A stretch of 64,000 bases of DNA from a virus. Positions 1 through 64,000 of the stretch are shown in pieces. The stretch spans positions 8,694-72,693 of the IMG/VR virus record IMGVR_UViG_3300028581_003594; one strand, 5' to 3'. The notes under the pieces are model-generated. The model did not search any database. It saw only the letters and a program-made list of their open reading frames with translations, and had not been told where the DNA came from. Within the stretch, counting starts at the first letter, position 1. Every line of letters begins with the position of its first letter. The position numbers and the translations under genes were made by a program.

Positions 1-2
1 GG

Positions 3-65
3 CAGAGGGCCACAGGTGGTGGCAAGGGCAAAAACAACTTCAGTTCATTATTCGAAGGAGCATAA
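3..65 (+). CDS. 3' end of a gene entering from outside the window; possibly a DpdA/TGT-like transglycosylase (context guess only)
   Basis: Open frame QRATGGGKGKNNFSSLFEGA* ending at TAA 63-65, directly upstream of the deazaguanine locus. Too short to identify. Confidence 0.3.
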   Translation, partial: QRATGGGKGKNNFSSLFEGA

Positions 66-67
66 AC

Positions 68-271
68 ATGGCAAACAAAAACAAGAAGCTTAGAAAACTA
101 CAACTGCACCACCATTACCTAAATAGAAAGGTGGAGGAAGTCACTGAATTGAGGCGTCACGACAGGAGCGTGGAAAGCAAGACCATCCTGATGCGTTTGA
201 AGAAAGAGAAATTGGCGCTGAAGGATGAGATCGCTGAATTGGAAAAGGAATTGGCACAATTAACACTTTGA
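68..271 (+). CDS. YdcH/DUF465-family small coiled-coil protein
   Basis: 67 aa with the LKKEKLALKDEI family-like motif; AAGGAG Shine-Dalgarno (SD) at 55-60. Confidence 0.75.
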   Translation: MANKNKKLRKLQLHHHYLNRKVEEVTELRRHDRSVESKTILMRLKKEKLALKDEIAELEKELAQLTL

Positions 272-295
272 CAATTTAAATTATCATGTTAAAAT
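268..295 (+). promoter_or_regulatory. sigma70-like promoter with extended -10
   Basis: TTGACA(268-273), 16-bp spacer, TAAAAT(290-295) preceded by TGn; ATG at 304 follows 8 nt later. Confidence 0.65.
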
Positions 296-303
296 TAAAC
301 AAT

Positions 304-822
304 ATGCACAGGGATTACAACACAGGACATTTTGACAACAACGAGGTAAAGGTATTCACTGGCATTGAGATCGAGCACACGATCGCATATGGCAAGAGGA
401 CATTGTTCCTGGCCACCAATGATCTGGGCACGGAAGAGGTGTTGGAACTGGCCACCATGAATGGCTGCGAGGCAGTGTACTACGGAGCCAACAGGACCTT
501 TCAATACAACATAGGGACACATGTTTTCCAAATGAGAAAGTTATTGGACAATGGATACTATGTCACAATTGATTATCCCTATGCAGATCATGAAGAAGTC
601 AAGAAGAGATTTGCGCTGATATGGAACGAACCAAAATTCATACCATTCTGCTCCATTATATTTGAGCACAGCGATGACGACCAACAACTGCACTTCAAGA
701 TAGATGATGTCACGTTCAGGCACAGCAATCCTGGCGTGTGGACCATGAGCATGAAGGACTACAAGGCCAAGGCGGGGTTCACAGATTGGGATCAATATGG
801 CAAGGATGAGATCATAAAATGA
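304..822 (+). CDS. uncharacterised phage protein of the deazaguanine locus
   Basis: ORF 286-822; start moved to ATG 304 because of the promoter position. ATGA-coupled to the next gene. Confidence 0.7.
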   Translation: MHRDYNTGHFDNNEVKVFTGIEIEHTIAYGKRTLFLATNDLGTEEVLELATMNGCEAVYYGANRTFQYNIGTHVFQMRKLLDNGYYVTIDYPYADHEEVKKRFALIWNEPKFIPFCSIIFEHSDDDQQLHFKIDDVTFRHSNPGVWTMSMKDYKAKAGFTDWDQYGKDEIIK

Positions 823-1241
823 TTCAAGCACAGAGGGCACAGGCATTGAAAGAAAAATTAAGCCAAAGCTCAAAAATGATCTGGGTAACTTTCCGCAAGG
901 AAGGCACTCACAAATATCCTGCGGCACTGACAGATCCAAAATTGGCCACTGGTGATGAGTATGATGTAAGTTTCCTAGGTTATCCTCACAGACACATGTT
1001 CCATTTTCACGTGGCAATTGAAGTGTTCCACGATGACAGAGACATAGAATTCATACAGTTCAAGAGATGGTTGGAGAAGTTGTATGCGGACAAGACGCTG
1101 GCGTTGGACTACAAGAGTTGTGAGATGATATCAGATGATTTATATCTTGCAATCATAGAACGTTACCCAGGCAGACGAGTAACAATAGAAGTATCAGAGG
1201 ATGGAGAGAATGGCTCGAAAGCAGAATACCCAAGAAGTTAA
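819..1241 (+). CDS. dpdL: QueD-like T-fold protein of the DpdL type (putative 7-carboxy-7-deazaguanine decarboxylase)
   Basis: LGYPHRHMF matches LxxxHRHxF rather than the QueD CxxxHGH; also SCEMI and VSEDGENG T-fold motifs; lies near folE and queE. Confidence 0.7.
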   Translation: MIQAQRAQALKEKLSQSSKMIWVTFRKEGTHKYPAALTDPKLATGDEYDVSFLGYPHRHMFHFHVAIEVFHDDRDIEFIQFKRWLEKLYADKTLALDYKSCEMISDDLYLAIIERYPGRRVTIEVSEDGENGSKAEYPRS

Positions 1242-1560
1242 TATAGAAGTCAACATACCAGTCAAGACACTGACCAAGAGAATGGGTCATCTGCCCATAG
1301 GCGGTGGAGCTCTCAACGCCAGTTACACTTTCGTGGACGCAGTGGCCAACGTGTGCACCATCATGGGTAATGCGGGCTACACGTATGGCAAGGATTTCAT
1401 CTGGGCCTATCACGGCTACAACGACGACATGGATGACACTGTGACCATATTCGTCAAGGACGAGAAGATCAGGACATGGTTGCATCTCAAGGCCAAGTGC
1501 GACTATCATATCAAACATACAAATGATGGTGGTGTCAAACTAACAAAGATGGCAAAATGA
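1210..1560 (+). CDS. hypothetical protein
   Basis: ORF 1201-1560; GGAG upstream of ATG 1210; tight operon spacing. Confidence 0.6.
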   Translation: MARKQNTQEVNIEVNIPVKTLTKRMGHLPIGGGALNASYTFVDAVANVCTIMGNAGYTYGKDFIWAYHGYNDDMDDTVTIFVKDEKIRTWLHLKAKCDYHIKHTNDGGVKLTKMAK

Positions 1561-1607
1561 AAATATTTTACATGGGGCTGGAACCCTCCAGAATGTGTTG
1601 TAACTAA
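1557..1607 (+). pseudogene. orphaned 5' end of the glycosyltransferase gene (MKIFYMGLEPSRMCCN*)
   Basis: ATGA-coupled to the upstream gene; FYMGLE is identical to the N-terminus of the 1920-3098 protein (MRKLFYMGLESY). Confidence 0.75.
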
Positions 1608-1923
1608 AACAATTAATTCTAAACTCAATAAAAGTAAAAGTGTAATAGATCCAAAATTAAAAACAAATTATGAAATTTATTGTAGAACTGTATGGAGATA
1701 TACTAATAGAAATTATAAAAAATTTATGTCTAATCAAAAAAGAAATAGACAAAATCATATAGATCATATACTATCTATTGTAGAAGGATTTAATAACAAT
1801 TTAGATCCAAAAATTGTAGGATCAGTTTATAATTTGAGGATAATAAAAGGTGTTGCTAATCGTAAAAAATCTTATAAGAGTGATATTACTATAAAAGAAT
1901 TAATAAAAAGGAACAACAAATGA
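1561..1923 (+). mobile_element. truncated HNH-type homing endonuclease remnant
   Basis: Very AT-rich, stop-free frame 1561-1923 encoding YCRTVWRYT...HIDHILSIVEGF...NLRII...NRKK; the only in-frame ATG is internal (1726). Confidence 0.65.
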
Positions 1924-3098
1924 GAAAATTATTTTATATGGGCCTTGAAAGTTATCAGGCACGATATACTTTCCAATTAACAGACTGGACAGAAAGAGTT
2001 TATAAGAGACGTGGCATAGAGTATGTGATCGTGCCGGGCACCACCATAGACAACTCCAAAGCGATAGTGACAGGACAGGTGCTGGACGCACATGGCAGAA
2101 GTTATTTTAGCATGAGCCAGATGATGAATTTGGTCAAGATGATGAAAGCAGGAGAGATCACATCAGATGATGCAATATTTTTTGAAGATATGTTCCAACC
2201 GGGCATGGAATCTCTGCCTTATATCATACAGCAATCACCGGAACAATATAGACCAAAAATTTATTTGAGATGCTTGGCACAGGCCATAGATCCAGACGAT
2301 TTTGTACACGTTTGGGGAATGAGTAAGTGGATGAGTTTATATGAGCAGATGTGTAATGAGATACCAAATGTGCATGTCCTTGCAACCAATGAAGAGATGG
2401 TGGCTCACATGAGGATAGCGAACTGGAAGGCTCCTATCTATAACATATCTGGGCTGAGTTACGGCAAAGCGGAAGTGTTAGAACGAGTTAAAAAGATCAA
2501 ACCATTTGAACAGCGAGCTCACAGAGTTGGATTTGCTGCTAGATGGGATCAAGAGAAACAACCTGGATTCTTCATGGATCTGATAGAACACTGGCATGCA
2601 AACAAAACTTTGCCTTCTATAGAATTTGCAATATTCTGTGGAGGACCGCTGAGATCCAACAATCCCGTTTATGTAAATCGAGCAAGATTAATGGCAGAAG
2701 CAGGTGCACTAAAAATATATGAAAATCTTAAAAAGAATGATTATTATGAATTATTGAATGATACTCGAGTGTTATTCAATTGTGCTCTACAGGATTGGGT
2801 ATCCAACACAGTGTCAGAGGCAGACACTCTAGGTTGTAATGTGCTATTCCCGGCATATCGATCATTTCCGGAAACTTTTGCCAATGATGAAACCAGGATG
2901 TATGTGCCATGGAGCGGCAGAGATGCAATGGAGAAATTAAAAACACTATTGACCAAACCATCTCCTAACATGGGACAGATATCGGACTGGACCGATGGCA
3001 CGGTTGATCGAATGATCGACATCATGACCGGCATAGGCGAACAGTGGAGGAGAGATGGCAGACATTATAGAAACACCGCAGCCGAAAGCAAATATTAA
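1920..3098 (+). CDS. GT-B fold (GT4-like) glycosyltransferase
   Basis: ARWDQEKQPGF, CALQDWVSNTVSEA and PAYRSFPE C-terminal GT-B motifs; 392 aa. Confidence 0.75.
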   Translation: MRKLFYMGLESYQARYTFQLTDWTERVYKRRGIEYVIVPGTTIDNSKAIVTGQVLDAHGRSYFSMSQMMNLVKMMKAGEITSDDAIFFEDMFQPGMESLPYIIQQSPEQYRPKIYLRCLAQAIDPDDFVHVWGMSKWMSLYEQMCNEIPNVHVLATNEEMVAHMRIANWKAPIYNISGLSYGKAEVLERVKKIKPFEQRAHRVGFAARWDQEKQPGFFMDLIEHWHANKTLPSIEFAIFCGGPLRSNNPVYVNRARLMAEAGALKIYENLKKNDYYELLNDTRVLFNCALQDWVSNTVSEADTLGCNVLFPAYRSFPETFANDETRMYVPWSGRDAMEKLKTLLTKPSPNMGQISDWTDGTVDRMIDIMTGIGEQWRRDGRHYRNTAAESKY

Positions 3099-3102
3099 AG
3101 TC

Positions 3103-4095
3103 ATGAACAAGGCAGTGCTGGTAGTGGGAGGAGCCGGCTACATTGGTTCTCACACAGCAAAAGAATTAACAAAAAATGGGTTCACGCCAGTGGTGGTGGA
3201 TAGAGATATCAAGACCAAACCCTGGGCCACCCAATATGGGCCGGCATTTGAATGCCATCTGCCCAGAGACACAGATTTCCTAAAAGAGATTGTTCACAGA
3301 TACAACATAGATTCTTGCATACATTTTGCCGCACACACACAGGTGGGAGAATCTGTAAAGGATCCATCTAAATATTACAAGAACAATGTGATAATGACCG
3401 TGCAGTTGTTGGACAAACTCAGAGAAGCAGGTGTGAACAAGTTTGTGTTCTCATCCAGTGCAGCCGTTTATGGCGTTCCTGCCAATGGCATAGCAGAAGA
3501 CGATGCGACAGATCTACAACCAATCAATCCCTACGGTAAAGGTAAACTAATGGTGGAGAATATTCTAAAAGATTATTATGTGGCCTATGGGTTGAGCAGT
3601 GTGAGTCTAAGATATTTTAATGCTGCAGGAGCAGATGCTGATGCAGAAATTGGAGAGTTGAGAGAAGATGAATCACATATCATACCATTGGCTATAGAAG
3701 CGGCATATCAAAATAAGGAATTCAAGTTGTTCGGCACTGATTTTGATACACCAGATGGAACCTGTGTGAGAGATTATGTGCATGTGACTGATCTTGCCAA
3801 TGCACATGTATTATCTCTACAACGTGCATCAGGAGATGTGATCTGTGAAAGATACAATCTGGGGTCGGGCATCAGCACCAGCAACAGACAACTGTTGGAC
3901 ACCATAAAAAAATATGTGGGCAATATAAAGATTGCGGAGATGGCTAGGCGGGCAGGAGATCCTCCCGTGTTGGTGGCAAATACCACACGTGCAAAAAGTC
4001 AATTAGGATGGCAACCTAAGCATAGCTCAGTTGACAACATAGTGCAGACTGCTGTAAAATGGTACAGTAAGATCAACCGGAAAGATTTAAACTAA
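3103..4095 (+). CDS. galE: UDP-glucose 4-epimerase
   Basis: GGAGYIG, HFAA, SSSAAVYG, YGKGK (YxxxK), RYFNAAGA and DGTCVRDYVHV; start at MNKAVL. Confidence 0.9.
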   Translation: MNKAVLVVGGAGYIGSHTAKELTKNGFTPVVVDRDIKTKPWATQYGPAFECHLPRDTDFLKEIVHRYNIDSCIHFAAHTQVGESVKDPSKYYKNNVIMTVQLLDKLREAGVNKFVFSSSAAVYGVPANGIAEDDATDLQPINPYGKGKLMVENILKDYYVAYGLSSVSLRYFNAAGADADAEIGELREDESHIIPLAIEAAYQNKEFKLFGTDFDTPDGTCVRDYVHVTDLANAHVLSLQRASGDVICERYNLGSGISTSNRQLLDTIKKYVGNIKIAEMARRAGDPPVLVANTTRAKSQLGWQPKHSSVDNIVQTAVKWYSKINRKDLN

Positions 4096-4847
4096 TGAGC
4101 GATATCAACAGAGATTCCGTAGTGCAAGGCTTGATGGACACCTGGGTGGACAAGAACAAGCCCGTCAGTGAACAGATAAGAGAAAGAGTCGTCAAGGCGG
4201 GAGATAGGTTCTTCGCAGCCGACAACATCAGCCAATACATAGAGGCGGGCGAAAGAGAAAAACTGATCATTGAGTTGACTGCAAAATTTGAGTCAGTGTT
4301 GGACAGCCTGGTGATCGACAGGGTGAATGATCCCAACAGCTCAGGCACGGGCAAGAGATTGGCCAAGATGTACATAAATGAGATAATGGGCGGAAGATAT
4401 AATCCTGCTCCGGAAGTCACAACATTCCCCAACGAAGACGGCAGGTATGATCAATTGATCGTGATAAGGTCAGATATAAAAAGTATGTGTTCACATCATC
4501 ATCAACCAGTGTCGGGAGTTTGTTATATAGGTTGTCTGCCAGGCAAGAGATTGATTGGATTGAGCAAATACACTCGGATAGCACAACATCAGGCAGCCCG
4601 AGGACATCTTCAGGAGGAACTGACGGAAAAGATTGCGTACAAGATTTCAAAGCTCACAGAGAGTCCAGCGGTGGGCGTGTACATCAGAGCAAGGCACGGC
4701 TGCTGTGAGAACAGGGGCATAAGGAGCAACAACTCCAGCACACAGACAACGGTGTTGAAAGGGCTGCTGAAAACAGATCCCGGATTAAAAAACGAGTTCA
4801 TGCACAACATTCAATTACAAGAAACACAGGGTGGTACAAATGGTTAA
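4095..4847 (+). CDS. folE: GTP cyclohydrolase I
   Basis: SMCSHHHQP, IGLSKYTR, LQEELT and HGCCENRG motifs. Confidence 0.95.
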   Translation: MSDINRDSVVQGLMDTWVDKNKPVSEQIRERVVKAGDRFFAADNISQYIEAGEREKLIIELTAKFESVLDSLVIDRVNDPNSSGTGKRLAKMYINEIMGGRYNPAPEVTTFPNEDGRYDQLIVIRSDIKSMCSHHHQPVSGVCYIGCLPGKRLIGLSKYTRIAQHQAARGHLQEELTEKIAYKISKLTESPAVGVYIRARHGCCENRGIRSNNSSTQTTVLKGLLKTDPGLKNEFMHNIQLQETQGGTNG

Positions 4848-5175
4848 CAGCTCAACAGTCAGCACCTGTCCACTATTTCCCGAATTGGAAAATGAAAAGT
4901 CACATGGGTCGTTAGATCCAAATACAGGACAAGTAACTATTCCTGGTCTTTTTTCTGTACAGGCGAACGCAACACTGCCACCGGGAGTGAATGTGGGCAG
5001 TGCATCAACATCATACACTGTGTCTCATGATGCATGGCAATCCACTGCCAACAGGAATTACGAATTAGAACTACATGAAGAATATCCTGCCCTACGTCAG
5101 GCATGGGAACATTATCAAACTATTTTAAGAATGTGCAAATCTCGAGAGGAGGAGACCGGTGAGAATAGATTATAA
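4840..5175 (+). CDS. hypothetical protein
   Basis: ORF 4831-5175 overlapping both neighbours; C-terminal YPALRQAWEHYQ helix. Confidence 0.6.
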   Translation: MVNSSTVSTCPLFPELENEKSHGSLDPNTGQVTIPGLFSVQANATLPPGVNVGSASTSYTVSHDAWQSTANRNYELELHEEYPALRQAWEHYQTILRMCKSREEETGENRL

Positions 5176-6202
5176 TCTACATCTTGATTACTCCGATGTG
5201 CTGCTGAAACCCAAAAGATCCACACTGAATTCTCGCAGAGATGTTGAGATGACTAGAGATTTCACATTTAGAAACAGCAAGAAACAATTATCTTACACTC
5301 CCATAATAGCATCCAACATGGATGGCGTGGGCACATTCTCCATGGCACGAGTATTGCAAGATTATAAGATGCTCACAGTGATTCGAAAACACTACTCATT
5401 CAATGATTGGAAGGCCACAGCAGGTTCGGGATTAAAATTCAAATATGTTTCTGCTTGTGTGGGCACCGGTGCCATATGGGATGAAGAAGCACTAGACTAT
5501 CAAACATTGAAACAAGTGATCGCAGCGTTTCCAGACATACCTGCCATCACAATAGACGTGGCAAATGCTTACCACGAGCAGTTCGTGGACTTCGTCAAGA
5601 GGATAAGATCAGAATTTCCCGACAAGATCATCATAGCAGGCAACGTGGTGTCGCCAGAAATGACTGAAGAATTGATTATTAACGGAGCAGATGTTGTGAA
5701 AATAGGTATCGGTCCGGGCTCTGTGTGTACCACAAGAACACAGACCGGAGTGGGAGTGCCACAGTTTTCTGCCATAGTTGAGTGTGCTGATGCTGCCAAT
5801 GGAGTGGGTGGCCATATCATTGCTGATGGTGGTTGCACCCAATCAGGAGACATTGCCAAGGCCTTGGGTGCAGGTGCTCATTTCGTCATGTTGGGCGGCA
5901 TGTTGGCAGCTCACGATGAATCCGAATTGGAATTGCGAGATGGCAAGAGGGTGTTCTACGGCATGAGTTCGGAATCAGCATTTGAGCAACACGGTGCAAG
6001 AAAAGACGGCTACAGAGGCACCGAAGGTAAAACAGTACTATTGGATAATAGAGGACCAGTGAGAGATACTGTGGAACAGATTCTGGGTGGTGTCAGAAGC
6101 TCTTGTGTATATATTGGTGCAAGAAGAATCAAAGACATGCCTAAATGTGCTCATTTCGTAAGAGTTAATAATATACAAAATAGAATATTCGATGGAAAAT
6201 AA
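5159..6202 (+). CDS. guaC: GMP reductase
   Basis: LDYSDVLLKPKRSTLNSR, ASNMDGVG, IDVANAY, GPGSVCTTR (catalytic Cys) and ADGGC; 347 aa with no CBS domains. Confidence 0.93.
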   Translation: MRIDYNLHLDYSDVLLKPKRSTLNSRRDVEMTRDFTFRNSKKQLSYTPIIASNMDGVGTFSMARVLQDYKMLTVIRKHYSFNDWKATAGSGLKFKYVSACVGTGAIWDEEALDYQTLKQVIAAFPDIPAITIDVANAYHEQFVDFVKRIRSEFPDKIIIAGNVVSPEMTEELIINGADVVKIGIGPGSVCTTRTQTGVGVPQFSAIVECADAANGVGGHIIADGGCTQSGDIAKALGAGAHFVMLGGMLAAHDESELELRDGKRVFYGMSSESAFEQHGARKDGYRGTEGKTVLLDNRGPVRDTVEQILGGVRSSCVYIGARRIKDMPKCAHFVRVNNIQNRIFDGK

Positions 6203-6659
6203 CGCAACTGTAGAAAAATTATACTTTACTAATATACAGATGAGGAATGCTCTGTTACAGATCGAAGACAAACTAGTGCATGACATGTGGCTGCCTGATA
6301 TCATACTTGGTGTCAACCGAGGTGGTTGCATTCCGGGAGTTTATCTTTCCCACAGGTTGAAGAAAGAACATGCTGTTTTGGATGTGAGATTGAGAGATCA
6401 CGCCGCCAAGCCCAACCTATCTGTGCTGGAACGAGAGTTTGCTTTCCAAAAAAAAATATTGATCATTGATGATATCAATGACACCGGAGCCACCTTCCAA
6501 TATATCTTGGACAATTTTGGACGCCATGACAGAGTGAAGTTTGCGGTGGTGATAAACAACAGGCCTTCCCCAGTAAAAGTTGACTATTTTGGTTATGAGA
6601 TAGACAAAAACGAGAATCCGCAATGGGTGGTTTTTCCATGGGAAGAATGGCAAAAATAA
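6192..6659 (+). CDS. type I purine phosphoribosyltransferase (Gpt-like)
   Basis: GVNRGGCIPG, PRPP loop ILIIDDINDTGAT, and WVVFPWE. Confidence 0.88.
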   Translation: MENNATVEKLYFTNIQMRNALLQIEDKLVHDMWLPDIILGVNRGGCIPGVYLSHRLKKEHAVLDVRLRDHAAKPNLSVLEREFAFQKKILIIDDINDTGATFQYILDNFGRHDRVKFAVVINNRPSPVKVDYFGYEIDKNENPQWVVFPWEEWQK

Positions 6660-6678
6660 AAAACAACAGGAAAAAAAA

Positions 6679-7320
6679 ATGATACAGTTTGTACAGGACC
6701 TTTTAAAAGGCACGGACAAGATATTGGTCAGGAACCTTGTGATATTGCATACACTTATTATCGCTGTGAGCAATTATTTGGTCACCATACGATTCAGTTT
6801 GTTCGCGGAAAAAATCAATATATTGGGATGGGAGACCAACTTTCCCTTGGCAGCGGCAGCATTCACTTTTCCGTTAGTGGTCGTGGCCAGTGATCTCACT
6901 GTGAGATTGATCGGCAAGCAGAGCGCAAGGGCAGTGGTGGCGTTGGCAATCATACCGGCCATTGTGGCATCTGTGTTAGTATTATTGTATTTGGGAGACA
7001 AGCACGCCTATAGAGTGGGCATAGCCAGCGGCGTGGCCTATGGCATAGGCACACTGTTGGATGTATATGTTTTTCAAATAATCAGAGAAAAATTTAAAAC
7101 CAATTGGTGGGCGGCACCAGCACTGAGCATGATAGCTGCCAACATCATCGACACTTACATATTCTTTTACACGGCGTTCTATCCACAACCATGGGTGCAT
7201 GCGGTGGCCTTCAACAACACCATGGTCAAGATCATAGTGGGACAGGTTGTGTTCGTACCGGCCTATGGCATACTGCTTACATACCTGTCCAAGAAATTGA
7301 ACAGGAAATTGGTAGGATAA
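6679..7320 (+). CDS. yhhQ: VUT/YhhQ-family preQ0/preQ1 (queuosine precursor) transporter
   Basis: Multi-pass hydrophobic protein with IAVSNYLV, FTFPLVVVASDLTVRL, LDVYVF, NIIDTYIFFY and PAYGILL. Confidence 0.88.
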   Translation: MIQFVQDLLKGTDKILVRNLVILHTLIIAVSNYLVTIRFSLFAEKINILGWETNFPLAAAAFTFPLVVVASDLTVRLIGKQSARAVVALAIIPAIVASVLVLLYLGDKHAYRVGIASGVAYGIGTLLDVYVFQIIREKFKTNWWAAPALSMIAANIIDTYIFFYTAFYPQPWVHAVAFNNTMVKIIVGQVVFVPAYGILLTYLSKKLNRKLVG

Positions 7321-7336
7321 GGATATTTTTGGTAAG

Positions 7337-7365
7337 TTGACTTCCGATCTAAATATCCGTATAAT
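7337..7365 (+). promoter_or_regulatory. sigma70-like promoter giving a probable leaderless mRNA
   Basis: TTGACT(7337-42), 17 bp, TATAAT(7360-65), 6 nt, ATG(7372). Confidence 0.75.
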
Positions 7366-7371
7366 ATACAT

Positions 7372-7461
7372 ATGAGCAATAAAGCAGGAAAAATTTATAA
7401 AGCTAGTAAAATCCATAAATACTTTTATGAAGTTATATTGGATCAAAAGACCAGAACATAA
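7372..7461 (+). pseudogene. orphaned 5' end of the cupin gene (MSNKAGKIY...*)
   Basis: NKAGKI is identical to the start of 8004-8396 (MGNKAGKIWG); the frame then runs into endonuclease DNA and stops. Confidence 0.75.
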
Positions 7462-8014
7462 AGATATGTATCAAGAAGGTTATATAGGAATTACAACTAC
7501 AGAAGGTATAAATGGGAGATTATATACACACTTCAATAAATTAAAAAACAATTCTCATCCAAACCCAAAATTACAAAACGCTTATAACAAAGATTCTAAT
7601 CTGATAGTTGAAACAATTTACAAAGGATCAATAAAGAATTGTATAAAAAAAGAAAAAAAACTTAGACCCTATAAAAATGTAGGATGGAATATTTTAGAGG
7701 GTGGAGGATTACCTCCTTTACACAATGGTTATATTTGGTTTACAAATGGAAAAAAAAATAAATTAGATATTGATTGTCCGACTGGTTACTGGCCGGGCAG
7801 ATTAACAGTTCAAGGAGAAAATCATGGACATTATGGAAAACCAAAAAAATATAAAACAATAGGATTTAAAAAAGGATATACACCTTGGAATAAAGGACTT
7901 TCTTTAGGACCAAAAACAATAGTAAAATGTCCTAATTGTAATAAAAAGGGTGGGTTGCCTATAATGAAAAGATTTCATTTCACAAATTGTAAGGAGATTA
8001 ATAATGGGAAATAA
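7427..8014 (+). mobile_element. free-standing GIY-YIG (Seg-like) homing endonuclease
   Basis: LYWI...GYIGIT, conserved R, GWNILEGG, NUMOD-like PWNKG and C-terminal CPNC..HFTNC; very AT-rich; TAAATA 5 nt before the ATG. Confidence 0.85.
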
Positions 8015-8396
8015 GGCTGGTAAGATATGGGGTTCTACAGAACTAATACATGCCAATGGCGTGTTGGAATTCCATAGGATAGATTTCAAGGCAGGTGGCG
8101 TTTGTTCCAAGCACCAGCACAAGTACAAGTGGAATGGCTTCTACGTGGTCTCGGGCAAGATGAAGATCAAGGTCTGGCAGAGGGATCAGCAAGATCTCAT
8201 TGATGAAACTGTATTAGGACCGGGAGATTTTACTAAAGTTAAACCAGGATACTATCATCTGTTTGAAGGTTTGGAAGATGGCATGGCTTTCGAACTTTAT
8301 TGGGCTGAATTCAACCACGATGACATACAGAGAGAGAACGTGGGTCACTTCAGGAGCGGCAACGTTGTGAGACTGGATAAGAAAGATAAAAAATAA
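8004..8396 (+). CDS. cupin-domain protein (sugar isomerase-like)
   Basis: SKHQHKYKWNGFYVVSG and VKPGYYHLF cupin metal motifs. Confidence 0.8.
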   Translation: MGNKAGKIWGSTELIHANGVLEFHRIDFKAGGVCSKHQHKYKWNGFYVVSGKMKIKVWQRDQQDLIDETVLGPGDFTKVKPGYYHLFEGLEDGMAFELYWAEFNHDDIQRENVGHFRSGNVVRLDKKDKK

Positions 8397-8809
8397 TGGC
8401 CGACATCTATCACATATGGTGCGACCCAAAGGAAGGGGTCGACGGCAAGGACTTCGCAGAGAAGATCAGGATCTTCCTGGGAGAACTGGTCAGAGACGGC
8501 AAGCTGGAGTCATTCAGGGTCATGAGGATGAAGTTGGGATTCAGGAGCATGGAACTTCCGGACTTCCACATCATGATGGAGACCAAGAACATGCAGCAGC
8601 TGGATGACGCCATGAGCCTCGTGGGACGCAGGACCGGAGAATTGGAAGGACACCATGTGGCCATGAACTCCCTGGTTGACAAGAACACAATACAACATGC
8701 ATTGTACAGAGACTTCCCTGACGCTTTCCTTGGCAAGACTGGCAATGAGCCAAGCGAGGAAATAAAAGAAATATTAAAGGCAGTGGATCACTTTCATGAG
8801 CAAGATTAA
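8396..8809 (+). CDS. DUF6614-like protein
   Basis: DIYHIWCD, RMKLGFRS, FHIMME and ALYRDFPD pattern, recognised from memory. Confidence 0.6.
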   Translation: MADIYHIWCDPKEGVDGKDFAEKIRIFLGELVRDGKLESFRVMRMKLGFRSMELPDFHIMMETKNMQQLDDAMSLVGRRTGELEGHHVAMNSLVDKNTIQHALYRDFPDAFLGKTGNEPSEEIKEILKAVDHFHEQD

Positions 8810-9656
8810 GATAGCAGAACTATTCTACAGCATACAGGGCGAGGGTCGCTACATGGGAGTGCCTTCCGTGTTCATGCGCACATTTGGCTGCAACTTCACC
8901 TGTGCGGGTTTTGGCCTAACCAAAGGCATGCGCAGTGACGAGAATGACCGAGTGTTTGAACAACACAAACTGCATCCTTTCAAAGATTACAAAGAGCTGC
9001 CTCTGGTGAACACAGGCTGTGATTCATATGCATCATGGGATCCACGATTCAAAGATCTATCTCCCATGCTGACATCAGATGCCATTGTGGAAAGAACTAT
9101 GGAGATATTGCCTCACAGACGATGGGTGGATGAACATTTCATATTCACAGGCGGAGAACCATTGCTGGGTTGGCAGAGAGCATATCCTGATTTGTTGGAA
9201 CACGCGAAGATGCAAGAACTCAAAGAAATAACATTTGAGACCAATGGCACTCAAAAATTACATGTTGATTTTAAAAAATATTTGCAAGAATGGACACAAC
9301 GCAACAACAGAAACAAAGACAGCATTACATTTTCGGTCAGCGCAAAATTAAGCGTGAGCGGAGAAAAACGTGAAGAAGCCATACTGCCTGAAGTGGTGAC
9401 AGAATATGGTGAAGTGGGTCATGTGTATTTGAAATTTGTGGTGGCAGATCAAACAGATGTGCAGGAGGCCATGGAAGCAGTGAAAGATTATCGTAAAGCA
9501 GGATTCTCGGGATCAGTATATCTGATGCCTGTGGGTGGAGTGGAAAGCGTCTACCACATGAACAATAAAACAGTGGCAGAACTGGCAATGAAGATGGGAT
9601 ATAGATACAGTGATAGATTACAGGTGCCTCTGTTTAAAAATGCGTGGGGCACATAA
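8796..9656 (+). CDS. queE: 7-carboxy-7-deazaguanine synthase (radical SAM)
   Basis: ELFYSIQGEG, FMRTFGCNFTC...GCDS, FTGGEP, FETNGT and YSDRLQ. Confidence 0.9.
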   Translation: MSKIKIAELFYSIQGEGRYMGVPSVFMRTFGCNFTCAGFGLTKGMRSDENDRVFEQHKLHPFKDYKELPLVNTGCDSYASWDPRFKDLSPMLTSDAIVERTMEILPHRRWVDEHFIFTGGEPLLGWQRAYPDLLEHAKMQELKEITFETNGTQKLHVDFKKYLQEWTQRNNRNKDSITFSVSAKLSVSGEKREEAILPEVVTEYGEVGHVYLKFVVADQTDVQEAMEAVKDYRKAGFSGSVYLMPVGGVESVYHMNNKTVAELAMKMGYRYSDRLQVPLFKNAWGT

Positions 9657-9682
9657 TATGGTAATGACATGTTGGAAAACAA

Positions 9683-9711
9683 TTGATTTATTCCAAGAAG
9701 TGTTGTAAAAT
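9683..9711 (+). promoter_or_regulatory. sigma70-like promoter, probable leaderless mRNA
   Basis: TTGATT, 17 bp, TAAAAT, 6 nt, ATG(9718). Confidence 0.6.
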
Positions 9712-9717
9712 AGAGGT

Positions 9718-10029
9718 ATGAAAGTGAAGAAAACAAAAGACACAACCATTAAGAAAACTACCAAGAGCGAAGAGCCCATGGTCAAGGTATTGCAAGTGAA
9801 TGTGAATCCAGAAAACCCGAGGAATGGATTTTTTGAACTGGACTGGAATGATGAATTCGTCAACATGCTGAAGCAAAATGGCTACAAGGGAGAATCAGAA
9901 GAAGAGATAGTGGACAGATGGTTCCAGAGCCTTTGCAGGACCATCGGCAACGAGCAAGGCATAGACATAACTGGCGCAGGTTATGTGCAAATCAATCGAA
10001 GAAACGACGGCAAGACTGAGGTATCATAG
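9718..10029 (+). CDS. conserved hypothetical phage protein
   Basis: 103-aa ORF (GFFELDWNDEFV...EEEIVDRWF) directly upstream of the RNase H gene. Confidence 0.7.
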   Translation: MKVKKTKDTTIKKTTKSEEPMVKVLQVNVNPENPRNGFFELDWNDEFVNMLKQNGYKGESEEEIVDRWFQSLCRTIGNEQGIDITGAGYVQINRRNDGKTEVS

Positions 10030-10032
10030 GGC

Positions 10033-11016
10033 ATGACCCACATACTAGTGGACACTGCAAATACTTTTTTCAGGGCGAGGCACGTCATACGTGGTGATGC
10101 CTCTGAGAAGATCGGCATGGCCATACACATCACGCTAAACTCTATCAAGAAAGCCTGGAATGATTTTGATGGCTCGCACGTGGTGTTCTGCCTAGAAGGT
10201 CGTAGTTGGAGGAAAGACCATTATGCTCCCTACAAAAGAAATCGAAAAGAATTAGCAGATGCCATGACAGCCACAGAGCAGGAAGAGAACAAGCTGTTCT
10301 GGGAGTGTTATGATGATTTCGTGGATTTTATCAGGACCAAGACCAACGTCACGGTGCTGCAAAATGGCAGATGTGAGGCAGATGATCTCATAGCTCGCTG
10401 GATCGATCTCCATCCCCAACAGCAACATGTTATAATAAGCACAGACAAGGATCTAAATCAATTGGTAGCGCCAAATGTGAGACAATACAATGGCATCACA
10501 GAGGAAACCATGAAGATGGAGGGATATTTTGACAAGAAGGGTAACCCGGTGATAGACAACAAGACCAAGGAGCACAGGAAAGTAGAGGACCGCGAATGGA
10601 TGCTGTTTGAGAAGGCCATGAGGGGAGATCCTTCGGACAACATATTTTCAGCCTTCCCGGGAGTGCGCAAGAAAGGCACCAAGAGCAAAGTGGGATTGAT
10701 AGAGGCATTTGAGGACAGGCTCAACAAGGGCTATGCCTGGAACAATCTCATGCTGAGCAAATGGGTTGATCCCGACGGCATTGAGCACAGGGTGATAGAT
10801 GATTATGAGCGTAATAGGTTATTGGTTGACCTGCACGCACAGCCAGAGGCCATCGTGCAGGAATTGGATCAAACCATAGCACAGGCCAAGGCAGAAAACA
10901 AACAGATATCACAGGTGGGCATCAGGTTCATGAAGTTCTGCGCCAAATATGACCTGCAAAAGATAACTGAACAGGCACAGTTATACGTGGAACCATTCAA
11001 TGCGAGGTTGGCATGA
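10033..11016 (+). CDS. rnh: T4-type RNase H / 5'-3' flap exonuclease
   Basis: ILVDTAN, SWRKDHYAPYKRNR, EADDLIA, ISTDKD and GDPSDNI motifs. Confidence 0.9.
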   Translation: MTHILVDTANTFFRARHVIRGDASEKIGMAIHITLNSIKKAWNDFDGSHVVFCLEGRSWRKDHYAPYKRNRKELADAMTATEQEENKLFWECYDDFVDFIRTKTNVTVLQNGRCEADDLIARWIDLHPQQQHVIISTDKDLNQLVAPNVRQYNGITEETMKMEGYFDKKGNPVIDNKTKEHRKVEDREWMLFEKAMRGDPSDNIFSAFPGVRKKGTKSKVGLIEAFEDRLNKGYAWNNLMLSKWVDPDGIEHRVIDDYERNRLLVDLHAQPEAIVQELDQTIAQAKAENKQISQVGIRFMKFCAKYDLQKITEQAQLYVEPFNARLA

Positions 11017-11525
11017 CAGTTAAAGCTAAGATATTGGTGAAGGACAAGTTCTGGATCATTGAGGAGAATGGACAGAAGCTGGGCACACTGCAGAAGAAAG
11101 ATGACAATGGTTGGATCTTCCTGGGCAAGAAAGACCAGAGGCAAGAATATCCCACGCAGGAGAGTCTCTATTCGCGATTTGGATCGGGCATCTTCGCCAT
11201 GGACATCACAGTTCCGCCCAACGAGCCCAAGACCGACGAGAGCGAGTGGCATGTGCATGGCTATCCCTGTTCCCAACAGCCCTACAACAGCATGTTTGAT
11301 GTGCAGAAGCAACTGCCCATCTACACCAAGACCCCCAAGAGCAGGAGCCTGTTCTGCGCTGGCTACTACATCATAGACTTCCCCAAAGGATGGAGGAAGG
11401 CCTACTGCCCCAAGGTAATTACACTACAGCGATATGCCTACAAAGGGCCTATCAAAAGCAAGATAGAAATGCAACAGATATTGAACAATGCAATCAAAGA
11501 ACAAAATACAGACACAACCCATTGA
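11013..11525 (+). CDS. conserved hypothetical phage protein
   Basis: 170-aa ORF, ATGA-coupled to rnh. Confidence 0.7.
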   Translation: MTVKAKILVKDKFWIIEENGQKLGTLQKKDDNGWIFLGKKDQRQEYPTQESLYSRFGSGIFAMDITVPPNEPKTDESEWHVHGYPCSQQPYNSMFDVQKQLPIYTKTPKSRSLFCAGYYIIDFPKGWRKAYCPKVITLQRYAYKGPIKSKIEMQQILNNAIKEQNTDTTH

Positions 11526-11736
11526 AGACTTCATAGCCAGGGTCAGGACTGCCAAGAGCAAGCAGGATAAGAATATCACCCTGACCATGCAGGATGCGGA
11601 CCGTTTGGCCGCCAGTTTGAGTCAAACCATGACAAGATTGGTGTCTGTGCAGGAAGACATAATTGAAGCCCTCAAAACAGCACAACAAGCCCAAACAATC
11701 AACATCGAAATGGACGGCGGCAAGTTCAGCAAATAA
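11488..11736 (+). CDS. hypothetical helical protein
   Basis: 82-aa ORF within the operon, ending in MDGGKF. Confidence 0.6.
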   Translation: MQSKNKIQTQPIEDFIARVRTAKSKQDKNITLTMQDADRLAASLSQTMTRLVSVQEDIIEALKTAQQAQTINIEMDGGKFSK

Positions 11737-11755
11737 TCTATCTGGTAAAAATTGG

Positions 11756-11761
11756 TAAATA
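11756..11761 (+). promoter_or_regulatory. T4-like late promoter motif TAAATA
   Basis: Intergenic TAAATA 12 nt before ATG 11774. Confidence 0.5.
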
Positions 11762-11773
11762 CTATGATAAATT

Positions 11774-12061
11774 ATGTCCAGACCCAAGCCAACCGTGCTG
11801 TTAACAATCAGCAATAAAGACACTTACAAGCAAGAGGAAGTGCTTGCGGCTGAAGGCATTTGGGCAGTGTTTTACGATGGTAAACCCATCAATCTCAAAA
11901 GCTCCAGTTTGGTCAGCAACTATCCAGGCCCCAAGTACAAGAAGGTATCCTTCTCCAATCCAGGACACGCGGAGAACCTGGCCAAGAAGCTCAACACCAT
12001 GCACAAGACTGACAAGTTTGGCGTGTACCTATTAAAGACCGGCGAAAAATTCAAGAGATAA
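11774..12061 (+). CDS. conserved hypothetical phage protein
   Basis: 95 aa, MSRPKP...GPKYKKVSFSNPGHA. Confidence 0.7.
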   Translation: MSRPKPTVLLTISNKDTYKQEEVLAAEGIWAVFYDGKPINLKSSSLVSNYPGPKYKKVSFSNPGHAENLAKKLNTMHKTDKFGVYLLKTGEKFKR

Positions 12062-12069
12062 TTAACAGT

Positions 12070-12465
12070 ATGGACGTCAAGACCGCCTATACTCGCACCT
12101 TCATGCAATTGCTGAATCAGCCCGATCATGAGGAAACTCTCAAGACCTATTATTATACCTGGTGGCAGAATGTGAGAGAGAGCTATCAGGCCCGATCACT
12201 GAGGATGACCAAATCAGGATTAGAAATTTTAAAAAAGTTAGAAATCAAGACCTACAGCATCAAATTTCCAGACAAGATCATCTTCACGCCGCAAACTTTC
12301 CTATGGTTGGATGAGTACGTGGATTGTCCATATTATGTGGATAAAAAACAGATTGTGGTCACAATGGAAAGAATGGCCCTGCAATTAATGATGTTCGCGG
12401 GAGATGTGACCAAATATGGGTTGGCTCGTGCAATGAGCAAAATAGACGAGCAAAAAAGTCAGTAA
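12070..12465 (+). CDS. hypothetical protein
   Basis: 131-aa ORF in operon context. Confidence 0.65.
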   Translation: MDVKTAYTRTFMQLLNQPDHEETLKTYYYTWWQNVRESYQARSLRMTKSGLEILKKLEIKTYSIKFPDKIIFTPQTFLWLDEYVDCPYYVDKKQIVVTMERMALQLMMFAGDVTKYGLARAMSKIDEQKSQ

Positions 12466-12485
12466 AATCAGTGAGTTATACCCAG

Positions 12486-12513
12486 TTGACCTTATACGGT
12501 TTTATGTTATAAT
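12486..12513 (+). promoter_or_regulatory. sigma70-like promoter with extended -10
   Basis: TTGACC, 16-bp spacer, TATAAT preceded by TGn, upstream of the AAA+ gene. Confidence 0.7.
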
Positions 12514-12546
12514 GATACTATAACAAACTTTAAGAGAGGTCTTAAA

Positions 12547-13650
12547 ATGGTGAGCAAAAAAGAAAAGGGCACAGCGGTTGGCTCTCAGAACAGAACCGTA
12601 ACTCCAAATGAAGCAAAGGCAGCACTATCGCATTGCCTGCAATTACAAAGACCACTAATGATGTGGGGTGCACCTGGTATTGGTAAATCTGATATCGTCA
12701 AACAGGTCGCAGAAGAACAAGATAGATCAGTGATTGATATCAGGTTGCCATTGTGGGAACCCACAGATATCAAAGGTATTCCTTATTACAACAGCAAAGA
12801 AAACAACATGGTCTGGGCTCCACCAGCGGAACTGCCCACCGATCCGGAATCCACTGATATCATATTCCTGGACGAGCTTAATTCGGCTGCTCCTGCTGTG
12901 CAGGCCGCGGCATACCAATTGATATTGAACAGGAGGGTTGGACAATACCATCTTCCCAAGGGCGTGGCCATAGTGGCTGCGGGCAACAGGGACGCGGACA
13001 AGGGCGTGACCTACAGGATGCCGGCGCCGTTGGCCAACAGGTTCGTACACATCGAACTGAGAGTGGACTACGAAGATTGGATGCAGTGGGCGACCCTGCA
13101 CTACATACACCCAGACGTGGTGGGCTATGTCACATTCGCCAAACAAGATTTATATGATTTTGATCCCAAGGGATCATCACGTTCTTTCGCAACTCCAAGA
13201 TCGTGGAGTTTCGTCAGCCAACTTCTATCGGACAGCCTGCCTGAAAGTACGCTCACAGACCTCGTGGCAGGCGCAGTAGGAGAGGGCCTGGCCGTTAAGT
13301 TTATGAACCATCGTAAAATTAGCGGCCAGCTACCTAACCCATCCGACATACTGAGCGGCAAGGTCAAGGATCTAAAGACCAAGGAGATATCTGCGATGTA
13401 TTCTCTCACCGTCAGCCTGTGCTATGAACTGCAACAGGCGCACATAGACAAGCAGAAAAATTGGAACGACATGGCGGACAGGTTCTTCAACTACATGATG
13501 GACAACTTCGAGACCGAGCTGGTTGTGATGGGTGCCAAGATCGCTCTCACAAACTACAAATTGCCATTTGATCCAAGCAAGTTAAAATCATTCGATAGGT
13601 TCCATAAGAAGTTTGGCAAGTATGTCATAACTGCCATGGAGTCTAAATAA
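12547..13650 (+). CDS. MoxR/dynein-related AAA+ ATPase
   Basis: Walker A GAPGIGKS, Walker B IFLDELN, AAGNR, LANRF and TPRSW. Confidence 0.9.
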   Translation: MVSKKEKGTAVGSQNRTVTPNEAKAALSHCLQLQRPLMMWGAPGIGKSDIVKQVAEEQDRSVIDIRLPLWEPTDIKGIPYYNSKENNMVWAPPAELPTDPESTDIIFLDELNSAAPAVQAAAYQLILNRRVGQYHLPKGVAIVAAGNRDADKGVTYRMPAPLANRFVHIELRVDYEDWMQWATLHYIHPDVVGYVTFAKQDLYDFDPKGSSRSFATPRSWSFVSQLLSDSLPESTLTDLVAGAVGEGLAVKFMNHRKISGQLPNPSDILSGKVKDLKTKEISAMYSLTVSLCYELQQAHIDKQKNWNDMADRFFNYMMDNFETELVVMGAKIALTNYKLPFDPSKLKSFDRFHKKFGKYVITAMESK

Positions 13651-14894
13651 TGGCTGCGACAGATCAAAAAATTCTAGACAAACTGGTCACGGCGAGGATC
13701 GCGCTGTTGTTGAAGCATCCTTTCTTTGGCAACTTGGCCACGAGGCTCAAAATCGTCAACGCGGACGACTGGTGTCCAACCGCTGCCACTGATGGCAGAC
13801 ACTTCTTCTACAACATCAAATTCATCGACAGCCTAACACCGAGAGAGACCGAGTTCCTGTTCGGACACGAGGTACTGCACAATGTGTTCGAGCACATGCT
13901 GTTGAGGAGCGAGGGCAGAGATCCTGAGATATGGAACGTGGCTTGCGACTACGCGGTAAACCAGATATTGGTGGACTACAGGATCGGCGAGATGCCCAAG
14001 GGCAAGAAGGGCGAGAACAAGGGCTTCCAGGACGACAAGTACAAGGACTGGGCTTCGGAAAAGATCTACGATGAGCTGATGAAACAGGTCAAGAAGAACA
14101 AGGTGGACCTAAAGAAATTGGGACAGCTCCTAGACGAGCACATAGAATGGGGCAAGGGCCAGAGACAAGGCGAGGGTGAAGGCAAGGACAAGGATCAGCA
14201 GGGACAAGGATCCGGCGGAAAACCCGTGTACACAAAAGAAGAACTTAAAAAGATCAAGGATGAGATAAAAGAAGCCATGATGTCAGCGGCACAGAGCACA
14301 GGTGCGGGCAATCTCCCTGGCAGCATACAGAGGATGATAAGCGTGCTCACGGAACCAAAATTGAACTGGAGAGAGATCATACAGCAACAGATATTGAGCA
14401 CCATGAAGAGCGACTACACGTTCATGAAGCCCAGCAGGAGGAGCTGGCACATGGACGCCATCCTGCCCGGCATGGTCAACGTGGACAGCATTGACATATG
14501 CCTGGCCATTGACGCATCTGGATCCATAAGTGAACAGCAGTGCAGGGATTTCCTGGGAGAGATCAGGGGCATAATGGAACAGTACAAGGATTTCAAAATA
14601 CATCTTTGGTCCTTCGACACCAAGGTTTTCAACCCCAAGATATTCACGCCAGACAACATGGACGAACTAACGGAATACGTGATCGGCTCCGGTGGTGGCA
14701 CAGATTTTGACTGCAACTGGGAGTTCATGAAGGAAGAGGGCATAGAGCCCAAGAAATTCATCATGTTCACGGACGGATGGCCCTTTGACAGCTGGGGTGA
14801 CAAGGACTACTGCGACACCATATTCCTTATCAACAACAGCTACGAGAGGAACATACAGGCCCCATTTGGCATGACGGTGAACTATGAGGATTAA
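13650..14894 (+). CDS. DUF2201-type metallopeptidase plus VWA-like domain protein
   Basis: TAATDG, HEVLH (HExxH), MIDAS-like IDASGS, GGGTDF and FTDG. Confidence 0.88.
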   Translation: MAATDQKILDKLVTARIALLLKHPFFGNLATRLKIVNADDWCPTAATDGRHFFYNIKFIDSLTPRETEFLFGHEVLHNVFEHMLLRSEGRDPEIWNVACDYAVNQILVDYRIGEMPKGKKGENKGFQDDKYKDWASEKIYDELMKQVKKNKVDLKKLGQLLDEHIEWGKGQRQGEGEGKDKDQQGQGSGGKPVYTKEELKKIKDEIKEAMMSAAQSTGAGNLPGSIQRMISVLTEPKLNWREIIQQQILSTMKSDYTFMKPSRRSWHMDAILPGMVNVDSIDICLAIDASGSISEQQCRDFLGEIRGIMEQYKDFKIHLWSFDTKVFNPKIFTPDNMDELTEYVIGSGGGTDFDCNWEFMKEEGIEPKKFIMFTDGWPFDSWGDKDYCDTIFLINNSYERNIQAPFGMTVNYED

Positions 14895-15147
14895 TCCAAA
14901 AAATTTCCATCCGAGGAAACTGGATCGAATCCCCCCGCATTTCAAGGTCATTGCATTACCAAATCAAATAGAATACCAGCAACACAAGACCACCCGCTGG
15001 ATACACGCACACTGCGCTGGCAGGTTCGCCTTGGTAAATGATGTGCAATACCAAAATGACCAAGTCACATCAGTGACCAAGATCGGCTTCGAAGAGCCCA
15101 GCGACCTCACCATGTTCATACTCAGCGGCATGGCCCAGAATGCGTGA
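14884..15147 (+). CDS. hypothetical protein
   Basis: 87-aa ORF overlapping the upstream stop; ends with IGFEEPSDLTMF. Confidence 0.6.
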   Translation: MRINPKNFHPRKLDRIPPHFKVIALPNQIEYQQHKTTRWIHAHCAGRFALVNDVQYQNDQVTSVTKIGFEEPSDLTMFILSGMAQNA

Positions 15148-15156
15148 ATTTAGGCG

Positions 15157-15185
15157 TTGACCACACTAACTAATTTTGTTACAAT
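15157..15185 (+). promoter_or_regulatory. sigma70-like promoter
   Basis: TTGACC, 17 bp, TACAAT with TG; AGGAG SD downstream. Confidence 0.65.
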
Positions 15186-15215
15186 ATTATTCTAATTGCA
15201 ATTAGGAGAAAAAAA

Positions 15216-15530
15216 ATGGCAACAAAAAAAACAAAAAAAGAGACTGAGTCAGTAGCGCCGGCCATGCCAGCTGCCAACGCTCAACCAACTACGCCTCCCC
15301 CACAGGGACAGGCGCCAGCAGCACCAGATCTAACCATAGCTGATCTAAAAAATATAGGCACCATACTTGACGTGGCTTCCACTAGAGGAGCCTTCAGGGC
15401 CAACGAGATGGCTACCATAGGATTGGTGTACAACAAACTTCAGATGTTCCTGGCCAGAGTGGCTCCAGAGACCAAACCTGAAGACAACAAAACTGCAACT
15501 GCACCAGCGCCAACAGCGCCAGGAAAGTAG
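15216..15530 (+). CDS. conserved hypothetical phage protein
   Basis: Pro/Ala-rich termini around an LTIADL...RGAFRANEM core; strong SD. Confidence 0.75.
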   Translation: MATKKTKKETESVAPAMPAANAQPTTPPPQGQAPAAPDLTIADLKNIGTILDVASTRGAFRANEMATIGLVYNKLQMFLARVAPETKPEDNKTATAPAPTAPGK

Positions 15531-15533
15531 ACA

Positions 15534-16058
15534 ATGTTAAACCTATATGACAAGCTAGTGATGGATGCTGCCGGCACGGGCGGCACCACAGAAGCTGCAC
15601 GTGTTTTCAAACACATCGGCGTGCTGAAAGAAGACAATACGCCGGTGGTGATCGTGTTCCGCACAATACCAAACGAACCAAATTTCTGTTTGGTGGTGGG
15701 GCCTAAATTCCTGCCCGACAACAGTCGAGACGCCCTGATGCGAGCTGTGGAGAGCAAGGACGGCCAGTCAAGTTTTGAACTGGGCACCCACATTGCCAGG
15801 CTCAATTTCCAGGATGGAGTCAACATGCTGGCATCGTTGCACGTGGACAACTATCTCAAGAAGTTCCAGACCAAGGACATCATAGTGACCTATGGTGCCG
15901 GTGATGCGGGCAAGATATCATTGGACAAACTCAATCAGATGATAGCGGATGACATGAAAGTTTCCATCAATGAGCTAGCGGTCAAAGAGAACATAGTGCT
16001 GTCCAAGAAAGAGAAATCCAACAAAAAATCCAATGCCAAGGAAGCTGCCAAGAACTAA
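15534..16058 (+). CDS. conserved hypothetical phage protein
   Basis: 174-aa ORF (KHIG...VFRTIP...). Confidence 0.7.
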   Translation: MLNLYDKLVMDAAGTGGTTEAARVFKHIGVLKEDNTPVVIVFRTIPNEPNFCLVVGPKFLPDNSRDALMRAVESKDGQSSFELGTHIARLNFQDGVNMLASLHVDNYLKKFQTKDIIVTYGAGDAGKISLDKLNQMIADDMKVSINELAVKENIVLSKKEKSNKKSNAKEAAKN

Positions 16059-16377
16059 GCAGACCTGGGTGCAACTGACTTCGGAGTTCGTCAAGGAATG
16101 GCCCGAGGTTCTAGAGGGCATCAAGTACAGCAACATGCCCATAGGCTACGTCAAGTACTGCGACATCACCTTGAAGAACAACGTGACCATACACTATGAC
16201 GTGGAGAAGGAACTGCAGAACAAGAAATCCCAGATGGAAGTGGCCAACACGCTGAAGAGATATGTCAGCAACAACTACGCCAACGTCAAACACGTGGACC
16301 TAAAATTTGACATACCCAAGCTGAAAAGAGAGATGGAGTCAAAGACCAACAAGCTGTTGGACAAAACTTTTAAATGA
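16033..16377 (+). CDS. hypothetical protein
   Basis: 114-aa ORF coupled to its neighbours. Confidence 0.65.
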   Translation: MPRKLPRTKQTWVQLTSEFVKEWPEVLEGIKYSNMPIGYVKYCDITLKNNVTIHYDVEKELQNKKSQMEVANTLKRYVSNNYANVKHVDLKFDIPKLKREMESKTNKLLDKTFK

Positions 16378-17021
16378 ATGCGTTCTGCCAAAGAAAATTC
16401 TTAATACTGACGGCTCATCCAGATGACGCAGAAGCCGCCTGCGGCGGATTGATATCCAAAATATTAGCGGGGGGTGGAGCGGTGACCAATCTCATAATGG
16501 TCCGACCATCCAAGGAGATCAACAGCAAGAGGGACGAGACCATAGTGAGGTCAGAGTTATACAGGAGCCAGGGCGTATTGAAGCACACCGTTGAGTGTTA
16601 CCAAACCCCTCTGCACGAAGACGGCAGGCCAAACTTGGTGCTGTCCAACAATCTCATCACGGAAGTGGAGATGGTGGCCAAGGATTATGACGTGTTGATC
16701 ACGCATTGGCGAGAGGACACACATCAGGAGCATAGGGTATGCTATGAGTTGGGTCTCAGCATGTCCAGGAAGTCATACCAGGAATTTTGGTGCATGGACC
16801 AGGCCCCGTACAACCTGCGTTATGAAAATTTCAACGCAAATCTCTATGTTGACATAACAGATCATGTGCAACACAAGATCAGGGCGTTGGAGTGCTACAA
16901 ATCATATTTCACGCAAGTAGCAATAGAACAGATCATCAATTACAATCGACACAGAGGTTCTTTCCTCGGCGAGGGCAGGATTGCAGAAACATTCTCGGTG
17001 CAATATCAGAAAATCACATGA
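16374..17021 (+). CDS. PIG-L/LmbE-family N-acetylsugar deacetylase
   Basis: AHPDDAE..CGG and THQEH metal motifs. Confidence 0.85.
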   Translation: MNAFCQRKFLILTAHPDDAEAACGGLISKILAGGGAVTNLIMVRPSKEINSKRDETIVRSELYRSQGVLKHTVECYQTPLHEDGRPNLVLSNNLITEVEMVAKDYDVLITHWREDTHQEHRVCYELGLSMSRKSYQEFWCMDQAPYNLRYENFNANLYVDITDHVQHKIRALECYKSYFTQVAIEQIINYNRHRGSFLGEGRIAETFSVQYQKIT

Positions 17022-17989
17022 ACATATTGATACTGGGTGGACATGGTCTGATTGGTAGCCGCGTCAGCCAGCGACTGAAGAAAGAGGGACACACCGTGGG
17101 TGTGGTGGACTGCTACCATCAATACAACGCCTTCCCAGACTGGGAGTATTTTCCATTGCTGGAGCAGAGGAAAGTCATTGCCAATAACGATCGCACATTC
17201 ATGGGCAGGATCGAGGACAAGGCATTCATGGCCACCACATTTGCTGAATTCCAACCAGAATCGGTTATTCATTTGGGCACTTACCCCAACGCCAAGATGG
17301 TTCAGAACAACATAGACGATGCCACAGGCAACATGATCAATGCCACGGCGAATGTGCTGGACCTATGCGTCAAACACAAGGTGAGGAAAATTGTTTTCGC
17401 CAGCAGCAGCATGGTGTATGGTGATTTCAAGGAACAGATACCAGATGAGAAAGTGACGCCAAACCCCAACACATTGTATGGCTCGTACAAGTATCAGGGT
17501 GAGCTGATGTGCAAAATTTGGAGGAGGGCACATGGATTGAATTACGTGATAATGCGACCATCAGCTCTGTACGGCACTCCAGACATAATAGTGCGAGTAA
17601 TAAGCCAATTGGTAAAAAGTGCTTTCACCAAAAAGGAAATGACGGTGCAGGGTCCTGACAACAAATTGGATTTCTCACACGTGGAGGACGTGGCGGAATA
17701 TTTTGTCAGGGCCGCGTTGTCTGATGTCGTGGATGAAGTTTTCAATTGCACCAGGGGCAGGGGACGAAGGATAATCGATGCCGCGGAAATAGTGCAATCT
17801 CTTATTCCCGGGGTCAGGATCATCACCAAACCACATGACGAATTTTATCCCAACAGAGACACATTGAACAGCAACAAAGCCATAGCGCTTTTGAAATTCC
17901 AACCCATGATCGACATTGAGCAGGGCATACCAGAATATGTCAACTGGTTCTCCAAGCAAAAATTTTATAGGGACAATCTAAATTTTTAA
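17018..17989 (+). CDS. NAD-dependent nucleotide-sugar epimerase/dehydratase (SDR)
   Basis: GGHGLIG, ASSSMVYG, YGSYK and RPSALYG; start at MNILIL with ATGA overlap. Confidence 0.88.
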   Translation: MNILILGGHGLIGSRVSQRLKKEGHTVGVVDCYHQYNAFPDWEYFPLLEQRKVIANNDRTFMGRIEDKAFMATTFAEFQPESVIHLGTYPNAKMVQNNIDDATGNMINATANVLDLCVKHKVRKIVFASSSMVYGDFKEQIPDEKVTPNPNTLYGSYKYQGELMCKIWRRAHGLNYVIMRPSALYGTPDIIVRVISQLVKSAFTKKEMTVQGPDNKLDFSHVEDVAEYFVRAALSDVVDEVFNCTRGRGRRIIDAAEIVQSLIPGVRIITKPHDEFYPNRDTLNSNKAIALLKFQPMIDIEQGIPEYVNWFSKQKFYRDNLNF

Positions 17990-19314
17990 TAACTGGCCTC
18001 TGCGGGATATAATTTGAAGAATGTGTCCTTGGTGAACTTCCAAGAATAAGTCTCTTCTATCTTGGCAACATCGAAATTACAATCTTCCACAAATTTTTTA
18101 GCATCATGTGCTCCTCGTTTAAGCCATGTGTTGCCTGTAGACAACCATTTTTCAATCCTATATCCCGTTTCCACTGTGGGACGTTGTTTATTCCATAATA
18201 TTAATTTGCTGACTTCTCTAAAGGCATTTTTCCATGCTGTGTAGTTGTCTGGGCACAATAATGCTGTGTTTGCCACTATAGGTACGACTTCATGTTTGCT
18301 ATAAAGAGTGAAATCCAGACCTGGGGTATCTGGAGTGTCGAGGCATAAAGATCTGGAAAAAAGATTGATATTAAATGTACCATATTCCAATCCAAGTTCG
18401 GATAATCTTGCATGAAATATATAATGTCTTTTATTTTTTGCTCTATCCACAGTGTAATCAAACATAAAATTCTCGTCCACCTGGCTTTTTGCAAACACAG
18501 CATAAAAATATTCTTGGCTGGATTGTTCGGCCGCTTGTTTATATGCTGCTGTTCTTCCATCCACTCCTCGCACCCAATACAGTTTATTTTTTAAGTTGTT
18601 TTTTTGTAAATGTGTTTTTAACAATTCATAGTTTCCCTCTTCGAATGGTTCTCCGTTGGATATGAAGGCTATATCAAAACAATCTTTTTCCATGTTGTTC
18701 TGCAATCGATACAATAAGTGATAGTCATATATCTGCGTGTGTATCTTATCCACGGCTGCATTTGGTACATAGAATGTGGTGCCATCGATGTAAATTTTTA
18801 GATCTTCCCAATAAGAGGGATATATTTTTTTATCGTTTTCCTTTTCAAAATGTTTAACGTATCTGCAGGGAGGTCCCGGCGTCCTTGTCAGACAATCGAT
18901 GTTATTGCTTAGATCGTAGGGGGATTCTGCAATGTTATAATCATAGGATATATTTTTTACAGTATGGTAGTTGATATCTTTGTAGTCTCGTAGATGGTCT
19001 ATTTGTTGTTCTGTATACTTCTTTGGTATTAAGAATGTATCACCTTCTTTCTGTCCTTCTATGGACCAAACATGAATTTGTTCTGTTTGGAATTGTTCGG
19101 GAATAAACATAAAATCAAAATTTCGATAATCAATTAAACTGGAAAGCAACCAAAGATATCGTGTGCTGCATGATGAGATCTGGGATCGTATTATTTCGTG
19201 GTAGCTCTGCAGGAATGGCATGACTCTCACGTAAGGAAATACTTTTTTAATATTCTTTATATTTTGTTCACTTTTACTATTTTTAAAATCTATACAGATA
19301 CAATCAAAAGCCAC
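17986..19314 (-). CDS. two-domain glycosyltransferase-like protein (GT-A-like, DxD absent)
   Basis: C-terminal half is paralogous to 30791-31681 (FISNGEP..VRGVDG..AYKQAA..AWKNAFRE); AT-rich. Confidence 0.6.
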   Translation of the reverse strand: MAFDCICIDFKNSKSEQNIKNIKKVFPYVRVMPFLQSYHEIIRSQISSCSTRYLWLLSSLIDYRNFDFMFIPEQFQTEQIHVWSIEGQKEGDTFLIPKKYTEQQIDHLRDYKDINYHTVKNISYDYNIAESPYDLSNNIDCLTRTPGPPCRYVKHFEKENDKKIYPSYWEDLKIYIDGTTFYVPNAAVDKIHTQIYDYHLLYRLQNNMEKDCFDIAFISNGEPFEEGNYELLKTHLQKNNLKNKLYWVRGVDGRTAAYKQAAEQSSQEYFYAVFAKSQVDENFMFDYTVDRAKNKRHYIFHARLSELGLEYGTFNINLFSRSLCLDTPDTPGLDFTLYSKHEVVPIVANTALLCPDNYTAWKNAFREVSKLILWNKQRPTVETGYRIEKWLSTGNTWLKRGAHDAKKFVEDCNFDVAKIEETYSWKFTKDTFFKLYPAEASY

Positions 19315-20398
19315 AAAATTCTCCTATCATATCACAAACATATTTGATTTCATTCTTCCTTAGATGTGGATAGATTGGAAGACTCAAACATTCTTTTGAA
19401 ATTTTTTCAGCATTAGGGAAAGACTCTTTATTATTAAAATATTTTGTGTGTGGCAATATCGTGTTGTAATGTATTTGTGTTTCTATGCCTTTCTTATTAA
19501 GAAATTCTTTTAAATTATCTCTATCTTTACATAATATCACAAATTTGTGATTGGACCCAGTTGTGTTTGATTGTGTGTCAATAATTTTAACATTCAACAA
19601 TCTTTTTAAATGTTGACTGTATTGTTCTCTGACTTGTTGCCTCCTGTCTTGCAGAGTATTAAAATCCATCATCAACACATTCAATTGCGCAGCTTGACTT
19701 TCTGATATTACAGAATTATATCCATAATCTATGTCAGCACCATTCACTCCATGGTATCTTAGAGCTAGACATTTTTCCTCTATTTCTTTGTCATCGGTTA
19801 ATATCATACCACCACTGCCAAGAGCAGGCAAATTTTTTGTAGGAGAGAAACTTAACACACTGATATCTCCCAGACTGCCAGAATGTGACTTTTTATAAAC
19901 GGCTCCCAACGATTGAGCAGCGTCTTCCACTAACAATATTTTATTTTTACGACAATACTGTTTCAACCTATCATAGTCAGCTAGATTGCCATAAAGATTT
20001 ACATATACTAAAGCATCGGCTTTGATACCTTTGATATCACTAATCTGAGCATCTACTCCCACGTCTACGAATTTCATATGCGCACCGGTACGTTTTATTG
20101 CTGTGGCGGTGCTGAGGAAGGATAGTGCTGGACATATCACTGTTTTACCTGGTCCTATTCCATGCGATCGTAGTGCAAAATACAGTGCATCCGTGCAGCT
20201 CTGCACTCCTATCGCATGCTCCCGTCCCACATAATTTGCTACCAAATCTTCAAACATTCCTAATTCTGAATCTACTTTTTTTCTACCCATTAGCACGTTG
20301 CCTGTTCGCCAAACGTCTCGGGCAGCTTGATCTAGTTCTCCCTTGTAACAAGAATAGATTCTATCTAATCCGTTAAATTTTATTTTGTAACCACTCAT
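19304..20398 (-). CDS. DegT/DnrJ/EryC1/StrS PLP-dependent sugar aminotransferase
   Basis: SCTDAL, EDAAQSLG, SFSPTKNL..GSGGM and LSLPIYP. Confidence 0.9.
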   Translation of the reverse strand: MSGYKIKFNGLDRIYSCYKGELDQAARDVWRTGNVLMGRKKVDSELGMFEDLVANYVGREHAIGVQSCTDALYFALRSHGIGPGKTVICPALSFLSTATAIKRTGAHMKFVDVGVDAQISDIKGIKADALVYVNLYGNLADYDRLKQYCRKNKILLVEDAAQSLGAVYKKSHSGSLGDISVLSFSPTKNLPALGSGGMILTDDKEIEEKCLALRYHGVNGADIDYGYNSVISESQAAQLNVLMMDFNTLQDRRQQVREQYSQHLKRLLNVKIIDTQSNTTGSNHKFVILCKDRDNLKEFLNKKGIETQIHYNTILPHTKYFNNKESFPNAEKISKECLSLPIYPHLRKNEIKYVCDMIGEFCGF

Positions 20399-21314
20399 AA
20401 TATTTCTCGATGCCTTTATTAAAATCATACTTAGGCATATATCCTAAAAAACTTTTAGCCTTTGTCACATCCAGCGTACCTCTGGAAGGATACAATGAAT
20501 TTTTGCCCGTGTCTATAATTTTGCTTTTGCTTCCGGTCAGCTTGATAATTTTCTCTGCCGCTTCTCCTAAACTGCTTGCATTGCCTGCTGTGATATTGAA
20601 TGTTTGATTGGCAGCTTTTTCCGCCAAAGCACAACTGATGATGCCATCGGCTGCATCCTCTACATAGGTGAAATCGATCTTATTTTCATTGTCATGGACA
20701 TAGATATTCTCGTTTAACATTGCGGCTTTAAAAAATTTGCTTAAAACTCGATCTGGTATATCGCCTGCTCCATACACCCCACTGGGCCTGGCTATCACGT
20801 ACTCGAGACCAAATGCCCTGTTGAATTGCTGTGTTAGTCTCTCTCCTGACAATTTGGCCTCTCCATAGATGTTGACCGGAGCAGGCACGCTGTTCTCATC
20901 CGCTCCATCCTTGAAGTCCCCGTATACCATGCTGGAGGACACATAAACAAAGCGCTTGACTCCGTGTTCCACGCAGTCCTGCAACATGCCCGTGGTGCCC
21001 ACCACTATGTTCTCCACTCCCAGCTCTGGCTGCTCATTGACTATCTTGGCCCTGGGATAACTTGCCAGGTGTATCACTATGTCTTGTTTTCTCAACCACA
21101 CGCGATCCAGAGGCACGGTCACATCTCCTGATTTCTTTGTTACCTGATTCCAGTTCCTCTGACGCCATTGACAAAGACTATCTAAAGAATCCCTATCAAT
21201 CACATCATAGGTTTCTCCAGAATCTATTGTGGTAATTTTATGGCCCATGCGACATAATTTCTCCACAATCCAACTGCCAATGAATCCTTCTCCTCCGGTG
21301 ATTAAAATTTTCAT
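20373..21314 (-). CDS. NAD-dependent nucleotide-sugar epimerase/dehydratase (SDR)
   Basis: GGEGFIG, VSSSMVYG, YGEAK and RPSGVYG. Confidence 0.9.
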   Translation of the reverse strand: MKILITGGEGFIGSWIVEKLCRMGHKITTIDSGETYDVIDRDSLDSLCQWRQRNWNQVTKKSGDVTVPLDRVWLRKQDIVIHLASYPRAKIVNEQPELGVENIVVGTTGMLQDCVEHGVKRFVYVSSSMVYGDFKDGADENSVPAPVNIYGEAKLSGERLTQQFNRAFGLEYVIARPSGVYGAGDIPDRVLSKFFKAAMLNENIYVHDNENKIDFTYVEDAADGIISCALAEKAANQTFNITAGNASSLGEAAEKIIKLTGSKSKIIDTGKNSLYPSRGTLDVTKAKSFLGYMPKYDFNKGIEKYYEWLQNKI

Positions 21315-22801
21315 AGTACCCTTACATTATACTTGGTTTCAAAGCGTTCCGCATCCTTGATGTCATTTACCATGGGCTCGCCCTTGATATTGAGAGATGT
21401 GTTCAACAGCATGGGACAGCCGGTCTTTTGCTTCCATGTTTTTAACAGTTGGTAAAAACCTGGATTCTGTGTTTTATTCACTGTTTGCACACGGCTGGTG
21501 CCGTCATGATGCACAATGGCAGGAAAGTCTTTACCATGCTTACAACGGGCTATAAATTGCATATAAGGGGTGTTTACAACGCACTTAGGTACCTCAAAAT
21601 ACTCGTGTAGATCCTCCTCTAGTATGGCGGGTGCAAATGGTCGAAATTGCTGTCTCTTCTTGATGCGATTTACCAAATCTTTGATATCATCGCCTCTTGG
21701 ATCTGCCAGCAATGATCTATTACCAAGAGCCCTGGGTCCAAACTCTGCCCTGCCATTGGCCACGCCCACCATGCGATTGTTTTCCAATTCTTTCATGATG
21801 GCATCCACAGGGTATTCTCCTGCTATGTTATGTCCCAGGAAAGGATGACGCCAATTGATGTGTCTTCGTTCAGCTGCCGCGATACACCCTATGGAACTGC
21901 CAGCATCTCCTGGATTGGGCATGATCCATATGTTGTCAAACAATCCAAGATCGGCCAATCGACTGTTGGCCACACAATTTAGGGCCACCCCACCTCCATA
22001 CACCAGGTTTCTCTTGTTGCCGTATGGACTGACCGCTATCTGACCATTTGGTATGTACTGTCGAGCCTTGCGCCACAGTTTTTCTAATTCTTGTTCCGTA
22101 ACTTTTTGTATGCTGGCTGCCAGATCCATGGGATCAGCTTCGGGTAGCCAGTTGTGCAATCCTCTGTGTAGATTTTTCTTCAATGTGAAATCTCCATCCC
22201 TGTCCACGAGATCCTTGTAAACCTCTGCCACATGTCTGGGTTCTCCGTATGCTGCCATGCCCATTAGGATGTACTCTTCTTCGGCGGGTTTTAGTCCAAC
22301 TCGCTGTGTGAACGCTGAATACAGCACACCCAATGAATGAGGATATTTGATCCTGTAGCATAGTTCTAATCGCTTGCCCTGGGCTTGCCATATTGAGGTG
22401 GTATCCCATTCTCCTATGGCATCCACTGTCAACACCATGGCATCATAGAATGGCGATGTGAAAAACCCCGCAGCGGCGTGAGATTCATGGTGACCCACAT
22501 ACTGATCTATCTTTATTCCAAATGCATTTAGATAATTTTGTGGCATGTTAGTTCTGGAGAAAACTTCCGCCCATTGCCCAGCATAGGCCTGTCGAGTCTT
22601 TTTTAACAATGGTCGCTCATAATAGACCACTCGGTCCCATGGTCCGTATTCGCGAGCCTCGTTGACTATTTGCCAATTGAGATACGGATCGTTCTTGTCC
22701 TTGCTGTATCTCTCTGCGTGTGCCGCCCATAGGATCTCTCCATCTTCAACCACTGCCATGGCGGCGTCATGATTGAGGCAGTTGATTCCTAAAGTTCTCA
22801 T
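21311..22801 (-). CDS. NodU/CmcH/TobZ-family carbamoyltransferase
   Basis: HHESHA, DAIGE, GGVALNCVAN, EFGPRALGNRS, FRPFAP and LNTSLN. Confidence 0.93.
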   Translation of the reverse strand: MRTLGINCLNHDAAMAVVEDGEILWAAHAERYSKDKNDPYLNWQIVNEAREYGPWDRVVYYERPLLKKTRQAYAGQWAEVFSRTNMPQNYLNAFGIKIDQYVGHHESHAAAGFFTSPFYDAMVLTVDAIGEWDTTSIWQAQGKRLELCYRIKYPHSLGVLYSAFTQRVGLKPAEEEYILMGMAAYGEPRHVAEVYKDLVDRDGDFTLKKNLHRGLHNWLPEADPMDLAASIQKVTEQELEKLWRKARQYIPNGQIAVSPYGNKRNLVYGGGVALNCVANSRLADLGLFDNIWIMPNPGDAGSSIGCIAAAERRHINWRHPFLGHNIAGEYPVDAIMKELENNRMVGVANGRAEFGPRALGNRSLLADPRGDDIKDLVNRIKKRQQFRPFAPAILEEDLHEYFEVPKCVVNTPYMQFIARCKHGKDFPAIVHHDGTSRVQTVNKTQNPGFYQLLKTWKQKTGCPMLLNTSLNIKGEPMVNDIKDAERFETKYNVRVL

Positions 22802-22802
22802 T

Positions 22803-22907
22803 TTATTTGTAGATGAAAGGATCTTTCTTTTTCAGCTCTTTCAATCTCTTGCGATATTGCAACTCCAGTCGCACTTTGTTTATTAGGCCCTTGATCCATC
22901 CTATCAT
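22803..22907 (-). CDS. 34-aa small basic protein (not in the ORF track)
   Basis: MIGWIKGLINKVRLELQYRKRLKELKKKDPFIYK*; AAGGAG SD; ATGA overlap with the upstream stop; fills the gap exactly. Confidence 0.65.
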   Translation of the reverse strand: MIGWIKGLINKVRLELQYRKRLKELKKKDPFIYK

Positions 22908-23713
22908 GTTTTGCTCCTTTTTGTGTTGTACAGATCTAGAAATTTACCGGACATCAATCCAGCGGCATCCACGTGTGCCTGGTCCAAAGGATGCGTGGTG
23001 CCTCGCGGATAGTCGTTCAGCAATGTCCATTGATTGAACCCCATGTTCCTTTCTCCAAAAAAATGCCATTTGCCTAGGTCAAGCTCATTATACAACGCAT
23101 TCATCAAAGGGTCAACTTGGCTGAGTGGTTTGAGTTCATCCCAGAACAATGTGTTGTCCGCCAGCGTGAAAAAATAACCTATGTTCTTCTTTTCCAATAT
23201 GTTCTGCAGCCAAACAATGCTCTTCCAGCTGAGATAGGTCTCATGATACTGGTTGGCCGCGTGCCTATACAATGCGTCAGCGAATGGCCCCACTCCCGTG
23301 CTGCGCATGTCCTCCCTGCGTTTTTTCCAAACTTCCAGCTGTGGCTCGCTGGTGGCCAATTTCTTGTGTACCTCCGCCTGTGTGTCCGAGGTGTCCCAGG
23401 GAGTTATGGTGGCCCATCTGGTCTTTTCCAGCACTGCGTTCCTGGGCATGGCCCAGTCGTAGCGAGAACAGAAGCTCCACATGATGGCCACGAACATGTC
23501 ACGTGATTGGTTCTGCGACACGTACTCGAACACACGCCGCGCTATGCCCGCGTTTCCTGTGCCTGGATATGACACAGTGGCGTAGTCCGCATTGGCGCTG
23601 GTGGCCAGCAGTGCCGACCATGACTTCTTGGAGGGGACCTTGCCGTCCTTGTCATCAGACAATTCGTGCCCGTAAGTGAAGCTGCAGCCCCCAGATAATA
23701 ACAGTCTATTCAT
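22904..23713 (-). CDS. SGNH/GDSL-like hydrolase or acyltransferase
   Basis: GGCSFTYG (block I), PGTGN, and C-terminal THP. Confidence 0.6.
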   Translation of the reverse strand: MNRLLLSGGCSFTYGHELSDDKDGKVPSKKSWSALLATSANADYATVSYPGTGNAGIARRVFEYVSQNQSRDMFVAIMWSFCSRYDWAMPRNAVLEKTRWATITPWDTSDTQAEVHKKLATSEPQLEVWKKRREDMRSTGVGPFADALYRHAANQYHETYLSWKSIVWLQNILEKKNIGYFFTLADNTLFWDELKPLSQVDPLMNALYNELDLGKWHFFGERNMGFNQWTLLNDYPRGTTHPLDQAHVDAAGLMSGKFLDLYNTKRSKT

Positions 23714-24878
23714 ATATCTTCAAAAAATTATTTAATTCGGGAAATATCTTGGCGAAATTTTCCTGCCTGTATTCATCCGCACGCAGTATCCTTTTCCTCC
23801 TCTGCTCCTGTATCTCCTCCGTGTACCTGTCTCTGCTGTTCATGTAGCTGATGATGGACTCCAATTCCTTGATATTTTTGTATTTGTCCGAGGCCATTTT
23901 CTTCAACTCATTGGGCAAGGTCTGCACATTGAAACAGTCGGGATCAAACAATGTGTTGATGTATAGGAATTTTGGATTGTATCCTTTCACCCACTTCAAC
24001 AGTGTGTCCAGGTTCAATATGTTGAACACATTAATGGTTGAGCATATCTGGAAATCGGTGTTGCCGGTCAATGTCGACCGCAGGTTGAACTGTTTCAAAT
24101 TTTCCTTTACTTGCTCCCAGTTGGCGGGGTGGCGCTGGTATTCAAATGCCTCTCCGGTGTCGTCGATGCTGAATGCTATCTCCACGTGCTTGAACTGGCT
24201 CCACAGCCAGAACATCCTGAAGTCAGGCAACTGAGTGCCGTTGGTGTTGTAGTGTATGTCCTGATTTTTGGCATACCCCTGCTCCACGCAGTGCTCCAGT
24301 ATGCGGAAATGATTTTCTATCATGAACGGCTCTCCTCCCGTGAACTCAAAATATTCCACGTCCTTCAGCACCGGCTTGATGTCTTCGAAGAAAGCAGGAT
24401 TTTTCTTGGGCCATTGACCCTCGTCCAGTTGCTTCTTGGCCAGAGGATTTGGGCCATATGCAATCTCTTCCTGAGCCCATTTGCTGCTGCTCCAGCTGCC
24501 GCATATGCGACATTTTAGATTGCACACGTTGCCCAGTTTGAAATCAATGAATCTCAATGATGGCCTGTGGTCAGGCGTCCAATCTCGCAGGCTCTGCTTC
24601 ATCTTGTATATGGAATTCATCCTCTTGCTGGTCTTGCCGGCATCCTCTTCCTGCCAGCAATTGCTGCAGCCCTCTGGACGTTCGCCCTTCCGGAATTGAT
24701 CCCGCAGATTGTTCATATATTCAGAATTCTGTATAGTGTCCAGAGAGTCCTTGTAGACCTTGTACTGGCCAATCTCTCCCTTGTACAGGCAGCAGGGTGA
24801 TGCGGATCCGTTCACGTCCACTTCAAGGTGCGTCCATGGCAGCACGCACATGTTGGATTTTATATAGCGTTCCACCAT
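23706..24878 (-). CDS. radical SAM protein with N-terminal SPASM/Twitch-like Cys domain
   Basis: CVLPW...PCC...CSNC; CNLKCRIC; FTGGEP; YNTNG. Confidence 0.88.
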   Translation of the reverse strand: MVERYIKSNMCVLPWTHLEVDVNGSASPCCLYKGEIGQYKVYKDSLDTIQNSEYMNNLRDQFRKGERPEGCSNCWQEEDAGKTSKRMNSIYKMKQSLRDWTPDHRPSLRFIDFKLGNVCNLKCRICGSWSSSKWAQEEIAYGPNPLAKKQLDEGQWPKKNPAFFEDIKPVLKDVEYFEFTGGEPFMIENHFRILEHCVEQGYAKNQDIHYNTNGTQLPDFRMFWLWSQFKHVEIAFSIDDTGEAFEYQRHPANWEQVKENLKQFNLRSTLTGNTDFQICSTINVFNILNLDTLLKWVKGYNPKFLYINTLFDPDCFNVQTLPNELKKMASDKYKNIKELESIISYMNSRDRYTEEIQEQRRKRILRADEYRQENFAKIFPELNNFLKIYE

Positions 24879-26164
24879 GCCAATATCCTCTCATCCTTTA
24901 GTATTTTTTTGATGTCCGTGTTCCTTATGGAATCTATCTGCTCACATCTTTTCTTGCCGCTGCGTATGCCTATCTCGGCCTTGGGATATTCCTCCCAAAA
25001 TGTGTCCCGGGTTTTCATGTTCTCCAACACATCTATGAGGCTCTGTTGCAGATGAGTGGCCCTGGGCCTGATGTATTCTAAATTTTCATCTATGAGCTCA
25101 TTCAGCAATGATTTTGGCAGGCACATTGGGCTCATTATCTGTTGTGGGTCAAAAGCGAATGTGACCTTGGTCAGTAACTTGGCGTTGAGCTGCTGTGATA
25201 GGTCAAACATGTTTCGTATTTCTTGCAAGCCTGGCATGGTGATGGTGAAGTCCAGTTGCATCTGTCTTTTGTTGCGGGCTATGGCCAACCCTTCCTTGAA
25301 GTTCTCCAAGAACTTTTTGTAGTTCAGTCCTGTCCTGATGTACTCTCCGATCTCTCCGGTGCCGTCCAGTGATGCGCACACCTGCCAGTCTCTGAATTTT
25401 TTCAACAGGTCAAACAATTTCTTGCCCTTGAACTCCACGCGGCTTAGATTCGTGTTGTATCTCGCATATACCCTGTAGCTGAAACCAAGCTCGATGATCC
25501 TTGCCATCGAGTCCCAGTGTATGTCCCACATCAGTGGCTCCCCACCAACCCAATATATCTCCTCCATGCGTTTGTCTTCTATGGCGCTCATGAATTCCAT
25601 CACCACCGTGCTGTCCTGGAAATATGATATCTGCTGCCTCAAGGGCGATGCCATCCATGGCTGCCGCTCTGGGGACCACATGTCATTGTTCCTCTGTTCT
25701 GATTCCCAGCTGGAGCTCAACATGTCGCCGCACTGACGGCATTTAAAATTGCAAAGATTATTGAAACGGTAGTCAAAGCTCACTGTCCTCATCTCTGTGT
25801 GGCCTGTGTCGTCGGTCTTATCAAAAGCATCATCTATCTTGTGGCCGAATAACTTGTTGAAATAGTCCCTGTACACATCTGTGTTGAGCAGTTTGTCATT
25901 GCACACCTGGCACTCGGGCAGCGTCTCTCCCGCCATCATCCTCCTCCTCACGCCGCGCATATGTTCATTGTTCCAATGCTGATCCAATGTCTCTGGATTG
26001 TATTCTTTTAGATCCCCTTCCCTGTCAATGTATTGGCGGAAGCTCTGTGCTGGTTCTCTGGAAGCGCAGCACATCCTGCGTTCTGTCTGTGGCGACAGGT
26101 AGGTGTGGGTCCAAGGCGCCATGCAAAACGTTTGGTTCCCTTCAGCGGGCTTAATCCTTTTCAT
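24860..26164 (-). CDS. radical SAM protein with N-terminal SPASM/Twitch-like domain
   Basis: CMAPW...MCC...CQVC; CNFKCRQC; VGGEP; start at MKRIKP. Confidence 0.88.
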   Translation of the reverse strand: MKRIKPAEGNQTFCMAPWTHTYLSPQTERRMCCASREPAQSFRQYIDREGDLKEYNPETLDQHWNNEHMRGVRRRMMAGETLPECQVCNDKLLNTDVYRDYFNKLFGHKIDDAFDKTDDTGHTEMRTVSFDYRFNNLCNFKCRQCGDMLSSSWESEQRNNDMWSPERQPWMASPLRQQISYFQDSTVVMEFMSAIEDKRMEEIYWVGGEPLMWDIHWDSMARIIELGFSYRVYARYNTNLSRVEFKGKKLFDLLKKFRDWQVCASLDGTGEIGEYIRTGLNYKKFLENFKEGLAIARNKRQMQLDFTITMPGLQEIRNMFDLSQQLNAKLLTKVTFAFDPQQIMSPMCLPKSLLNELIDENLEYIRPRATHLQQSLIDVLENMKTRDTFWEEYPKAEIGIRSGKKRCEQIDSIRNTDIKKILKDERILAWWNAI

Positions 26165-27434
26165 ATAATTCGGCCAGTTCCGGAAAAGTTTCCAATATAT
26201 TCTCATTCCTGATGTCGTCTAATTTCTTCATTCCCGATTTGAACTCTTCTATTTGTTCAAACTTGTCTCTCCTCATCATGTAATCCAAGCCAGACTGGAA
26301 TCCTTTCGTGGCCCTGGTGAGATGATCTTGTGGTCTAAGCCATGCTATATGTGACTCATATTTTTCTTTTACCTTTTGTTTCATTGACTCAGGCAATAGA
26401 TCAATTCTTTGCCAGAAAGGAAATTGTAATAGATTAAAATTAAAATCTTGGGGTTTTATGTAGCCTTGTTCCGACCACGTTCTGTGGAAATCCACCACAT
26501 GCAGGGCATTGATCAATCCCACAGTAGCACTGATATAAAAATCCACCTTTGGACACATAGCTTGCATTCTTTTTCTATTTGATTCTATCTCTGTCCATAC
26601 AGTGCCTTTCCTCATGAATTCTGCTCTTGGTCCCATTGCATCAAGGCTAGCGCCCACAGAGACTGAATCAAACTTGTTCCATAGTTCTAACACATCCATG
26701 TCTTTGAAAGTTAATTTGCTAAAGTTAGTATTATAGATTAATCTCACGTGGTACAGCTTCCTGCGATCGAGTTCTTTTAAAATTTTATAGTGTTCTTCCA
26801 TTATGAGGGGTTCTCCTCCGGCGAAATAGAACTGCTCCACATGATCAAACTGCGTCAACATCTGCTCCCAGATGTCATCTGCTGTTCTGCCCACTTTCAT
26901 TATCTTGGCATGCCCTGGTGGTTTGCCAGTTAATTTTTTATGGTCCTCGTACCAATTGGATGAGAACCATGTGCCACAACTGCGACAGGCAAAGTTACAG
27001 AGATTGCTGAATCGTATATCCCAATACTTGATTACGAAATCAGCAGTGCCATCTGCTTGTGTGTTGTCGATCATGCCTATGTTGTGTCCAAAATGTTTGT
27101 TAGAACTTAATCTTAGGCTAAAAAATCCCGACTTCTCTTGGTCATAGCACTTGCCGCACTGCCGTGACTGTGTGTTTGACAACATGTTGAGACGCATCTC
27201 TCGCATATCATTGCCATTAAAAACTTCTGCCATAGAACTCTTGTTTAAATCTCCTACAGGGTATTGATCCAATCCAAAACAACATGGATAAGCTCTGCCA
27301 TCTGGAAAAGCATGTAGATGTAACCATGGCATCATGCAAAAAGTATCACTATCTAGCAGCAATTCTTTTTGCTTTGAGGTCATGTCTTTAATTTTTAATT
27401 TTTCGGGCTCTTTGGCCCCATACTCATAAGCCAC
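26151..27434 (-). CDS. radical SAM protein with N-terminal SPASM/Twitch-like domain
   Basis: CMMPW...PCC...CGKC; CNFACRSC; AGGEP. Confidence 0.88.
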   Translation of the reverse strand: MAYEYGAKEPEKLKIKDMTSKQKELLLDSDTFCMMPWLHLHAFPDGRAYPCCFGLDQYPVGDLNKSSMAEVFNGNDMREMRLNMLSNTQSRQCGKCYDQEKSGFFSLRLSSNKHFGHNIGMIDNTQADGTADFVIKYWDIRFSNLCNFACRSCGTWFSSNWYEDHKKLTGKPPGHAKIMKVGRTADDIWEQMLTQFDHVEQFYFAGGEPLIMEEHYKILKELDRRKLYHVRLIYNTNFSKLTFKDMDVLELWNKFDSVSVGASLDAMGPRAEFMRKGTVWTEIESNRKRMQAMCPKVDFYISATVGLINALHVVDFHRTWSEQGYIKPQDFNFNLLQFPFWQRIDLLPESMKQKVKEKYESHIAWLRPQDHLTRATKGFQSGLDYMMRRDKFEQIEEFKSGMKKLDDIRNENILETFPELAELYEKD

Positions 27435-28773
27435 GGTACCACTCTCCTATCCTTGCAAATGTTTTGGCAAAATCCTTGCCTCTTCTCTCATCGTATTGTT
27501 TATAGAAATTTTTAAAGTCCGACCGCAGTCTTGGTAAATCAAATGCCTCTGAATGTGGAGTTTTGACCACGTCCAGATAGTCTATCAGTCGCTGCACATG
27601 GTCCACTTCCATCTGTTCGCAGTGCGTTATATTTGCATCCAACCATCGGGATAGGTCATCACGGAATTCCAGCCTCAGGTGATCCGGCAACACCAGCGGA
27701 GATTGGAAGCTGGGGAATCTCAATATGTTGAGAGTGAAATTGACATTGACCCCATACACCCTCTTGGCATCCAATTTGTTCCTTATGATCACATCTAGGA
27801 ATCGAGGCAATGATTCTAGGCAAAGGGCATTGACTGTACACATGTTGTGCAGTCCTGCAGGTCGTATTTGATCTATGACATTCACAAAGTTCACATACCA
27901 ATTGGCATAATCCATTCCATCTCTGCTGTAATCTGAATGGGCATACGTGGATTCATTGGAAGTATAGATATGCAAATTTTTTATTCGTTTACACTTGTCT
28001 ACAAATTTTTCAAATAATTCTGCCTTGGGCACTAGGTTGGAGTTGATGGCCAATCGCATGTTGGGGTTGATACGTTCTCCCTGTGTTTCGAACCAATCCA
28101 ACAATCTCCACAGGGAAGGTGACATCATGGGCTCTCCACCCGTGATCCTCAATTCATCTAGTGTCTTGTGTAGATCTGTTTCCCACCATCGAAAGAATGC
28201 TTCCACATAGGGATTTTCTTCTGTGTCTTTGTACAATTGTGCACCATCATGAGCATGAGTGAAATGATTCCTGCCATCTGATATTAAATCCTTATAAGGA
28301 CCATGCTGTTTTATGTCTCTCGCCCAGGTGGTGCTGAACGCAGGGTTACAATAGGAACAGGCAAAATTACATGTTCTATCAAAGGCAATCTCCAGGGTTT
28401 TTAGATTTACATCTTCTGTGATGGGAGTACTGAATGCTCTTTCTAGATCCGCGTCTGGATAGATTTTACTTTTGTAAACCCTGTCACTCACGGCATCTCT
28501 GCCCATGTCCTCAATCTTCCAGCAGTATTCGCAACCAGCGGGGCGTTCGCCCGCTATCATCTTGGCGCGGTCCTGTTTCTTCTGCGGGGTGTTGTGCAAC
28601 AATCTGGGATTATCTCTTAATTTTGCCACATCCACTTGGTGAGCGGGCGGATGATGGCAGCTGGTGGTCATTCCAGAGCCCAGCCATATGGTGGCGTTGT
28701 ACCACTTGGCTCCACAGAAGCTGGGAGATAGCGAATCTAATATTTGTTTACGATATTCAAGATCTTTATTCAT
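27424..28773 (-). CDS. radical SAM protein with N-terminal Cys/His domain
   Basis: CGAKW...SCHHP...CEYC; CNFACSYC; TGGEP. Confidence 0.88.
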   Translation of the reverse strand: MNKDLEYRKQILDSLSPSFCGAKWYNATIWLGSGMTTSCHHPPAHQVDVAKLRDNPRLLHNTPQKKQDRAKMIAGERPAGCEYCWKIEDMGRDAVSDRVYKSKIYPDADLERAFSTPITEDVNLKTLEIAFDRTCNFACSYCNPAFSTTWARDIKQHGPYKDLISDGRNHFTHAHDGAQLYKDTEENPYVEAFFRWWETDLHKTLDELRITGGEPMMSPSLWRLLDWFETQGERINPNMRLAINSNLVPKAELFEKFVDKCKRIKNLHIYTSNESTYAHSDYSRDGMDYANWYVNFVNVIDQIRPAGLHNMCTVNALCLESLPRFLDVIIRNKLDAKRVYGVNVNFTLNILRFPSFQSPLVLPDHLRLEFRDDLSRWLDANITHCEQMEVDHVQRLIDYLDVVKTPHSEAFDLPRLRSDFKNFYKQYDERRGKDFAKTFARIGEWYRGL

Positions 28774-29407
28774 TGTTTTTTATTGCTGCGTAGACTTTGT
28801 CAGCCCAAAGTTTATTTTGTTCGGCGCTCATGTGATTGATTATACCTTTGCCCCACGGCATTGTTGCCCCTCTGCCAGGCAAGAAATTTAATTCATGGTT
28901 CAATGATAGAGCATACATGCTCTCATCAATGAATATTCCGCTGCTCAATTTGATTCCAGCGTCTTTTTTTGCCTGTTCAAATGGACGGAAGCTCCAGGTT
29001 TGTACAATTGTTTTATTTTTTATTTTAGATAATACGTCGTGGTCAAACCATTTCAGGGCATATTCGTAGGCCAACTCATCTCTGTCGTAGCTGTGCAGGT
29101 GTATGAAGTACTGTTCCAGGGCATCGTATATCTTAGGATTCACTCCGGGAACGGGCTGGGTATTGGCCGACAGTATCAGATCTGGATGATACAACCTATA
29201 AGGCTCTGTATAGCACAGCACGCAGGTGTCAGGCAGCTTATTTTCCTGGTTCAATTTATTGAATTTAAAAAAGGTAGTCCATATGCTGCGGCCGGGCTCG
29301 CCCATGTGTACTATCTTGGCTCCCAATCTATCTGCCAACAATGTGCACCAGCTTTCTTTTTCCTTGCCTGCGCAGAAACTGTCTCCAAAAAATCCTATTG
29401 TCCTCAT
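28766..29407 (-). CDS. SGNH/GDSL-like protein
   Basis: FFGDSFCAG (block I), GEPGRS, and C-terminal INHMS; start at MRTIGF. Confidence 0.6.
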   Translation of the reverse strand: MRTIGFFGDSFCAGKEKESWCTLLADRLGAKIVHMGEPGRSIWTTFFKFNKLNQENKLPDTCVLCYTEPYRLYHPDLILSANTQPVPGVNPKIYDALEQYFIHLHSYDRDELAYEYALKWFDHDVLSKIKNKTIVQTWSFRPFEQAKKDAGIKLSSGIFIDESMYALSLNHELNFLPGRGATMPWGKGIINHMSAEQNKLWADKVYAAIKNNE

Positions 29408-30798
29408 AAGCTCTTGCACTCCTGCCAAAATTCCTGCATCTCAGGAAATGTTTGCTCAAAACTTGTGCCACGTCTGCGATCGTGTTCTGCAAAAAATGCG
29501 TAAAAATTCTTTTTCTGCGCACTGTCTTTTTCCTGGTGCTTGCGCCAGTAAGCAAGATTGCGCTGCATCTTCTGTATCTCAAAGTCTTTGAACAACGAGA
29601 AATCCAATCCAGTTCCAGTCACTTGTTTGGGACCAATCTGCTCATGGTGATCCATCATGTATTTGATGTTGTCCTCATGTATGCGCTGATATGATTCGGG
29701 CAGCAGGGTTATCTGTTGCCATGCGGGCTGGCGCAGCAGGGGAATATCGAACCACACTCGCTGATAGGTTTTTGAATGCTCCGATCTCAACAGGCGTATG
29801 TGTTTGAGTAATCTGTTCAGTGAGGTCACACTTAAATTATTGTAGGTGATGATAAAAGTGATGGAATTGCGCACGGGTATCCTGTGCAGGAACTCATTGA
29901 CATTGTCCATGAATTGATTGTAGTTCAGTCCGTTCCTGATGTACTCTGCCTGTGCGCCATGGGCATCCACAGACACGAACTGCATGAAATGCTCCACTTT
30001 CTCATCCAGGCATATCCTTTTGACCTGATCAAAATACTTGTTTTTCAATTTGATGTCCGGAGGACACATGTTTGATGTAACATTTAGGTGCAGGTCTTTC
30101 TTGGGATGATCTATGATGTAGTCAAACACTCGATAGGTGTTGACATCCATCATGGGCTCGCCACCGGTCATGCGGAAGTGTTTTAAATTCTTATACAATT
30201 CCGGCCACCAGCGCCAGAATGCTTCCACGTAGGGATTGTTTTCTCTGTTGGGTATGGGCATCCTCCTGCCCGTGAAATGCTCGGGTGCGTTGTGCTCTGG
30301 CGCAGTGGGATACGCTCCATATATGTCTATCTCCTTGCCCCATGCAGTGGAAAATTGTGGTGAGCAATAGCTGCATTTGAAATTACAGGCATTGTTGAAG
30401 TTTACTTCCACATAGCGAGGCACATGTGTCCTGTCCAACGGATTGTCTCTGATCTTCTCAAAGTCCATCATGGCCCATGGCTCGCCGGAACGATAGTGGC
30501 GATCACTCATCTCGCCCGTGTCCTCCATCTTCCAGCAATAGGAACAGCCCGCGGGTCTTTCGCCTGCCAGCATCTGTTGCCTCTGCTTGATCTTTTCTTC
30601 TGTGTTGTGCAGTGCTGCTGGATTGTCTGCCAGGCCTGCAGCATCTATTTCGTGCAATGGTGGATGATAGCAAGAGTTCGTCAGTCCTGTGGGCAGATGC
30701 AGAGACACCTGGTTCCATTTGGCCAGGCACATGGTGGGGCTTATTTGTTCTAATTCTCTCTTTGCCTCATCCGCTGATGTTTTATAAACGCTACTCAC
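29404..30798 (-). CDS. radical SAM protein with N-terminal Cys/His domain
   Basis: CLAKW...SCYHP...CSYC; CNFKCSYC; TGGEP; probable GTG start at 30798. Confidence 0.88.
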   Translation of the reverse strand: MSSVYKTSADEAKRELEQISPTMCLAKWNQVSLHLPTGLTNSCYHPPLHEIDAAGLADNPAALHNTEEKIKQRQQMLAGERPAGCSYCWKMEDTGEMSDRHYRSGEPWAMMDFEKIRDNPLDRTHVPRYVEVNFNNACNFKCSYCSPQFSTAWGKEIDIYGAYPTAPEHNAPEHFTGRRMPIPNRENNPYVEAFWRWWPELYKNLKHFRMTGGEPMMDVNTYRVFDYIIDHPKKDLHLNVTSNMCPPDIKLKNKYFDQVKRICLDEKVEHFMQFVSVDAHGAQAEYIRNGLNYNQFMDNVNEFLHRIPVRNSITFIITYNNLSVTSLNRLLKHIRLLRSEHSKTYQRVWFDIPLLRQPAWQQITLLPESYQRIHEDNIKYMMDHHEQIGPKQVTGTGLDFSLFKDFEIQKMQRNLAYWRKHQEKDSAQKKNFYAFFAEHDRRRGTSFEQTFPEMQEFWQECKSL

Positions 30799-31681
30799 GA
30801 TCCTGCACTCCTTTGTTCCTGTAAGGTTGTTGACAAAACTTATAAAATTGGCTCTGTGCTGCATCAAAATCTGCCACGGGCAATGCCAATCTCTGTCGCA
30901 GACTGTTGCCATGGGCCGACATATCAGATTCTATATCATACATCATGTGAGAAAATTTGTCGCTCATGAATTCTAAATCTCTGACCAGTGTGACATCGTA
31001 GTTTGTATCCAGCGTGGCCATATAACAGCCACATCGGGCACCCAGCATGGCCCATCGACCATTCTCCACGTCAGCACCCACGCTCATCCATGTGACTAGA
31101 TTTCTAAGATTGGGCTGGGGGATCGTCTGCATGAAAAGGCTAGGATCTACCTTCTGTCCATTATCGAGACTCATTTTAACACCTTCTCTCCATCCTGCTA
31201 TGAAAGCCTGTTCAGGAGTATGATTGATATGTGTCGTGGAGTATACATTGTGCAGATTCTCATGTGGCACCGTCCAACAGAAATCTATCTTGGCTCGTTC
31301 TTCCACAGCATTTTCATGAGTTTTCATTTCCAAGCAAATCTTGCGAGGCCATCCCACAATACCACCATTGCCATATATCAATCCATTAATAATGTTTCTT
31401 GCTCTCCAACGATGCACAGCAAGAGGATTGGTCTTGCTCCAATCCAGCGTCTGTAATAGGAAAGCGGGATCTATTCTATTGTCCCCATCGATGCTGATAA
31501 AGAAATCTGTTTCTGCTCGTTCGGCGGCGGCCTTGTGTGCGTTGTCAAACCCCTTGACTCCATGCACTCGTTTGGCCCAGGGCACTATGTTCAATAGGTC
31601 AGCGTAGTTCTCATCAGCGTTGGGCTCTCGATAGCTAATAAAAACAAAATCTAGATCGGTTACTCGGACGGTGTTTGCCAT
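30791..31681 (-). CDS. GT-A-like glycosyltransferase
   Basis: VFISYREP, VHGVKG..AHKAAA, SIDGDN (DxD) and LIYGNGG. Confidence 0.7.
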   Translation of the reverse strand: MANTVRVTDLDFVFISYREPNADENYADLLNIVPWAKRVHGVKGFDNAHKAAAERAETDFFISIDGDNRIDPAFLLQTLDWSKTNPLAVHRWRARNIINGLIYGNGGIVGWPRKICLEMKTHENAVEERAKIDFCWTVPHENLHNVYSTTHINHTPEQAFIAGWREGVKMSLDNGQKVDPSLFMQTIPQPNLRNLVTWMSVGADVENGRWAMLGARCGCYMATLDTNYDVTLVRDLEFMSDKFSHMMYDIESDMSAHGNSLRQRLALPVADFDAAQSQFYKFCQQPYRNKGVQDRE

Positions 31682-32001
31682 GCGTGTCCTCCTTCTCCCG
31701 TTCCAGTGGGCCAATATGGATCTCCATTAGAAAAATGCAAGCCATCAGACGATGCCAACAGCACACTGTATTTCCGCTTTATCTCCGCGGGGGGCTTACG
31801 GATGATCTTGCCCTGCTCGTAGTAAAAATTTTGATGTCCTTGGCCCAGCAGCATGAGGTATGTTTGCTTGTCTACGCTTGTTGTGTCCGTGCCCTGTTGG
31901 TTGGCCAGGCACAGTATCTCATTGCCTTTGGTCCTGATGTAGTATTTTGGATCAAATTTCTTGGGCTTGAAATTCTTCAGCGAATCAAAAAGTTCTTGCA
32001 T
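31660..32001 (-). CDS. hypothetical protein
   Basis: 113-aa ORF in a tight operon. Confidence 0.6.
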   Translation of the reverse strand: MQELFDSLKNFKPKKFDPKYYIRTKGNEILCLANQQGTDTTSVDKQTYLMLLGQGHQNFYYEQGKIIRKPPAEIKRKYSVLLASSDGLHFSNGDPYWPTGTGEGGHAWQTPSE

Positions 32002-32788
32002 CTAACACCTCCGGTATGTTCTTGTCATGGTAGTGCCACACGCTGGACATCCTTCTTCCCCCCAGGTACAACCTGTCCCGCAGCCTGACGGGATAGAGAT
32101 AGTTGTTGCAGTCCTCGGTGGGCGAGCCGTTGATGGCTGACTTGCCATGCACGAACTTGAACCATTTGTAATCTATTAAATTTTGCTGCGTGGGTTCCAT
32201 GATCCTGTGGGCCAGGGCATACACCACGTCCGTGGTCGGGAACTTGTCATGGCAGTTCACGAGCATTTTTTCTTTGACCTGCTGCCAGTTGCTCGCTATG
32301 GCATCGCACAGCATGAAAAATTTCTGTGCCATTTTGCTTTTCCTGAAATATGTCAGCCCGTTGTATATGTTTGGCAGGTGATTCCTTGTAAAAAGTTTCC
32401 TGTATGTGCCGTCCACGATCTCCTGGTCACGATAATTCAGGCAATTGACGGAAAACACCATGTCACGCTGGCACAGGTGCTCCCACCACCAGTCGGTGTT
32501 GGCTGTCCACAGCATGTCAGACTCCAGCTTGATAGTGTGTACATAGGGTGACAGCGAGAACACCTGATGTTCATTGGCAAATTTTTGTTCGTGCTCCTGG
32601 CTGTGATCTCTCCGCAGCAGCCGGACCACGTCCACGTGCTCGCTGCTGAACATGGAATGCTCGTCCACCAGCACGCATATGCTGTTGTGCCTGTTGTGTC
32701 GCTTGATGGACCTGGCAAGTTCAATGCTGCACCTCACGTAATCAGTGGTGCTGTTGTTCTGGCAAACCCAAATGAATCCCCTAGACAT
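31985..32788 (-). CDS. nucleotide-diphospho-sugar transferase (GT-A fold)
   Basis: RGFIW..N..DYV..S..LA.SI, SPY..TIKLESD, YF.KS and TDVVYA. Confidence 0.7.
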   Translation of the reverse strand: MSRGFIWVCQNNSTTDYVRCSIELARSIKRHNRHNSICVLVDEHSMFSSEHVDVVRLLRRDHSQEHEQKFANEHQVFSLSPYVHTIKLESDMLWTANTDWWWEHLCQRDMVFSVNCLNYRDQEIVDGTYRKLFTRNHLPNIYNGLTYFRKSKMAQKFFMLCDAIASNWQQVKEKMLVNCHDKFPTTDVVYALAHRIMEPTQQNLIDYKWFKFVHGKSAINGSPTEDCNNYLYPVRLRDRLYLGGRRMSSVWHYHDKNIPEVLDARTF

Positions 32789-33536
32789 TGACAAATCCTT
32801 TGTTGAGCACATGCACGTCCTGTCCCTGTATGCTGTTGATGCTGTTGAGATGCCGGTAGCACAGGCCATCACCGTCATGGCTGATCACATCGCAGTCCTG
32901 TGGCAACGTGGCGATGGAATCCGGGATCACGTCATATGCGCCGAAGCCGTTGATCTGATTCAGTGCCATGGCGAATGCATAATCGTTCCTGAAATTTTTG
33001 TAGTCTATCCTGTAGAGGTTGCAGTAGTGGTTGTAATTTTGCTTGATCATCTTGACCAGGTCAAATATCCTGCGCACACGATCAGTCTTCCTGAAGATCA
33101 ACACCGTGGCCCAGACCAGGGGCAGCATGGACTTGCGCTCATAGGTCAGTGCCTGCCTGTAGGACACATCATGTGCGCGGTCATGTATGAGGAAGTCATG
33201 CGCTGTGCCACTGAGCCGCAGCAATTTGTCGGAGAAGCAAAGATAGTCCACGTCCAGCACAATGGTGGTGGCGTACGGCGAGTGGTCAAATGCCTGGCAG
33301 CGCTCGAGGTTGTGCCATGGCAGCCCCAGCTTGGTGTTGTTGCACTCGTTGTCCACAGTGATGAAGTCAATTTCTGGCCTGTCGACCCAGCGCTGCAATG
33401 TGTGTGCGTTGGTGACCATGGTGATGGGCAGTTCCAGGTGCTGCTTGACCAATGCCACGCTGGCGTTGGCCACCCTGTGGTAGGGCACCTGTTCCGTGTC
33501 AAAGCAATACATCAGCACGCCCCGTGTCATGTTCAC
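32781..33536 (-). CDS. nucleotide-diphospho-sugar transferase (GT-A fold), paralog of its neighbour
   Basis: RGVLMY, SPYATTIVLDVDY (DxD), FRNDYAF and HVLNK. Confidence 0.72.
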   Translation of the reverse strand: MNMTRGVLMYCFDTEQVPYHRVANASVALVKQHLELPITMVTNAHTLQRWVDRPEIDFITVDNECNNTKLGLPWHNLERCQAFDHSPYATTIVLDVDYLCFSDKLLRLSGTAHDFLIHDRAHDVSYRQALTYERKSMLPLVWATVLIFRKTDRVRRIFDLVKMIKQNYNHYCNLYRIDYKNFRNDYAFAMALNQINGFGAYDVIPDSIATLPQDCDVISHDGDGLCYRHLNSINSIQGQDVHVLNKGFVNV

Positions 33537-33850
33537 TCCTTCAGTGTTCGCAGCGATTGATAGGCCTGGTGATAGGTGTTGAGGGCCGCCTGCTGGCGCT
33601 CCACCAGCGCGGCTATGAATTGCTTGGGATCCTTGATCTCCACGGGATTGGAATTGGCGTCCAGCATGAAGAAGCTGTCGCGATGCTCCATCAGCATGGT
33701 GGCCGTGGCTATGGTGAGAGGGTCCGCGCGGAATATGTGGTCATTGTACACCGTGACCATCTCGCTGTCAGCCCTGGACAGTAGATTCTTCTTGGCCACT
33801 GCCCTGTCAAAGCTGAGATCGCTGTGTCGCTTGAGTTCATTGATATCCAT
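33533..33850 (-). CDS. hypothetical protein heading the glycosylation operon
   Basis: 105-aa ORF starting 6 nt after a TATAAT box. Confidence 0.7.
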   Translation of the reverse strand: MDINELKRHSDLSFDRAVAKKNLLSRADSEMVTVYNDHIFRADPLTIATATMLMEHRDSFFMLDANSNPVEIKDPKQFIAALVERQQAALNTYHQAYQSLRTLKE

Positions 33851-33856
33851 ATGACA

Positions 33857-33885
33857 ATTATAGCTTAATTATCGTGGTAGATCAA
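33857..33885 (-). promoter_or_regulatory. sigma70-like promoter, probable leaderless mRNA for the minus-strand glycosylation operon
   Basis: TTGATC, 17 bp, TATAAT, 6 nt, ATG(33850). Confidence 0.7.
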
Positions 33886-33901
33886 CCTGGTAAAATATAT
33901 G

Positions 33902-34879
33902 TTATGTGGTTGTGTTGCTTACTTGTGCTGTGCTGGCCTCGTTGTACACAGTGGCAAGTCCCTCTGTGGTGTTGGGCCTCAACATGTACAGCGTGGTCAC
34001 CATCTGCGGCGTGTCCTTGATGGCCGATGCCACCGATGCTGTGTTGCCCGCGGTGTATTGCGTGTCCGCTGAGCCGTCCGTGGCCACCATCTTGATGGTC
34101 ATCGTGACCGCTGTGCCGGGTGATGCGTTCAGCTTGGCCGAGATCTCCACCGTGTTGCTGGTGTAGGTGCTGTTGTCCGAGGTCAGCTTGATGATGGTCT
34201 GGTAGCTGGTGGTCATGTCGTAGAATCCCACGGCCAGGCCGTTCGTGGTCAGTGTCTCCGTGGAGCCGGAACGTGTGCTTGACTGTGATCCTATGTCCAG
34301 GTTGCCGATGCCGGTGCCCAGGTCCACGTAGGAGTTGTCCTTGGCGCTGAGCGAAGAGGCAGTGGCGGAAACCACTATCCTGACCTTGCCGCCCTGGTTG
34401 AAATAAAATCTCATGTCGTTGGCTGATGCCCAGGTTATGCTGATCTCATGCGTGGCAGTGGAGTCCCAGCCCTCTGCGGCTGTGGTGACCGATCTCACCG
34501 ATGCCGAAGTGGTTATGGCGGTGGCCAACGTGGATCCGCCCTGCACGGCCGTGGCCAGTGCGTTGAGGTCCGTCAGCAGCGCGGCCTTGACAGCTATGAC
34601 GTCGCCCACTTCTCTGGAAACGGTGGATGTCAGTGCCGTGATGTTGGTGTGATTCTGTATGTTGTTCATGGCGGTCCACAATGAGTTCCATTGCGCCACC
34701 GTGATCTTCTCAGCGGTGTTGACCGTGTGCAGGGCCGTCTGCCCCAGGCCCAGGTTCAAAAGGCCAGTGCCCATGATGTGATTGATGCCGTAGGCAGCTA
34801 TGTCACCTGAGTTGGAGGTGTTCGTTAGAAATGCGTTGTATTCTGCTGGTAGTATCTTGTCCGACGCTGCGTAACCCAT
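33902..34879 (-). CDS. putative virion structural protein (Thr/Ser/Ala-rich)
   Basis: GLGQT..QWN.L and FYFNQGG motifs; located in the tail gene block. Confidence 0.65.
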   Translation of the reverse strand: MGYAASDKILPAEYNAFLTNTSNSGDIAAYGINHIMGTGLLNLGLGQTALHTVNTAEKITVAQWNSLWTAMNNIQNHTNITALTSTVSREVGDVIAVKAALLTDLNALATAVQGGSTLATAITTSASVRSVTTAAEGWDSTATHEISITWASANDMRFYFNQGGKVRIVVSATASSLSAKDNSYVDLGTGIGNLDIGSQSSTRSGSTETLTTNGLAVGFYDMTTSYQTIIKLTSDNSTYTSNTVEISAKLNASPGTAVTMTIKMVATDGSADTQYTAGNTASVASAIKDTPQMVTTLYMLRPNTTEGLATVYNEASTAQVSNTTT

Positions 34880-34880
34880 G

Positions 34881-36506
34881 CTATTTTGCTCCTATCGCAC
34901 ACTCTGTTAATTCTGTGTCTATATTATATTTATCTTGGATCAGTCGGCCCAGCACGTTAAATGCGGTGCATTCTGCCAGATCCGCCACGCGAGCCACGCC
35001 CGCTGTGCTGCTGCTCACTATCCTGTCGCCCGCTTGGCCCACGCCCTGCACCTTGACCCTGGCACGTCCCTTGAGAGCAATCATGGGATGACTGTCATTA
35101 TTACCAGCATCTTTGTTCATTAAGAAAGCTGGATTTTCAGAAACCACGCCAAACACCCTGTGATCCAATTGATTTTTGCATTTCGTGATCTCTTTTGATC
35201 CACCCAATATCACCACGTCGCCCACTTGCAGCGGCATGTCTGTGGCATAACGCTCTGCCAAATCCGCATACTGCGCCGCCGTTGATGTCGCATGCACTAT
35301 GTTGGCCCTGATGTCCACCAAGGTGGGAGCTGAAACGTCCATCTGCCCCTGTGCCTTGAATGCAGTCCATGCCCCGCCGGAGTTGCCGTATGTTGTCGTC
35401 AAGTCGTCCGCGAAGGTCTCGTCCCACACCCAGAAAAGATCCTGCTCCGTGGCGCTGGATGACTCTCCCCTGTTGACCTTGAGACCCGAATAGTTGGGCA
35501 TGGCCGCCGCGGTGGACAGGTTCCTGTTGACTTCGATTATGTTGTCCTCCACGGACAGCGTGGAGGTGTTGATCACTGTCTGCGTGCCGGTCACCGTGAG
35601 GTTCTGGACCACTAGGTCCTTTACCACTCCCTCGCCACCGTCTATGGTCATCACGGTCTTGTTGACTCCACCGTCATTGACCCTGAATATGATGTCACCA
35701 TTGATGGTGTTGTTCTGCACTATGACGTTCTCTCCCGACTCAATGCTTATGGTGAGATCCGCTCCCGAGCCCAGGCTAATTCCGCCGTCGTTGAATATGG
35801 TCAGTGTGCCGGTCATGCTGTCGTTGGCATCCGCCCTGACGAAGTTGTCCGCGGGCACCACGGTGGTGAGGTCCGCCAGCAGCAGGTTGGTGGCCTGCGT
35901 GGCCACTCCCGTGAACCTGGCCTGGCTGACCGCGGTGGACAGCGTGATGCCCTTGAATATCGTGGCGAACCCCGTGATCGCAACCAGCGGATTGAATTCC
36001 TCTGGGGACACTATGGCGGTTATCTGGTCATTGACTATGAATTTCAATATGCTCTTGAACACTCCCGCGCCGCTGAGCACTGTGTCCGGGATCACTGAGG
36101 TCTGTCCCGATCCCGCTACCGTGGTGGGTCCGATCAGCGTCCAGGCCGTGCCGTTGTAGACATGGAGCTGGAGGTTGTTGGTGTCGAACCACATGTCTCC
36201 GGTGTTGGCGTTGGTTGGCGTGGAGCTGCTGTTGGTTCCCGATCCCACTGGCTTGAATTTGTTGCCGTTCCAGACCTTGATCTGATTGGCCAGGGTGTCA
36301 TACCATAGCTGGCCCCGTATCTTGTTGGCGGGTGCCGTGGTGTTGGCGAAGTTTTCCAGCACCTTGACGAAGTTCTCGTTCAGGCGCTCGCCGAATCCAG
36401 CATAGCTCTTGCCGAACAGCGCAAGGTCCGTGGTGGCGATGTCCACCGTGCCGTCCTTCAGCACTACCAACTTTGTTCCGTCCGTTTTGTTTATGATATA
36501 GGACAT
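34881..36506 (-). CDS. tail fibre protein with C-terminal peptidase G2-like autoproteolytic chaperone domain
   Basis: N-terminus NKTDG..LFGKSY.GFGE..NENF..LENF; C-terminus AQYADLAERY...GVVSENP...IALKGR. Confidence 0.75.
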   Translation of the reverse strand: MSYIINKTDGTKLVVLKDGTVDIATTDLALFGKSYAGFGERLNENFVKVLENFANTTAPANKIRGQLWYDTLANQIKVWNGNKFKPVGSGTNSSSTPTNANTGDMWFDTNNLQLHVYNGTAWTLIGPTTVAGSGQTSVIPDTVLSGAGVFKSILKFIVNDQITAIVSPEEFNPLVAITGFATIFKGITLSTAVSQARFTGVATQATNLLLADLTTVVPADNFVRADANDSMTGTLTIFNDGGISLGSGADLTISIESGENVIVQNNTINGDIIFRVNDGGVNKTVMTIDGGEGVVKDLVVQNLTVTGTQTVINTSTLSVEDNIIEVNRNLSTAAAMPNYSGLKVNRGESSSATEQDLFWVWDETFADDLTTTYGNSGGAWTAFKAQGQMDVSAPTLVDIRANIVHATSTAAQYADLAERYATDMPLQVGDVVILGGSKEITKCKNQLDHRVFGVVSENPAFLMNKDAGNNDSHPMIALKGRARVKVQGVGQAGDRIVSSSTAGVARVADLAECTAFNVLGRLIQDKYNIDTELTECAIGAK

Positions 36507-36509
36507 TTT

Positions 36510-36689
36510 TTAATTGCTTTCGTTGTCCCTCACATGCACCAGGAAGCTCACGTCGCCCAGCAGCTTGATCAATATCGCTGCCAGCTCTGGCGTCAGGGCC
36601 TGATCTATTTTTACGAGGTCATTAGCAGTCAAACTGGACTGATAATTTGCATTGATGTAGTCAGCTACTTGTTGTTTTGTTATGGCCAT
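36510..36689 (-). CDS. small hypothetical protein (59 aa)
   Basis: AAGGAG SD before MAITKQQV. Confidence 0.65.
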   Translation of the reverse strand: MAITKQQVADYINANYQSSLTANDLVKIDQALTPELAAILIKLLGDVSFLVHVRDNESN

Positions 36690-36709
36690 TTTTTGTTTCT
36701 CCTTATTAA

Positions 36710-37543
36710 TTATCTTATTTTTGAGCTGTACACGGACAGCCAATGTTTAAATTTTTCTCCTGTGAAGGGTCTAGCGATAGAGCCCAATACAAAACAAGCA
36801 CCCTCTCCCACTATTCTGACCATTTTACCTAGAAGGTCACTGTTGGTTCTTGCTCCTGTTTGATATGCGATCTCATTGGCCCTTGCCTGGGCAATGATTC
36901 TGATTGCTTTGATGAAAAGAGAATTGGTCTTATGTTTATAATTTTTTTCCATATATTGCACCAGTGGACAAGCCCATAACCAATAACCTATTTTGGTATT
37001 ATCACTCAAATATTGTACACTGAATTGGGTGTCAATTGCAAGATCTTTTGCAGTGAATAACCCATTGTTCCTCAGCCAAGTGCATATGACTCTGCCATTG
37101 GTGTAGTCCAGTGCTTCCAACATCTCCACAGTTTTTACCACTGCGGCACTTTTATCGTTGTTTCTCAAAGCATCTAGGATGTCTCTGACATATCTGTCAT
37201 AGTAGCCTCGCCATATGATCCTGTCATTCTTGTGTACGCCTCTGATCTGTGTCACTGTTTTTTCTGATTGCACATAATATTGCACCATTTTATCTTCGTT
37301 GATATATTCTCTGAATGCCCGTAGCAGCACGAAGTCCGCCTGTGCCGCTGCATTGTGCTCATCGGGTGTGAATGGTGTTGTCTTTGTTCTGGTTGGTAGA
37401 TGATATGCCAGGATGGAATTATAAAATATACAATTGTCTTCACGACTCAACAGCGTGGTGACACAGTGCTCTTCGTCCCCGTGCTCTTGACACTGGGCGC
37501 AGGCCTGTCTATTGTGTAGGTATTCTTCAACTGATATTCCCAT
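36710..37543 (-). CDS. hypothetical protein with CFI-box-CTERM-like and ICT helical domains
   Basis: TAATG-coupled to the upstream gene; LLRAFREY..QYY..S and GRVICT..GYWLWA..LV. Confidence 0.65.
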   Translation of the reverse strand: MGISVEEYLHNRQACAQCQEHGDEEHCVTTLLSREDNCIFYNSILAYHLPTRTKTTPFTPDEHNAAAQADFVLLRAFREYINEDKMVQYYVQSEKTVTQIRGVHKNDRIIWRGYYDRYVRDILDALRNNDKSAAVVKTVEMLEALDYTNGRVICTWLRNNGLFTAKDLAIDTQFSVQYLSDNTKIGYWLWACPLVQYMEKNYKHKTNSLFIKAIRIIAQARANEIAYQTGARTNSDLLGKMVRIVGEGACFVLGSIARPFTGEKFKHWLSVYSSKIR

Positions 37544-38997
37544 TATTTCACTCCTGCTATCATGTATAATAATCCAAACATTGCCCACATGGCATAACCT
37601 ATGGCTACATTTTTAGTGGGCTGGTTGGTGTGCTTGACAAATTTTCCTATAATTCTGCTCACTGCGATTCCTATCGTCATTATGTATCTGCCCGCTCGAT
37701 TGTCTTCTTTCAGCACTCCCATTTTGTAGGCCATATGCTCGGCCCATGGTGTGGCTATTCTTCGTGCCCATCTCACAGCCATGGCTTTTTGTTGAGCATT
37801 TCTTTCGGCTCTGTCTTGGATCCAGAACATGCATTGAGGACCTTCATTGCTCATCCAATCCACAACCACTCGTGCCCATTTAAGGTATCCGTAATAGGCA
37901 TTGGGATCGGTCTGTCTCAACCAGTGCCCAAACATCTCATCTGCCTGATAGATCTCGTCTGACAGATAGCCCAGTTCATGTAGTTTGGTACAAATGATTG
38001 AACATCCGCCACCACCACCGCCGCCGGCTGGTAGTCCTCCAGAGCCTGGAGTTCCTGATGAAGGATTGCCGTCGCTGTCTCCAAATCCCGCAGTTGTGGA
38101 GACAAAGTTCACTCCCGAGTTGAATATGGCCTTCCACACGCCATTGATCTTTACGTAGGCCGCTGATATGTCCTTCCAGGTTCCTGATTTTTTAAATTTG
38201 ATTGCGTTGATGGTCTTCCATGCGTTGTTGACCTTGAACTTGGCCTCTACGCTGATGTCGAAAATTAAAACGGCCAATCCATTTCCCCCTGGTGATGCAG
38301 CGGATCCGCCCGTTGCGGCCCCCGCCTGGTATGATGCTCCTGTGAATGGCGATGTTCCAGTACCGTTGGAACCGGTGCCACCTGTTGGCACTAGATTGGA
38401 TCCAGAATAACCGCCAGTTCCGCCATCATCCCCTCCAGCTCCGTTGCCGCTCCTGCCACCATCCGTTCCGCCACCACCTGCTCCTGCTCCTGCTCCATCA
38501 CCTGAGTGGTTGGCTCCGTTCTCTCCCAGTGTGCCTGGCACGCCCAACGTTGGATCGTTGTTGTTTATACCATCGGTTCCCACGCTGTTTTGTCCGTCAC
38601 CGCCTCCACCGCCACCGCCACCTGCCACCGCTATGTCTGTTCCATTGATCCTTATCACTGTAGCTGCTCCGCCTCCACCTCCAGCGCCAGATGATCCTGT
38701 TGGCCCTTGTGTTCCCCCGTTGCCACCTGAATATCCTGTGAGTCCTTTGCCCATGCTCTTGCCTCCGGCTCCACCTCCCACTCCCAGAGTCATGGTTGAT
38801 CCTGATTCTGCTGTGAGGTCTATGGTTCCTGTGACGTAGTGTCCGCATGCTCCGGGCCTTCCGGGACCAGCGCTGTCTCCACCTCCTCCTCCTCCACCTC
38901 CGCCCCATATGTGGAATGTCACAGAAGCCGCTCCCGCGGGAATCGTGGCCTGCTGCGTGGTGCCAGTGTATGTGAATGTTTTTGTTATCGTTGGCAT
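37543..38997 (-). CDS. glycine-rich tail fibre-like protein with C-terminal IICT domain and hydrophobic tail
   Basis: WGGGGGGG..GGGGGAAT..VAGGGGGGG polyglycine domain, then GGGGGCSIICT... Confidence 0.7.
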   Translation of the reverse strand: MPTITKTFTYTGTTQQATIPAGAASVTFHIWGGGGGGGGGDSAGPGRPGACGHYVTGTIDLTAESGSTMTLGVGGGAGGKSMGKGLTGYSGGNGGTQGPTGSSGAGGGGGAATVIRINGTDIAVAGGGGGGGGDGQNSVGTDGINNNDPTLGVPGTLGENGANHSGDGAGAGAGGGGTDGGRSGNGAGGDDGGTGGYSGSNLVPTGGTGSNGTGTSPFTGASYQAGAATGGSAASPGGNGLAVLIFDISVEAKFKVNNAWKTINAIKFKKSGTWKDISAAYVKINGVWKAIFNSGVNFVSTTAGFGDSDGNPSSGTPGSGGLPAGGGGGGGCSIICTKLHELGYLSDEIYQADEMFGHWLRQTDPNAYYGYLKWARVVVDWMSNEGPQCMFWIQDRAERNAQQKAMAVRWARRIATPWAEHMAYKMGVLKEDNRAGRYIMTIGIAVSRIIGKFVKHTNQPTKNVAIGYAMWAMFGLLYMIAGVK

Positions 38998-39001
38998 GGG
39001 A

Positions 39002-40504
39002 TTAAACCTCCCTTACAAACCAGAGATCCCCGTCTGAGCCTTGCACCGAAGTGGGCGCCACTGTCTCGACGTATCTGTTGCCTGCCACGGTATTGCCCGT
39101 GACCCCTGCATCGGCGGTTATTACGCTGCCTCCCCATCTCTTGATGGATTCCGCCACCGCTCCCGTGGTCGGAACATTAAGATTTCCAGTGTCCGTCGCT
39201 GCCACTACTCCAACCGCCGCCAGCGTCAGCGTGCTTACTTTCACGTTACCGGCTGCAGTGGTCTTTAAAACTTTTTGCTTGTTGGCGTCGCCGTCGACGA
39301 CCGCGTCCTCGGATCTTATTATCTGTGAATAGGTTCCGCTCTCGCTCTTGCCTGCCACCCAGAAGCCATCACCAGCGCTGTAATAAAGTTTGGCTTCTCT
39401 GGCCGAATCTCTGTCGATCTTGATTCCGGAATCAACGTTCGTTTCGTTGCCGTTGTTCAGTTGCAGGAACACGTCATTCATCAACACGTTGGTTGTGGAC
39501 AGGGTGTCGTATTCTCCCGTGACTGAGAGATTTCCAGTGATCTTGACGTTGCCTGTTATCTCCAGTGGCACTGTGGGTGCCGTGGTGAATATGCCGACCC
39601 TGCTGTTGTCGCCATCTATGGTGATGGCCTCAACGATGTTTCCGCTGTTGTTGATCTTGAATGCTATGTTCTTGTCCTCAGATGCGTTGGCGATTATGAG
39701 GTTGTTAGAACTGACCGTGATCTCTCCCTCTTGAGACTCTCCCACCACGATGCCTGCGTTGTCATCTATGGTTATGCCGCCCTGTGTGGTCTGGGCGATG
39801 TCCTTCCTCATGAAATTTTTTCCAGCTATGTTCAATCCATTGTCTGCTATTGATGTGTCTGTGTTCAGTTGGTTGGCCGAAGTGGTTGATCCGTTGAATG
39901 CAGCTCCGATGCTGGAATTCAATGTGATACCGGTGTAAATCTGTGCGAAGCCGTTGGTCAGCAGCGGAGTGCTGGCCGGTGATCCCGCGGATGGTGTGAA
40001 TGTGGATGAGCTCAATACCGCCACCCTGATGGTGCCGTTGAACATGGAGGCTATGACCTTGTCGCCAGTGGCACTGCCTACTGTTTCAATTTTAAATCCT
40101 GATAGTTGCTGTCCCTCTGTGTAGACCGGTCCGGCCAGTTGCCATGCGGATCCCGTCCAGAAATACAACTGCTTGTCATCGCTGTCCACCCATAGGTCGC
40201 CCGCGGATGGAGATGCGGGAGCGGTGGCCTGTGATTTGGCTCCGCCTGTGGGTTTGAAGTTCGCCCCGTCGTAAACTTTGAGCTGATTGATGTTTGTGTC
40301 AAACCAGATCTCACCTCTCAATGGTGCTGCTGGACTTGCTGTAGATGCGGAATTTTCTAATAACTTGACTAAATTTTCATTCAAAAGCTCACCAAAGCCC
40401 GAATAGCTCTTGCCGAACAGCGTCAACGAAGTGGTGTTGTTAATTGTGCCGTCTGTGATAGTGGCAAGCACCGTGCCGTCAGTTTTGTTTACAATGTAAG
40501 CCAT
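39002..40504 (-). CDS. tail fibre / baseplate-associated protein
   Basis: Same N-terminal module as 34881 and 43137; C-terminal GSDGDLWF. Confidence 0.75.
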   Translation of the reverse strand: MAYIVNKTDGTVLATITDGTINNTTSLTLFGKSYSGFGELLNENLVKLLENSASTASPAAPLRGEIWFDTNINQLKVYDGANFKPTGGAKSQATAPASPSAGDLWVDSDDKQLYFWTGSAWQLAGPVYTEGQQLSGFKIETVGSATGDKVIASMFNGTIRVAVLSSSTFTPSAGSPASTPLLTNGFAQIYTGITLNSSIGAAFNGSTTSANQLNTDTSIADNGLNIAGKNFMRKDIAQTTQGGITIDDNAGIVVGESQEGEITVSSNNLIIANASEDKNIAFKINNSGNIVEAITIDGDNSRVGIFTTAPTVPLEITGNVKITGNLSVTGEYDTLSTTNVLMNDVFLQLNNGNETNVDSGIKIDRDSAREAKLYYSAGDGFWVAGKSESGTYSQIIRSEDAVVDGDANKQKVLKTTAAGNVKVSTLTLAAVGVVAATDTGNLNVPTTGAVAESIKRWGGSVITADAGVTGNTVAGNRYVETVAPTSVQGSDGDLWFVREV

Positions 40505-40508
40505 ACCG

Positions 40509-40589
40509 TATTTATTGTCTTTGTTTAGTTTGGGTCTTTTAGTTTATACGAGCATATTAGTGCGATCGTGCTGATACCTAGGATAAATA
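40509..40589. promoter_or_regulatory. back-to-back TAAATA late-promoter motifs in a divergent intergenic region
   Basis: Minus-strand TAAATA at 40509-14 (4 nt before ATG 40504) and plus-strand TAAATA at 40584-89. Confidence 0.55.
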
Positions 40590-40649
40590 CGCATAATGAG
40601 CAATAACTCCGCAAAAATACAGCGTAGCATTACAAACAGGAAATAGACA

Positions 40650-41459
40650 ATGAACGAGTCATATGTGCTGGGGAGAAATAAAACAGTATTCGAAACTGCA
40701 GAATTTCCTCAAATAACTGCGGATGAGAAAATAGGAATAATATTTGACGGGGATATAGAGTCCTCACTGCTTGCTATCATTGCTAAAAGATTATATGGCG
40801 CGGACCGTGTGGTGTTTATCAACGATCAAGCAATGGGTTATGACGGGAAAATATATAAAGAAAGGAAAGATCTACATCGTCTAAACATTATCAACTCAAC
40901 CATCGAAGAAGCAATAAAAAGACTCGATGGCACACAAATATTGAATGTTGAAACAGAAATCTACATGGCAAACAGAAACGCTACCGATGCATTGGCAAAA
41001 TTATTAGTAAAAAAATATAATAACAAATTAAGATTTGTTTTGTCTGGATGGAACAAGATACACGAGCAGAGCATATCCATGCTGAAATCCAGTGGTTGGA
41101 CTCGTGGTATAATTACCAATGGACAACTGAAACCATGGTTAGCAAAAAATGCTGCACATTATCCTGAATTGCACAAGTACGTTTTTGAACAAGACGGTAG
41201 AATATTTGGCGTGAACAAAAATGTTGCCTTTGAGCAGTACGAGGCAGATTTCAATCTCTGCGTGAGGCCTTTTAGGAACCTCACCACATCAGATGTGATA
41301 GACCTATATGATCAACTGGGTGCCGTGGCCCAACTCTATCAGTCCAGCAGTTGTAAGATCGATCTTGGCAACTGTGGAACCTGTGATAATTGCCACCAAA
41401 GAAAATTAGCATTTAAAAATAGCATGGTTGTAGATCTCACGAAATATACTTTGAATTAA
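40650..41459 (+). CDS. degenerate QueC-like (PP-loop fold) protein
   Basis: IIFDGDIESSL in place of SGGxDS; C-terminal SC......CGTCDNC..R..AF zinc motif. Confidence 0.65.
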   Translation: MNESYVLGRNKTVFETAEFPQITADEKIGIIFDGDIESSLLAIIAKRLYGADRVVFINDQAMGYDGKIYKERKDLHRLNIINSTIEEAIKRLDGTQILNVETEIYMANRNATDALAKLLVKKYNNKLRFVLSGWNKIHEQSISMLKSSGWTRGIITNGQLKPWLAKNAAHYPELHKYVFEQDGRIFGVNKNVAFEQYEADFNLCVRPFRNLTTSDVIDLYDQLGAVAQLYQSSSCKIDLGNCGTCDNCHQRKLAFKNSMVVDLTKYTLN

Positions 41460-41478
41460 AGATTAATCACTGTATAAT
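41451..41478 (+). promoter_or_regulatory. sigma70-like promoter, probable leaderless mRNA
   Basis: TTGAAT, 16 bp, TATAAT, 6 nt, ATG(41485). Confidence 0.6.
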
Positions 41479-41484
41479 CCATAC

Positions 41485-42066
41485 ATGTATCAAATAAAAG
41501 AATACCAAAGAAATATGGATCTTTCTTTTTTTTACGATTTGTGTTTAAAAAAGGGATTTATGAACAACTCTTCTCCCTTGCGTTTGATAGATACGTTCAA
41601 ACAACAAAAATTTTATAAATTATGGATTTTATTTTATAACAATTTGCCTGTTGGCACCACTGCAGCGCACGACTTTGATGATGTCATGGGAGAAAATAGT
41701 TATAGAATCTGTGTGAGGACCTGCTTGTTGAGCGAGATGCTTCCTATCAAACACGTGAGAACCAAAGATGGCATCGTCAATCATCAAAACATTGTTTCAC
41801 AAATTTTTATTCCTGTGACACTGAGCGCATTGCCCAATGACAGTAAATGCTACATAACATCTTCAGACAAGGATGAAGCCAGCATGAAAAAAGTAAATGG
41901 TATATGGACCAAGCTGTTATCAAGACAGGGAGTGTTAGAAAAAGTCAAAGATGTATTTTATAGAGGAACCACCCAGACTGTGTGGCTTTTGAACAATCAG
42001 CAATTTTTTAAACAGCTGGACCAAAGTCCCCGATGGGAGTACAGTCTGGAACAAGGCATTCTCTAG
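41485..42066 (+). CDS. hypothetical protein, possibly GNAT-like fold
   Basis: 193 aa, AT-rich; the LWILF...VGTTAAH...YRICVRTC pattern is only suggestive. Confidence 0.5.
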   Translation: MYQIKEYQRNMDLSFFYDLCLKKGFMNNSSPLRLIDTFKQQKFYKLWILFYNNLPVGTTAAHDFDDVMGENSYRICVRTCLLSEMLPIKHVRTKDGIVNHQNIVSQIFIPVTLSALPNDSKCYITSSDKDEASMKKVNGIWTKLLSRQGVLEKVKDVFYRGTTQTVWLLNNQQFFKQLDQSPRWEYSLEQGIL

Positions 42067-42079
42067 GTTAATTAATTTA

Positions 42080-43063
42080 CTATTGCTTGTATGCTTGCAG
42101 CGTATAGACGTTGATGGGTTGCGGAGATCCATCAGGAAATTCCTGGGCTCTATAATCGTCTCCCCCAATTTGTTGTGTTTGATAATTGCCTGAACCATCC
42201 AACCTGCTATCGGTCATGGCAGATCCGGCCACAGTAAACCCCACTGTGCCTGAACCATTTGTTCCATACTCGTAACGTATTCTATATCCGTCTTCGCTCT
42301 GAACCATATATCTAATGGCTGCTCCTATAGCGGTGTCTATGGCCACACTGGTCATGGCAACCACGTTGCCATCGGTATTAACTCTGACCATTGCAGGTAA
42401 TGCAGGCAGAGCAGGAATATCTTTTTTAAAAAGATAATAATTCTGTGTGTCGATGGGTTGGTCCTGCAACTCGGGTATGTCTGCTGCACCATACGCTGCC
42501 ACATCGGCTCTGGTGTCTGTGAATACAGGTACTATGGTGCTGCCATCTGGCCCTGGCACTGCTGTGTAATCTGTCAAAGAAGTGGTTGTGTGTATTTTGT
42601 ATATCAGTGCGTTTATCAGCGACGGGTATATCGTGGAACCATCCGCGGCTGTCCACCCTCCGTCGAAAACATCTATAGCGAAAGTATCATACATGTCCTG
42701 TAGATTCATCGCCCTAACATCACCAGCTAACGTGAAGTAGGCAGGATATTGCGTGGGCGTGGTGGCCGGGTTTGGATCTGCTGCTATGGTCTGCTGTATT
42801 CTGGCAATGGCCACGTTCACCACGCTGGGTTCGGCTGTGGTTGCTTCATCCGGAAAACTTGATACCGATGTGCTGGCTGCTCCTGCCTGCAGTCTGGTGT
42901 CTGTTATACTGCCCAAGTTGCCGCCCGAGTTGACCACGGTCAGTGTCACTGAAGGATTGGACACGTATGACCAAAACATTCTTGCTTTGATCTGAGCTAT
43001 TTGATCATCGGTCATCTCTCTTAGATTTCCGCTGTCATAATATAAAGGTCTACGTTCTGGCAT
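42080..43063 (-). CDS. putative virion protein with three internal repeats
   Basis: Repeats PLYYDSGNLREM / PAYFTLAGDVRAM / MVRVNTDGNVVAM, each followed by D[TS]R. Confidence 0.65.
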   Translation of the reverse strand: MPERRPLYYDSGNLREMTDDQIAQIKARMFWSYVSNPSVTLTVVNSGGNLGSITDTRLQAGAASTSVSSFPDEATTAEPSVVNVAIARIQQTIAADPNPATTPTQYPAYFTLAGDVRAMNLQDMYDTFAIDVFDGGWTAADGSTIYPSLINALIYKIHTTTSLTDYTAVPGPDGSTIVPVFTDTRADVAAYGAADIPELQDQPIDTQNYYLFKKDIPALPALPAMVRVNTDGNVVAMTSVAIDTAIGAAIRYMVQSEDGYRIRYEYGTNGSGTVGFTVAGSAMTDSRLDGSGNYQTQQIGGDDYRAQEFPDGSPQPINVYTLQAYKQ

Positions 43064-43082
43064 TTTACAGTCTCTCTATGTT

Positions 43083-43111
43083 ATTATAGATGTATTTGGT
43101 ATTGCTGTCAA
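43083..43111 (-). promoter_or_regulatory. consensus sigma70-like promoter
   Basis: TTGACA, 17 bp, TATAAT, 19 nt upstream of ATG 43063. Confidence 0.75.
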
Positions 43112-43136
43112 TTAATACAATATTTTCCATACAGTA

Positions 43137-44378
43137 TTAAGCACCGGCACCGTAGATGGTTTTCAAAACCGCGCCTGTGGAATCTAATATTTGCAGGGTC
43201 ACCACACTTGCCAGCATTGACCCAGTGACAGTGCCCGTGTCCCCGGTGGTTATGACCGTGCCCGACCTATTTGGTAAAGTGATTGTCCTGTCCGCTGTGG
43301 GATCTGCCACTGCGATCGTGGTCTCGAAATTGTCATCCGTGGCGCCCTCGAACACCAAGGTTCCCCCCGCCACAACAGTGACAGCCGATGAGTGTAGTGG
43401 ACCTATGAATTCTGTGCCGGCCGTGATGGTTGTTGCTGTGACTGCAGTGGCGTTGACCGTGCCCACGACATCCAATTTGGTTGTGGGCGAGCTGGTGCCT
43501 ATGCCGATCCTGGCAGTGGATCCGTCCATGCTCATCACCGTGGTGATGGTTCCGCCGTCGTTGATCCTGAATATTATGTCCTGGTCCACTGTGTTGTTCT
43601 GCATATGGACTCCCACGTTGTCCAGCAGTATCCTGAAATCGCTGTCCGCGCCTATGGTCAATCCAACATCATTGGTGATGCCCAACGACCTTGTGGTGGT
43701 GCTGGTGCCACTTCCGTCTATGCGCAGGTATGATCCGGCTGGCTGGTTGTCCAGCTGGTCGGAGTTGGTGGCAGTGCCCGCGAACCTGTTTCCCGCTATG
43801 GCAGTGGACAGGGTTATGCCCTTGTTTATGGTGGCGAATCCCGATATCGCGACCTTGGGAGTGAACGTGACGTCACTGAGTATGGCCACTTGCACGTCAT
43901 TGTTGTAGATCCTGGAGATGTTCCTGTCCACGTCCGTGCTGTCGGATATGGTGCTGAAGAAGAAACCATTCAGCGTGCCCGAAGAGGCAGGTGGACCAAC
44001 CAGCACGTTTGTCGTGCCGTTGTTGAAATACAATTGCTGGGTGTCGCTGTCAATGAAGAGGTCACCTGCGTTAAGTCCCGCTGGCGCCACTGAAGAATAT
44101 GTTGCTCCGCCCACTGGCTGGAAAGAAGAGCCCGTGTAAACCTTGACCTTGGATGTTGCCTCGTCATACCAGAGCTGGCCCTTGATGGGCTTACCTGGTG
44201 AGGTCGTGTTGGAAAAATTCTCCAGCAGGTGCAGGAAATTCTCTGCAATTACTTCTCCGTAGCCGGCGTAGCCCTTGCCCACGAATGACAAGTCGGTCTG
44301 TGTGTTAAGAATTGAATCTTGTACGATGAACTGGTTCGGTGATGCTGCGGAATTAGTTTTATTGACAGTGTATGGCAT
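43137..44378 (-). CDS. tail fibre / baseplate-associated protein
   Basis: Shared N-terminal module (GKGYAGYGE..ENF..LLENF..GQLWYD), RIGIGTSSP, and FEGATDDNFETT..DPTADRTITLP. Confidence 0.75.
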   Translation of the reverse strand: MPYTVNKTNSAASPNQFIVQDSILNTQTDLSFVGKGYAGYGEVIAENFLHLLENFSNTTSPGKPIKGQLWYDEATSKVKVYTGSSFQPVGGATYSSVAPAGLNAGDLFIDSDTQQLYFNNGTTNVLVGPPASSGTLNGFFFSTISDSTDVDRNISRIYNNDVQVAILSDVTFTPKVAISGFATINKGITLSTAIAGNRFAGTATNSDQLDNQPAGSYLRIDGSGTSTTTRSLGITNDVGLTIGADSDFRILLDNVGVHMQNNTVDQDIIFRINDGGTITTVMSMDGSTARIGIGTSSPTTKLDVVGTVNATAVTATTITAGTEFIGPLHSSAVTVVAGGTLVFEGATDDNFETTIAVADPTADRTITLPNRSGTVITTGDTGTVTGSMLASVVTLQILDSTGAVLKTIYGAGA

Positions 44379-44383
44379 TTATA

Positions 44384-45046
44384 TTATTCCGTAAATGTTG
44401 TTAATGATTGTATCCTCAATGTGTAATCAATCTGTATAAGTCTGTTCAAACTTTTTTGTACGGGATGGAATATCACGTGTGTTAATAGTTTATTGCTGTC
44501 ACCATTTTCTGTGCCTTCCCACGATACCAATCCTAGTTCATCAAATACATAATCATCATTGAAATTGGTTGTGTTGTCAAAAGCCTCTTGTTCTGTGGGT
44601 TCACCGTAGTCCAGCGTGCAGGTGGCCACTATGTCGGTGTACTTGTTGCCCGCGGTGTGGCGGATCTCCATCTTGTTACGGGTGGTGTCCTTGTTGGTGG
44701 CAGAGTTATCATCAATGACTTTGTAATAGGTCTGATTGTATAAAGAGGCGTTGGTGCCCGTGGTGTTGGGTGTGAGGTATGTGATAATTCCCGTGGGGTC
44801 CACCGCGGTGCCTCCATTGCCAAATGCCATCTCGTGTATGAATCCTGTGCTCTTGTTGGCCAGGCTGTTGGCCAGCGCTATGCTGATGTTCTCGTAATGT
44901 ATTGCGTTCCTCTTGTCAACTATGACCTCACCGCTCACGGGATCCCATATCTTGATGTGGCCCTCCATCTTTATGCCACTCTTGTCCTGTGGTTTGGCGC
45001 TGTTCTCTTGGGGCTGATTATCTTTGTTATCTTGTTGCTCTGTCAT
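44384..45046 (-). CDS. conserved baseplate/virion structural protein
   Basis: EGHIKIWDP..KRNAIH..MAFGNGG..FDELGL..THVIFHPVQKSLNR; TAAATA 7 nt before ATG 45046. Confidence 0.7.
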   Translation of the reverse strand: MTEQQDNKDNQPQENSAKPQDKSGIKMEGHIKIWDPVSGEVIVDKRNAIHYENISIALANSLANKSTGFIHEMAFGNGGTAVDPTGIITYLTPNTTGTNASLYNQTYYKVIDDNSATNKDTTRNKMEIRHTAGNKYTDIVATCTLDYGEPTEQEAFDNTTNFNDDYVFDELGLVSWEGTENGDSNKLLTHVIFHPVQKSLNRLIQIDYTLRIQSLTTFTE

Positions 45047-45056
45047 GGTGTTGTAT

Positions 45057-48000
45057 TTATTCAGGCGCATTTGTTGGTTCTCCTGCTATGAATCTAGCTT
45101 GGTTAGTTGTTGATTTTTGTAGTCCTTTTCCATCGGAAGCCGTGCCCGAGCCGGTTGTGTACCACACCCTGCCCCGCTTCTGTACCACTTTTACCTGCAC
45201 TTTTGCAGCTGGCACGCTGGCCAGCACCACGTTGGCGGTGCTGCCATCCACTGTGAAGTTGGCTGTGCTGCCATCTTCGCTGATGTGTGGCAATCTCTTG
45301 CCGCCCACGAACACGTCCAGCTCATTGGGAGTTGCCGCCGCTATGCTGGTGGGGAACTGGGCAGTGCTGCCATCGGACAGTGAGGTCTTGGTGAAAACTG
45401 TTTCCGCATATGGCACTGTCTGTGATCCTGATGCGTCCACTACCTGTGTTCCTGATGTGTGTGTGCGTATGCCCGTGCCCAAAGTACCCCTGCGCAGTTG
45501 TGACAATGTGTTGTTGTTCTTGATGAAATATTCTATCCTCTCCTTGTCTATGAAGATGACTCCCGGTACGGATCCTCCTGGGGGAGTGGCCAGTTTGCTT
45601 CCGTCCGCAACTGTGATTGAAGTTGCATCTTCCGTCAGCGCCGCCGCCAACGCAGTTGTGTCATCGGAACTGATCCTCTTGAAGAAGGTCCTGTTCAGCA
45701 TGTCCTTGAATATCCTGAAACCTGTTGCCAACTTGGCGCTCTCCACCGCGAAGTACATCACGTCCACTCGGTCTGTGGCAGTGAGAGATATGCCACTTAT
45801 TTTTAATTTCTTGCCGTCGACGAAATAATTTGATCCAAACGTGAAATCATATCCCTGGGTCAATGCCTGTCCATTCAACCAAACGAACAAGTAGTCGCTG
45901 TTCATTGGCGTGTCCTGCAGCACGAACTCTCCGGTGCTGTTTCCTGCGAAAATTTCTCTTCTTTGATTCATCCCCAGTGCGTTGTTGAAAGTGGTTGTTG
46001 AGAATGTTGTGCCGGACGTCAGCGTGATGCCATCCGTGGCCAATTGCGCTGGCCTGAATATTATATCAGCGCCCTCGGTGTAGTAGTGGTTGTCCAACAG
46101 CACCGACACCGCCACGACATCTGTGCTGGCGGGGGCCGATACCAACTGCACCTGCTGCGTGCCAAGGTTCACTGTGTAGTCTGTGCCTAGATCTTTCTTG
46201 GTTCCATTCACAAACACCTGTGCCTGAGTGGCGCTGGTGACAGCGTTGGCAGGATCTGTGCCCAGGCTGTAGGTCACGGTGCTGCCATCGCCCGCGTAGT
46301 ATGTGTTGTCGGGTCCTCGTAATATCTTTCCACCAACTTCGATCATGGTCAGTCCAGAGAATGGACCTATGGATCCTGACGGATATGTCAGTGTGTACCT
46401 GTTGCCACCGTCGTGAACTTTTTGTTCAGCTCTGATCTCTGCCTGTGCCCTGCCGCTGCCGGCTGGCTGATTGAATGCTGCTATCTGTATGGATTTTCCG
46501 ATCGCTGGCGCGGTGTTGAATGTCAAAGTGATTAATTTATTAGCGGTTGTGTATGTGTAAGCCGTTGTGGGAACTCCGTCCACAGTGACGTAGAGCTGGC
46601 TCATAGCGCTGTCCAGCTGGAATGACTCTCTCGCCGCGGTGACGAAGGATGTTGTCGATCCATCTCCGATCAAGGTGTTTATCACGATGTAGTTGCTGCC
46701 TGACATGGCAAAGCTCTTGATGCTGATCTTGGCGTTGGCTGCTGGGGCGGCCAGCATAGTAATTGTCTTGGCGTCAACGTCAACCGTGTAATCAGTCGTT
46801 AATCTTTTGGTCTGACCATCTATCATCACTATCACTGATTCCAGTGTTCCTGGCATCTGTCCTATAGCGAAGGTCGTGGTTGATGCGTTGCCAATATAAT
46901 TTTTCATCATGATGAATGGAACTCCTGATTCTGGAGTGGTGTAGACCTTGATGTCCACTGTGTCAAACATGCTGCCTGGCAGGTTCTCTTCTGGGGCGTA
47001 GCTGGTCTCCGGCGTCACGAAGCCGTCACCCTCTAATATGATGTCACTTGGCGCTATGCCCACCGCGGATCCAAAAAGCCCGCCCGTGATTATGGAGTCC
47101 AATGTTTTGTCGTCTGTGGGTGTCAACACTCCATCATCATTGAACAATATGAACTGTATCTCATCGCCAGTTCCTGCCACTGCGCTGTCATCTGGGATGA
47201 CCGTGAATGTCTTGGTCGAACCATCTCCTCGGAACACCAATGATGTTTGCCTTACCCCGTTTATGTACACTGTGTAAACATCGGTAGCGCTTGGAGCGGT
47301 GGAGAAGGTGAAGCCCGTGGTGCTTCCGTCTCCATAGAAAGTTTGCACCCTGCTGAGTCCGTATGAGTCCCATGGATTGTCATACCATGGACTCCTGTCC
47401 CATCCTTGGCTGTTGTCAAATGCCAATCCGGTAACCATGACTCCACCGTAGTCCACGCCTGTCATTACTTGAGAAAGCTCATTGCCCGGCATGCCCGATA
47501 TGGGATCATACATACCCAGCGTCCTCTCGGCCGCGGTCAAGTATGGTTCATCACCTCGCAACTTGGTGAGATATGGCAAGCCGTCCTTGAATTCTGCTGT
47601 GCTAGTGAAGCCGCTGTTGACCTTGTAGAATCCCTGTTCGTACCTGATCAGGTCATTGAAAGCATAGTCACGATTGGCCTCCCAAAGCAGCACCGTGGCC
47701 GTGGACTGCACCCTATCAAATTTTATGGTTGTGTGAATGTCCCTCACCACATCGTTGGTCAGATTGGCATAGGCCCTGGCAAAGTTTGCCGGCGTGGTGC
47801 CCCCCGCTCCCCCACCCGTCAGCACCACCGTTGGGGTGGCTGTGTAGTTCGTGCCGGGAGTCAGCAACCTGATGCTGGTCACCGATCCGCCCTGTACTAT
47901 CGCAGTGGCAGTGGCCTGCGTGTTGTCCGCCGTGGTGTAGACATCATAACCGGAAGGCCTGTCCGTGTTGGCAATGTTCTGCCCTGTCGTGGGCATGTGG

Positions 48001-51000
48001 AACTCCAGTCCGGGATACTCCACAAACGTGAATATTGTGCTGGTGCCCGTGCCGCCCGCGCTATCATCTGCCACCTGTGCGTCCAGGGCCGCGGTATACA
48101 ATGGATAGTAGTATCCAGACTGCCCCGAAGTTGTGCCACTGTTGCTCTGTCCCAATACAGCAAATGGACCCACTGATTTGGTGGTTCCCCCAACCAGTGT
48201 CACTGTGGGCGCGGTCACATATCCGCTGCCGCCCTTGGTCACTGCTATGGAAGTCACATATTTCTTGTGATTGTCTCTCCAGAACCTGTATGGATATCTG
48301 GACATCACTCCCACGTCCGCCACTGGGTCAACGTTCCTGGTATTGCTTCCGTCATAGAAAGCCGGCAGGTCGAAATCGGTTATGATACCATCTTGTGTGT
48401 CTGTGTTGCTGTATCCTAACTTATATTCCCGTATCTTGGTGTGGAAGGGCTTGACCTCATTGATGTAGTCTTCAACGAAATTCTCATTTCCGATGTTGTA
48501 GGTCTTCCTCTGGTCAAGTGGTCTCAGTCGGTTGGTCACGTTTATGAATGACGTGGTGCTCAACCAGTCCACGTAAAGCTGCTCCTCCAACACCTTCCTC
48601 AAACCTATAAAAAATATGTTGTTGTATTCCACTGCCAGGTCGCCCACGAATATGTCGTCCCTCAGGGCCCGCAGCACATTGCGAGTCTCGGTGGTTGGCT
48701 CCTGGTCGAAGAAATTCTCGTCGAATGTGTCATCCGCGTTGTATCCGGTGTTGTCGATCGTGTAGTCATACAGAGCAGCGGAGATTTGTATGGTCCCGTT
48801 CTGCGTCGCCACGTTCCTCATCTCGTCGGTGGTCTTCTCGAACAACTTCCATCCGCCGGTGTCGGCCTTCAGCACTTTCACGATGTCGCCGATCTCCAGC
48901 GGCAGAGCATCCATCTCATATTGGAAGTTAACTTGCTTGTCGATCAACGTATTCTCGTCATAACCTTTGTCATACCAATCGGCCAGGCGATAATATTTGC
49001 TGGTGTTGTACGTCTGTACCTTGGTTCTGTTCCACTCCGGCGCATTCCATTGATATATCGCCCAGGATCCACGGCTGTTCTCTTCATCGCTGGCAACCAG
49101 CACGTTGATGATACCGCTGATGTCTCTGGTGTCGATGTATGTAAGGTCCGCGTAGCTCTCCACCCTGCTGTCCCATTCTCCCGATGTGCTGGTGGGTTCG
49201 GGGTCCTTTGAATTTAAATTGTCATAACCAATGATGTCTGCCAATTGGTTGTTTTTCAATATGGTGTTGCTGTAGTCTATGATCTCTTTCAGCGCGGCGA
49301 ACCTATCCAGGTACCAACTCTGCCTCGGCCTGATCCTGTTGCCATATCTTTGATTCAATGGAAGAGTGAGATCTGGAACTTCGTTGCCTATCAGATCCTT
49401 GCCCACCAAGCTGTCCCACCACTTGTTCTCCAGCAGGGCCTTTGGACGATCGTTTTTATCTCCTTGCTTGATGATGTTCCACACAGCGTGTGACTCATCG
49501 AGGTTGTCATTTTTCCTGTAGCTTACGTTCAGTATGGTGTTGTCATTGACCAGGCTGTTTTTGACATTATAGGTTATCAATGAGTTGTTGCCTGTCACAG
49601 CATAATATTTTATTCCTGTGGATAATGGGTTCCTTATCACGTTGGCCACATAAGCGGCAGTGTTTTTCCTGTCCACCACTGCTTTGCCTTTTGGTGGGAG
49701 GAACACAGAGTTCCTGACCCAGAAGTAATAATAGTTCACGTAGCTGTCCGACACAGGATTATATTTTTGCTTGACTGTGAATACTGTGTTGTCCGGATGC
49801 AATGGCCTGCCCGACACGCCGATGGCCAGTCCTGGCGTGGTGTCAGACCTCTGGGAATATTCCGATGGCGCAAGTGTAGATTCCACCCACTCATAGATGT
49901 CCACTGATGATCCAGGGAAGAGATTGCCCCAATTCTTTGTCTGATATTCCACATTCTGCTGCTCGTACCACAACCACCTTACTCTCCCCAAATCCCACCA
50001 AACTTCTCCCACATGCTCTTCTCCCCATGCTGTCTTGGCATTGAGCGTCTTGCCTCCCGTGGCTATGTTGTAAATTGCAGGATCCCATTCTGTCTTGTAA
50101 TTTATTTCCCTGTCGGCAACTCCCAATATCCTGCCTTTGACGGGATCATAATAATCCAGATAGTCAATTATCTCATTCTTTGCCGAATCAAATATAAACA
50201 CGGAATCTATACGGCTGTCGTCGATGAGGCTTGTTTCAGTTGACAACGCAGTCCATGCATAATTTCCCGGAGTGTTGAGGTCGAACACCGTCACAGTGCC
50301 GTCGTCAACCCTATAGGTGCTGCCGTCCGTGGTCAACGTGTCGTCATCTGGTGATCCAACGAACACAGATGTGTCGGTGATGAATATGCCCCTGCCAAAG
50401 TCGTCATTCTCGTTCACGCTGGTGGTCACTAATTTGTCGTCGATAACGTACTTGGTGTTGTATTTTGTCGCTGTGAACACTGCTCCAGATCCAATGTTGA
50501 GGTCAACTATCAGCGTGTCTCCAAGATCGAACGTGGTTGAGTTGCTGTCAAATCTCATGGTCCTGCTGTTGCCAAATTTTTCTGCTCCTATCACTATTCT
50601 ATTCTTCATGCGATTGATCTGCACGGTGGATCCAAATCTTATGTTGCTGGCCGCTTCGGGGGCAGCTATGGTGTCTGACAGTGTGTAGGTATTTGTCGAC
50701 CCATCTGCCTTCCATTTGTAGACGTACACTGCGCCGGCGTCGGTCTGCTCGCCCGCTTCGGTGCCCGGGGCGGAGATCACCAACAGTTCTCCGTCTATGC
50801 TCATGGAGATCGCCTCTCCAAAGGCGGTGTTCAACGTGCTGCCATCAGCGTTGACTCCCTTCAGCGTCTGGCGATGGGTGAATATGTGCTTGGTGCTGCC
50901 GTCCTCCACGGTGCTGCCGTCATCGTTGACGCTGCTCCTGGTGAATATCTCCACCATGCCCGCCGATCCCGGGGACACGCTGCTGATGGCTATGATGTCC

Positions 51001-54000
51001 GCGTTTTCATTGACCGCCACGCGATGACCAAATCTCTTGCCGGATCCTGGCTCTGTGCTGAATATCGCTGAGTCTTGCCTCCACACCTGTATGGTGCTGT
51101 CTCCCACATCCTTTTGTAGGGTATGCACGTACACCACGCCGGAGTCTGAGCTCAGTCCTGGCGCCGAGGCGAAGAGGAACTTGGGCCTCGTGGACACCGT
51201 GCTGTTGTCCGAAGGTTCAGCTATGGCCACCGACCATCCATAATTCATGTTGACCAGCGTGCTGCTGTCGTCCGATGGTGGCAGCACAGTGTGTGACAGG
51301 TCGTACTGCTTGTTGGTGTTGTTCCATGCCCAAACTTTCACAATGCCCACGCCGTCCTGCCTGGTGCTGGTTGGTCCCAGCGTCCTGGTGTAAGGGGCAC
51401 CGGCCGCTATGTAGTTCTCGTCTGTGCTGATGCACAGTGATTGGCCTAACCTTGACTCATCAGTATCGCCGTCCGCCATGGCGAAGGATGACACCACTGT
51501 GAACAAGTTGCCGGGCAGGTTCTCCTGCCTGAACAGGAAGTGCAGCGATCCCTGTCCTTGGTCCGGGGCCGCCACGCATATCATCCTGCTGTCGTTCCTG
51601 GCCACTATGTTATAACCAAAATCCTGTTGGTTGTCCGCGTCCGGTGATGCCAATATTGTGCTGGTGTAGGGATCGGTCTTCTCGTATATCGTCCACCTGC
51701 CGTCGGGATTGGTGTCGGCGAACACCCTGTCTCCGTTGACAAAATTGGTCTGGTCCACGTCTCTGTAGACATTGTAAGATATCCTGTCATTGACCTCATC
51801 CATGCTGGAGAACCTGACGCTGACCCATTTGTACACGTTGCCGTAGGTAACTAATGTGGACTCATCTATCCGCAGGTTCAGAGAGCTCACAACGCTTATG
51901 GCTCTGCTTTGATTGAAATTGAATATGACGGAGTTGGCGTTGGGCGTGCTGATAATCTTGAACACACCATTCAGTTGCGAGAACTGGCTGTTGAGTATCG
52001 CAAAATATTCACCCACTTGGAAATTATGCGGATTTGTAAGTATCACTTCCACTTGGGTGGCGTTGTTTATCTGCCTCATGGCTATGATTCTCAGGCCAGT
52101 TGACGTCAATCGCAGCATGTCCCAATCATTATTTTCTTTTTTGGCCATCCAGACTAGGTCATTCTTGGTCACAGATGAAACGTTCAAATTTAATAGATCA
52201 TTGATGTTAAAGGCCGTGTGGTCCGCATCGATCAACCTAGGATAGCCAGCAGTTTTGTATTTCTGCACGGAATCTTTGTCAATGCCGGGCTGAGAATAGT
52301 CAAACCTAGCAAAAGTATCGTCTGCCATGTACTCCAGGGGTTTGGAGAATAGCTGTGATTTTATGACCCTAGCTGATTTCTCCCAGTTCGATTGGTCGGC
52401 GATATCGTCTAATATTTCTATGCTCTGTATATTGCTGGTGAAGGTGTCACTCGGCATCCTTATTTGCACTGACTGTGCGTTGTCAACGTTGCCAAATTCT
52501 CCCGCACGGATCATCCACTCGGGATAGACTTCCAGATCTATATCCTCTCCGTAGAACCTGCTCTTGACTAGCTTATCTATGGCGTTCAGCGTGCCCTTCT
52601 CACGGATGAATCCCTGATAGAACTTGTATTGGCTTACATCGTTCTGGAATAGGTTGTCAAGATAATTTCTTGACTGATAACCTGTGAGATGCTGTGCCAA
52701 TTTCTGCTGTCCTTCATCAAAATTATTGCTCTCCAAGTTGTAAAAATCATTGAACTGGGCGATCTTGTAATCAAAATTTGGTATTAGTTGCTGAGTCGGT
52801 TTGCTTTTTTTCTGCAGCCAGTTTACTGTTGCGAAAGTGTTTCCGGAATTATGATTTTTATTGGCCGTGAAAAATCTAGAGTTGTACTCCACTGTGTCAC
52901 CTATTTGGTAGTCTGTGTTGGCCGTCCATAAGTTTACCTTGGCCTCATCAAAAACAAATCCGGGAGAGTAGTAGTCACCATTCCAGTCACCGGTCTTCCA
53001 CCCGATCAATTTCAATCTCTGTTGCCTGAATCCTGTGGCCAGCTGCAGGATGATGTCTGAGAACACAGTGGCGTTGTCAAAAAGCAGCAGGTGTTCCTTC
53101 TGCACTGCGTTGATGGATATGTTGTATATGCCCGAGTCTGGAAACTTGCTTACTATCTCGAAAGTGGTGCCCACACGCTTGGTGCTGATGGATTTCTCCG
53201 GCATCGTTCGCCCCGAGGCGTCCAGCACAGTGTATTCACCTTGAAGATTTCTTAATTTGCCTACCACGCTGTCTCTGGTCACGAGGTTGAATCCTCCAGC
53301 GCCTGGGCTCAGCGTGATGGCCGATCCGGGAGCCCATCCCTGCCTGGTCCAATAGATAAACTCCTTGGCGGACGTTTCCCAGTTTGCCGTTTCCTCCAGC
53401 TCCTTGGAGAACCTGTCAAAAACAAATCCCTGCGATTCGAGATATTTTCCATATCCCGTCAAAAAATCCACCACGGACTGTATGTCCTTGAAAACCGTGC
53501 CATAAGTGATGATTTGTTCCACCTGGGAGAAATCTTTGTAAATCACTGCTCTGGCGCTGCCGGCCTCGATGTTGTAGCTGTTTCCATTCTTTAGAGGTTG
53601 AAAAATTTTGAAGTATGGTTTGATGGTATTGTATCCTATGATCTTGTAGCCACCCTCCAGAGTACTGCCGTCACCTGAGACAGCTGTGTTGGATTCAACC
53701 AACACTCCGGAATATTCAAAAGTGTTTATGGGATTGCTTACCCTGAACAGTATCTTATAGTTCTCGTCGGGTATAAATTGCGATCCCGCTGTGGATCCGG
53801 GACTCACGCTGTCTGTCAGCACCCTCAGGTTCTGCTTGTCTGAGAATCCTCCCAGCTTGTATGACAGTTGCACGTTGAGGTCTTTCATCTTGTCATAGAA
53901 AAATACAGCGGGATCGAGATTACATTTGATTAGGTAATTTACTATCATTGGCTGGTATCCCGCCGTGATGTATCGTGTGGTGGATTGGGTCAGGGTGTCA

Positions 54001-57000
54001 ACTGTTACCTCTAAGTGATACTTGGCCTGTCGTGTGTTCTGGGCCACCAGCGTGTCCGTGTCTATGATGTTGCCCGCTTTGTTCTCACTTAATCTGCTGT
54101 TGTCAAGAAAAAGTCCAAAAAACTTTGCCGGCCTCGTAAGTGCCAGCAACTTCATCACCGCGAAAGGATATTGTGCGCTCGTCCTCCACGCGGTCTCCGC
54201 TGGAGCATGATCACCAAACTTCCATGTCCTGTCAAGTCCGGCAGCCGCGTAGCTGTCTATAAGTCCGGTCTGCAAAGGTGACAGCAATTGTCCATTGGCA
54301 TCAACCGGCAGATAATTCAAAAGTCCTGGCCTCACATATCTTGGGTTAGAAGTGTGCGAGCCGTGATCATATCCACTTGCAAGGTCATTCCATAACAGTT
54401 CATTTCCCGAGCTGTATGGTGCTGGACCGTAGTGCTCCACCCACCAAGCGGGTCTCTCGCTGTAGCCCAACATCTCCCATGGATGTGTGTGCGGCCTGTC
54501 GGTGTCATAGAAATGTTTGTATATGCCCCTCCAATATCCAGGCAGATATTCTCCATTGATCGAGTCTTTGTTCCTGCTGTAGTTGAAAGTGAAAGCGTTG
54601 TTAGATTCGTATGTGTTATTTTTTTGATAGTCCACTCCGTTCCTACCAGCCCAAGAATAAAAATCGTGACCCATGATATCATTTATTTCCCTGATGGTGT
54701 AATCACCGGCAGTGAATCCCGATGGACTGACTTCTGATTTGGGCAATAGCTTGGCATCATATTGAGTCTTGCAGTTGTTGTATATCCTTTTCTCTAATTC
54801 CAGCAACACGTCGTCCCTGTAATCTCCATGCGCCAGTGTCCTGCTGCCGTCGTGCCCTACTATCACATATGCCGGTGACACATAAGTTTCGTCCAACACT
54901 TTTTCTGGCCTGTAACGAGGATACATGCCCAGTTTGGTTGGCGTAGGTGGGATGAAGCTGCCGGTAGTGTCATTGTAATCCTTGATCTGGATCACGTCAC
55001 CTTCAGTCAATGTGGCGGTTATGTTGACGCTGTCATCTGCGTCACTGAACGTGTAGTCATAACCATTCAACAGCTGGACGCCATTGAGATACAAATACAC
55101 CGCGCGGTTGCTGGGGATCGCGTCGTCAAATTGGCTGTCTATGGAATATTGAGTCTCGGTGCCGTCCTGCACCGTGTAGGTCCTGGTGCTGACTTTTTCT
55201 CCATGACCAACCATGTCCTCATAGTAGAATGGAAAACTGGTGTTCTTCTGCTTGGTCATTATCCTCAATATCTCGTCCACCGCCTGCGCGGCGTCCTCGT
55301 ATGGTTTTGCTATGGTGAAGTTGGCCTGGAACGCCTCTTTGAATTTTTGATATTCCATCGAGCAATAATCGATTGACGATATGGCGTTGGCGTGTTGATC
55401 TATGAGCAGGAACACGGCCTGTGGTAGCGGAGAGGAATGCTGCAGTATGGTTCCTCCCTTGGTTCTGACATCTGGCAGATCACGTAGGTTGCTGTCTCCC
55501 GGGGTGTCGCCGGTCATTTCGACATTTTTCTCATTTATGTCGTGCAAGTGGTTCATTATCTGGCCAAATGTGAATTCTCGCAATTGCTCATTGAATGGAT
55601 TCACTGCCAAGTTTTCCGGTATCTGATATAAACCTTTGCCCTTGATCTTCTTGGCACTGCTGAAGCATGTTATTTTGACAATGTCTCCCACCGACAGATC
55701 GTATGTGAACTTGACGTATTTGTTGGTGGTTCCATTGACCAATGTGTAATCGGTCGTTATGTTTTGCACCTTATGATTCACGTCCACCTGCACCTCCAGG
55801 TCTGGTAGCTGTGCACTGTTGGCAAATACATCTACGGGAAACAATCTCAACTCATTTGATTCCACTATGAACGTTCTCAACACCCTCTGCCTGCTGGGCT
55901 CAGCCATCTGCACCCAGGATGTTCTCGGTAGATTATGGGTCCTATCAATTATATAATTCACATGTCCGGTACTGAAATTTTTTGATACCATGGAATCCCC
56001 GCTCTTGTATGTGAATGATGATGATGCGATGTCGGATGAAAAAACTATGTCGCCCACGTTGTTGATGGTGTTGTATTTGACCCTGATACCCAGCACAGTG
56101 TCTATGGGTGACGTGTCGGAAGTCTTGTATTCGAACAGCGCCGCGCCCTCGAATGTGGAATTTGGATATATCGCGGGATCATTGAATGCCACGTGATCAT
56201 CGTCCTCTATGACAAACAATGGTTTTTGATTGATGGCAGTCTTAGTTTGTCCCTGTTGCCACGTTGCTGTGGACTCCGTGTAATAAAGTGTTTTGCCTTG
56301 GTAGACCGATCCCAGTTCGGCGTAAACGGTCTGTCCATCTTGCGGAAGACCGTCCGACTCCAGAGTAAGGTTGATCTTGGACACTCCAGCTATGGTCACG
56401 AAGTTTACCTTATAGATCCGGTTATTGACCGTGGCGTCGGTGTCGGCCGTGAACAGCACACGCATGCCCTGGGAAAATGGCACCCCGTCCACGATGTATC
56501 CCAAAGAATTTGGAATGGCAGAGAACACGTCTGTGGTGAAGGCATCCACCAGCGCCACGGAGTTTAGTCCCTGTGTACCGTGATCGAACAATTGCAGTCC
56601 GGAATCAAATTCTATTATGGGCCTCTTGGCCCTGCTGGTCTCTGACAGTGACGTGGCGTTGCCGTTGACCTGATCCGCGGCCGCGATCGCGGACCTGTGG
56701 AACCATCTGTTGTATCTGCTCCAGGCGTTGTTGTCAAAGCTGTCTCGCTTGATGGTGATGTAGTCCGGCGTTTCGGGTCTGTAGAAACTGATGGCGTAGG
56801 GTCGTGTGTCATAGGCCACACTATCGTAGAGCTCAGTGGTCTCTGTTGAATAATGTTCGGGAGTTATCAATTTAGCAGTGTCCGTGAGAGTGATATGATC
56901 TCCCACTCCTTCCACATAATATTCTCTATTGGCGTATGCGGCACTGGTGGTGTTTGATCCAAATTTAACTTTCATTCCATTGGTCAGTTTGGTGCCAGTT

Positions 57001-57932
57001 CCCATGGTGTAATTTTTGCTGCCCAATATTTCTTTTTCCACATTAATTTTGGTGGCCGCGGTGATGGTCTTGATTTGGAGTACTCCTTGCATAGCCTGGT
57101 GATTGCCGCATTGATAGTACAATATGTCAGGTGCGTTGTTCGGCACGGTGAATGTCAATGTGCCCACCTGGGTGCCGTTGCCTGTGACAGACGTGGAATA
57201 TATCACCGACGTGCTGCCGTCCTCGGCTATGCCGGTCTTGAATGGCTCCGTCATGATGTAGAATGGATGCCCGGTGACCTGGAGCGCGAATTTATAGGTG
57301 TTTCCCCTGTACAAGGTCAGGGTTGGGTTGGCAGTGTCTCCGTGTGTGCTGAAAGTGTAGGCACCGGTGCCCGCGTTGGCAACCGTGATCTCTGTGACAG
57401 AGTTTGGTCCGTTGTTCGATATCAACACTGGGTTGGGACCTTCTGGCAGCCAGTAATACTCCCTGTAGTTCACGAGTTTGTCAAAATCCACTGCTGGGTT
57501 CCAGGCGTAGACTGTTTGCTTGTTCAACCTGCCATGGTCATCCACGTTGCCGCCAAAGAACTTTATTTGGTTGATGTAGTCATCATAAGTTGCCGTGAAC
57601 TTCACCTGGTCTTCGGGATTGATGGATGATGTGTCCTTGTCAGTATAGGTCACAGTGGGCTCCAGCTGATAATTTGCCCTGTCCTCGCTGGTTGATTCTA
57701 TGTAGCTGTCCGCGGCCTGCCTGGTGTATGAATATTCTCTTCCGATGTATCCGTCTAATCTGGTCAGGCTGCCGGGCTGTATAAGTTGGTCCAGGGTGCT
57801 GGTGAGGAACCTGTGGTTGTTGTCGGTCCTGTAGAAGGCCGGCAGATGTGCAATGGACCTGCGCAGCGTCACCCCCTGTGCGTCCGTAACCACCTCATAA
57901 TTTGTCTGGCTATTGATAGGAGAATCTGCCAT
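45057..57932 (-). CDS. giant (4291 aa) baseplate wedge / virion structural protein
   Basis: Follows the gp6-like gene; contains a cupredoxin-like motif, seven FG-GAP-like blades, INEVKPFHTKIRE and GDGST..F beta repeats. Confidence 0.75.
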   Translation of the reverse strand: MADSPINSQTNYEVVTDAQGVTLRRSIAHLPAFYRTDNNHRFLTSTLDQLIQPGSLTRLDGYIGREYSYTRQAADSYIESTSEDRANYQLEPTVTYTDKDTSSINPEDQVKFTATYDDYINQIKFFGGNVDDHGRLNKQTVYAWNPAVDFDKLVNYREYYWLPEGPNPVLISNNGPNSVTEITVANAGTGAYTFSTHGDTANPTLTLYRGNTYKFALQVTGHPFYIMTEPFKTGIAEDGSTSVIYSTSVTGNGTQVGTLTFTVPNNAPDILYYQCGNHQAMQGVLQIKTITAATKINVEKEILGSKNYTMGTGTKLTNGMKVKFGSNTTSAAYANREYYVEGVGDHITLTDTAKLITPEHYSTETTELYDSVAYDTRPYAISFYRPETPDYITIKRDSFDNNAWSRYNRWFHRSAIAAADQVNGNATSLSETSRAKRPIIEFDSGLQLFDHGTQGLNSVALVDAFTTDVFSAIPNSLGYIVDGVPFSQGMRVLFTADTDATVNNRIYKVNFVTIAGVSKINLTLESDGLPQDGQTVYAELGSVYQGKTLYYTESTATWQQGQTKTAINQKPLFVIEDDDHVAFNDPAIYPNSTFEGAALFEYKTSDTSPIDTVLGIRVKYNTINNVGDIVFSSDIASSSFTYKSGDSMVSKNFSTGHVNYIIDRTHNLPRTSWVQMAEPSRQRVLRTFIVESNELRLFPVDVFANSAQLPDLEVQVDVNHKVQNITTDYTLVNGTTNKYVKFTYDLSVGDIVKITCFSSAKKIKGKGLYQIPENLAVNPFNEQLREFTFGQIMNHLHDINEKNVEMTGDTPGDSNLRDLPDVRTKGGTILQHSSPLPQAVFLLIDQHANAISSIDYCSMEYQKFKEAFQANFTIAKPYEDAAQAVDEILRIMTKQKNTSFPFYYEDMVGHGEKVSTRTYTVQDGTETQYSIDSQFDDAIPSNRAVYLYLNGVQLLNGYDYTFSDADDSVNITATLTEGDVIQIKDYNDTTGSFIPPTPTKLGMYPRYRPEKVLDETYVSPAYVIVGHDGSRTLAHGDYRDDVLLELEKRIYNNCKTQYDAKLLPKSEVSPSGFTAGDYTIREINDIMGHDFYSWAGRNGVDYQKNNTYESNNAFTFNYSRNKDSINGEYLPGYWRGIYKHFYDTDRPHTHPWEMLGYSERPAWWVEHYGPAPYSSGNELLWNDLASGYDHGSHTSNPRYVRPGLLNYLPVDANGQLLSPLQTGLIDSYAAAGLDRTWKFGDHAPAETAWRTSAQYPFAVMKLLALTRPAKFFGLFLDNSRLSENKAGNIIDTDTLVAQNTRQAKYHLEVTVDTLTQSTTRYITAGYQPMIVNYLIKCNLDPAVFFYDKMKDLNVQLSYKLGGFSDKQNLRVLTDSVSPGSTAGSQFIPDENYKILFRVSNPINTFEYSGVLVESNTAVSGDGSTLEGGYKIIGYNTIKPYFKIFQPLKNGNSYNIEAGSARAVIYKDFSQVEQIITYGTVFKDIQSVVDFLTGYGKYLESQGFVFDRFSKELEETANWETSAKEFIYWTRQGWAPGSAITLSPGAGGFNLVTRDSVVGKLRNLQGEYTVLDASGRTMPEKSISTKRVGTTFEIVSKFPDSGIYNISINAVQKEHLLLFDNATVFSDIILQLATGFRQQRLKLIGWKTGDWNGDYYSPGFVFDEAKVNLWTANTDYQIGDTVEYNSRFFTANKNHNSGNTFATVNWLQKKSKPTQQLIPNFDYKIAQFNDFYNLESNNFDEGQQKLAQHLTGYQSRNYLDNLFQNDVSQYKFYQGFIREKGTLNAIDKLVKSRFYGEDIDLEVYPEWMIRAGEFGNVDNAQSVQIRMPSDTFTSNIQSIEILDDIADQSNWEKSARVIKSQLFSKPLEYMADDTFARFDYSQPGIDKDSVQKYKTAGYPRLIDADHTAFNINDLLNLNVSSVTKNDLVWMAKKENNDWDMLRLTSTGLRIIAMRQINNATQVEVILTNPHNFQVGEYFAILNSQFSQLNGVFKIISTPNANSVIFNFNQSRAISVVSSLNLRIDESTLVTYGNVYKWVSVRFSSMDEVNDRISYNVYRDVDQTNFVNGDRVFADTNPDGRWTIYEKTDPYTSTILASPDADNQQDFGYNIVARNDSRMICVAAPDQGQGSLHFLFRQENLPGNLFTVVSSFAMADGDTDESRLGQSLCISTDENYIAAGAPYTRTLGPTSTRQDGVGIVKVWAWNNTNKQYDLSHTVLPPSDDSSTLVNMNYGWSVAIAEPSDNSTVSTRPKFLFASAPGLSSDSGVVYVHTLQKDVGDSTIQVWRQDSAIFSTEPGSGKRFGHRVAVNENADIIAISSVSPGSAGMVEIFTRSSVNDDGSTVEDGSTKHIFTHRQTLKGVNADGSTLNTAFGEAISMSIDGELLVISAPGTEAGEQTDAGAVYVYKWKADGSTNTYTLSDTIAAPEAASNIRFGSTVQINRMKNRIVIGAEKFGNSRTMRFDSNSTTFDLGDTLIVDLNIGSGAVFTATKYNTKYVIDDKLVTTSVNENDDFGRGIFITDTSVFVGSPDDDTLTTDGSTYRVDDGTVTVFDLNTPGNYAWTALSTETSLIDDSRIDSVFIFDSAKNEIIDYLDYYDPVKGRILGVADREINYKTEWDPAIYNIATGGKTLNAKTAWGEEHVGEVWWDLGRVRWLWYEQQNVEYQTKNWGNLFPGSSVDIYEWVESTLAPSEYSQRSDTTPGLAIGVSGRPLHPDNTVFTVKQKYNPVSDSYVNYYYFWVRNSVFLPPKGKAVVDRKNTAAYVANVIRNPLSTGIKYYAVTGNNSLITYNVKNSLVNDNTILNVSYRKNDNLDESHAVWNIIKQGDKNDRPKALLENKWWDSLVGKDLIGNEVPDLTLPLNQRYGNRIRPRQSWYLDRFAALKEIIDYSNTILKNNQLADIIGYDNLNSKDPEPTSTSGEWDSRVESYADLTYIDTRDISGIINVLVASDEENSRGSWAIYQWNAPEWNRTKVQTYNTSKYYRLADWYDKGYDENTLIDKQVNFQYEMDALPLEIGDIVKVLKADTGGWKLFEKTTDEMRNVATQNGTIQISAALYDYTIDNTGYNADDTFDENFFDQEPTTETRNVLRALRDDIFVGDLAVEYNNIFFIGLRKVLEEQLYVDWLSTTSFINVTNRLRPLDQRKTYNIGNENFVEDYINEVKPFHTKIREYKLGYSNTDTQDGIITDFDLPAFYDGSNTRNVDPVADVGVMSRYPYRFWRDNHKKYVTSIAVTKGGSGYVTAPTVTLVGGTTKSVGPFAVLGQSNSGTTSGQSGYYYPLYTAALDAQVADDSAGGTGTSTIFTFVEYPGLEFHMPTTGQNIANTDRPSGYDVYTTADNTQATATAIVQGGSVTSIRLLTPGTNYTATPTVVLTGGGAGGTTPANFARAYANLTNDVVRDIHTTIKFDRVQSTATVLLWEANRDYAFNDLIRYEQGFYKVNSGFTSTAEFKDGLPYLTKLRGDEPYLTAAERTLGMYDPISGMPGNELSQVMTGVDYGGVMVTGLAFDNSQGWDRSPWYDNPWDSYGLSRVQTFYGDGSTTGFTFSTAPSATDVYTVYINGVRQTSLVFRGDGSTKTFTVIPDDSAVAGTGDEIQFILFNDDGVLTPTDDKTLDSIITGGLFGSAVGIAPSDIILEGDGFVTPETSYAPEENLPGSMFDTVDIKVYTTPESGVPFIMMKNYIGNASTTTFAIGQMPGTLESVIVMIDGQTKRLTTDYTVDVDAKTITMLAAPAANAKISIKSFAMSGSNYIVINTLIGDGSTTSFVTAARESFQLDSAMSQLYVTVDGVPTTAYTYTTANKLITLTFNTAPAIGKSIQIAAFNQPAGSGRAQAEIRAEQKVHDGGNRYTLTYPSGSIGPFSGLTMIEVGGKILRGPDNTYYAGDGSTVTYSLGTDPANAVTSATQAQVFVNGTKKDLGTDYTVNLGTQQVQLVSAPASTDVVAVSVLLDNHYYTEGADIIFRPAQLATDGITLTSGTTFSTTTFNNALGMNQRREIFAGNSTGEFVLQDTPMNSDYLFVWLNGQALTQGYDFTFGSNYFVDGKKLKISGISLTATDRVDVMYFAVESAKLATGFRIFKDMLNRTFFKRISSDDTTALAAALTEDATSITVADGSKLATPPGGSVPGVIFIDKERIEYFIKNNNTLSQLRRGTLGTGIRTHTSGTQVVDASGSQTVPYAETVFTKTSLSDGSTAQFPTSIAAATPNELDVFVGGKRLPHISEDGSTANFTVDGSTANVVLASVPAAKVQVKVVQKRGRVWYTTGSGTASDGKGLQKSTTNQARFIAGEPTNAPE

Positions 57933-57934
57933 CG

Positions 57935-60900
57935 CTAGTATCCCGTTCCGCTACTGCCCGTGCCGGATCCCGATCCGATTCTTCCTGTGGTTGATTGAGA
58001 TGCTGCTGACCTTGACCTGTTGCTGGTGGTTGTGCCCGTGGTGCTGGTCACCACAGTGCCGCTGATGGCAAGCTGATTGGCTCCTATCGCGTCAATTATC
58101 ACCACGTCCTCGACTGTGGCTCCACTTATGAATATCTCGTCCGCGGCGCTGCTTATCTGGAACAGGGATCCGAACACCTGCTCATTTTGATTGGGCACTA
58201 TGACCACAGTCAAAAGGTCTGGTGCCATCTGGTTGTGGATGTAGGCTGCCAGCTCCGTGAAATAGAATGTGTCACCAAAATCAAAGTTGTTCAGCGCGAA
58301 AAATTCGTTGATGGCTTGGATGACCCTGGTCTTTATAACCGCCGCCGTGACATTAGTGGAGGCATTCTTGACCACCTTGAAAGTTGCCTGGAACTGTTCC
58401 TCTGCCTTGCTTCCAAAAAGTATTTTGTATTTCACTGGGTGGTACACTATCTGGTCCGACAGGCCTTTCAATGGATTCAACACGCCGGAGTAGGATATTC
58501 TTAATTGGTCTGATGTGGATGCGGCAGGTTCATCTCCTCCCCTGGCCAGCCATGTCCTGTACAACTGATCGTATGACCTCTCCAGCATGTAGATGTCCAT
58601 GATGTTGGTGTGCGAGGGATCTATTCGTGTGCCTTGTCCGGCATAATGCTTGTAAAGAAATTCGATATTTGCCCGTCCCTTCCTGGCATAGTAGTCGGTG
58701 CTTGTCGACAAGGTGACTGAAGCCTTGTCATATATCTTGACCACGTCATCATTGTAGAAGTAAAATAACTGCCCGTCCTCATAATTGCTGGGCAGAGTGA
58801 TGCTGGATTCCGTGGCTGCCAACACATAGTTGGTGGCCGCGTGTGGCCTGTAGCGTTGTATGTTGTCATAGCTATTGTATTTTTCAAAAAATACAAATTT
58901 TGTGCTGACGTTTGTGTCTGGTTCAACTATGATGTTGAATATCTCGGGATTGTCTACCACTCCGTCATCGTCGCCGTCAAAAAATCCCACTTTTATTTTC
59001 CTGTTGTCCTGGTATCCATCGCTCTCCTGCACCACTCCCACCACTTGCCAGTCTATGGGGTAGCCCACCGCGGATCCCGTGTTGGGCAATGTGTTGCTCT
59101 TTAGGATCCTCACCGTGTCCTTGACGGACCTCCCTGACACATAATCATATATCCTCTCCTGCTCATCAAAATGGAATTTATTGTCTGCTAGCGACTCAAA
59201 TATGTAGTCAGTGTTCCTGTAGGTCACCGTGTAGGTGTTGCCGTCATTCACGAACCTGAACCACCAGCTGCGGTCCTGATTGGAGTTTGTGGTATCGCCG
59301 GCGTCGGCCAGCGAAAATACCTCGGATGAGCTGAGATTGGCACCGGTAATCACCTTCCACTGTGCGTTCTCCTCGTCGTATCTCAATCCAAACTCCTCGA
59401 ATATCTCGATCCTGTCCTGCAGGTCGGTTTTAAGAGCAGCATCGAACACCGTGACGAACTGCGGTATGACCGCTGCCAGAACCGAGTCCGCTGGCAACAC
59501 ATCATTCAGCGTGATGGGTCCAAGACCTGACTCTAAATTTCCCGCGCCTCCGTTGGCCCCATCGCCCGCGACCAGGGCTATTTTGCTCCACTGCCTGTCC
59601 TGTGCCAATCCGGTCGTGGATGAAACCAACTTGCCGTTCAAAAATTTTCTGGTGTCCGGAGAAATGAATTTGATCAATGCGCCGGGCTTGGCGTATTTTA
59701 GATTGGTGGTGGAGAAATCACCCACAACCAGTGGTCCCGCCCCCATGAAGTAACCTGTGTTGGTGTTGGTTCCCACAGAAGAGCTTACCCAATCTGCTGC
59801 CAGCGCGGACAGGTTCTTGGTAGGATAGTTGTCATAATAGAATTGCCTGGCCGAGGCCTTGTTCAGCTTGGTCTCCACCAATCTATTGATCACGTCCAAT
59901 ATTTCATTCCTGTTGGTGAAAGAGAAAGTGAACTGCGGGGTGCTGGTCTCGCGATAGATTATACCGTCATCTGCGAAAACCGACACGTTGCTGTATGAAC
60001 CCGAGGGATCTATGATTTCCTTGGCCCTGCTGATGCCACTCGCGCTCCTGTTCACTGCCTTGACCTTGATTATCTCCTGAGACGCCGACAGCGGCACGAC
60101 GTTGTAGTCCTCTGCCGTGATCATCCTGTTCTGAGAATAATACACCTGTGGTGCCTTGGTCCGGATGCTGTCGTTGCTCTCTGTGGCAGCTGCGTTGTAT
60201 ATGCTTTGCTGCAGTTCGCAAGATATGGTAAGCACCTGCTCACCACCGTTGGCATCTATGTATGTCATGCTGAATGATATGCCTTGCATGTCTGATGGCT
60301 GCACGGAAAAATTAGAGTTGGCGCTGGTCCTGTAGTAGACTCTGAATTTTCCCGATGGTATGTTGGAAAAATTTCCGTCCCCGAACACCAGATCGATGGC
60401 GTCGTTGTTCTTGGTCACGACGTTGTAGATATCTCTCACGTCGCTGTTTAGACTGTTGTAGATCACATTGCTGCCGCTGAGGTCTGGCACCTTGGTCCAA
60501 AATTTTTCTATCTGTCCAAAGTCATCCAGCTCATATAACCAAACGTCCGTGTTGTTTATGTTGTTGACGTTGACAGCCTGCACGTAGTTGGTAGTTGGTT
60601 GATTTATGCCGAACTCCAGATTGGCCAATGATCCCTGTTTCAGCAGTGCGAAAAATCCAGTGTTGGGGCTGGAGTCTCCAGCGCCGTCGCTCCTGTACAG
60701 ATATGAGAATCCCGTTCCCGGCACCGGTGTCTGCTCGTATATGGATTCGGAATTGATCAATGTGGATGGCACTATCTCAAATGTCCTGGCCACTCCGCTG
60801 ATGCCCCTGGTGAATGTGAATATGGGAAGGTCGGTGTTGTTGCTGTTGACCATGTAGACTTCTGTCTTTATTCCACCTATGTTGTCCGCCTCCTTTGGCT

Positions 60901-61414
60901 TTCCAAAAATTTGTCCGGACACGTTGGCGGCGTTCAGTATGCTTATGAACTGTTCCCTGGCATTGGCGTTGGTGGCGTCATTCCATGCCACGGTGACATT
61001 GGCAAGGCTGTTTCCGCTGCTGTCCCTCACGTCCTGAGTCGTGCTCACCGAGCTGAATTTCAGCAGTCCGGTAGCGGGCAGGTTCCTCTTGGCGTTGTAG
61101 TTGATCAGCCGCGCCAGCCTCAGTATGCTGTTCCTTCTTGATGCGGTCTCTAAAAAATTCTCTCTGGCGTTGAGGTCCACCCTGAAGCTGAGACTCTGGG
61201 CCACGTAGGCGATGAGATCTATCAGCGCGATGTATTCCGAGCTCTCCACGAAATCATTAAAATTCTCGGGATAGTTCTCCCTGAGATAGGCTATCATGGT
61301 CCTGCGCAGGGTCTCGAAATCGTAGGATTTGAAATCAGCCTGTTGGAAACTGGTGTAGATCTTACGCCAATCCTCGGCTACTAGCAATCGGTTCTGTCTG
61401 TCAGTGCTGGCCAT
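57935..61414 (-). CDS. baseplate wedge subunit, T4 gp6-like
   Basis: DFETLR..MI.YL, ARENFLETA.RR.SILRLA, FGDGNF, and SQNRMITAEDY. Confidence 0.85.
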   Translation of the reverse strand: MASTDRQNRLLVAEDWRKIYTSFQQADFKSYDFETLRRTMIAYLRENYPENFNDFVESSEYIALIDLIAYVAQSLSFRVDLNARENFLETASRRNSILRLARLINYNAKRNLPATGLLKFSSVSTTQDVRDSSGNSLANVTVAWNDATNANAREQFISILNAANVSGQIFGKPKEADNIGGIKTEVYMVNSNNTDLPIFTFTRGISGVARTFEIVPSTLINSESIYEQTPVPGTGFSYLYRSDGAGDSSPNTGFFALLKQGSLANLEFGINQPTTNYVQAVNVNNINNTDVWLYELDDFGQIEKFWTKVPDLSGSNVIYNSLNSDVRDIYNVVTKNNDAIDLVFGDGNFSNIPSGKFRVYYRTSANSNFSVQPSDMQGISFSMTYIDANGGEQVLTISCELQQSIYNAAATESNDSIRTKAPQVYYSQNRMITAEDYNVVPLSASQEIIKVKAVNRSASGISRAKEIIDPSGSYSNVSVFADDGIIYRETSTPQFTFSFTNRNEILDVINRLVETKLNKASARQFYYDNYPTKNLSALAADWVSSSVGTNTNTGYFMGAGPLVVGDFSTTNLKYAKPGALIKFISPDTRKFLNGKLVSSTTGLAQDRQWSKIALVAGDGANGGAGNLESGLGPITLNDVLPADSVLAAVIPQFVTVFDAALKTDLQDRIEIFEEFGLRYDEENAQWKVITGANLSSSEVFSLADAGDTTNSNQDRSWWFRFVNDGNTYTVTYRNTDYIFESLADNKFHFDEQERIYDYVSGRSVKDTVRILKSNTLPNTGSAVGYPIDWQVVGVVQESDGYQDNRKIKVGFFDGDDDGVVDNPEIFNIIVEPDTNVSTKFVFFEKYNSYDNIQRYRPHAATNYVLAATESSITLPSNYEDGQLFYFYNDDVVKIYDKASVTLSTSTDYYARKGRANIEFLYKHYAGQGTRIDPSHTNIMDIYMLERSYDQLYRTWLARGGDEPAASTSDQLRISYSGVLNPLKGLSDQIVYHPVKYKILFGSKAEEQFQATFKVVKNASTNVTAAVIKTRVIQAINEFFALNNFDFGDTFYFTELAAYIHNQMAPDLLTVVIVPNQNEQVFGSLFQISSAADEIFISGATVEDVVIIDAIGANQLAISGTVVTSTTGTTTSNRSRSAASQSTTGRIGSGSGTGSSGTGY

Positions 61415-61429
61415 AGTTTAATACACGGA

Positions 61430-61435
61430 TATTTA
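61430..61435 (-). promoter_or_regulatory. TAAATA late-promoter motif
   Basis: Intergenic, 15 nt before ATG 61414. Confidence 0.5.
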
Positions 61436-61457
61436 TTGATAATATTAAGTGCGTAGT

Positions 61458-61868
61458 TTAAGACAGGCGCAGAAGCGAGTTATCATCAAAACTGAAGGTC
61501 AGTTTCTCGGTAATATTGTATGGAAGATAGGATATAGTGGCCTGAACAGCTATGCCCTTTTCGTATTCGCTCACGGTGATTTCTGAGGTACTGATCCTAG
61601 GGTCAGCATTGAGATTCTGCGTGATGTCATCCGCTATGGCCTGCTTCAAAGCATTGGTCAGCGGCTCGTGTATGCAGTCATATATGATGGTGCCGAACTC
61701 GGGGTTCTCCACCCGCTCGCCCTTGCGGACGCTGAGTCTGTTGATGAGATCCTGCTTTATTAGCTCAAAATCATACAGCTTGAAGTTGGTCTGGTCGGCC
61801 CTAGAACTGAATCCCTTGAAAACCTGCCCCGATTTGCCAAAGCTGCCGTTGCTGTCATTGTATGCCAT
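61458..61868 (-). CDS. baseplate wedge subunit gp25-like
   Basis: LIKQDLIN...RKGERVENPEFGTII...DPRI. Confidence 0.88.
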   Translation of the reverse strand: MAYNDSNGSFGKSGQVFKGFSSRADQTNFKLYDFELIKQDLINRLSVRKGERVENPEFGTIIYDCIHEPLTNALKQAIADDITQNLNADPRISTSEITVSEYEKGIAVQATISYLPYNITEKLTFSFDDNSLLRLS

Positions 61869-61877
61869 ATTAATCCT

Positions 61878-63998
61878 CTAAAAAAAACTTCCGATACTGA
61901 AATTTGAAAGTGCTCCACCAAAGTCTAGGCTGGCCAGATCAAAGCTAGCTATGCTTCCAATATCAAATCCTCCAAAAACATCTCCTATATTTGTGCCGAT
62001 CTCGCCCAAAACACTTCCAGCGGAGCCAAATATTCCTTCGATCCCACCCGAGATCACGCTGGTGATGTTGGTCAGCGAAGTTATCTCTCCGGCTATGATG
62101 TTTCTGAACTGATCAGTAACGATACTTATGCCTGTCTGTATGGCGGCGTTGCCTAGTCCCTGTATCAATCCCTGCGGAGAAAGATTACCCAGGTTGATGC
62201 CGGACAGGACGTTGTTTCCAAATGCTCCCAGCGCAGGCCCAAATATGCTGTCGGCATTTTTGAACAGGTCCGTCAGCCCACCACCAAATACCGCGGTATC
62301 CGCAAATGATGACGCCGAGGGCAAGCTGGCCCAGTCCACGTCGAATCCAAGACCCTCGAACTGCTTAAGAAGATCTATTTCTTGCGATATGTCCACGTCG
62401 CCAAATATGTTTCCTCCAAAGTTTTTGAAGGCGTCGGCAAAGTTGATGTCTCCCAGTCCAACTGCTCCAAAGGCCTCGGCAAAGTTTGCGGAGCTTGCAA
62501 TCTGCTGCATGTCGTTGGCCAGCGCATATGTGTCTATGCCATCGTTTCTGAAGAAATCCTTGACCGCTGAAATGTTCCTGTCAGAGAATATGGAGCTGGC
62601 GACGTCCTTGACTTGTCCTTGGATGGCGTTGTTGAGGGCGTCCCCCACCGTGGTCTTCAGGGCGTTTTCGGCCGTTGCGGTCAGCTGCTTCACTATCCCA
62701 TTTGGATTGATGTCGGATAAATTTGTGATGACCTTGCCCATGTCTCCCAGTGTATATAATACCCCCGCTTGGTTGACGAACACCTGGTCCTTGAACAGGT
62801 TACCTAGTTCTCCGCCCGCGGCTCCCGTGATCCTGTTGATGACCTGATTGGACACGTCACTGATGCCTGGCAGCAATGGTCTGATGGCCAGTGGTCCCGA
62901 ATCTGCTAGATTGAAGATTGTGCTGTAATTCTGTGTGAACTCGGCGGTGGCTTTCTGTATCGCTGCAATATCTGTCTTGCTTGGACATACTTCTCCGATG
63001 TATTTTTCCAGATCGGCCTGGTATTGTCCTAACCTGCATGCCGGCACTAGGCTTAGTCTCATTTTATTTTCTTGATGTCCCAGCGTGCCTGGCTTGTTGG
63101 CATCTTCTCTCCTGCCTGCAGATGTGAATGCTTTGAAATTGTCATAGTGCCACAGGAATGGTTCGTGCGTGGGCACTCGCATGCCCGACATGCCTGGTAT
63201 GCTCCTGTCCTGCCTCAATACCCCCACAGTTCCTTTCAGTATCGGTGTCACATCGGGCACCTGGATCTCTGCCGTTCCTGTGCCATTGGGCTGACCAAAT
63301 CCCGTCCTCTGCAGCGGTTTCAATAGATTTGGATCCACCGGCATGCTGTTGAAATGAACCTGGCTGCCCACGAGATGCACCTGCCCAGATGCCTGATGTA
63401 TCTGGTTGCCTCCCGCTGCCTGCGTGTAAATGCTCATGCCCGTGCGCAGGCTGTAGTAGCCCTTGTCCACCGAAACATTCATGGCACGGCTGGCTATCTG
63501 GTTGATGATGGAACCGTCTATGCTGACGAAGCCCTTGATCGTCCTGTCCAGGGGATCCTCTCCCAGGTGCTCGTTCGCTTTGATCTTTATGTTCCTGTTG
63601 GCGTACATGTTGATGTCGCCCTCGGAATGGAAATTGATGTCTCCACCTGACCTGATGTTGTAGCCTTTCTGGGCGTATATGTCCACGGCGCCATCGCCAC
63701 TGAACTCCATCCACACGGTGCCCTTGGCGTTGGCCAAGTAAATGACTCCTGCCGTGTCGTGCATCAGCAACTGGTGTCCGGAACTGGTCCTCAATCGTAT
63801 CAACTGATTGTCTCCCTCTGCATCTCCGTCATCCATAACAAAAGTATGTCCTGCGGATCTCACCACCGGCACGTCCTCTTGGGCGTCTATGGGTCCTAGT
63901 TTTGCTTTCCTGCCTGCTGGATCACTCCTGCCGGGCGTGCTGATTCCAAAAACTGCACTGGGGCTCTCCCTGCGTGCGGAGCTGGTGGTTGTCCCCCT
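61878..63998 (-). CDS. baseplate hub / spike gp5-like protein (5' end outside the window) with long C-terminal extension
   Basis: Frame is open to the window edge (SARRESPSAVFGISTPGR); GHTFVMDDG, RTSSGHQLLMHD, beta-helix repeats and RVPTHEP. Confidence 0.8.
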   Translation of the reverse strand, partial: RGTTTSSARRESPSAVFGISTPGRSDPAGRKAKLGPIDAQEDVPVVRSAGHTFVMDDGDAEGDNQLIRLRTSSGHQLLMHDTAGVIYLANAKGTVWMEFSGDGAVDIYAQKGYNIRSGGDINFHSEGDINMYANRNIKIKANEHLGEDPLDRTIKGFVSIDGSIINQIASRAMNVSVDKGYYSLRTGMSIYTQAAGGNQIHQASGQVHLVGSQVHFNSMPVDPNLLKPLQRTGFGQPNGTGTAEIQVPDVTPILKGTVGVLRQDRSIPGMSGMRVPTHEPFLWHYDNFKAFTSAGRREDANKPGTLGHQENKMRLSLVPACRLGQYQADLEKYIGEVCPSKTDIAAIQKATAEFTQNYSTIFNLADSGPLAIRPLLPGISDVSNQVINRITGAAGGELGNLFKDQVFVNQAGVLYTLGDMGKVITNLSDINPNGIVKQLTATAENALKTTVGDALNNAIQGQVKDVASSIFSDRNISAVKDFFRNDGIDTYALANDMQQIASSANFAEAFGAVGLGDINFADAFKNFGGNIFGDVDISQEIDLLKQFEGLGFDVDWASLPSASSFADTAVFGGGLTDLFKNADSIFGPALGAFGNNVLSGINLGNLSPQGLIQGLGNAAIQTGISIVTDQFRNIIAGEITSLTNITSVISGGIEGIFGSAGSVLGEIGTNIGDVFGGFDIGSIASFDLASLDFGGALSNFSIGSFF

Positions 63999-64000
63999 CA

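What the first reader, a model, noticed from the sequence alone, without database searches (positions are those of the whole stretch)
1920..4095. Glycosyltransferase and GalE sit inside the deazaguanine operon: candidate glycosylated 7-deazaguanine DNA modification
Seen: a GT-B enzyme and galE lie between the dpdL-like gene and folE (galE/folE TAATG-coupled), with a cupin further along the same locus, well apart from the large sugar cluster at 16-34 kb. Established: T-even phages glycosylate hmC in DNA with GT-B enzymes, and queuosine in tRNA can be galactosylated or mannosylated. I know of no described sugar-bearing 7-deazaguanine in phage DNA. Inference: this may be an undescribed hypermodification in which a UDP-Gal(NAc)-type sugar is added to a deazaguanine base or precursor.
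Basis: inference. Interest (0 to 1): 0.75.

Follow-up and report, generated by a model that had tools for sequence, protein, structure and literature searches.

The report
Sugar transferase inside deazaguanine DNA genes
A lake-water jumbo phage keeps a sugar-adding enzyme and a sugar-activating enzyme inside the gene set that replaces guanine in its DNA with 7-deazaguanine, which predicts a sugar-bearing purine in DNA that has not been measured.

Summary
Window 1920-3098 encodes an intact GT-B (GT4-like) glycosyltransferase. GalE follows, with its true start probably at 3103, and is TAATG-coupled to folE. A DpdL-type T-fold gene lies upstream at 819-1241. A DpdA3-like gene ends at window base 65.

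Of 167 GT-family loci examined, 157 carry DpdL and 156 have it within 3 kb. Among loci with full flanks the figure is 106 of 108. By lineage it is 20 of 24, and the gene orders differ between lineages. The pairing recurs in cultured phages of Pseudomonas, Acidovorax, Xanthomonas, Burkholderia, Sinorhizobium and Synechococcus.

Five DpdL phages, including phiST, lack the GT. phiST DNA carries plain dDG by mass spectrometry. So the GT looks like an optional step added to the DpdL pathway.

My best reading (about 0.5) is that a hexose, probably from UDP-Gal, ends up on 7-deazaguanine in DNA. The acceptor atom, and whether the free base or the DNA is glycosylated, are unknown. No chemistry has been done. 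My paper searches found no report of such a base.

This scan has reached the same reading before on other DNA: 44 notes from at least 43 genomes. Those notes are not independent evidence.

The parts
1..65 (+). 3' end of a 481-aa DpdA3-like DNA transglycosylase gene (contig G000:C1:7313-8758; most of it lies upstream of the window)
   Evidence: 42% identical over 477 aa (E 1.9e-118) to PA5oct QCG76197.1, which Cui et al. 2023 list as DpdA3 (Suppl. Data S1). hhalign of this family against the DpdA2 family gives probability 97.8%. DSGGxQ is invariant. No Pfam TGT hit.
286..822 (+). o286: conserved 178-aa protein of unknown function that travels with DpdL and the GT
   Evidence: An o286-family HMM hit is present in 100 of 167 GT loci. 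It has a homologue between folE and dpdA2 in ACP17. The model has pLDDT 87.8. No fold match rises above noise.
819..1241 (+). DpdL-like T-fold protein (proposed 7-carboxy-7-deazaguanine decarboxylase)
   Evidence: Motif LGYPHRHMF fits the LxxxHRHxF signature. phrog_17812, E 7.5e-34. 55-57% identical to the PA5oct and ACP17 proteins that Cui et al. list as DpdL, and 30.5% to phiST DpdL.
1201..1560 (+). 119-aa ORF of unknown function, found only in the window's own lineage
   Evidence: In 31 of 81 related loci by tblastn. No family hit.
1726..1923 (+). 65-aa ORF whose stop overlaps the GT start (ATGA)
   Evidence: Weak PHROG hits only.
1920..3098 (+). GT-B (GT4-like, retaining type) glycosyltransferase, the subject of the finding
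   Evidence: Donor-site residues R208, K213, D292 and E300 are conserved and align with the GT4 motifs of WlaC and GlgM.
3103..4095 (+). UDP-glucose 4-epimerase GalE (330 aa from the ATG at 3103; the open frame reaches back to 3055)
   Evidence: TIGR01179, 354 bits against a cut-off of 262. 283.6 bits to solved GalE 8wxk. Motifs read. Start read.
4095..4847 (+). GTP cyclohydrolase I FolE, TAATG-coupled to galE
   Evidence: PF01227, E 4.3e-37. Sequence.
4831..5175 (+). Small ORF of unknown function with a homologue at the matching place in the PA5oct locus
   Evidence: The HMM hits PA5oct ORF 9342-9638 of L083 at E 8.2e-19.
5159..6202 (+). GMP reductase
   Evidence: NF003470, 469.7 bits against a cut-off of 397.
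6192..6659 (+). Purine phosphoribosyltransferase (XGPRT-like)
   Evidence: PF00156, E 9.5e-13. Homologues sit in the PA5oct and BUCT-ZZ01 loci.
6679..7320 (+). YhhQ-type queuosine-precursor transporter
   Evidence: TIGR00697, 86 bits against a cut-off of 51.
8004..8396 (+). Cupin protein (role unknown; could be sugar- or oxygen-related)
   Evidence: PF07883, E 1.4e-7. Seen only in the window's own lineage.
8396..8809 (+). DUF6614 protein
   Evidence: PF20319, E 1.2e-27.
8796..9656 (+). QueE-like radical SAM 7-carboxy-7-deazaguanine synthase
   Evidence: phrog_2076, E 1.2e-49. Several NCBIfam QueE models hit below their cut-offs.

Best explanation
The glycosyltransferase and GalE are working members of a DpdL-type 7-deazaguanine DNA-modification system.

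Proposed pathway:
1. FolE, a QueD encoded elsewhere in the genome, and QueE make 7-carboxy-7-deazaguanine.
2. The DpdL-like T-fold enzyme converts it, by proposed decarboxylation, to 7-deazaguanine.
3. The DpdA3-like transglycosylase just upstream of the window exchanges that base for guanine in phage DNA.
4. The GT uses a UDP-hexose, most likely UDP-galactose kept in supply by GalE, to add a sugar to the deazaguanine. This happens either on the free base before insertion or on the base already in DNA. Virion DNA would then carry a hexosyl-7-deazaguanine that shields it from host nucleases.

What is shown: the gene identities, an intact GT donor site, and the near-exclusive co-occurrence of this GT family with DpdL. 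What is inferred: that the acceptor is the deazaguanine, that the sugar stays in DNA, the identity of the sugar, and the order of the steps.
For: 1. Association. I examined 167 GT-family loci: the window, 160 uncultured viral contigs from two scans that each kept the best 80 of about 590 confirmed hits, and 6 cultured phages. A DpdL-family ORF is present in 157, and within 3 kb in 156. Among loci with at least 5 kb on both sides it is 106 of 108. Grouped at 60% GT identity, 20 of 24 lineages have DpdL, 21 FolE, 21 QueE and 18 QueD within 7 kb on the same strand. Four further BUDD-type loci all have DpdL, 4 of 4.

2. Gene order varies. Orders seen include DpdA2-GT-DpdL-QueE (ACP17), DpdA3-GT-DpdL-...-PRT-QueE (PA5oct), GT-DpdA2-DpdL (BUDD), DpdA2-DpdL-GT (BUCT-ZZ01), DpdL-GT-x-FolE (Phosso) and DpdA2-DpdL-GT-GalE-QueD (L112 type). 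Shared descent alone therefore does not explain the linkage.

3. Asymmetry. Whole-record searches found no GT in 0 of 5 other DpdL phages (RHph_I1_18, Bakedbeans, Ahp1, D479, phiST). The same search found it in 5 of 5 positive controls. The GT therefore depends on the DpdL context and not the reverse. phiST, which lacks the GT, has plain dDG by mass spectrometry (Cui et al. 2023, passages read).

4. GalE. It lies within 3 kb of the GT in 116 of 167 loci, in three architectures. PA5oct keeps a 172-aa GalE-like remnant at the matching place.

5. The enzyme looks active. R208, K213, D292 and E300 are conserved and align with GT4 donor-site motifs. dN/dS is 0.03-0.04.

6. Chemical precedent. The GT HuiG puts GlcNAc on a nitrogen of a 7-deazapurine base in huimycin (preprint 10.64898/2026.04.15.718813, passages read).

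7. Experimental hints in GT-bearing phages. [quoted passage not shown] 2025, PMC12191111).

8. Possible expression. Contigs from four lake-water RNA libraries, 90-99% alike, cover the GT and bridge the GT/GalE and GalE/FolE junctions. This is weak evidence: contigs show no strand, and DNA can be present in such libraries.
Against: - No chemical data exist for any GT-bearing phage.
- 7-Deazaguanine has no hydroxyl. A sugar would have to go on a ring or exocyclic nitrogen, on O6, or on carbon 7 or 8. A minor-groove N2 sugar on every G would be awkward for replication.
- The nearest solved structures are GT4 enzymes that act on small molecules (SPS, MshA, BshA, LmbT, SenB, BGluT), not on DNA. The sugar may therefore be put on a free intermediate and need not remain in DNA.
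- DpdL's decarboxylase activity is itself only proposed; heterologous tests failed.
- Two full-flank loci (L006, L048) have GT-GalE-FolE but no DpdL within 10 kb.
- My HMMs found a DpdA2 or DpdA3 in only 129 of 167 loci and 10 of 24 lineages.
- Most loci (129 of 167) fall into one broad single-linkage lineage, so the locus counts overstate independence.
- QueD was not found in the 72.7-kb contig, which CheckV rates 21% complete.
Confidence: 0.5

Rival explanations
1. The GT glycosylates a free 7-deazapurine intermediate, and the sugar does not end up in DNA. It could be a transient handle that is removed before or during base exchange, or the product could be a soluble glycosylated deazapurine like huimycin.
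For: The closest structures all act on small acceptors. DpdL was modelled to accept only a free base (Cui supplement passage), and it is the GT's nearest neighbour in most loci. HuiG is a precedent on a free base. In 14 of 24 lineages my HMMs saw no DpdA2 or DpdA3 within 7 kb on the GT's strand.
Against: A DpdA-family gene is adjacent in all six cultured GT phages that have an assignment or a homologue. A phage gains nothing obvious from a soluble glycoside. My DpdA HMMs are narrow and would miss DpdA1 and short DpdA3 forms; phiST's DpdA3 found no match in the neighbourhood set.
Confidence: 0.2
2. The pathway runs at the nucleotide level, as in tubercidin and toyocamycin biosynthesis. The phosphoribosyltransferase makes a 7-deazapurine nucleotide, GMP reductase converts it, and the GT acts on a nucleoside or nucleotide.
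For: The window has a PRTase and a true GMP reductase next to folE and queE. This is the same tailoring set listed for tubercidin clusters: CDG, PRTase, a decarboxylase and GMP reductase. A PRTase is also present in the PA5oct and BUCT-ZZ01 loci.
Against: GMP reductase is in only 33 of 167 GT loci and the PRTase in 68, so neither is tied to the GT. No adenylosuccinate synthetase or lyase is present in the contig. A DpdA3-like transglycosylase is present. The PRTase is explained as simply by salvage of the guanine that DpdA releases.
Confidence: 0.1
3. The GT and GalE have nothing to do with deazaguanine. They glycosylate a host surface polymer or a virion protein and sit in the locus only through inherited synteny.
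For: Phage GT4 enzymes and GalE are common auxiliary genes. The window has a second, separate sugar cluster. 129 of 167 loci belong to one broad lineage.
Against: The GT family appears beside DpdL in 20 of 24 lineages, with rearranged orders and two DpdA subfamilies, in phages of six host genera. It was not found in bacterial genomes by two scans, though these were limited by their search patterns.
Confidence: 0.08
4. The GT makes a pteridine glycoside from a FolE-derived pterin, as cyanobacterial BGluT does with tetrahydrobiopterin. In this reading the DpdL-like T-fold protein acts as a PTPS-type enzyme.
For: BGluT structures match at Z 23-24 (5zes, 5ze7, 9v0l). folE is adjacent. DpdL is a QueD/PTPS paralogue. 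One relative infects Synechococcus.
Against: BGluT is no closer than dozens of other GT4 enzymes. QueE and DpdA, which have no role in pterin glycosides, accompany the GT. The same module occurs in phages of Pseudomonas, Xanthomonas and Sinorhizobium.
Confidence: 0.04

Closest known systems
DpdL-type dDG system of Cellulophaga phage phiST (FolE, QueD, QueE, DpdL, DpdA3; Cui, Hutinet et al., NAR 2023, PMC10516641)
   Same: FolE, QueE, a DpdL-type T-fold protein with the LxxxHRHxF signature and a DpdA3-class transglycosylase are present, and no QueC lies in the locus.
   Different: phiST has no member of this GT family and no GalE. Its DNA carries plain dDG. The window adds a GT, GalE, GMP reductase, a PRTase, YhhQ, o286, a cupin and DUF6614. 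Neither the paper's table nor its text mentions the GT: 'glycosyl' occurs 0 times in the main text and once, in an unrelated place, in the supplement.
T4 alpha- and beta-glucosyltransferases acting on 5-hydroxymethylcytosine in DNA
   Same: A phage GT-B enzyme uses a UDP-sugar to decorate a non-canonical base as protection against restriction. This is the functional model proposed here.
   Different: There is no specific similarity. Proteins named DNA alpha-GT appear only at ranks 35 and 41 of the viral fold search, with TM about 0.5. No thymidylate-synthase-type hydroxymethylase is in the contig. The acceptor here would be a purine analogue without a hydroxymethyl group.
HuiG of the huimycin pathway (a GT that puts GlcNAc on a nitrogen of a 7-deazapurine base)
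   Same: A GT-B enzyme glycosylates a 7-deazaguanine-derived base, which shows that the chemistry is feasible.
   Different: HuiG acts on a free, O-methylated preQ0 in an actinomycete secondary-metabolite cluster without DpdA. I had no HuiG sequence to compare. That the acceptor is the exocyclic N2 is my recollection, not read here.
Galactosyl- and mannosyl-queuosine in animal tRNA (recalled, not checked here)
   Same: A sugar on a 7-deazaguanine derivative in a nucleic acid.
   Different: There the sugar is on a hydroxyl of queuosine's cyclopentenediol side chain, in tRNA. Here no queuine-type side chain can be made, because QueC, QueF and QueA are absent from the locus.
Retaining GT4 enzymes with small acceptors (MshA, BshA, sucrose-phosphate synthase, BGluT)
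   Same: Same fold at Z 23-27, and the same arginine/lysine and acidic donor-site motifs.
   Different: Sequence identity is 8-14%. The N-terminal acceptor domain has its own invariant set (R15, Q67, D90, D127, W137) with no known counterpart.
Tubercidin and toyocamycin biosynthesis
   Same: FolE, QueE, a PRTase and GMP reductase sit together, and a decarboxylation of CDG is proposed.
   Different: No UbiD decarboxylase and no adenylosuccinate enzymes in the contig. A DNA transglycosylase is present.

Membership tests
GT-B fold, GT4-like retaining glycosyltransferases | Two Rossmann-like domains with the donor bound in the cleft between them | tested here: met
   The model has pLDDT 94.6. VIA Z is 26.7 (rmsd 3.6, 341 aligned) to SPS 6kih and 25.9 to MshA 3c4q. 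Foldseek E is about 1e-10 to 1e-11.
GT-B fold, GT4-like retaining glycosyltransferases | Conserved Arg/Lys pair and acidic EX7E-like motif of the C-terminal donor site | tested here: met
   R208 and K213 are invariant, and D292 and E300 are at least 90% conserved, in 47 homologues. In the profile alignment they line up with the GR..K and LEA motifs of WlaC 6eji and GlgM 6tvp.
GT-B fold, GT4-like retaining glycosyltransferases | Pfam family score above the gathering threshold | tested here: not met
   PF13524 scores 18.1 bits against a cut-off of 25. Three of the 120 listed close homologues carry PF00534 in precomputed hits. By fold the protein belongs to the superfamily, but it is not a member of a curated Pfam family.
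GalE (UDP-glucose 4-epimerase) | Equivalog model score above cut-off, plus the NAD-binding GxxGxxG and catalytic YxxxK motifs | tested here: met
   TIGR01179 scores 354.2 bits against 262.3. GGAGYIGS and YGKGK are present. 283.6 bits to solved GalE 8wxk. Whether it also handles N-acetylated sugars was not resolved.
DpdL (Cui et al. 2023) | QueD-like T-fold protein with the CxxxHGH motif changed to LxxxHRHxF | tested here: met
   LGYPHRHMF in ORF 819-1241. The signature is quoted from the paper. tblastn gives 55-57% identity to the listed DpdL of PA5oct and ACP17 and 30.5% (E 7e-8) to phiST DpdL.
DpdL (Cui et al. 2023) | Decarboxylates 7-carboxy-7-deazaguanine to 7-deazaguanine | not testable with these tools
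   The paper only proposes this activity. Its E. coli tests gave no dDG.
DpdA3 DNA transglycosylase | Homology to proteins classed as DpdA3 or to TGT | tested here: inconclusive
   42% identity over 477 aa to PA5oct QCG76197.1, which is listed as DpdA3. hhalign probability is 97.8% to the DpdA2 family. Pfam TGT gave no hit and the PDB profile search found none. That the invariant DSGGxQ matches the TGT catalytic motif is my recollection.
T4-type DNA glucosyltransferases | Acts on a hydroxymethylated pyrimidine in DNA; a hydroxymethylase is co-encoded | tested here: inconclusive
   No PF00303 hit in the 72.7-kb contig, but the contig is rated 21% complete. There is no specific structural closeness.
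Tubercidin/toyocamycin-type deazapurine nucleoside pathway | PRTase, GMP reductase and adenylosuccinate synthetase/lyase (or a UbiD decarboxylase), with no DpdA | tested here: not met
   The PRTase and GMP reductase are present. PF00709 and PF00206 are absent from the contig. A DpdA3-like gene is adjacent.

The most novel reading that the evidence does not exclude
These phages replace guanine throughout their genomes with a galactosyl- or other hexosyl-7-deazaguanine. That would be the first sugar-bearing purine analogue found in any DNA. The GT occurs only where DpdL has cleared the substituent from carbon 7, so the sugar may be attached at the electron-rich carbon 7 or 8, in the major groove. 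That would be a C-glycosidic DNA base with no precedent. phiST-type phages would represent the undecorated form of the same pathway.
Probability: 0.4. Interest if true: 0.85.

Novelty: new variant of a known kind. Interest (0 to 1): 0.72.

Why it matters
Known phage DNA sugars sit on hydroxymethyl-pyrimidines. Known 7-deazaguanine DNA bases carry small substituents or none. A sugar on a deazapurine would join the two strategies and add a new class of DNA base, with consequences for restriction, CRISPR and modification-dependent nucleases and for sequencing chemistry.

The prediction can be tested at once. At least five GT-bearing phages are in culture, and one of them, PA5oct, already shows an uncharacterised modified G. 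A natural GT-less control, phiST, has plain dDG.

The family is also very abundant in lake and marine viromes. All but 4 of the 8,000 candidates scored were significant, and there are 776 clusters at 50% identity. The modification, if real, would therefore be common in nature.

Tried and rejected
1. Bacterial homologues. Two genome-contig scans (alignment A2; the ACP17 GT alone) confirmed no relative. The scans depend on short peptide patterns, so this does not show absence. I could not reproduce the 'bacterial islands' mentioned in earlier notes of this scan.

2. A single-protein scan of viral contigs with the PA5oct GT found nothing.

3. Overall charge as a clue to DNA binding. The GT family is acidic (median pI 5.77; 44 of 47 below 8), but the DpdA homologues, which must bind DNA, are acidic too. 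The measure is uninformative.

4. o286. Foldseek found no match at E <= 0.001. The best VIA Z is 6.4, which includes three QueE structures but lies within the stated noise range. The protein atlas gave only scores of 0.84 or lower. Its function stays unknown.

5. Two unknown families near distant GTs (284 aa and 379 aa) are not detectably DpdA-like by hhalign (probability below 5%). phiST's short DpdA3 matched nothing in the neighbourhood set.

6. Pfam TGT and PTPS searches of the contig were empty. The contig is a fragment, so QueD is probably elsewhere, as it is in PA5oct.

7. RNA-library contigs leave some bins of the locus uncovered. No conclusion can be drawn from those gaps.

8. The GalE gatekeeper residue for N-acetylated sugars was not determined.

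9. I did not run a complex prediction, because I make no claim that the proteins bind each other.

10. The MMBR 2024 review on 7-deazaguanines is not held, so I could not check whether it mentions the GT.
Full report
**Where the window lies**

The window is bases 8694-72693 of a 72.7-kb uncultured viral contig that CheckV rates 21% complete. The genome is therefore probably of jumbo size. It is a myovirus: it has a gp25-like baseplate gene and a 4,291-aa fibre-like ORF. Near-identical DNA is held by at least ten lake-water metagenome runs.

**The observation**

On the plus strand the first 10 kb read as follows:

| Coordinates | Gene |
|---|---|
| 286-822 | o286, unknown function |
| 819-1241 | DpdL-like T-fold gene |
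| (two small ORFs) | unknown |
| 1920-3098 | glycosyltransferase (GT) |
| frame from 3055, likely start 3103, to 4095 | GalE |
| 4095-4847 | FolE |
| (small ORF) | unknown |
| 5159-6202 | GMP reductase |
| 6192-6659 | purine phosphoribosyltransferase |
| 6679-7320 | YhhQ transporter |
| (unknown ORF) | unknown |
| 8004-8396 | cupin |
| 8396-8809 | DUF6614 protein |
| 8796-9656 | QueE |

- The galE stop and the folE start share a base, giving TAATG at 4093-4097.
- The GT stop at 3096-3098 is followed after 4 nt by an in-frame ATG that opens a textbook GalE N-terminus.
- The GT start overlaps the preceding stop as ATGA.
- The DpdL-like protein carries LGYPHRHMF. This fits the LxxxHRHxF motif by which Cui et al. 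(NAR 2023, PMC10516641; passages read) separate DpdL from QueD.

Just upstream of the window, and ending at window base 65, lies a 481-aa gene. It is 42% identical over 477 residues to PA5oct QCG76197.1. The supplementary table of Cui et al. lists that protein as DpdA3.

**Is the GT a real, active enzyme?**

Pfam alone is unconvincing: 18 bits, below threshold. The other evidence is stronger.

- The family is large. All but 4 of the 8,000 candidates scored were significant, and it forms 776 clusters at 50% identity.
- A 47-sequence alignment gave a model with pLDDT 94.6.
- The model is a GT-B fold. It matches retaining GT4 enzymes at Z 25-27: sucrose-phosphate synthase, MshA and BshA. Tetrahydrobiopterin glucosyltransferase scores Z 23-24.
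- The invariant R208/K213 pair and the D292...E300 motif align with the donor-site motifs of solved GT4 enzymes.
- dN/dS against the two nearest relatives is 0.03-0.04.

GalE passes its curated equivalog threshold and has its catalytic motifs.

**The association test**

I collected 167 loci that hold a member of the GT family:

- the window itself;
- 80 contigs with close relatives;
- 80 contigs found with an alignment of distant members, 29-45% identical to their query;
- six cultured phages.

Each scan reported about 590 confirmed hits and kept only the best 80, so this is a sample.

| Gene family | Loci with it (of 167) | Within 3 kb of the GT |
|---|---|---|
| DpdL | 157 | 156 |
| FolE | 130 | 93 |
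| GalE | 120 | 116 |
| QueE | 117 | 42 |
| DpdA3-like | 103 | 78 |
| DpdA2-like | 26 | 26 |

Among the 108 loci with at least 5 kb on both sides of the GT, 106 have DpdL. Of the ten loci without DpdL, eight are cut close to the GT. The other two, L006 and L048, have full flanks.

Many loci are close kin, so I also grouped the GTs at 60% identity. This gave 24 lineages, one of which holds 129 loci. Within 7 kb on the same strand, DpdL is present in 20 lineages, FolE in 21, QueE in 21 and QueD in 18. Four more loci found with the Xanthomonas phage GT all have DpdL.

The gene order differs between groups:

- ACP17: DpdA2-GT-DpdL-QueE
- PA5oct: DpdA3-GT-DpdL-small ORF-GalE remnant-PRTase-QueE
- BUDD: GT-DpdA2-DpdL-QueE
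- BUCT-ZZ01: FolE-second GT-DpdA2-like-DpdL-GT
- Phosso: DpdL-GT-x-FolE
- an uncultured group: DpdA2-DpdL-GT-GalE-QueD

The best viral structural matches to the window's GT include the ACP17 protein that lies between that phage's DpdA2 and DpdL (TM 0.73/0.83).

**The reverse test**

tblastn with the window's DpdL found 28 phage records. A whole-record profile search found no GT in RHph_I1_18, Bakedbeans, Ahp1, D479 or phiST, that is 0 of 5. The same search recovered the GT in 5 of 5 phages known to have it.

So DpdL occurs without the GT, but the GT is hardly ever seen without DpdL. That pattern fits an optional step that acts on, or after, the DpdL product.

phiST lacks the GT, and its DNA has plain 2'-deoxy-7-deazaguanosine replacing dG (Cui et al.). 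The same paper reports that DpdL plus DpdA from ACP17 gave no dDG in E. coli and that other enzymes may be needed. The gene between those two genes, the GT, was not part of that construct according to the supplement.

PA5oct DNA resists five restriction enzymes in a pattern read as a modified G whose structure was not determined (Yee et al. 2025 preprint, PMC12191111; passages read).

**Mechanism**

I think the most likely course is this. FolE, QueD and QueE build 7-carboxy-7-deazaguanine. DpdL removes the carboxyl group. DpdA3 swaps the base into DNA. The GT adds a hexose from a UDP-sugar. GalE accompanies the GT in three architectures, which points to UDP-galactose or its N-acetyl form.

Only the gene identities and the association are shown. 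The acceptor is inferred.

The main difficulty is chemical: 7-deazaguanine offers no hydroxyl. A nitrogen acceptor has a precedent in HuiG, which puts GlcNAc on 'the nucleophilic nitrogen' of a 7-deazapurine base (bioRxiv 10.64898/2026.04.15.718813; passages read). A major-groove position at carbon 7, freed by DpdL, would suit replication better, but it has no enzymatic precedent among GT4 enzymes.

The nearest structures all act on small molecules, and DpdL was modelled to take only a free base. Glycosylation of the free base before insertion is therefore at least as likely as glycosylation of DNA. It remains possible that the sugar does not persist in DNA.

**The other genes in the window**

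The PRTase is found in 68 of 167 loci and the GMP reductase in 33. Neither is tied to the GT. They recall tubercidin clusters, but the contig has no adenylosuccinate enzymes.

A simpler reading is salvage. DpdA releases one guanine for every base it exchanges. The PRTase could return that guanine to GMP, and GTP made from it is the substrate of FolE. This is inference only.

**Expression**

Contigs from four lake-water RNA libraries of four studies, 90-99% alike, cover the GT and bridge the GT/GalE and GalE/FolE junctions. They come from relatives, show no strand, and may include DNA. I count this as a weak hint only.

**Literature**

These searches returned no paper that describes a sugar-bearing 7-deazaguanine in DNA:

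- 7-deazaguanine + phage + glycosyltransferase
- deazaguanine + glycosylated + DpdA
- 7-deazaguanine + phage DNA + hexose
- PA5oct + deazaguanine
- DpdL

I read passages, not whole texts, of the papers I opened, and one supplement. The 2024 MMBR review of the field is not held, and subscription journals are not covered.

**Earlier notes of this scan**

A word search returned 44 notes from at least 43 other genomes that reach the same reading. They are AI notes on other DNA, not independent evidence. Their mention of bacterial islands could not be reproduced with my two pattern-limited scans.

**Verdict**

The GT and GalE are, with high probability (about 0.9), functional members of a DpdL/DpdA deazaguanine system. 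That the end product is a glycosylated deazaguanine in DNA is the best single reading (about 0.5) and is directly testable in cultured phages.

Noticed in passing
window 5159-7320: A true GMP reductase, an XGPRT-like phosphoribosyltransferase and a YhhQ precursor transporter sit between folE and queE. The set recalls tubercidin/toyocamycin clusters. It could instead recycle the guanine that DpdA releases back to GTP for FolE.
   Followed up: partly
window 16374-34879, mostly minus strand: A second, separate cluster holds a PIG-L deacetylase, two SDR epimerase/dehydratases, a DegT aminotransferase, a carbamoyltransferase, four radical SAM proteins (two with SPASM domains) and several unknowns. 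It looks like the synthesis of an unusual amino sugar or a modified peptide. Its target is unknown.
   Followed up: no
window 286-822: The o286 family (178 aa) is present in 100 of 167 GT loci and in ACP17 between folE and dpdA2. The model is confident, but no fold match rises above noise. The weak resemblance to the QueE partial barrel (Z about 6) is not trustworthy.
   Followed up: partly
window 40650-41459: A 269-aa ORF matches only the C-terminal end of Pfam QueC, and weakly (E 1.8e-5). It lies far from the deazaguanine locus. Whether it is a working QueC relative is open.
   Followed up: no
L083 9642-10160 (PA5oct EST35_0320): A 172-aa protein matches only the N-terminal NAD-binding half of GalE. 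It sits exactly where GalE sits in the window's locus. It is either a remnant or a cut-down form.
   Followed up: partly
L001 9010-10353 (BUCT-ZZ01): A second, different GT1-like protein (447 aa; Glyco_trans_1_4, E 3.4e-5) lies between folE and the DpdA2-like gene. That phage therefore has two glycosyltransferases in its deazaguanine locus.
   Followed up: no
L094, L097, L100, L103, L107: In these distant GT loci a single open frame is hit by both the FolE and the PRTase HMMs at the same start offset. This suggests a FolE-PRTase fusion.
   Followed up: no
L006 and L048: These two full-flank loci keep GT-GalE-FolE-GMP reductase-PRTase-QueE, but no DpdL or o286 lies within 10 kb. They are the only clear exceptions to the GT-DpdL rule.
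   Followed up: no
L094 11811-12662 and L095 13256-14392: Two unknown protein families (about 284 and 379 aa) recur next to the GT in 13 and 10 GT lineages respectively. They have no Pfam hit and no detectable likeness to DpdA2 or DpdA3. They are candidates for further pathway members or an unrecognised transglycosylase.
   Followed up: partly
window 12547-14894: A MoxR-type AAA ATPase is followed by a DUF2201 metallopeptidase/VWA protein. This conserved phage pair has no evident link to the finding.
   Followed up: no
window 45057-57932: A single 4,291-aa ORF with FG-GAP and CBM5/12 repeats, presumably a giant fibre or adhesin.
   Followed up: no

Follow-up and report, generated by a model that had tools for sequence, protein, structure and literature searches.

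A fibre-linked gene block in a lake-water jumbo phage probably encodes a glycan pathway with five radical SAM enzymes

Why would a phage carry, directly behind its tail-fibre genes, a compact set of around 20 genes whose products include soluble enzymes of sugar metabolism and five iron–sulfur enzymes of the radical SAM type? The block lies in a window of 64,000 nucleotides (the whole stretch of DNA analysed here, positions 8,694 to 72,693 of IMG/VR record IMGVR_UViG_3300028581_003594). A sequence-only reading had proposed a soluble pathway that makes an elaborately modified amino-sugar glycan, most plausibly for virion proteins and otherwise for DNA or a small molecule. An earlier study has described marine myophages in which glycan and radical SAM genes adjoin those for tail fibres (PMC7029224). 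Here we consider what the block makes and which acceptor it serves.

Locus and gene layout

The record is a viral contig with an estimated completeness of around 21%, and its baseplate and giant virion genes are 36–38% identical to those of Rak2/Atu_ph07/PA5oct-type jumbo phages. The source is an uncultured lake-water jumbo phage (myovirus), in line with the earlier recognition of phage DNA. The cluster had been placed at 16374..33850, and both ends prove to be gene ends (the starts of PIG-L and U105). It is co-directional with baseplate, giant-protein and fibre genes, with which it forms one run. The tight coupling noted earlier is borne out: 14 of 17 minus-strand junctions overlap, a single nucleotide separates the genes at another, and the remaining two have gaps of 51 and 102 nt, the larger of which is occupied by a 34-codon open reading frame (P34). 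Membrane-like segments are absent from every block enzyme (highest 19-residue hydropathy below 1.5), as expected of soluble proteins. Scans for promoters and terminators gave signal at chance level. Contigs of a 90–95% relative from RNA libraries (two lake metatranscriptome runs) span TF541 to GT_307, a weak hint of expression.

Two fibre genes adjoin the block:
34881..36506, minus strand: TF541, tail-fibre protein (PHROG tail-fibre and virion-protein matches)
33902..34879, minus strand: U325, fibre-like protein and candidate acceptor (27% Ser+Thr, no Cys)

U325, which lies outside the coordinates of the sequence-only reading, shows a fibre-type N-terminal motif in alignment. The virion genes upstream are indeed rich in Ser and Thr, with a combined share of 27% in U325, 23.5% in TF413 and 20% in TF500.

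Sugar-nucleotide and decorating enzymes

Five genes encode enzymes of known sugar-handling families:
16374..17021, plus strand: PIG-L/LmbE-family de-N-acetylase (Pfam PF02585, 47.5 bits; cut-off 28.2)
17018..17989, plus strand: SDR1, extended SDR of the nucleotide-sugar epimerase/dehydratase family (Pfam Epimerase, E 8e-40)
19304..20428, minus strand: DegT/DnrJ/EryC1-family PLP sugar aminotransferase (Pfam PF01041, E 2.4e-82)
20373..21314, minus strand: SDR2, extended SDR of the nucleotide-sugar epimerase/dehydratase family (Pfam Epimerase, E 1.4e-40)
21311..22801, minus strand: NodU/CmcH-type O-carbamoyltransferase (Pfam Carbam_trans_C, 188 bits; Carbam_trans_N, 158 bits)

All five had been named from sequence and score above Pfam cut-offs. 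None reaches the NCBIfam cut-off of a named-pathway equivalog (PseC, LegB, GalE, RmlB, BshB1 or NodU): PIG-L scores 43.5 bits against BshB1 (cut-off 182.5) and DegT 174.8 bits against PseC, its top equivalog (cut-off 423.5); SDR2 stays under the RmlB and LegB cut-offs, and SDR1 stays below every equivalog cut-off. PIG-L, where the block ends in convergent genes, is variably present (10 of 57 related loci), and its stop is overlapped by the SDR1 ATG. Going by their motifs, we take both SDRs to resemble epimerases more than 4,6-dehydratases; DegT therefore has no evident supplier of a keto sugar, which counts against the pathway proposed below. The carbamoyltransferase matches phrog_1601 (E 4e-95), is 45.8% identical to its counterpart in RsoM2USA, a cultured jumbo phage of Ralstonia, and has homologues in 144 phage records, mostly of cyanophages.

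Radical SAM enzymes and their bacterial relatives

The five radical SAM enzymes reported earlier are all members of NCBIfam family NF033640 (286–411 bits; cut-off 170 bits):
23706..24878, minus strand: rSAM1, N-terminal-twitch radical SAM (376.2 bits)
24860..26206, minus strand: rSAM2, N-terminal-twitch radical SAM (308.7 bits)
26151..27434, minus strand: rSAM3, N-terminal-twitch radical SAM (411.4 bits)
27424..28773, minus strand: rSAM4, N-terminal-twitch radical SAM, second subtype (286.6 bits)
29404..30912, minus strand: rSAM5, N-terminal-twitch radical SAM, second subtype (326.3 bits)

Within the block, conservation is highest for rSAM3, with 72–92% identity across 57 viral loci and more than 7,400 protein clusters in metagenomes. 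The NF033640 match of rSAM5 begins at residue 58, and its actual start may lie downstream of 30912. The analogy with the Twitch enzyme BtrN that had been drawn is not supported: the four-Cys auxiliary (twitch) domain here precedes the radical SAM core, unlike in BtrN (in rSAM1, Pfam SPASM covers residues 11–75 and Radical_SAM residues 115–263). NF033640 is an uncharacterised family distinct from the BtrN type.

In bacteria, glycan-type or SGNH/GDSL esterase genes lie near tandem NF033640 genes in all five loci inspected, with GDSL proteins in three of them. One locus has a carbamoyltransferase, a polysaccharide deacetylase and a GT11-like gene; another, a GT2–methyltransferase fusion and a GT-C-like gene; a third, GT2 and SDR genes; and a fourth, WbsX, RmlC, RmlD and a fusion of a radical SAM enzyme to Wzt, the O-antigen exporter ATPase. 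Because the bacterial tandems sit in polysaccharide loci, one copy being Wzt-fused, we consider it very probable that the block is a glycan-building and glycan-editing pathway, and the earlier glycan reading gains independent support.

The same context bears on whether the product could be a small molecule, such as an aminoglycoside-like or other amino-sugar metabolite. DegT, PIG-L, glycosyltransferase (GT), carbamoyltransferase and auxiliary-cluster radical SAM classes are all present, and such classes recall the biosynthesis of butirosin, neomycin and tobramycin. Some relatives also encode a GFO/IDH/MocA oxidoreductase. In a cyanomyovirus paper, the cited part names a DegT-like/radical SAM/amidinotransferase trio of phage S-SCSM2R ‘antibiotic synthesis genes’ (PMC12801897). 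We nevertheless judge a metabolite very unlikely: the radical SAM enzymes are not BtrN-type, their bacterial relatives keep company with polysaccharide genes, the block sits within a run of virion genes, and the window showed neither a cyclitol synthase nor genes for resistance or export.

GT-like proteins and small neighbours

Four GT-A-like proteins form two paralogous pairs, GT_251/GT_297 and GT_307/U442, and two further small proteins lie among them:
31985..32788, minus strand: GT_297, GT8/glycogenin-like GT-A fold (AF2 pLDDT 71 and Foldseek)
32781..33536, minus strand: GT_251, paralogue of GT_297 (hhalign 97%, E 1.2e-10)
30791..31681, minus strand: GT_307, tentative GT-A-like protein (AF2 pLDDT 76.5, weak Foldseek matches)
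17986..19314, minus strand: U442, N-terminal half without an assigned type, C-terminal half a paralogue of the GT_307 domain (hhalign)
31660..32001, minus strand: U113, small, poorly conserved protein (median identity 30%)
33533..33850, minus strand: U105, small glycine-free protein (52 of 57 related loci)

The GT_297 model matches glycogenin-1 (Foldseek E 1.9e-8, probability 1.0) among 415 matches at E ≤1e-3, and its fold is nearest to those of glycogenin and UGGT, GT8/GT24 enzymes that act on proteins. It has an invariant E119-x-D121 where DxD is expected, and GT_251 an invariant D95-x-D97. For GT_307, which carries an invariant D76-G77-D78, the best PDB match has an E value of 1e-2, among GT-A transferases that include PBCV-1 A64R; VIA Z scores are 6–8, with nucleotidyltransferases scoring likewise. 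Its BFVD matches are GT-A types, and one Atlas neighbour is named GT2-like. These models tentatively suggest a GT-A-like or nucleotidyltransferase-type fold. The C-terminal half of U442 (low G+C, 0.357) matches GT_307 (hhalign probability 99%, E 1.7e-18), and U442 has no match in Pfam, NCBIfam or PDB. Of the four GT-like genes claimed earlier, GT_297 and GT_251 are thus firm, and GT_307 and U442, which depend on a weak fold match and paralogy, are tentative. U113 has no family match in Pfam, PHROG or NCBIfam. U105, also without a family match, is always placed between the fibre-like gene and GT_251, and is weakly matched by RsoM2USA ORF354.

Two studies state, citing others, that some phage glycosyltransferases modify DNA (PMC12619734, PMC7029224), and with around 21% of the genome in the record a base hydroxymethylase could lie elsewhere. 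Sugars on the phage’s DNA bases are nonetheless the least probable product. The GT-like folds of the block are GT-A, with no GT-B DNA glucosyltransferase signature; the block lies in the late structural run, distant from replication genes; bacterial NF033640 genes have a polysaccharide context; and the window already holds a separate 7-deazaguanine-type set (GTP cyclohydrolase I, QueE-like and QueC-like genes).

SGNH-like proteins and a conserved small peptide

Three further genes complete the block:
22904..23713, minus strand: SGNH1, DUF6071-related protein with SGNH-like motifs (invariant residues and hhalign)
28766..29407, minus strand: SGNH2, small protein with an N-terminal GDS motif (variable slot, 14 of 57 loci)
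22803..22907, minus strand: P34, gene for a 34-residue basic peptide, MIGWIKGLINKVRLELQYRKRLKELKKKDPFIYK (open reading frame listing)

SGNH1 has invariant S11, G51/G53, N54, H241, D244 and H247, is homologous to the Pfam DUF6071 proteins of RsoM2USA (hhalign 98.7%) and has Atlas neighbours in DUF6071/GDSL clusters. In SGNH2, which hhalign finds unrelated to SGNH1/DUF6071, invariant residues are confined to G15-D16-S17 and N198-H199. Neither has a direct Pfam, NCBIfam or PDB-sequence match (0 of 15 family members matched). The motifs behind the earlier call of two SGNH-like proteins are fuller in SGNH1, and both assignments are weak.

P34 is absent from the sequence-only reading. It shares 4 nt with the end of SGNH1 at its start, a single nucleotide separates its stop from the carbamoyltransferase ATG, and it occurs in all 50 related loci that show SGNH1. 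Over the 17 codons at its C-terminal end, codon positions 1 and 2 together have an identity of 0.951 and position 3 one of 0.571, a pattern that points to strong protein-level selection. This conservation within the block raises the idea that P34 is a substrate or primer for a modified glycopeptide or RiPP-like product, one of its tyrosines glycosylated by the glycogenin-like GT, its aromatic-X-X motifs cross-linked by twitch radical SAM enzymes, or both. Glycogenin itself glucosylates a tyrosine, SPASM/twitch radical SAM enzymes are mostly peptide or protein maturases, and the weak NCBIfam cross-matches seen here are to such families; SunS, a peptide S-glycosyltransferase, is among the weak GT_307 matches. 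Set against these points, P34 lacks Cys, Ser and Thr; searches of the block against Pfam and NCBIfam revealed neither an RRE nor a protease or exporter; and bacterial NF033640 contexts are polysaccharide loci. A pattern search, the only method used, found no P34-like peptide in RsoM2USA, Vibrio phage K566 or six bacterial loci (L064, L078–L082), all of which encode NF033640 radical SAM enzymes. A peptide that is basic and amphipathic might just as well serve as a subunit of an enzyme or as a membrane tether, and we consider a peptide product unlikely.

Conservation and the question of the acceptor

The order TF541–U325–GT_251–GT_297–rSAM5, headed by TF541, is retained in 50 of 54 related viral loci, and rSAM2–rSAM1–SGNH1–carbamoyltransferase in 44 of 50. 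Median identity across related loci reaches 75% in rSAM3, 71% in rSAM5 and 69% in the carbamoyltransferase, and is lower in the fibres (TF541 61%, U325 46%, TF500 35%); the block enzymes are better conserved than the adjoining fibres. Synteny with tail genes extends in part to the distant phage RsoM2USA (28–40% identity), in which the genes run sheath, SDR epimerase, tube, fibre-like, U105-like, GT_251, GT_297, GT_307 and rSAM5. There, ORF355 fuses a U325-type C-terminal part to a conserved fibre N-terminal domain, ORF349 (35% identical to rSAM5) adjoins GT-like genes, and a gene 51.6% identical to rSAM4 adjoins DUF6071 genes and the carbamoyltransferase.

The enzymes might instead edit the host envelope, acting at the cytoplasmic face on lipid-linked O-antigen, LPS-core or capsule intermediates. 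An altered surface would block superinfection or prevent re-adsorption of progeny to debris, and the fibre linkage would reflect a shared ‘host recognition’ module. One bacterial NF033640 tandem, that with the Wzt fusion, sits in an ABC-transporter-type O-antigen locus; as such assembly is cytoplasmic, soluble enzymes would suffice. Other bacterial loci include GT-C-like and polysaccharide deacetylase genes. The GT8 fold fits as well, as bacterial GT8 enzymes act mostly on LPS cores. The cited part of PMC7029224 also assigns bacterial GT8 mostly to LPS cores, and gives a host-envelope reading of fibre-adjacent cassettes of GT (mainly GT8), LPS and radical SAM genes in pelagimyophages and cyanomyophages. 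Against envelope editing, a strongly conserved core in fixed order beside faster-evolving fibres is unexpected for host-specific receptor editing, superinfection exclusion would call for earlier timing than a place in the late structural run suggests (in RsoM2USA, between sheath, tube and fibre genes), and Gtr-type membrane components are absent. This reading seems rather doubtful to us, and the evidence for host LPS as the target is of about the same strength as that for virion proteins.

Further observations speak against a fibre target, and the second of them also favours envelope editing. Bacterial NF033640 relatives occur in O-antigen-type loci, which a lipid-linked host glycan fits equally. 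In Vibrio phage K566, four NF033640 radical SAM genes interleaved with two Pfam GT8 genes lie away from recognisable structural genes (structural PHROG matches in 0 of 25 open reading frames) and beside a PagP-like lipid A gene. The interleaving with GT8 genes in itself ties the radical SAM family to glycans.

A proposed pathway

Our preferred reading, held tentatively, is that this late, fibre-linked operon of a jumbo myovirus specifies a self-contained cytoplasmic pathway that builds and edits an unusual amino-sugar glycan, with the phage’s own virion fibres as acceptor. Enzyme families, solubility, coupling, conservation and the tie between NF033640 and glycan loci are observed; what each step does chemically, and on which acceptor, we infer. 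The two SDRs and DegT would convert a nucleotide sugar to an amino or deoxyamino sugar. The GT8-like pair (GT_251 and GT_297) and the GT-A-like pair (GT_307 and U442) would transfer sugars to the acceptor, which we take to be U325, TF541 and adjacent fibre proteins. Once the glycoside is assembled, PIG-L would remove an N-acetyl group, the carbamoyltransferase would add an O-carbamoyl group and the SGNH/DUF6071 proteins would add or remove esters. Each of the five radical SAM enzymes may abstract a hydrogen atom at a different sugar position, leading to oxidation, epimerisation or dehydration. In related phages, the slot between P34 and the carbamoyltransferase holds extra methyl-, kinase-, cupin- and oxygenase-type genes, which may vary the decoration. 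Homologues of GT_307 and GT_297 occur in RsoM2USA only, among 50,697 phage records; the module is therefore an accessory one, dispensable for virion assembly in the clade, which counts against the fibre reading.

Gene run and enzyme content

The block at 16374-33850, a set of about 20 packed sugar-enzyme and radical SAM genes, is probably a pathway that builds and edits a glycan. Its enzymes are soluble, and their genes run in one direction, with translational coupling, in a conserved place behind the fibre genes. The window is part of a 72.7-kb viral contig with an estimated completeness of around 21%. The source phage was detected in lake-water metagenomes and has marine relatives (MAG records TMED41, TMED56 and MED606, and Tara-derived proteins); near-identical DNA was absent from 50,697 phage records. 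Nearly all genes from 63872 down to 17986 are on the minus strand, and the plus-strand side, with a family B DNA polymerase, an exonuclease, a MoxR/VWA pair and nucleotide-metabolism genes, converges on the block at 17986-17989.

Main features of the gene run and the block
Minus-strand run upstream of the block: baseplate hub and gp25-like protein
Minus-strand run: wedge protein of 1159 residues, with 36-38% identity to its counterparts in Atu_ph07, PA5oct, SCTP-2 and further jumbo phages of Rak2 type
45057-57932, minus strand: virion protein of 4291 residues (1209 bits to phrog_10938), flanked by the baseplate wedge and the fibre genes
Minus-strand run: several fibre-like proteins, then the block
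23706-30912: rSAM1-rSAM5, five radical SAM genes, all NCBIfam NF033640 (N_Twi_rSAM)
22803-22907: P34, a gene of 34 codons in the seeming 102-nt gap between SGNH1 (an SGNH-motif protein) and the carbamoyltransferase, coupled at both ends
21311-22801: two-domain NodU/CmcH carbamoyltransferase (Carbam_trans_N 157.8 bits, Carbam_trans_C 188.2 bits)
20373-21314 and 17018-17989: two extended SDRs, above Pfam cut-offs
19304-20428: DegT/DnrJ/EryC1 aminotransferase (Pfam PF01041, 277.5 bits versus 19.8)
16374-17021: PIG-L/LmbE deacetylase (Pfam PF02585, 47.5 bits versus a gathering score of 28.2)

Junctions in the block are overlaps of 4 to 122 nt (longest ORFs counted) or spacings of 1 nt, with one real exception, 51 nt ahead of the small protein U105. 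Scans for promoters (36 sites versus 32.3±6.5 expected) and terminators (20 versus 16.7±5.1) gave no signal, and no tRNA was found in the window. In two lake metatranscriptome runs, contigs of a 90-95% relative span the region from the fibre gene TF541 to the GT-like gene GT_307, indicating presence in RNA libraries only; such contigs cover 17.0-30.2 kb sparsely and cannot rank genes by expression.

Every enzyme class named in the sequence-only reading was recovered at the place assigned to it. The block enzymes stay below the NCBIfam equivalog cut-offs: the DegT protein for PseC (174.8 versus 423.5), LegC (158.8 versus 420) and WecE (109 versus 434.85), the PIG-L protein for BshB1 (43.5 versus 182.5) and the carbamoyltransferase for NodU (151.5 versus 1000), with LegB, GalE and RmlB also unmet. 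These scores thus do not identify the particular sugar. Homologues of the carbamoyltransferase occur in 144 phage records, for the most part cyanophages. U442, whose C-terminal half is GT-like, and the DegT gene (17986-20428, minus strand) have G+C contents of 0.357 and 0.361 versus 0.40-0.58 across the remaining block, and may be later acquisitions or of other origin.

In line with the soluble pathway proposed earlier, a membrane-like hydrophobic segment is absent from every block enzyme. Gtr-type O-antigen glucosylation systems consist of a membrane flippase, a bactoprenol glucosyltransferase and a membrane-bound serotype-specific GT; Pfam and NCBIfam searches of the block found none of GtrA, GtrB or GtrC.

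Several gene sets lie elsewhere in the window. Another sugar gene pair, 13 kb from the block (1920-4095, plus strand), encodes a third SDR epimerase (E 6e-54) and a weakly GT-B-like protein, whose Glyco_trans_1_2 match (E 0.003) stays under the cut-off. A 7-deazaguanine/queuosine-type set on the plus strand (4095-4847, 5159-6202, 6192-6659, 6679-7320 and 8796-9656; also 40650-41459) includes GTP cyclohydrolase I, a GMP-reductase/IMPDH-family protein, a phosphoribosyltransferase, a Vut_1/YhhQ-like transporter, a QueE-like radical SAM protein and a weak QueC-like match, which suggests a separate pathway for DNA or tRNA base modification. The QueC-like gene and U193 (40650-42066, plus strand) form a low-G+C island (0.40) within the minus-strand fibre gene run. 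At 12547-14894 (plus strand), a MoxR-like AAA ATPase precedes a DUF2201 metallopeptidase/VWA protein; the PHROG label of the latter, 'HNH endonuclease', has no Pfam support.

A radical SAM array of one family

The five radical SAM proteins score 376.2, 308.7, 411.4, 286.6 and 326.3 bits (rSAM1 to rSAM5) against the NF033640 model, for which the curated cut-off is 170, and a six-frame search of the contig returned the same five genes. All five share the N-terminal four-cysteine domain, CxxxCxxC and GGEP. Invariant positions are C33, C52, C93 and C96, followed by C146, C150 and C153 (CxxxCxxC) and by G206-G207-E208-P209 (GGEP); the N-terminal domain is twitch/SPASM-like, and in rSAM1-3 a Pfam SPASM match stands ahead of the Radical_SAM match. 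The proteins fall into two subtypes, rSAM1-3 and rSAM4-5, with identities to rSAM3 of just 20-29%. In RsoM2USA, a cultured Ralstonia jumbo phage, the partners of rSAM4 and rSAM5 are 51.6% and 35% identical to them (cross pair, 31.5%); each is thus nearer to its partner than to its own paralogues, so the duplication is old.

An analogy to the Twitch enzyme BtrN had been drawn earlier. BtrN carries its twitch domain on the C-terminal side of the radical SAM core, the reverse of the order here, and there is no BtrN-type model among the NCBIfam matches, so the analogy fails at the level of architecture. Despite this difference, an oxidase mode of action of the BtrN/anSME type is possible for rSAM1-5. 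Full-text searches with the family names returned no paper on NF033640 and no reaction or substrate.

Lake and ocean metagenomes yield over 7,000 matching protein clusters each for the rSAM and the GT-like genes. A single-protein scan of genome contigs returned one Flavobacteriales contig and three contigs in MAGs (Betaproteobacteria TMED41, Verrucomicrobia TMED56 and Rickettsiales MED606) that carry the phage module at 78-81% identity and are probably mis-binned phage DNA.

Bacterial loci of the family

NF033640 is rare in bacteria: it exceeded its cut-off in none of 14 control genomes, in 4 of 401 sampled Bacteroidota genomes (centre genome included) and in 3 of 401 Pseudomonadota genomes, one of them a MAG with a mis-binned phage contig. 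The bacterial genes are usually in tandem (2-4 copies), and GDSL/SGNH proteins are near them in three of five inspected loci. Neighbours differ by locus: a carbamoyltransferase, a polysaccharide deacetylase, a GT11-like protein, a methyltransferase and a B12-radical SAM protein (L080); a GT2-methyltransferase fusion and a GT-C-like protein (L079); PhyH dioxygenases, B12-radical SAM proteins and a secreted Peptidase_S74 protein (L078); and GT2 and an SDR (L082). The Pseudomonadota locus L081 contains WbsX, TylF-like and class I methyltransferases, RmlC, RmlD and a radical SAM fusion of 854 residues (8579-11143, minus strand) that joins ABC_tran and Wzt_C to an N-terminal-twitch radical SAM protein, with three more tandem copies after it. 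The phage block is like this ABC-transporter-dependent O-antigen locus, where four tandem NF033640 genes stand with WbsX, RmlC, RmlD and methyltransferases; unlike such loci, it has no transporter, polyprenol-linked initiating enzyme or membrane protein.

The recurring trio of radical SAM, SGNH-type and carbamoyltransferase proteins and the Wzt fusion are, as associations only, the strongest arguments for glycan over peptide substrates. From these gene neighbourhoods, by guilt by association, we infer that NF033640 is linked to glycans.

Glycosyltransferase-like and SGNH-like proteins

Four GT-like genes had been proposed. For GT_297 and its paralogue GT_251, a GT-A fold is supported; for GT_307 and the C-terminal half of U442, the indication is weak. 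None of the four matches a family by sequence in Pfam (including Glyco_transf_8 for GT_297 and GT_251) or NCBIfam, and profile searches of their families against the PDB gave no meaningful match. Profile-profile comparison pairs GT_297 with GT_251 (97%) and GT_307 with the C-terminal half of U442 (99%), and finds the two pairs to be sequence-unrelated. The AlphaFold model of GT_297 (pLDDT 71) resembles glycogenin, UGGT and other GT-A enzymes of GT8/GT24 type (Foldseek, glycogenin-1 E 1.9e-8, probability 1.0). GT_251 has an invariant D95-x-D97 (DxD) at the place of the GT8 metal-site motif, and GT_297 has E119-x-D121 (ExD) instead.

The GT_307 model (pLDDT 76.5) has weak matches to GT-A transferases (Foldseek best E 1.1e-2), VIA Z values of 6-8 that are common to GTs and IspD/MobA-type nucleotidyltransferases, and weak BFVD matches, mostly to GTs; D76-G77-D78 is invariant. 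In 239 longer metagenomic proteins, two tandem GT_307-type domains stand ahead of helical repeats and an additional domain at the C-terminus, which argues that GT_307 is an enzyme module rather than a structural protein. The proteins P0241-P0360 (547-1221 residues) have this layout, with repeats of about 20 residues (NxHSLFRLLG...LRKAV) and a C-terminal domain that, by eye, resembles a SAM methyltransferase; a phmmer search of one long protein (P0248) against the PDB was uninformative.

SGNH1 has invariant S11, G51/G53, N54 and H241/H247, that is, Ser, Gly, Asn and His in canonical order, and profile comparison (98.7%) makes it a homologue of three RsoM2USA proteins assigned to Pfam DUF6071. 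SGNH2, the second SGNH-motif protein, has GDS and NH motifs only. Neither has a Pfam match of its own, DUF6071 or GDSL matched none of 15 SGNH1 family members, and profiles of both families gave no meaningful match in the PDB.

A conserved peptide gene

The gene set of the sequence-only reading lacked P34. This gene is present in all 50 related loci that show SGNH1. Its 17 C-terminal residues, YRKRLKELKKKDPFIYK, are near invariant, with two to six synonymous forms per codon; among 36 distinct DNA sequences, identity over these codons is 0.951 at positions 1 and 2 and 0.571 at position 3. This contrast identifies P34 as a real protein-coding gene. Two relatives (L023 and L024) have a second, diverged copy (14447-14632 and 15290-15421, ending in ...KKKDPYLYR) besides the canonical one.

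A product primed on P34, one alternative for the acceptor, appears improbable. A pattern search, which a diverged peptide would escape, found no P34-like peptide in RsoM2USA, the Vibrio phage K566 or the bacterial loci. A complex prediction for P34 with the carbamoyltransferase (median score, 0.31; mark, 0.32; controls, 0.00) speaks neither for nor against a pairing of the two.

Conservation among phages

A scan of IMG/VR with rSAM3 returned 57 loci with 72-92% identity; many end at contig ends, and per-gene counts are inflated by paralogue cross-matches. The placement beside fibre genes, first noted for this stretch, extends to relatives: of 54 loci with a visible GT pair, 50 have the order TF541-U325-GT_251-GT_297-rSAM5, in which U325 is fibre-like. 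Similarly, of 50 loci with a visible SGNH1, 44 have the order rSAM2-rSAM1-SGNH1-carbamoyltransferase. Other members vary, with PIG-L together with SDR1, DegT and SDR2 missing from some loci, and an unrelated protein of around 246 residues at the SGNH2 position in some relatives. P34 adjoins SGNH1 in most relatives, and accessory genes (434-2377 nt) occupy the slot between P34 and the carbamoyltransferase. Depending on the relative, these encode FkbM and class I methyltransferases, APS-kinase-like, cupin, cytidylyltransferase-like, GFO/IDH/MocA and thioredoxin-reductase-like proteins, a plastoquinol-type alternative oxidase, Asp/Asn hydroxylase, 2OG oxygenases, and B12- and C-terminal-SPASM radical SAM proteins. 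In L042 (11214-11891), L043 and L054, a plastoquinol-type alternative oxidase (Pfam AOX, E 9e-79) lies between rSAM3 and rSAM2.

Among the 50,697 phage records, only RsoM2USA has homologues of GT_307, GT_297 and rSAM5 with good coverage. Its tail gene run (MG752970.1) begins with hub, gp25, wedge and giant protein, continues with sheath, SDR epimerase, tube and ORF355, and then has U105-like, GT_251, GT_297, ORF351, GT_307, rSAM5 and a second GT_307, with the module homologues among ORFs 348-358; ORF355 is fibre-like, with a fibre N-terminal domain and a U325-type C-terminal part. At a second site about 95 kb away (ORFs 199-203) are rSAM4, three DUF6071 genes and the carbamoyltransferase. RsoM2USA thus shares GT_251, GT_297, GT_307, rSAM5, U105 and the SDR within a tail gene run, but its module is split between two sites and has two radical SAM genes versus five here. 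The module genes are all annotated as hypothetical, and the accessible part of its description mentions radical SAM nowhere (PMC8504454). K566 has four NF033640-type radical SAM genes, with two Pfam GT8 genes and one GT4-like gene set among them; next to this cluster is a PagP-like gene, and recognisable structural genes are absent nearby.

Proposed pathway and its acceptor

In the proposed pathway, the SDRs and DegT would remodel a nucleotide sugar, and up to four GT-A-type enzymes would transfer it. The glycoside would then be edited by de-N-acetylation, O-carbamoylation and ester chemistry, and the five specialised rSAM paralogues would abstract hydrogen atoms from it by radical chemistry.

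We favour the virion fibres as the acceptor, at somewhat less than an even chance. Two distant lineages have the genes within their tail gene run, the enzymes are better conserved than the fibres, the GT fold is glycogenin/UGGT-like, and the Ser/Thr-rich fibre-like U325 lies directly upstream. A glycan of the host envelope is a serious, if rather unlikely, alternative acceptor. The usual LPS role of GT8, the O-antigen context of NF033640 in bacteria and the PagP-like neighbour in K566 all point towards it, as does the published reading of similar marine myophage clusters in the accessible part of PMC7029224; the tail-gene placement and the fold point to the fibres.

Two further products can be weighed. 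A small molecule seems distinctly improbable: the block shares the auxiliary-cluster radical SAM, DegT, PIG-L and carbamoyltransferase classes with the aminoglycoside enzymes BtrN, BtrS/BtrR, BtrD and TobZ, but has no cyclitol synthase and no equivalog-level match. DNA is a very improbable target of the sugar; neither hydroxymethyl-pyrimidine synthesis nor a DNA glucosyltransferase was seen in the 72.7-kb contig, around 21% of the genome.

Returning to the fibres, we tentatively propose, as a doubtful but specific scheme, that phages of this very abundant aquatic jumbo lineage may glycosylate their own fibre proteins, or a P34 primer, in the cytoplasm, and that the five N-terminal-twitch rSAMs may then rewrite the sugar by radical chemistry.

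Relation to known systems

Virus-encoded virion glycosylation is exemplified by PBCV-1 A64R, the fibril glycans of Mimivirus and the capsid and tail glycans of Che8-type mycobacteriophages, in which soluble virus-encoded GT-A enzymes and amino-sugar pathways act on the viruses' own structural proteins in the cytoplasm; mycobacteriophage virion glycosylation was reportedly described by Freeman et al. in 2023. We know of no radical SAM enzymes in these systems. A64R and a Che8 glycosyltransferase are among the weak structural matches of GT_307 (E ~1e-2, Z ~7).

The accessible part of a study of pelagimyophages and cyanomyophages describes a host recognition cluster of GTs (GT8 commonest), LPS-type sugar genes and radical SAM cassettes in or beside the tail-fibre module (Zaragoza-Solas et al. 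2020, PMC7029224). Published work thus already places glycan and radical SAM genes within the fibre module of aquatic myoviruses. That cluster is described as hypervariable and was interpreted as modifying the host O-chain, whereas the block has a strongly conserved core of fixed order and belongs to a Rak2/Atu_ph07-type jumbo phage. The five NF033640 paralogues, the DUF6071/SGNH-like proteins, the two orphan GT-A pairs and P34 are unnamed in the accessible part of that paper. A related trio is termed 'antibiotic synthesis genes' in the accessible part of a cyanomyovirus paper (PMC12801897).

Open-access searches that combined jumbo phage, radical SAM and carbamoyltransferase, or Wzt/O-antigen and radical SAM, found no description of the module. 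This holds for the fixed five-paralogue NF033640 array, the Wzt fusion, the two orphan GT-A pairs and P34, and for the link of NF033640 to DUF6071/SGNH proteins and a carbamoyltransferase across phages and bacteria.

Significance

The block is abundant, conserved and biochemically unexplored, and is not a rarity. With the uncharacterised NF033640 family tied to glycans in phages and in bacterial O-antigen loci, the action of tandem twitch enzymes on sugars becomes directly testable. If the proposed scheme is true, it would provide the first reaction assigned to the family, and radical editing after glycosylation would be a new mode of glycan diversification that is common to phages and bacterial O-antigen loci. 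Should the fibres carry the product, phages of Gram-negative hosts would have their first elaborate virion glycan, with a bearing on host recognition and on evasion of enzymes or immunity; if it is on the host surface, the block would be a widespread phage tool for rewriting the cell envelope. With either target, the block is a source of new carbohydrate-modifying enzymes.
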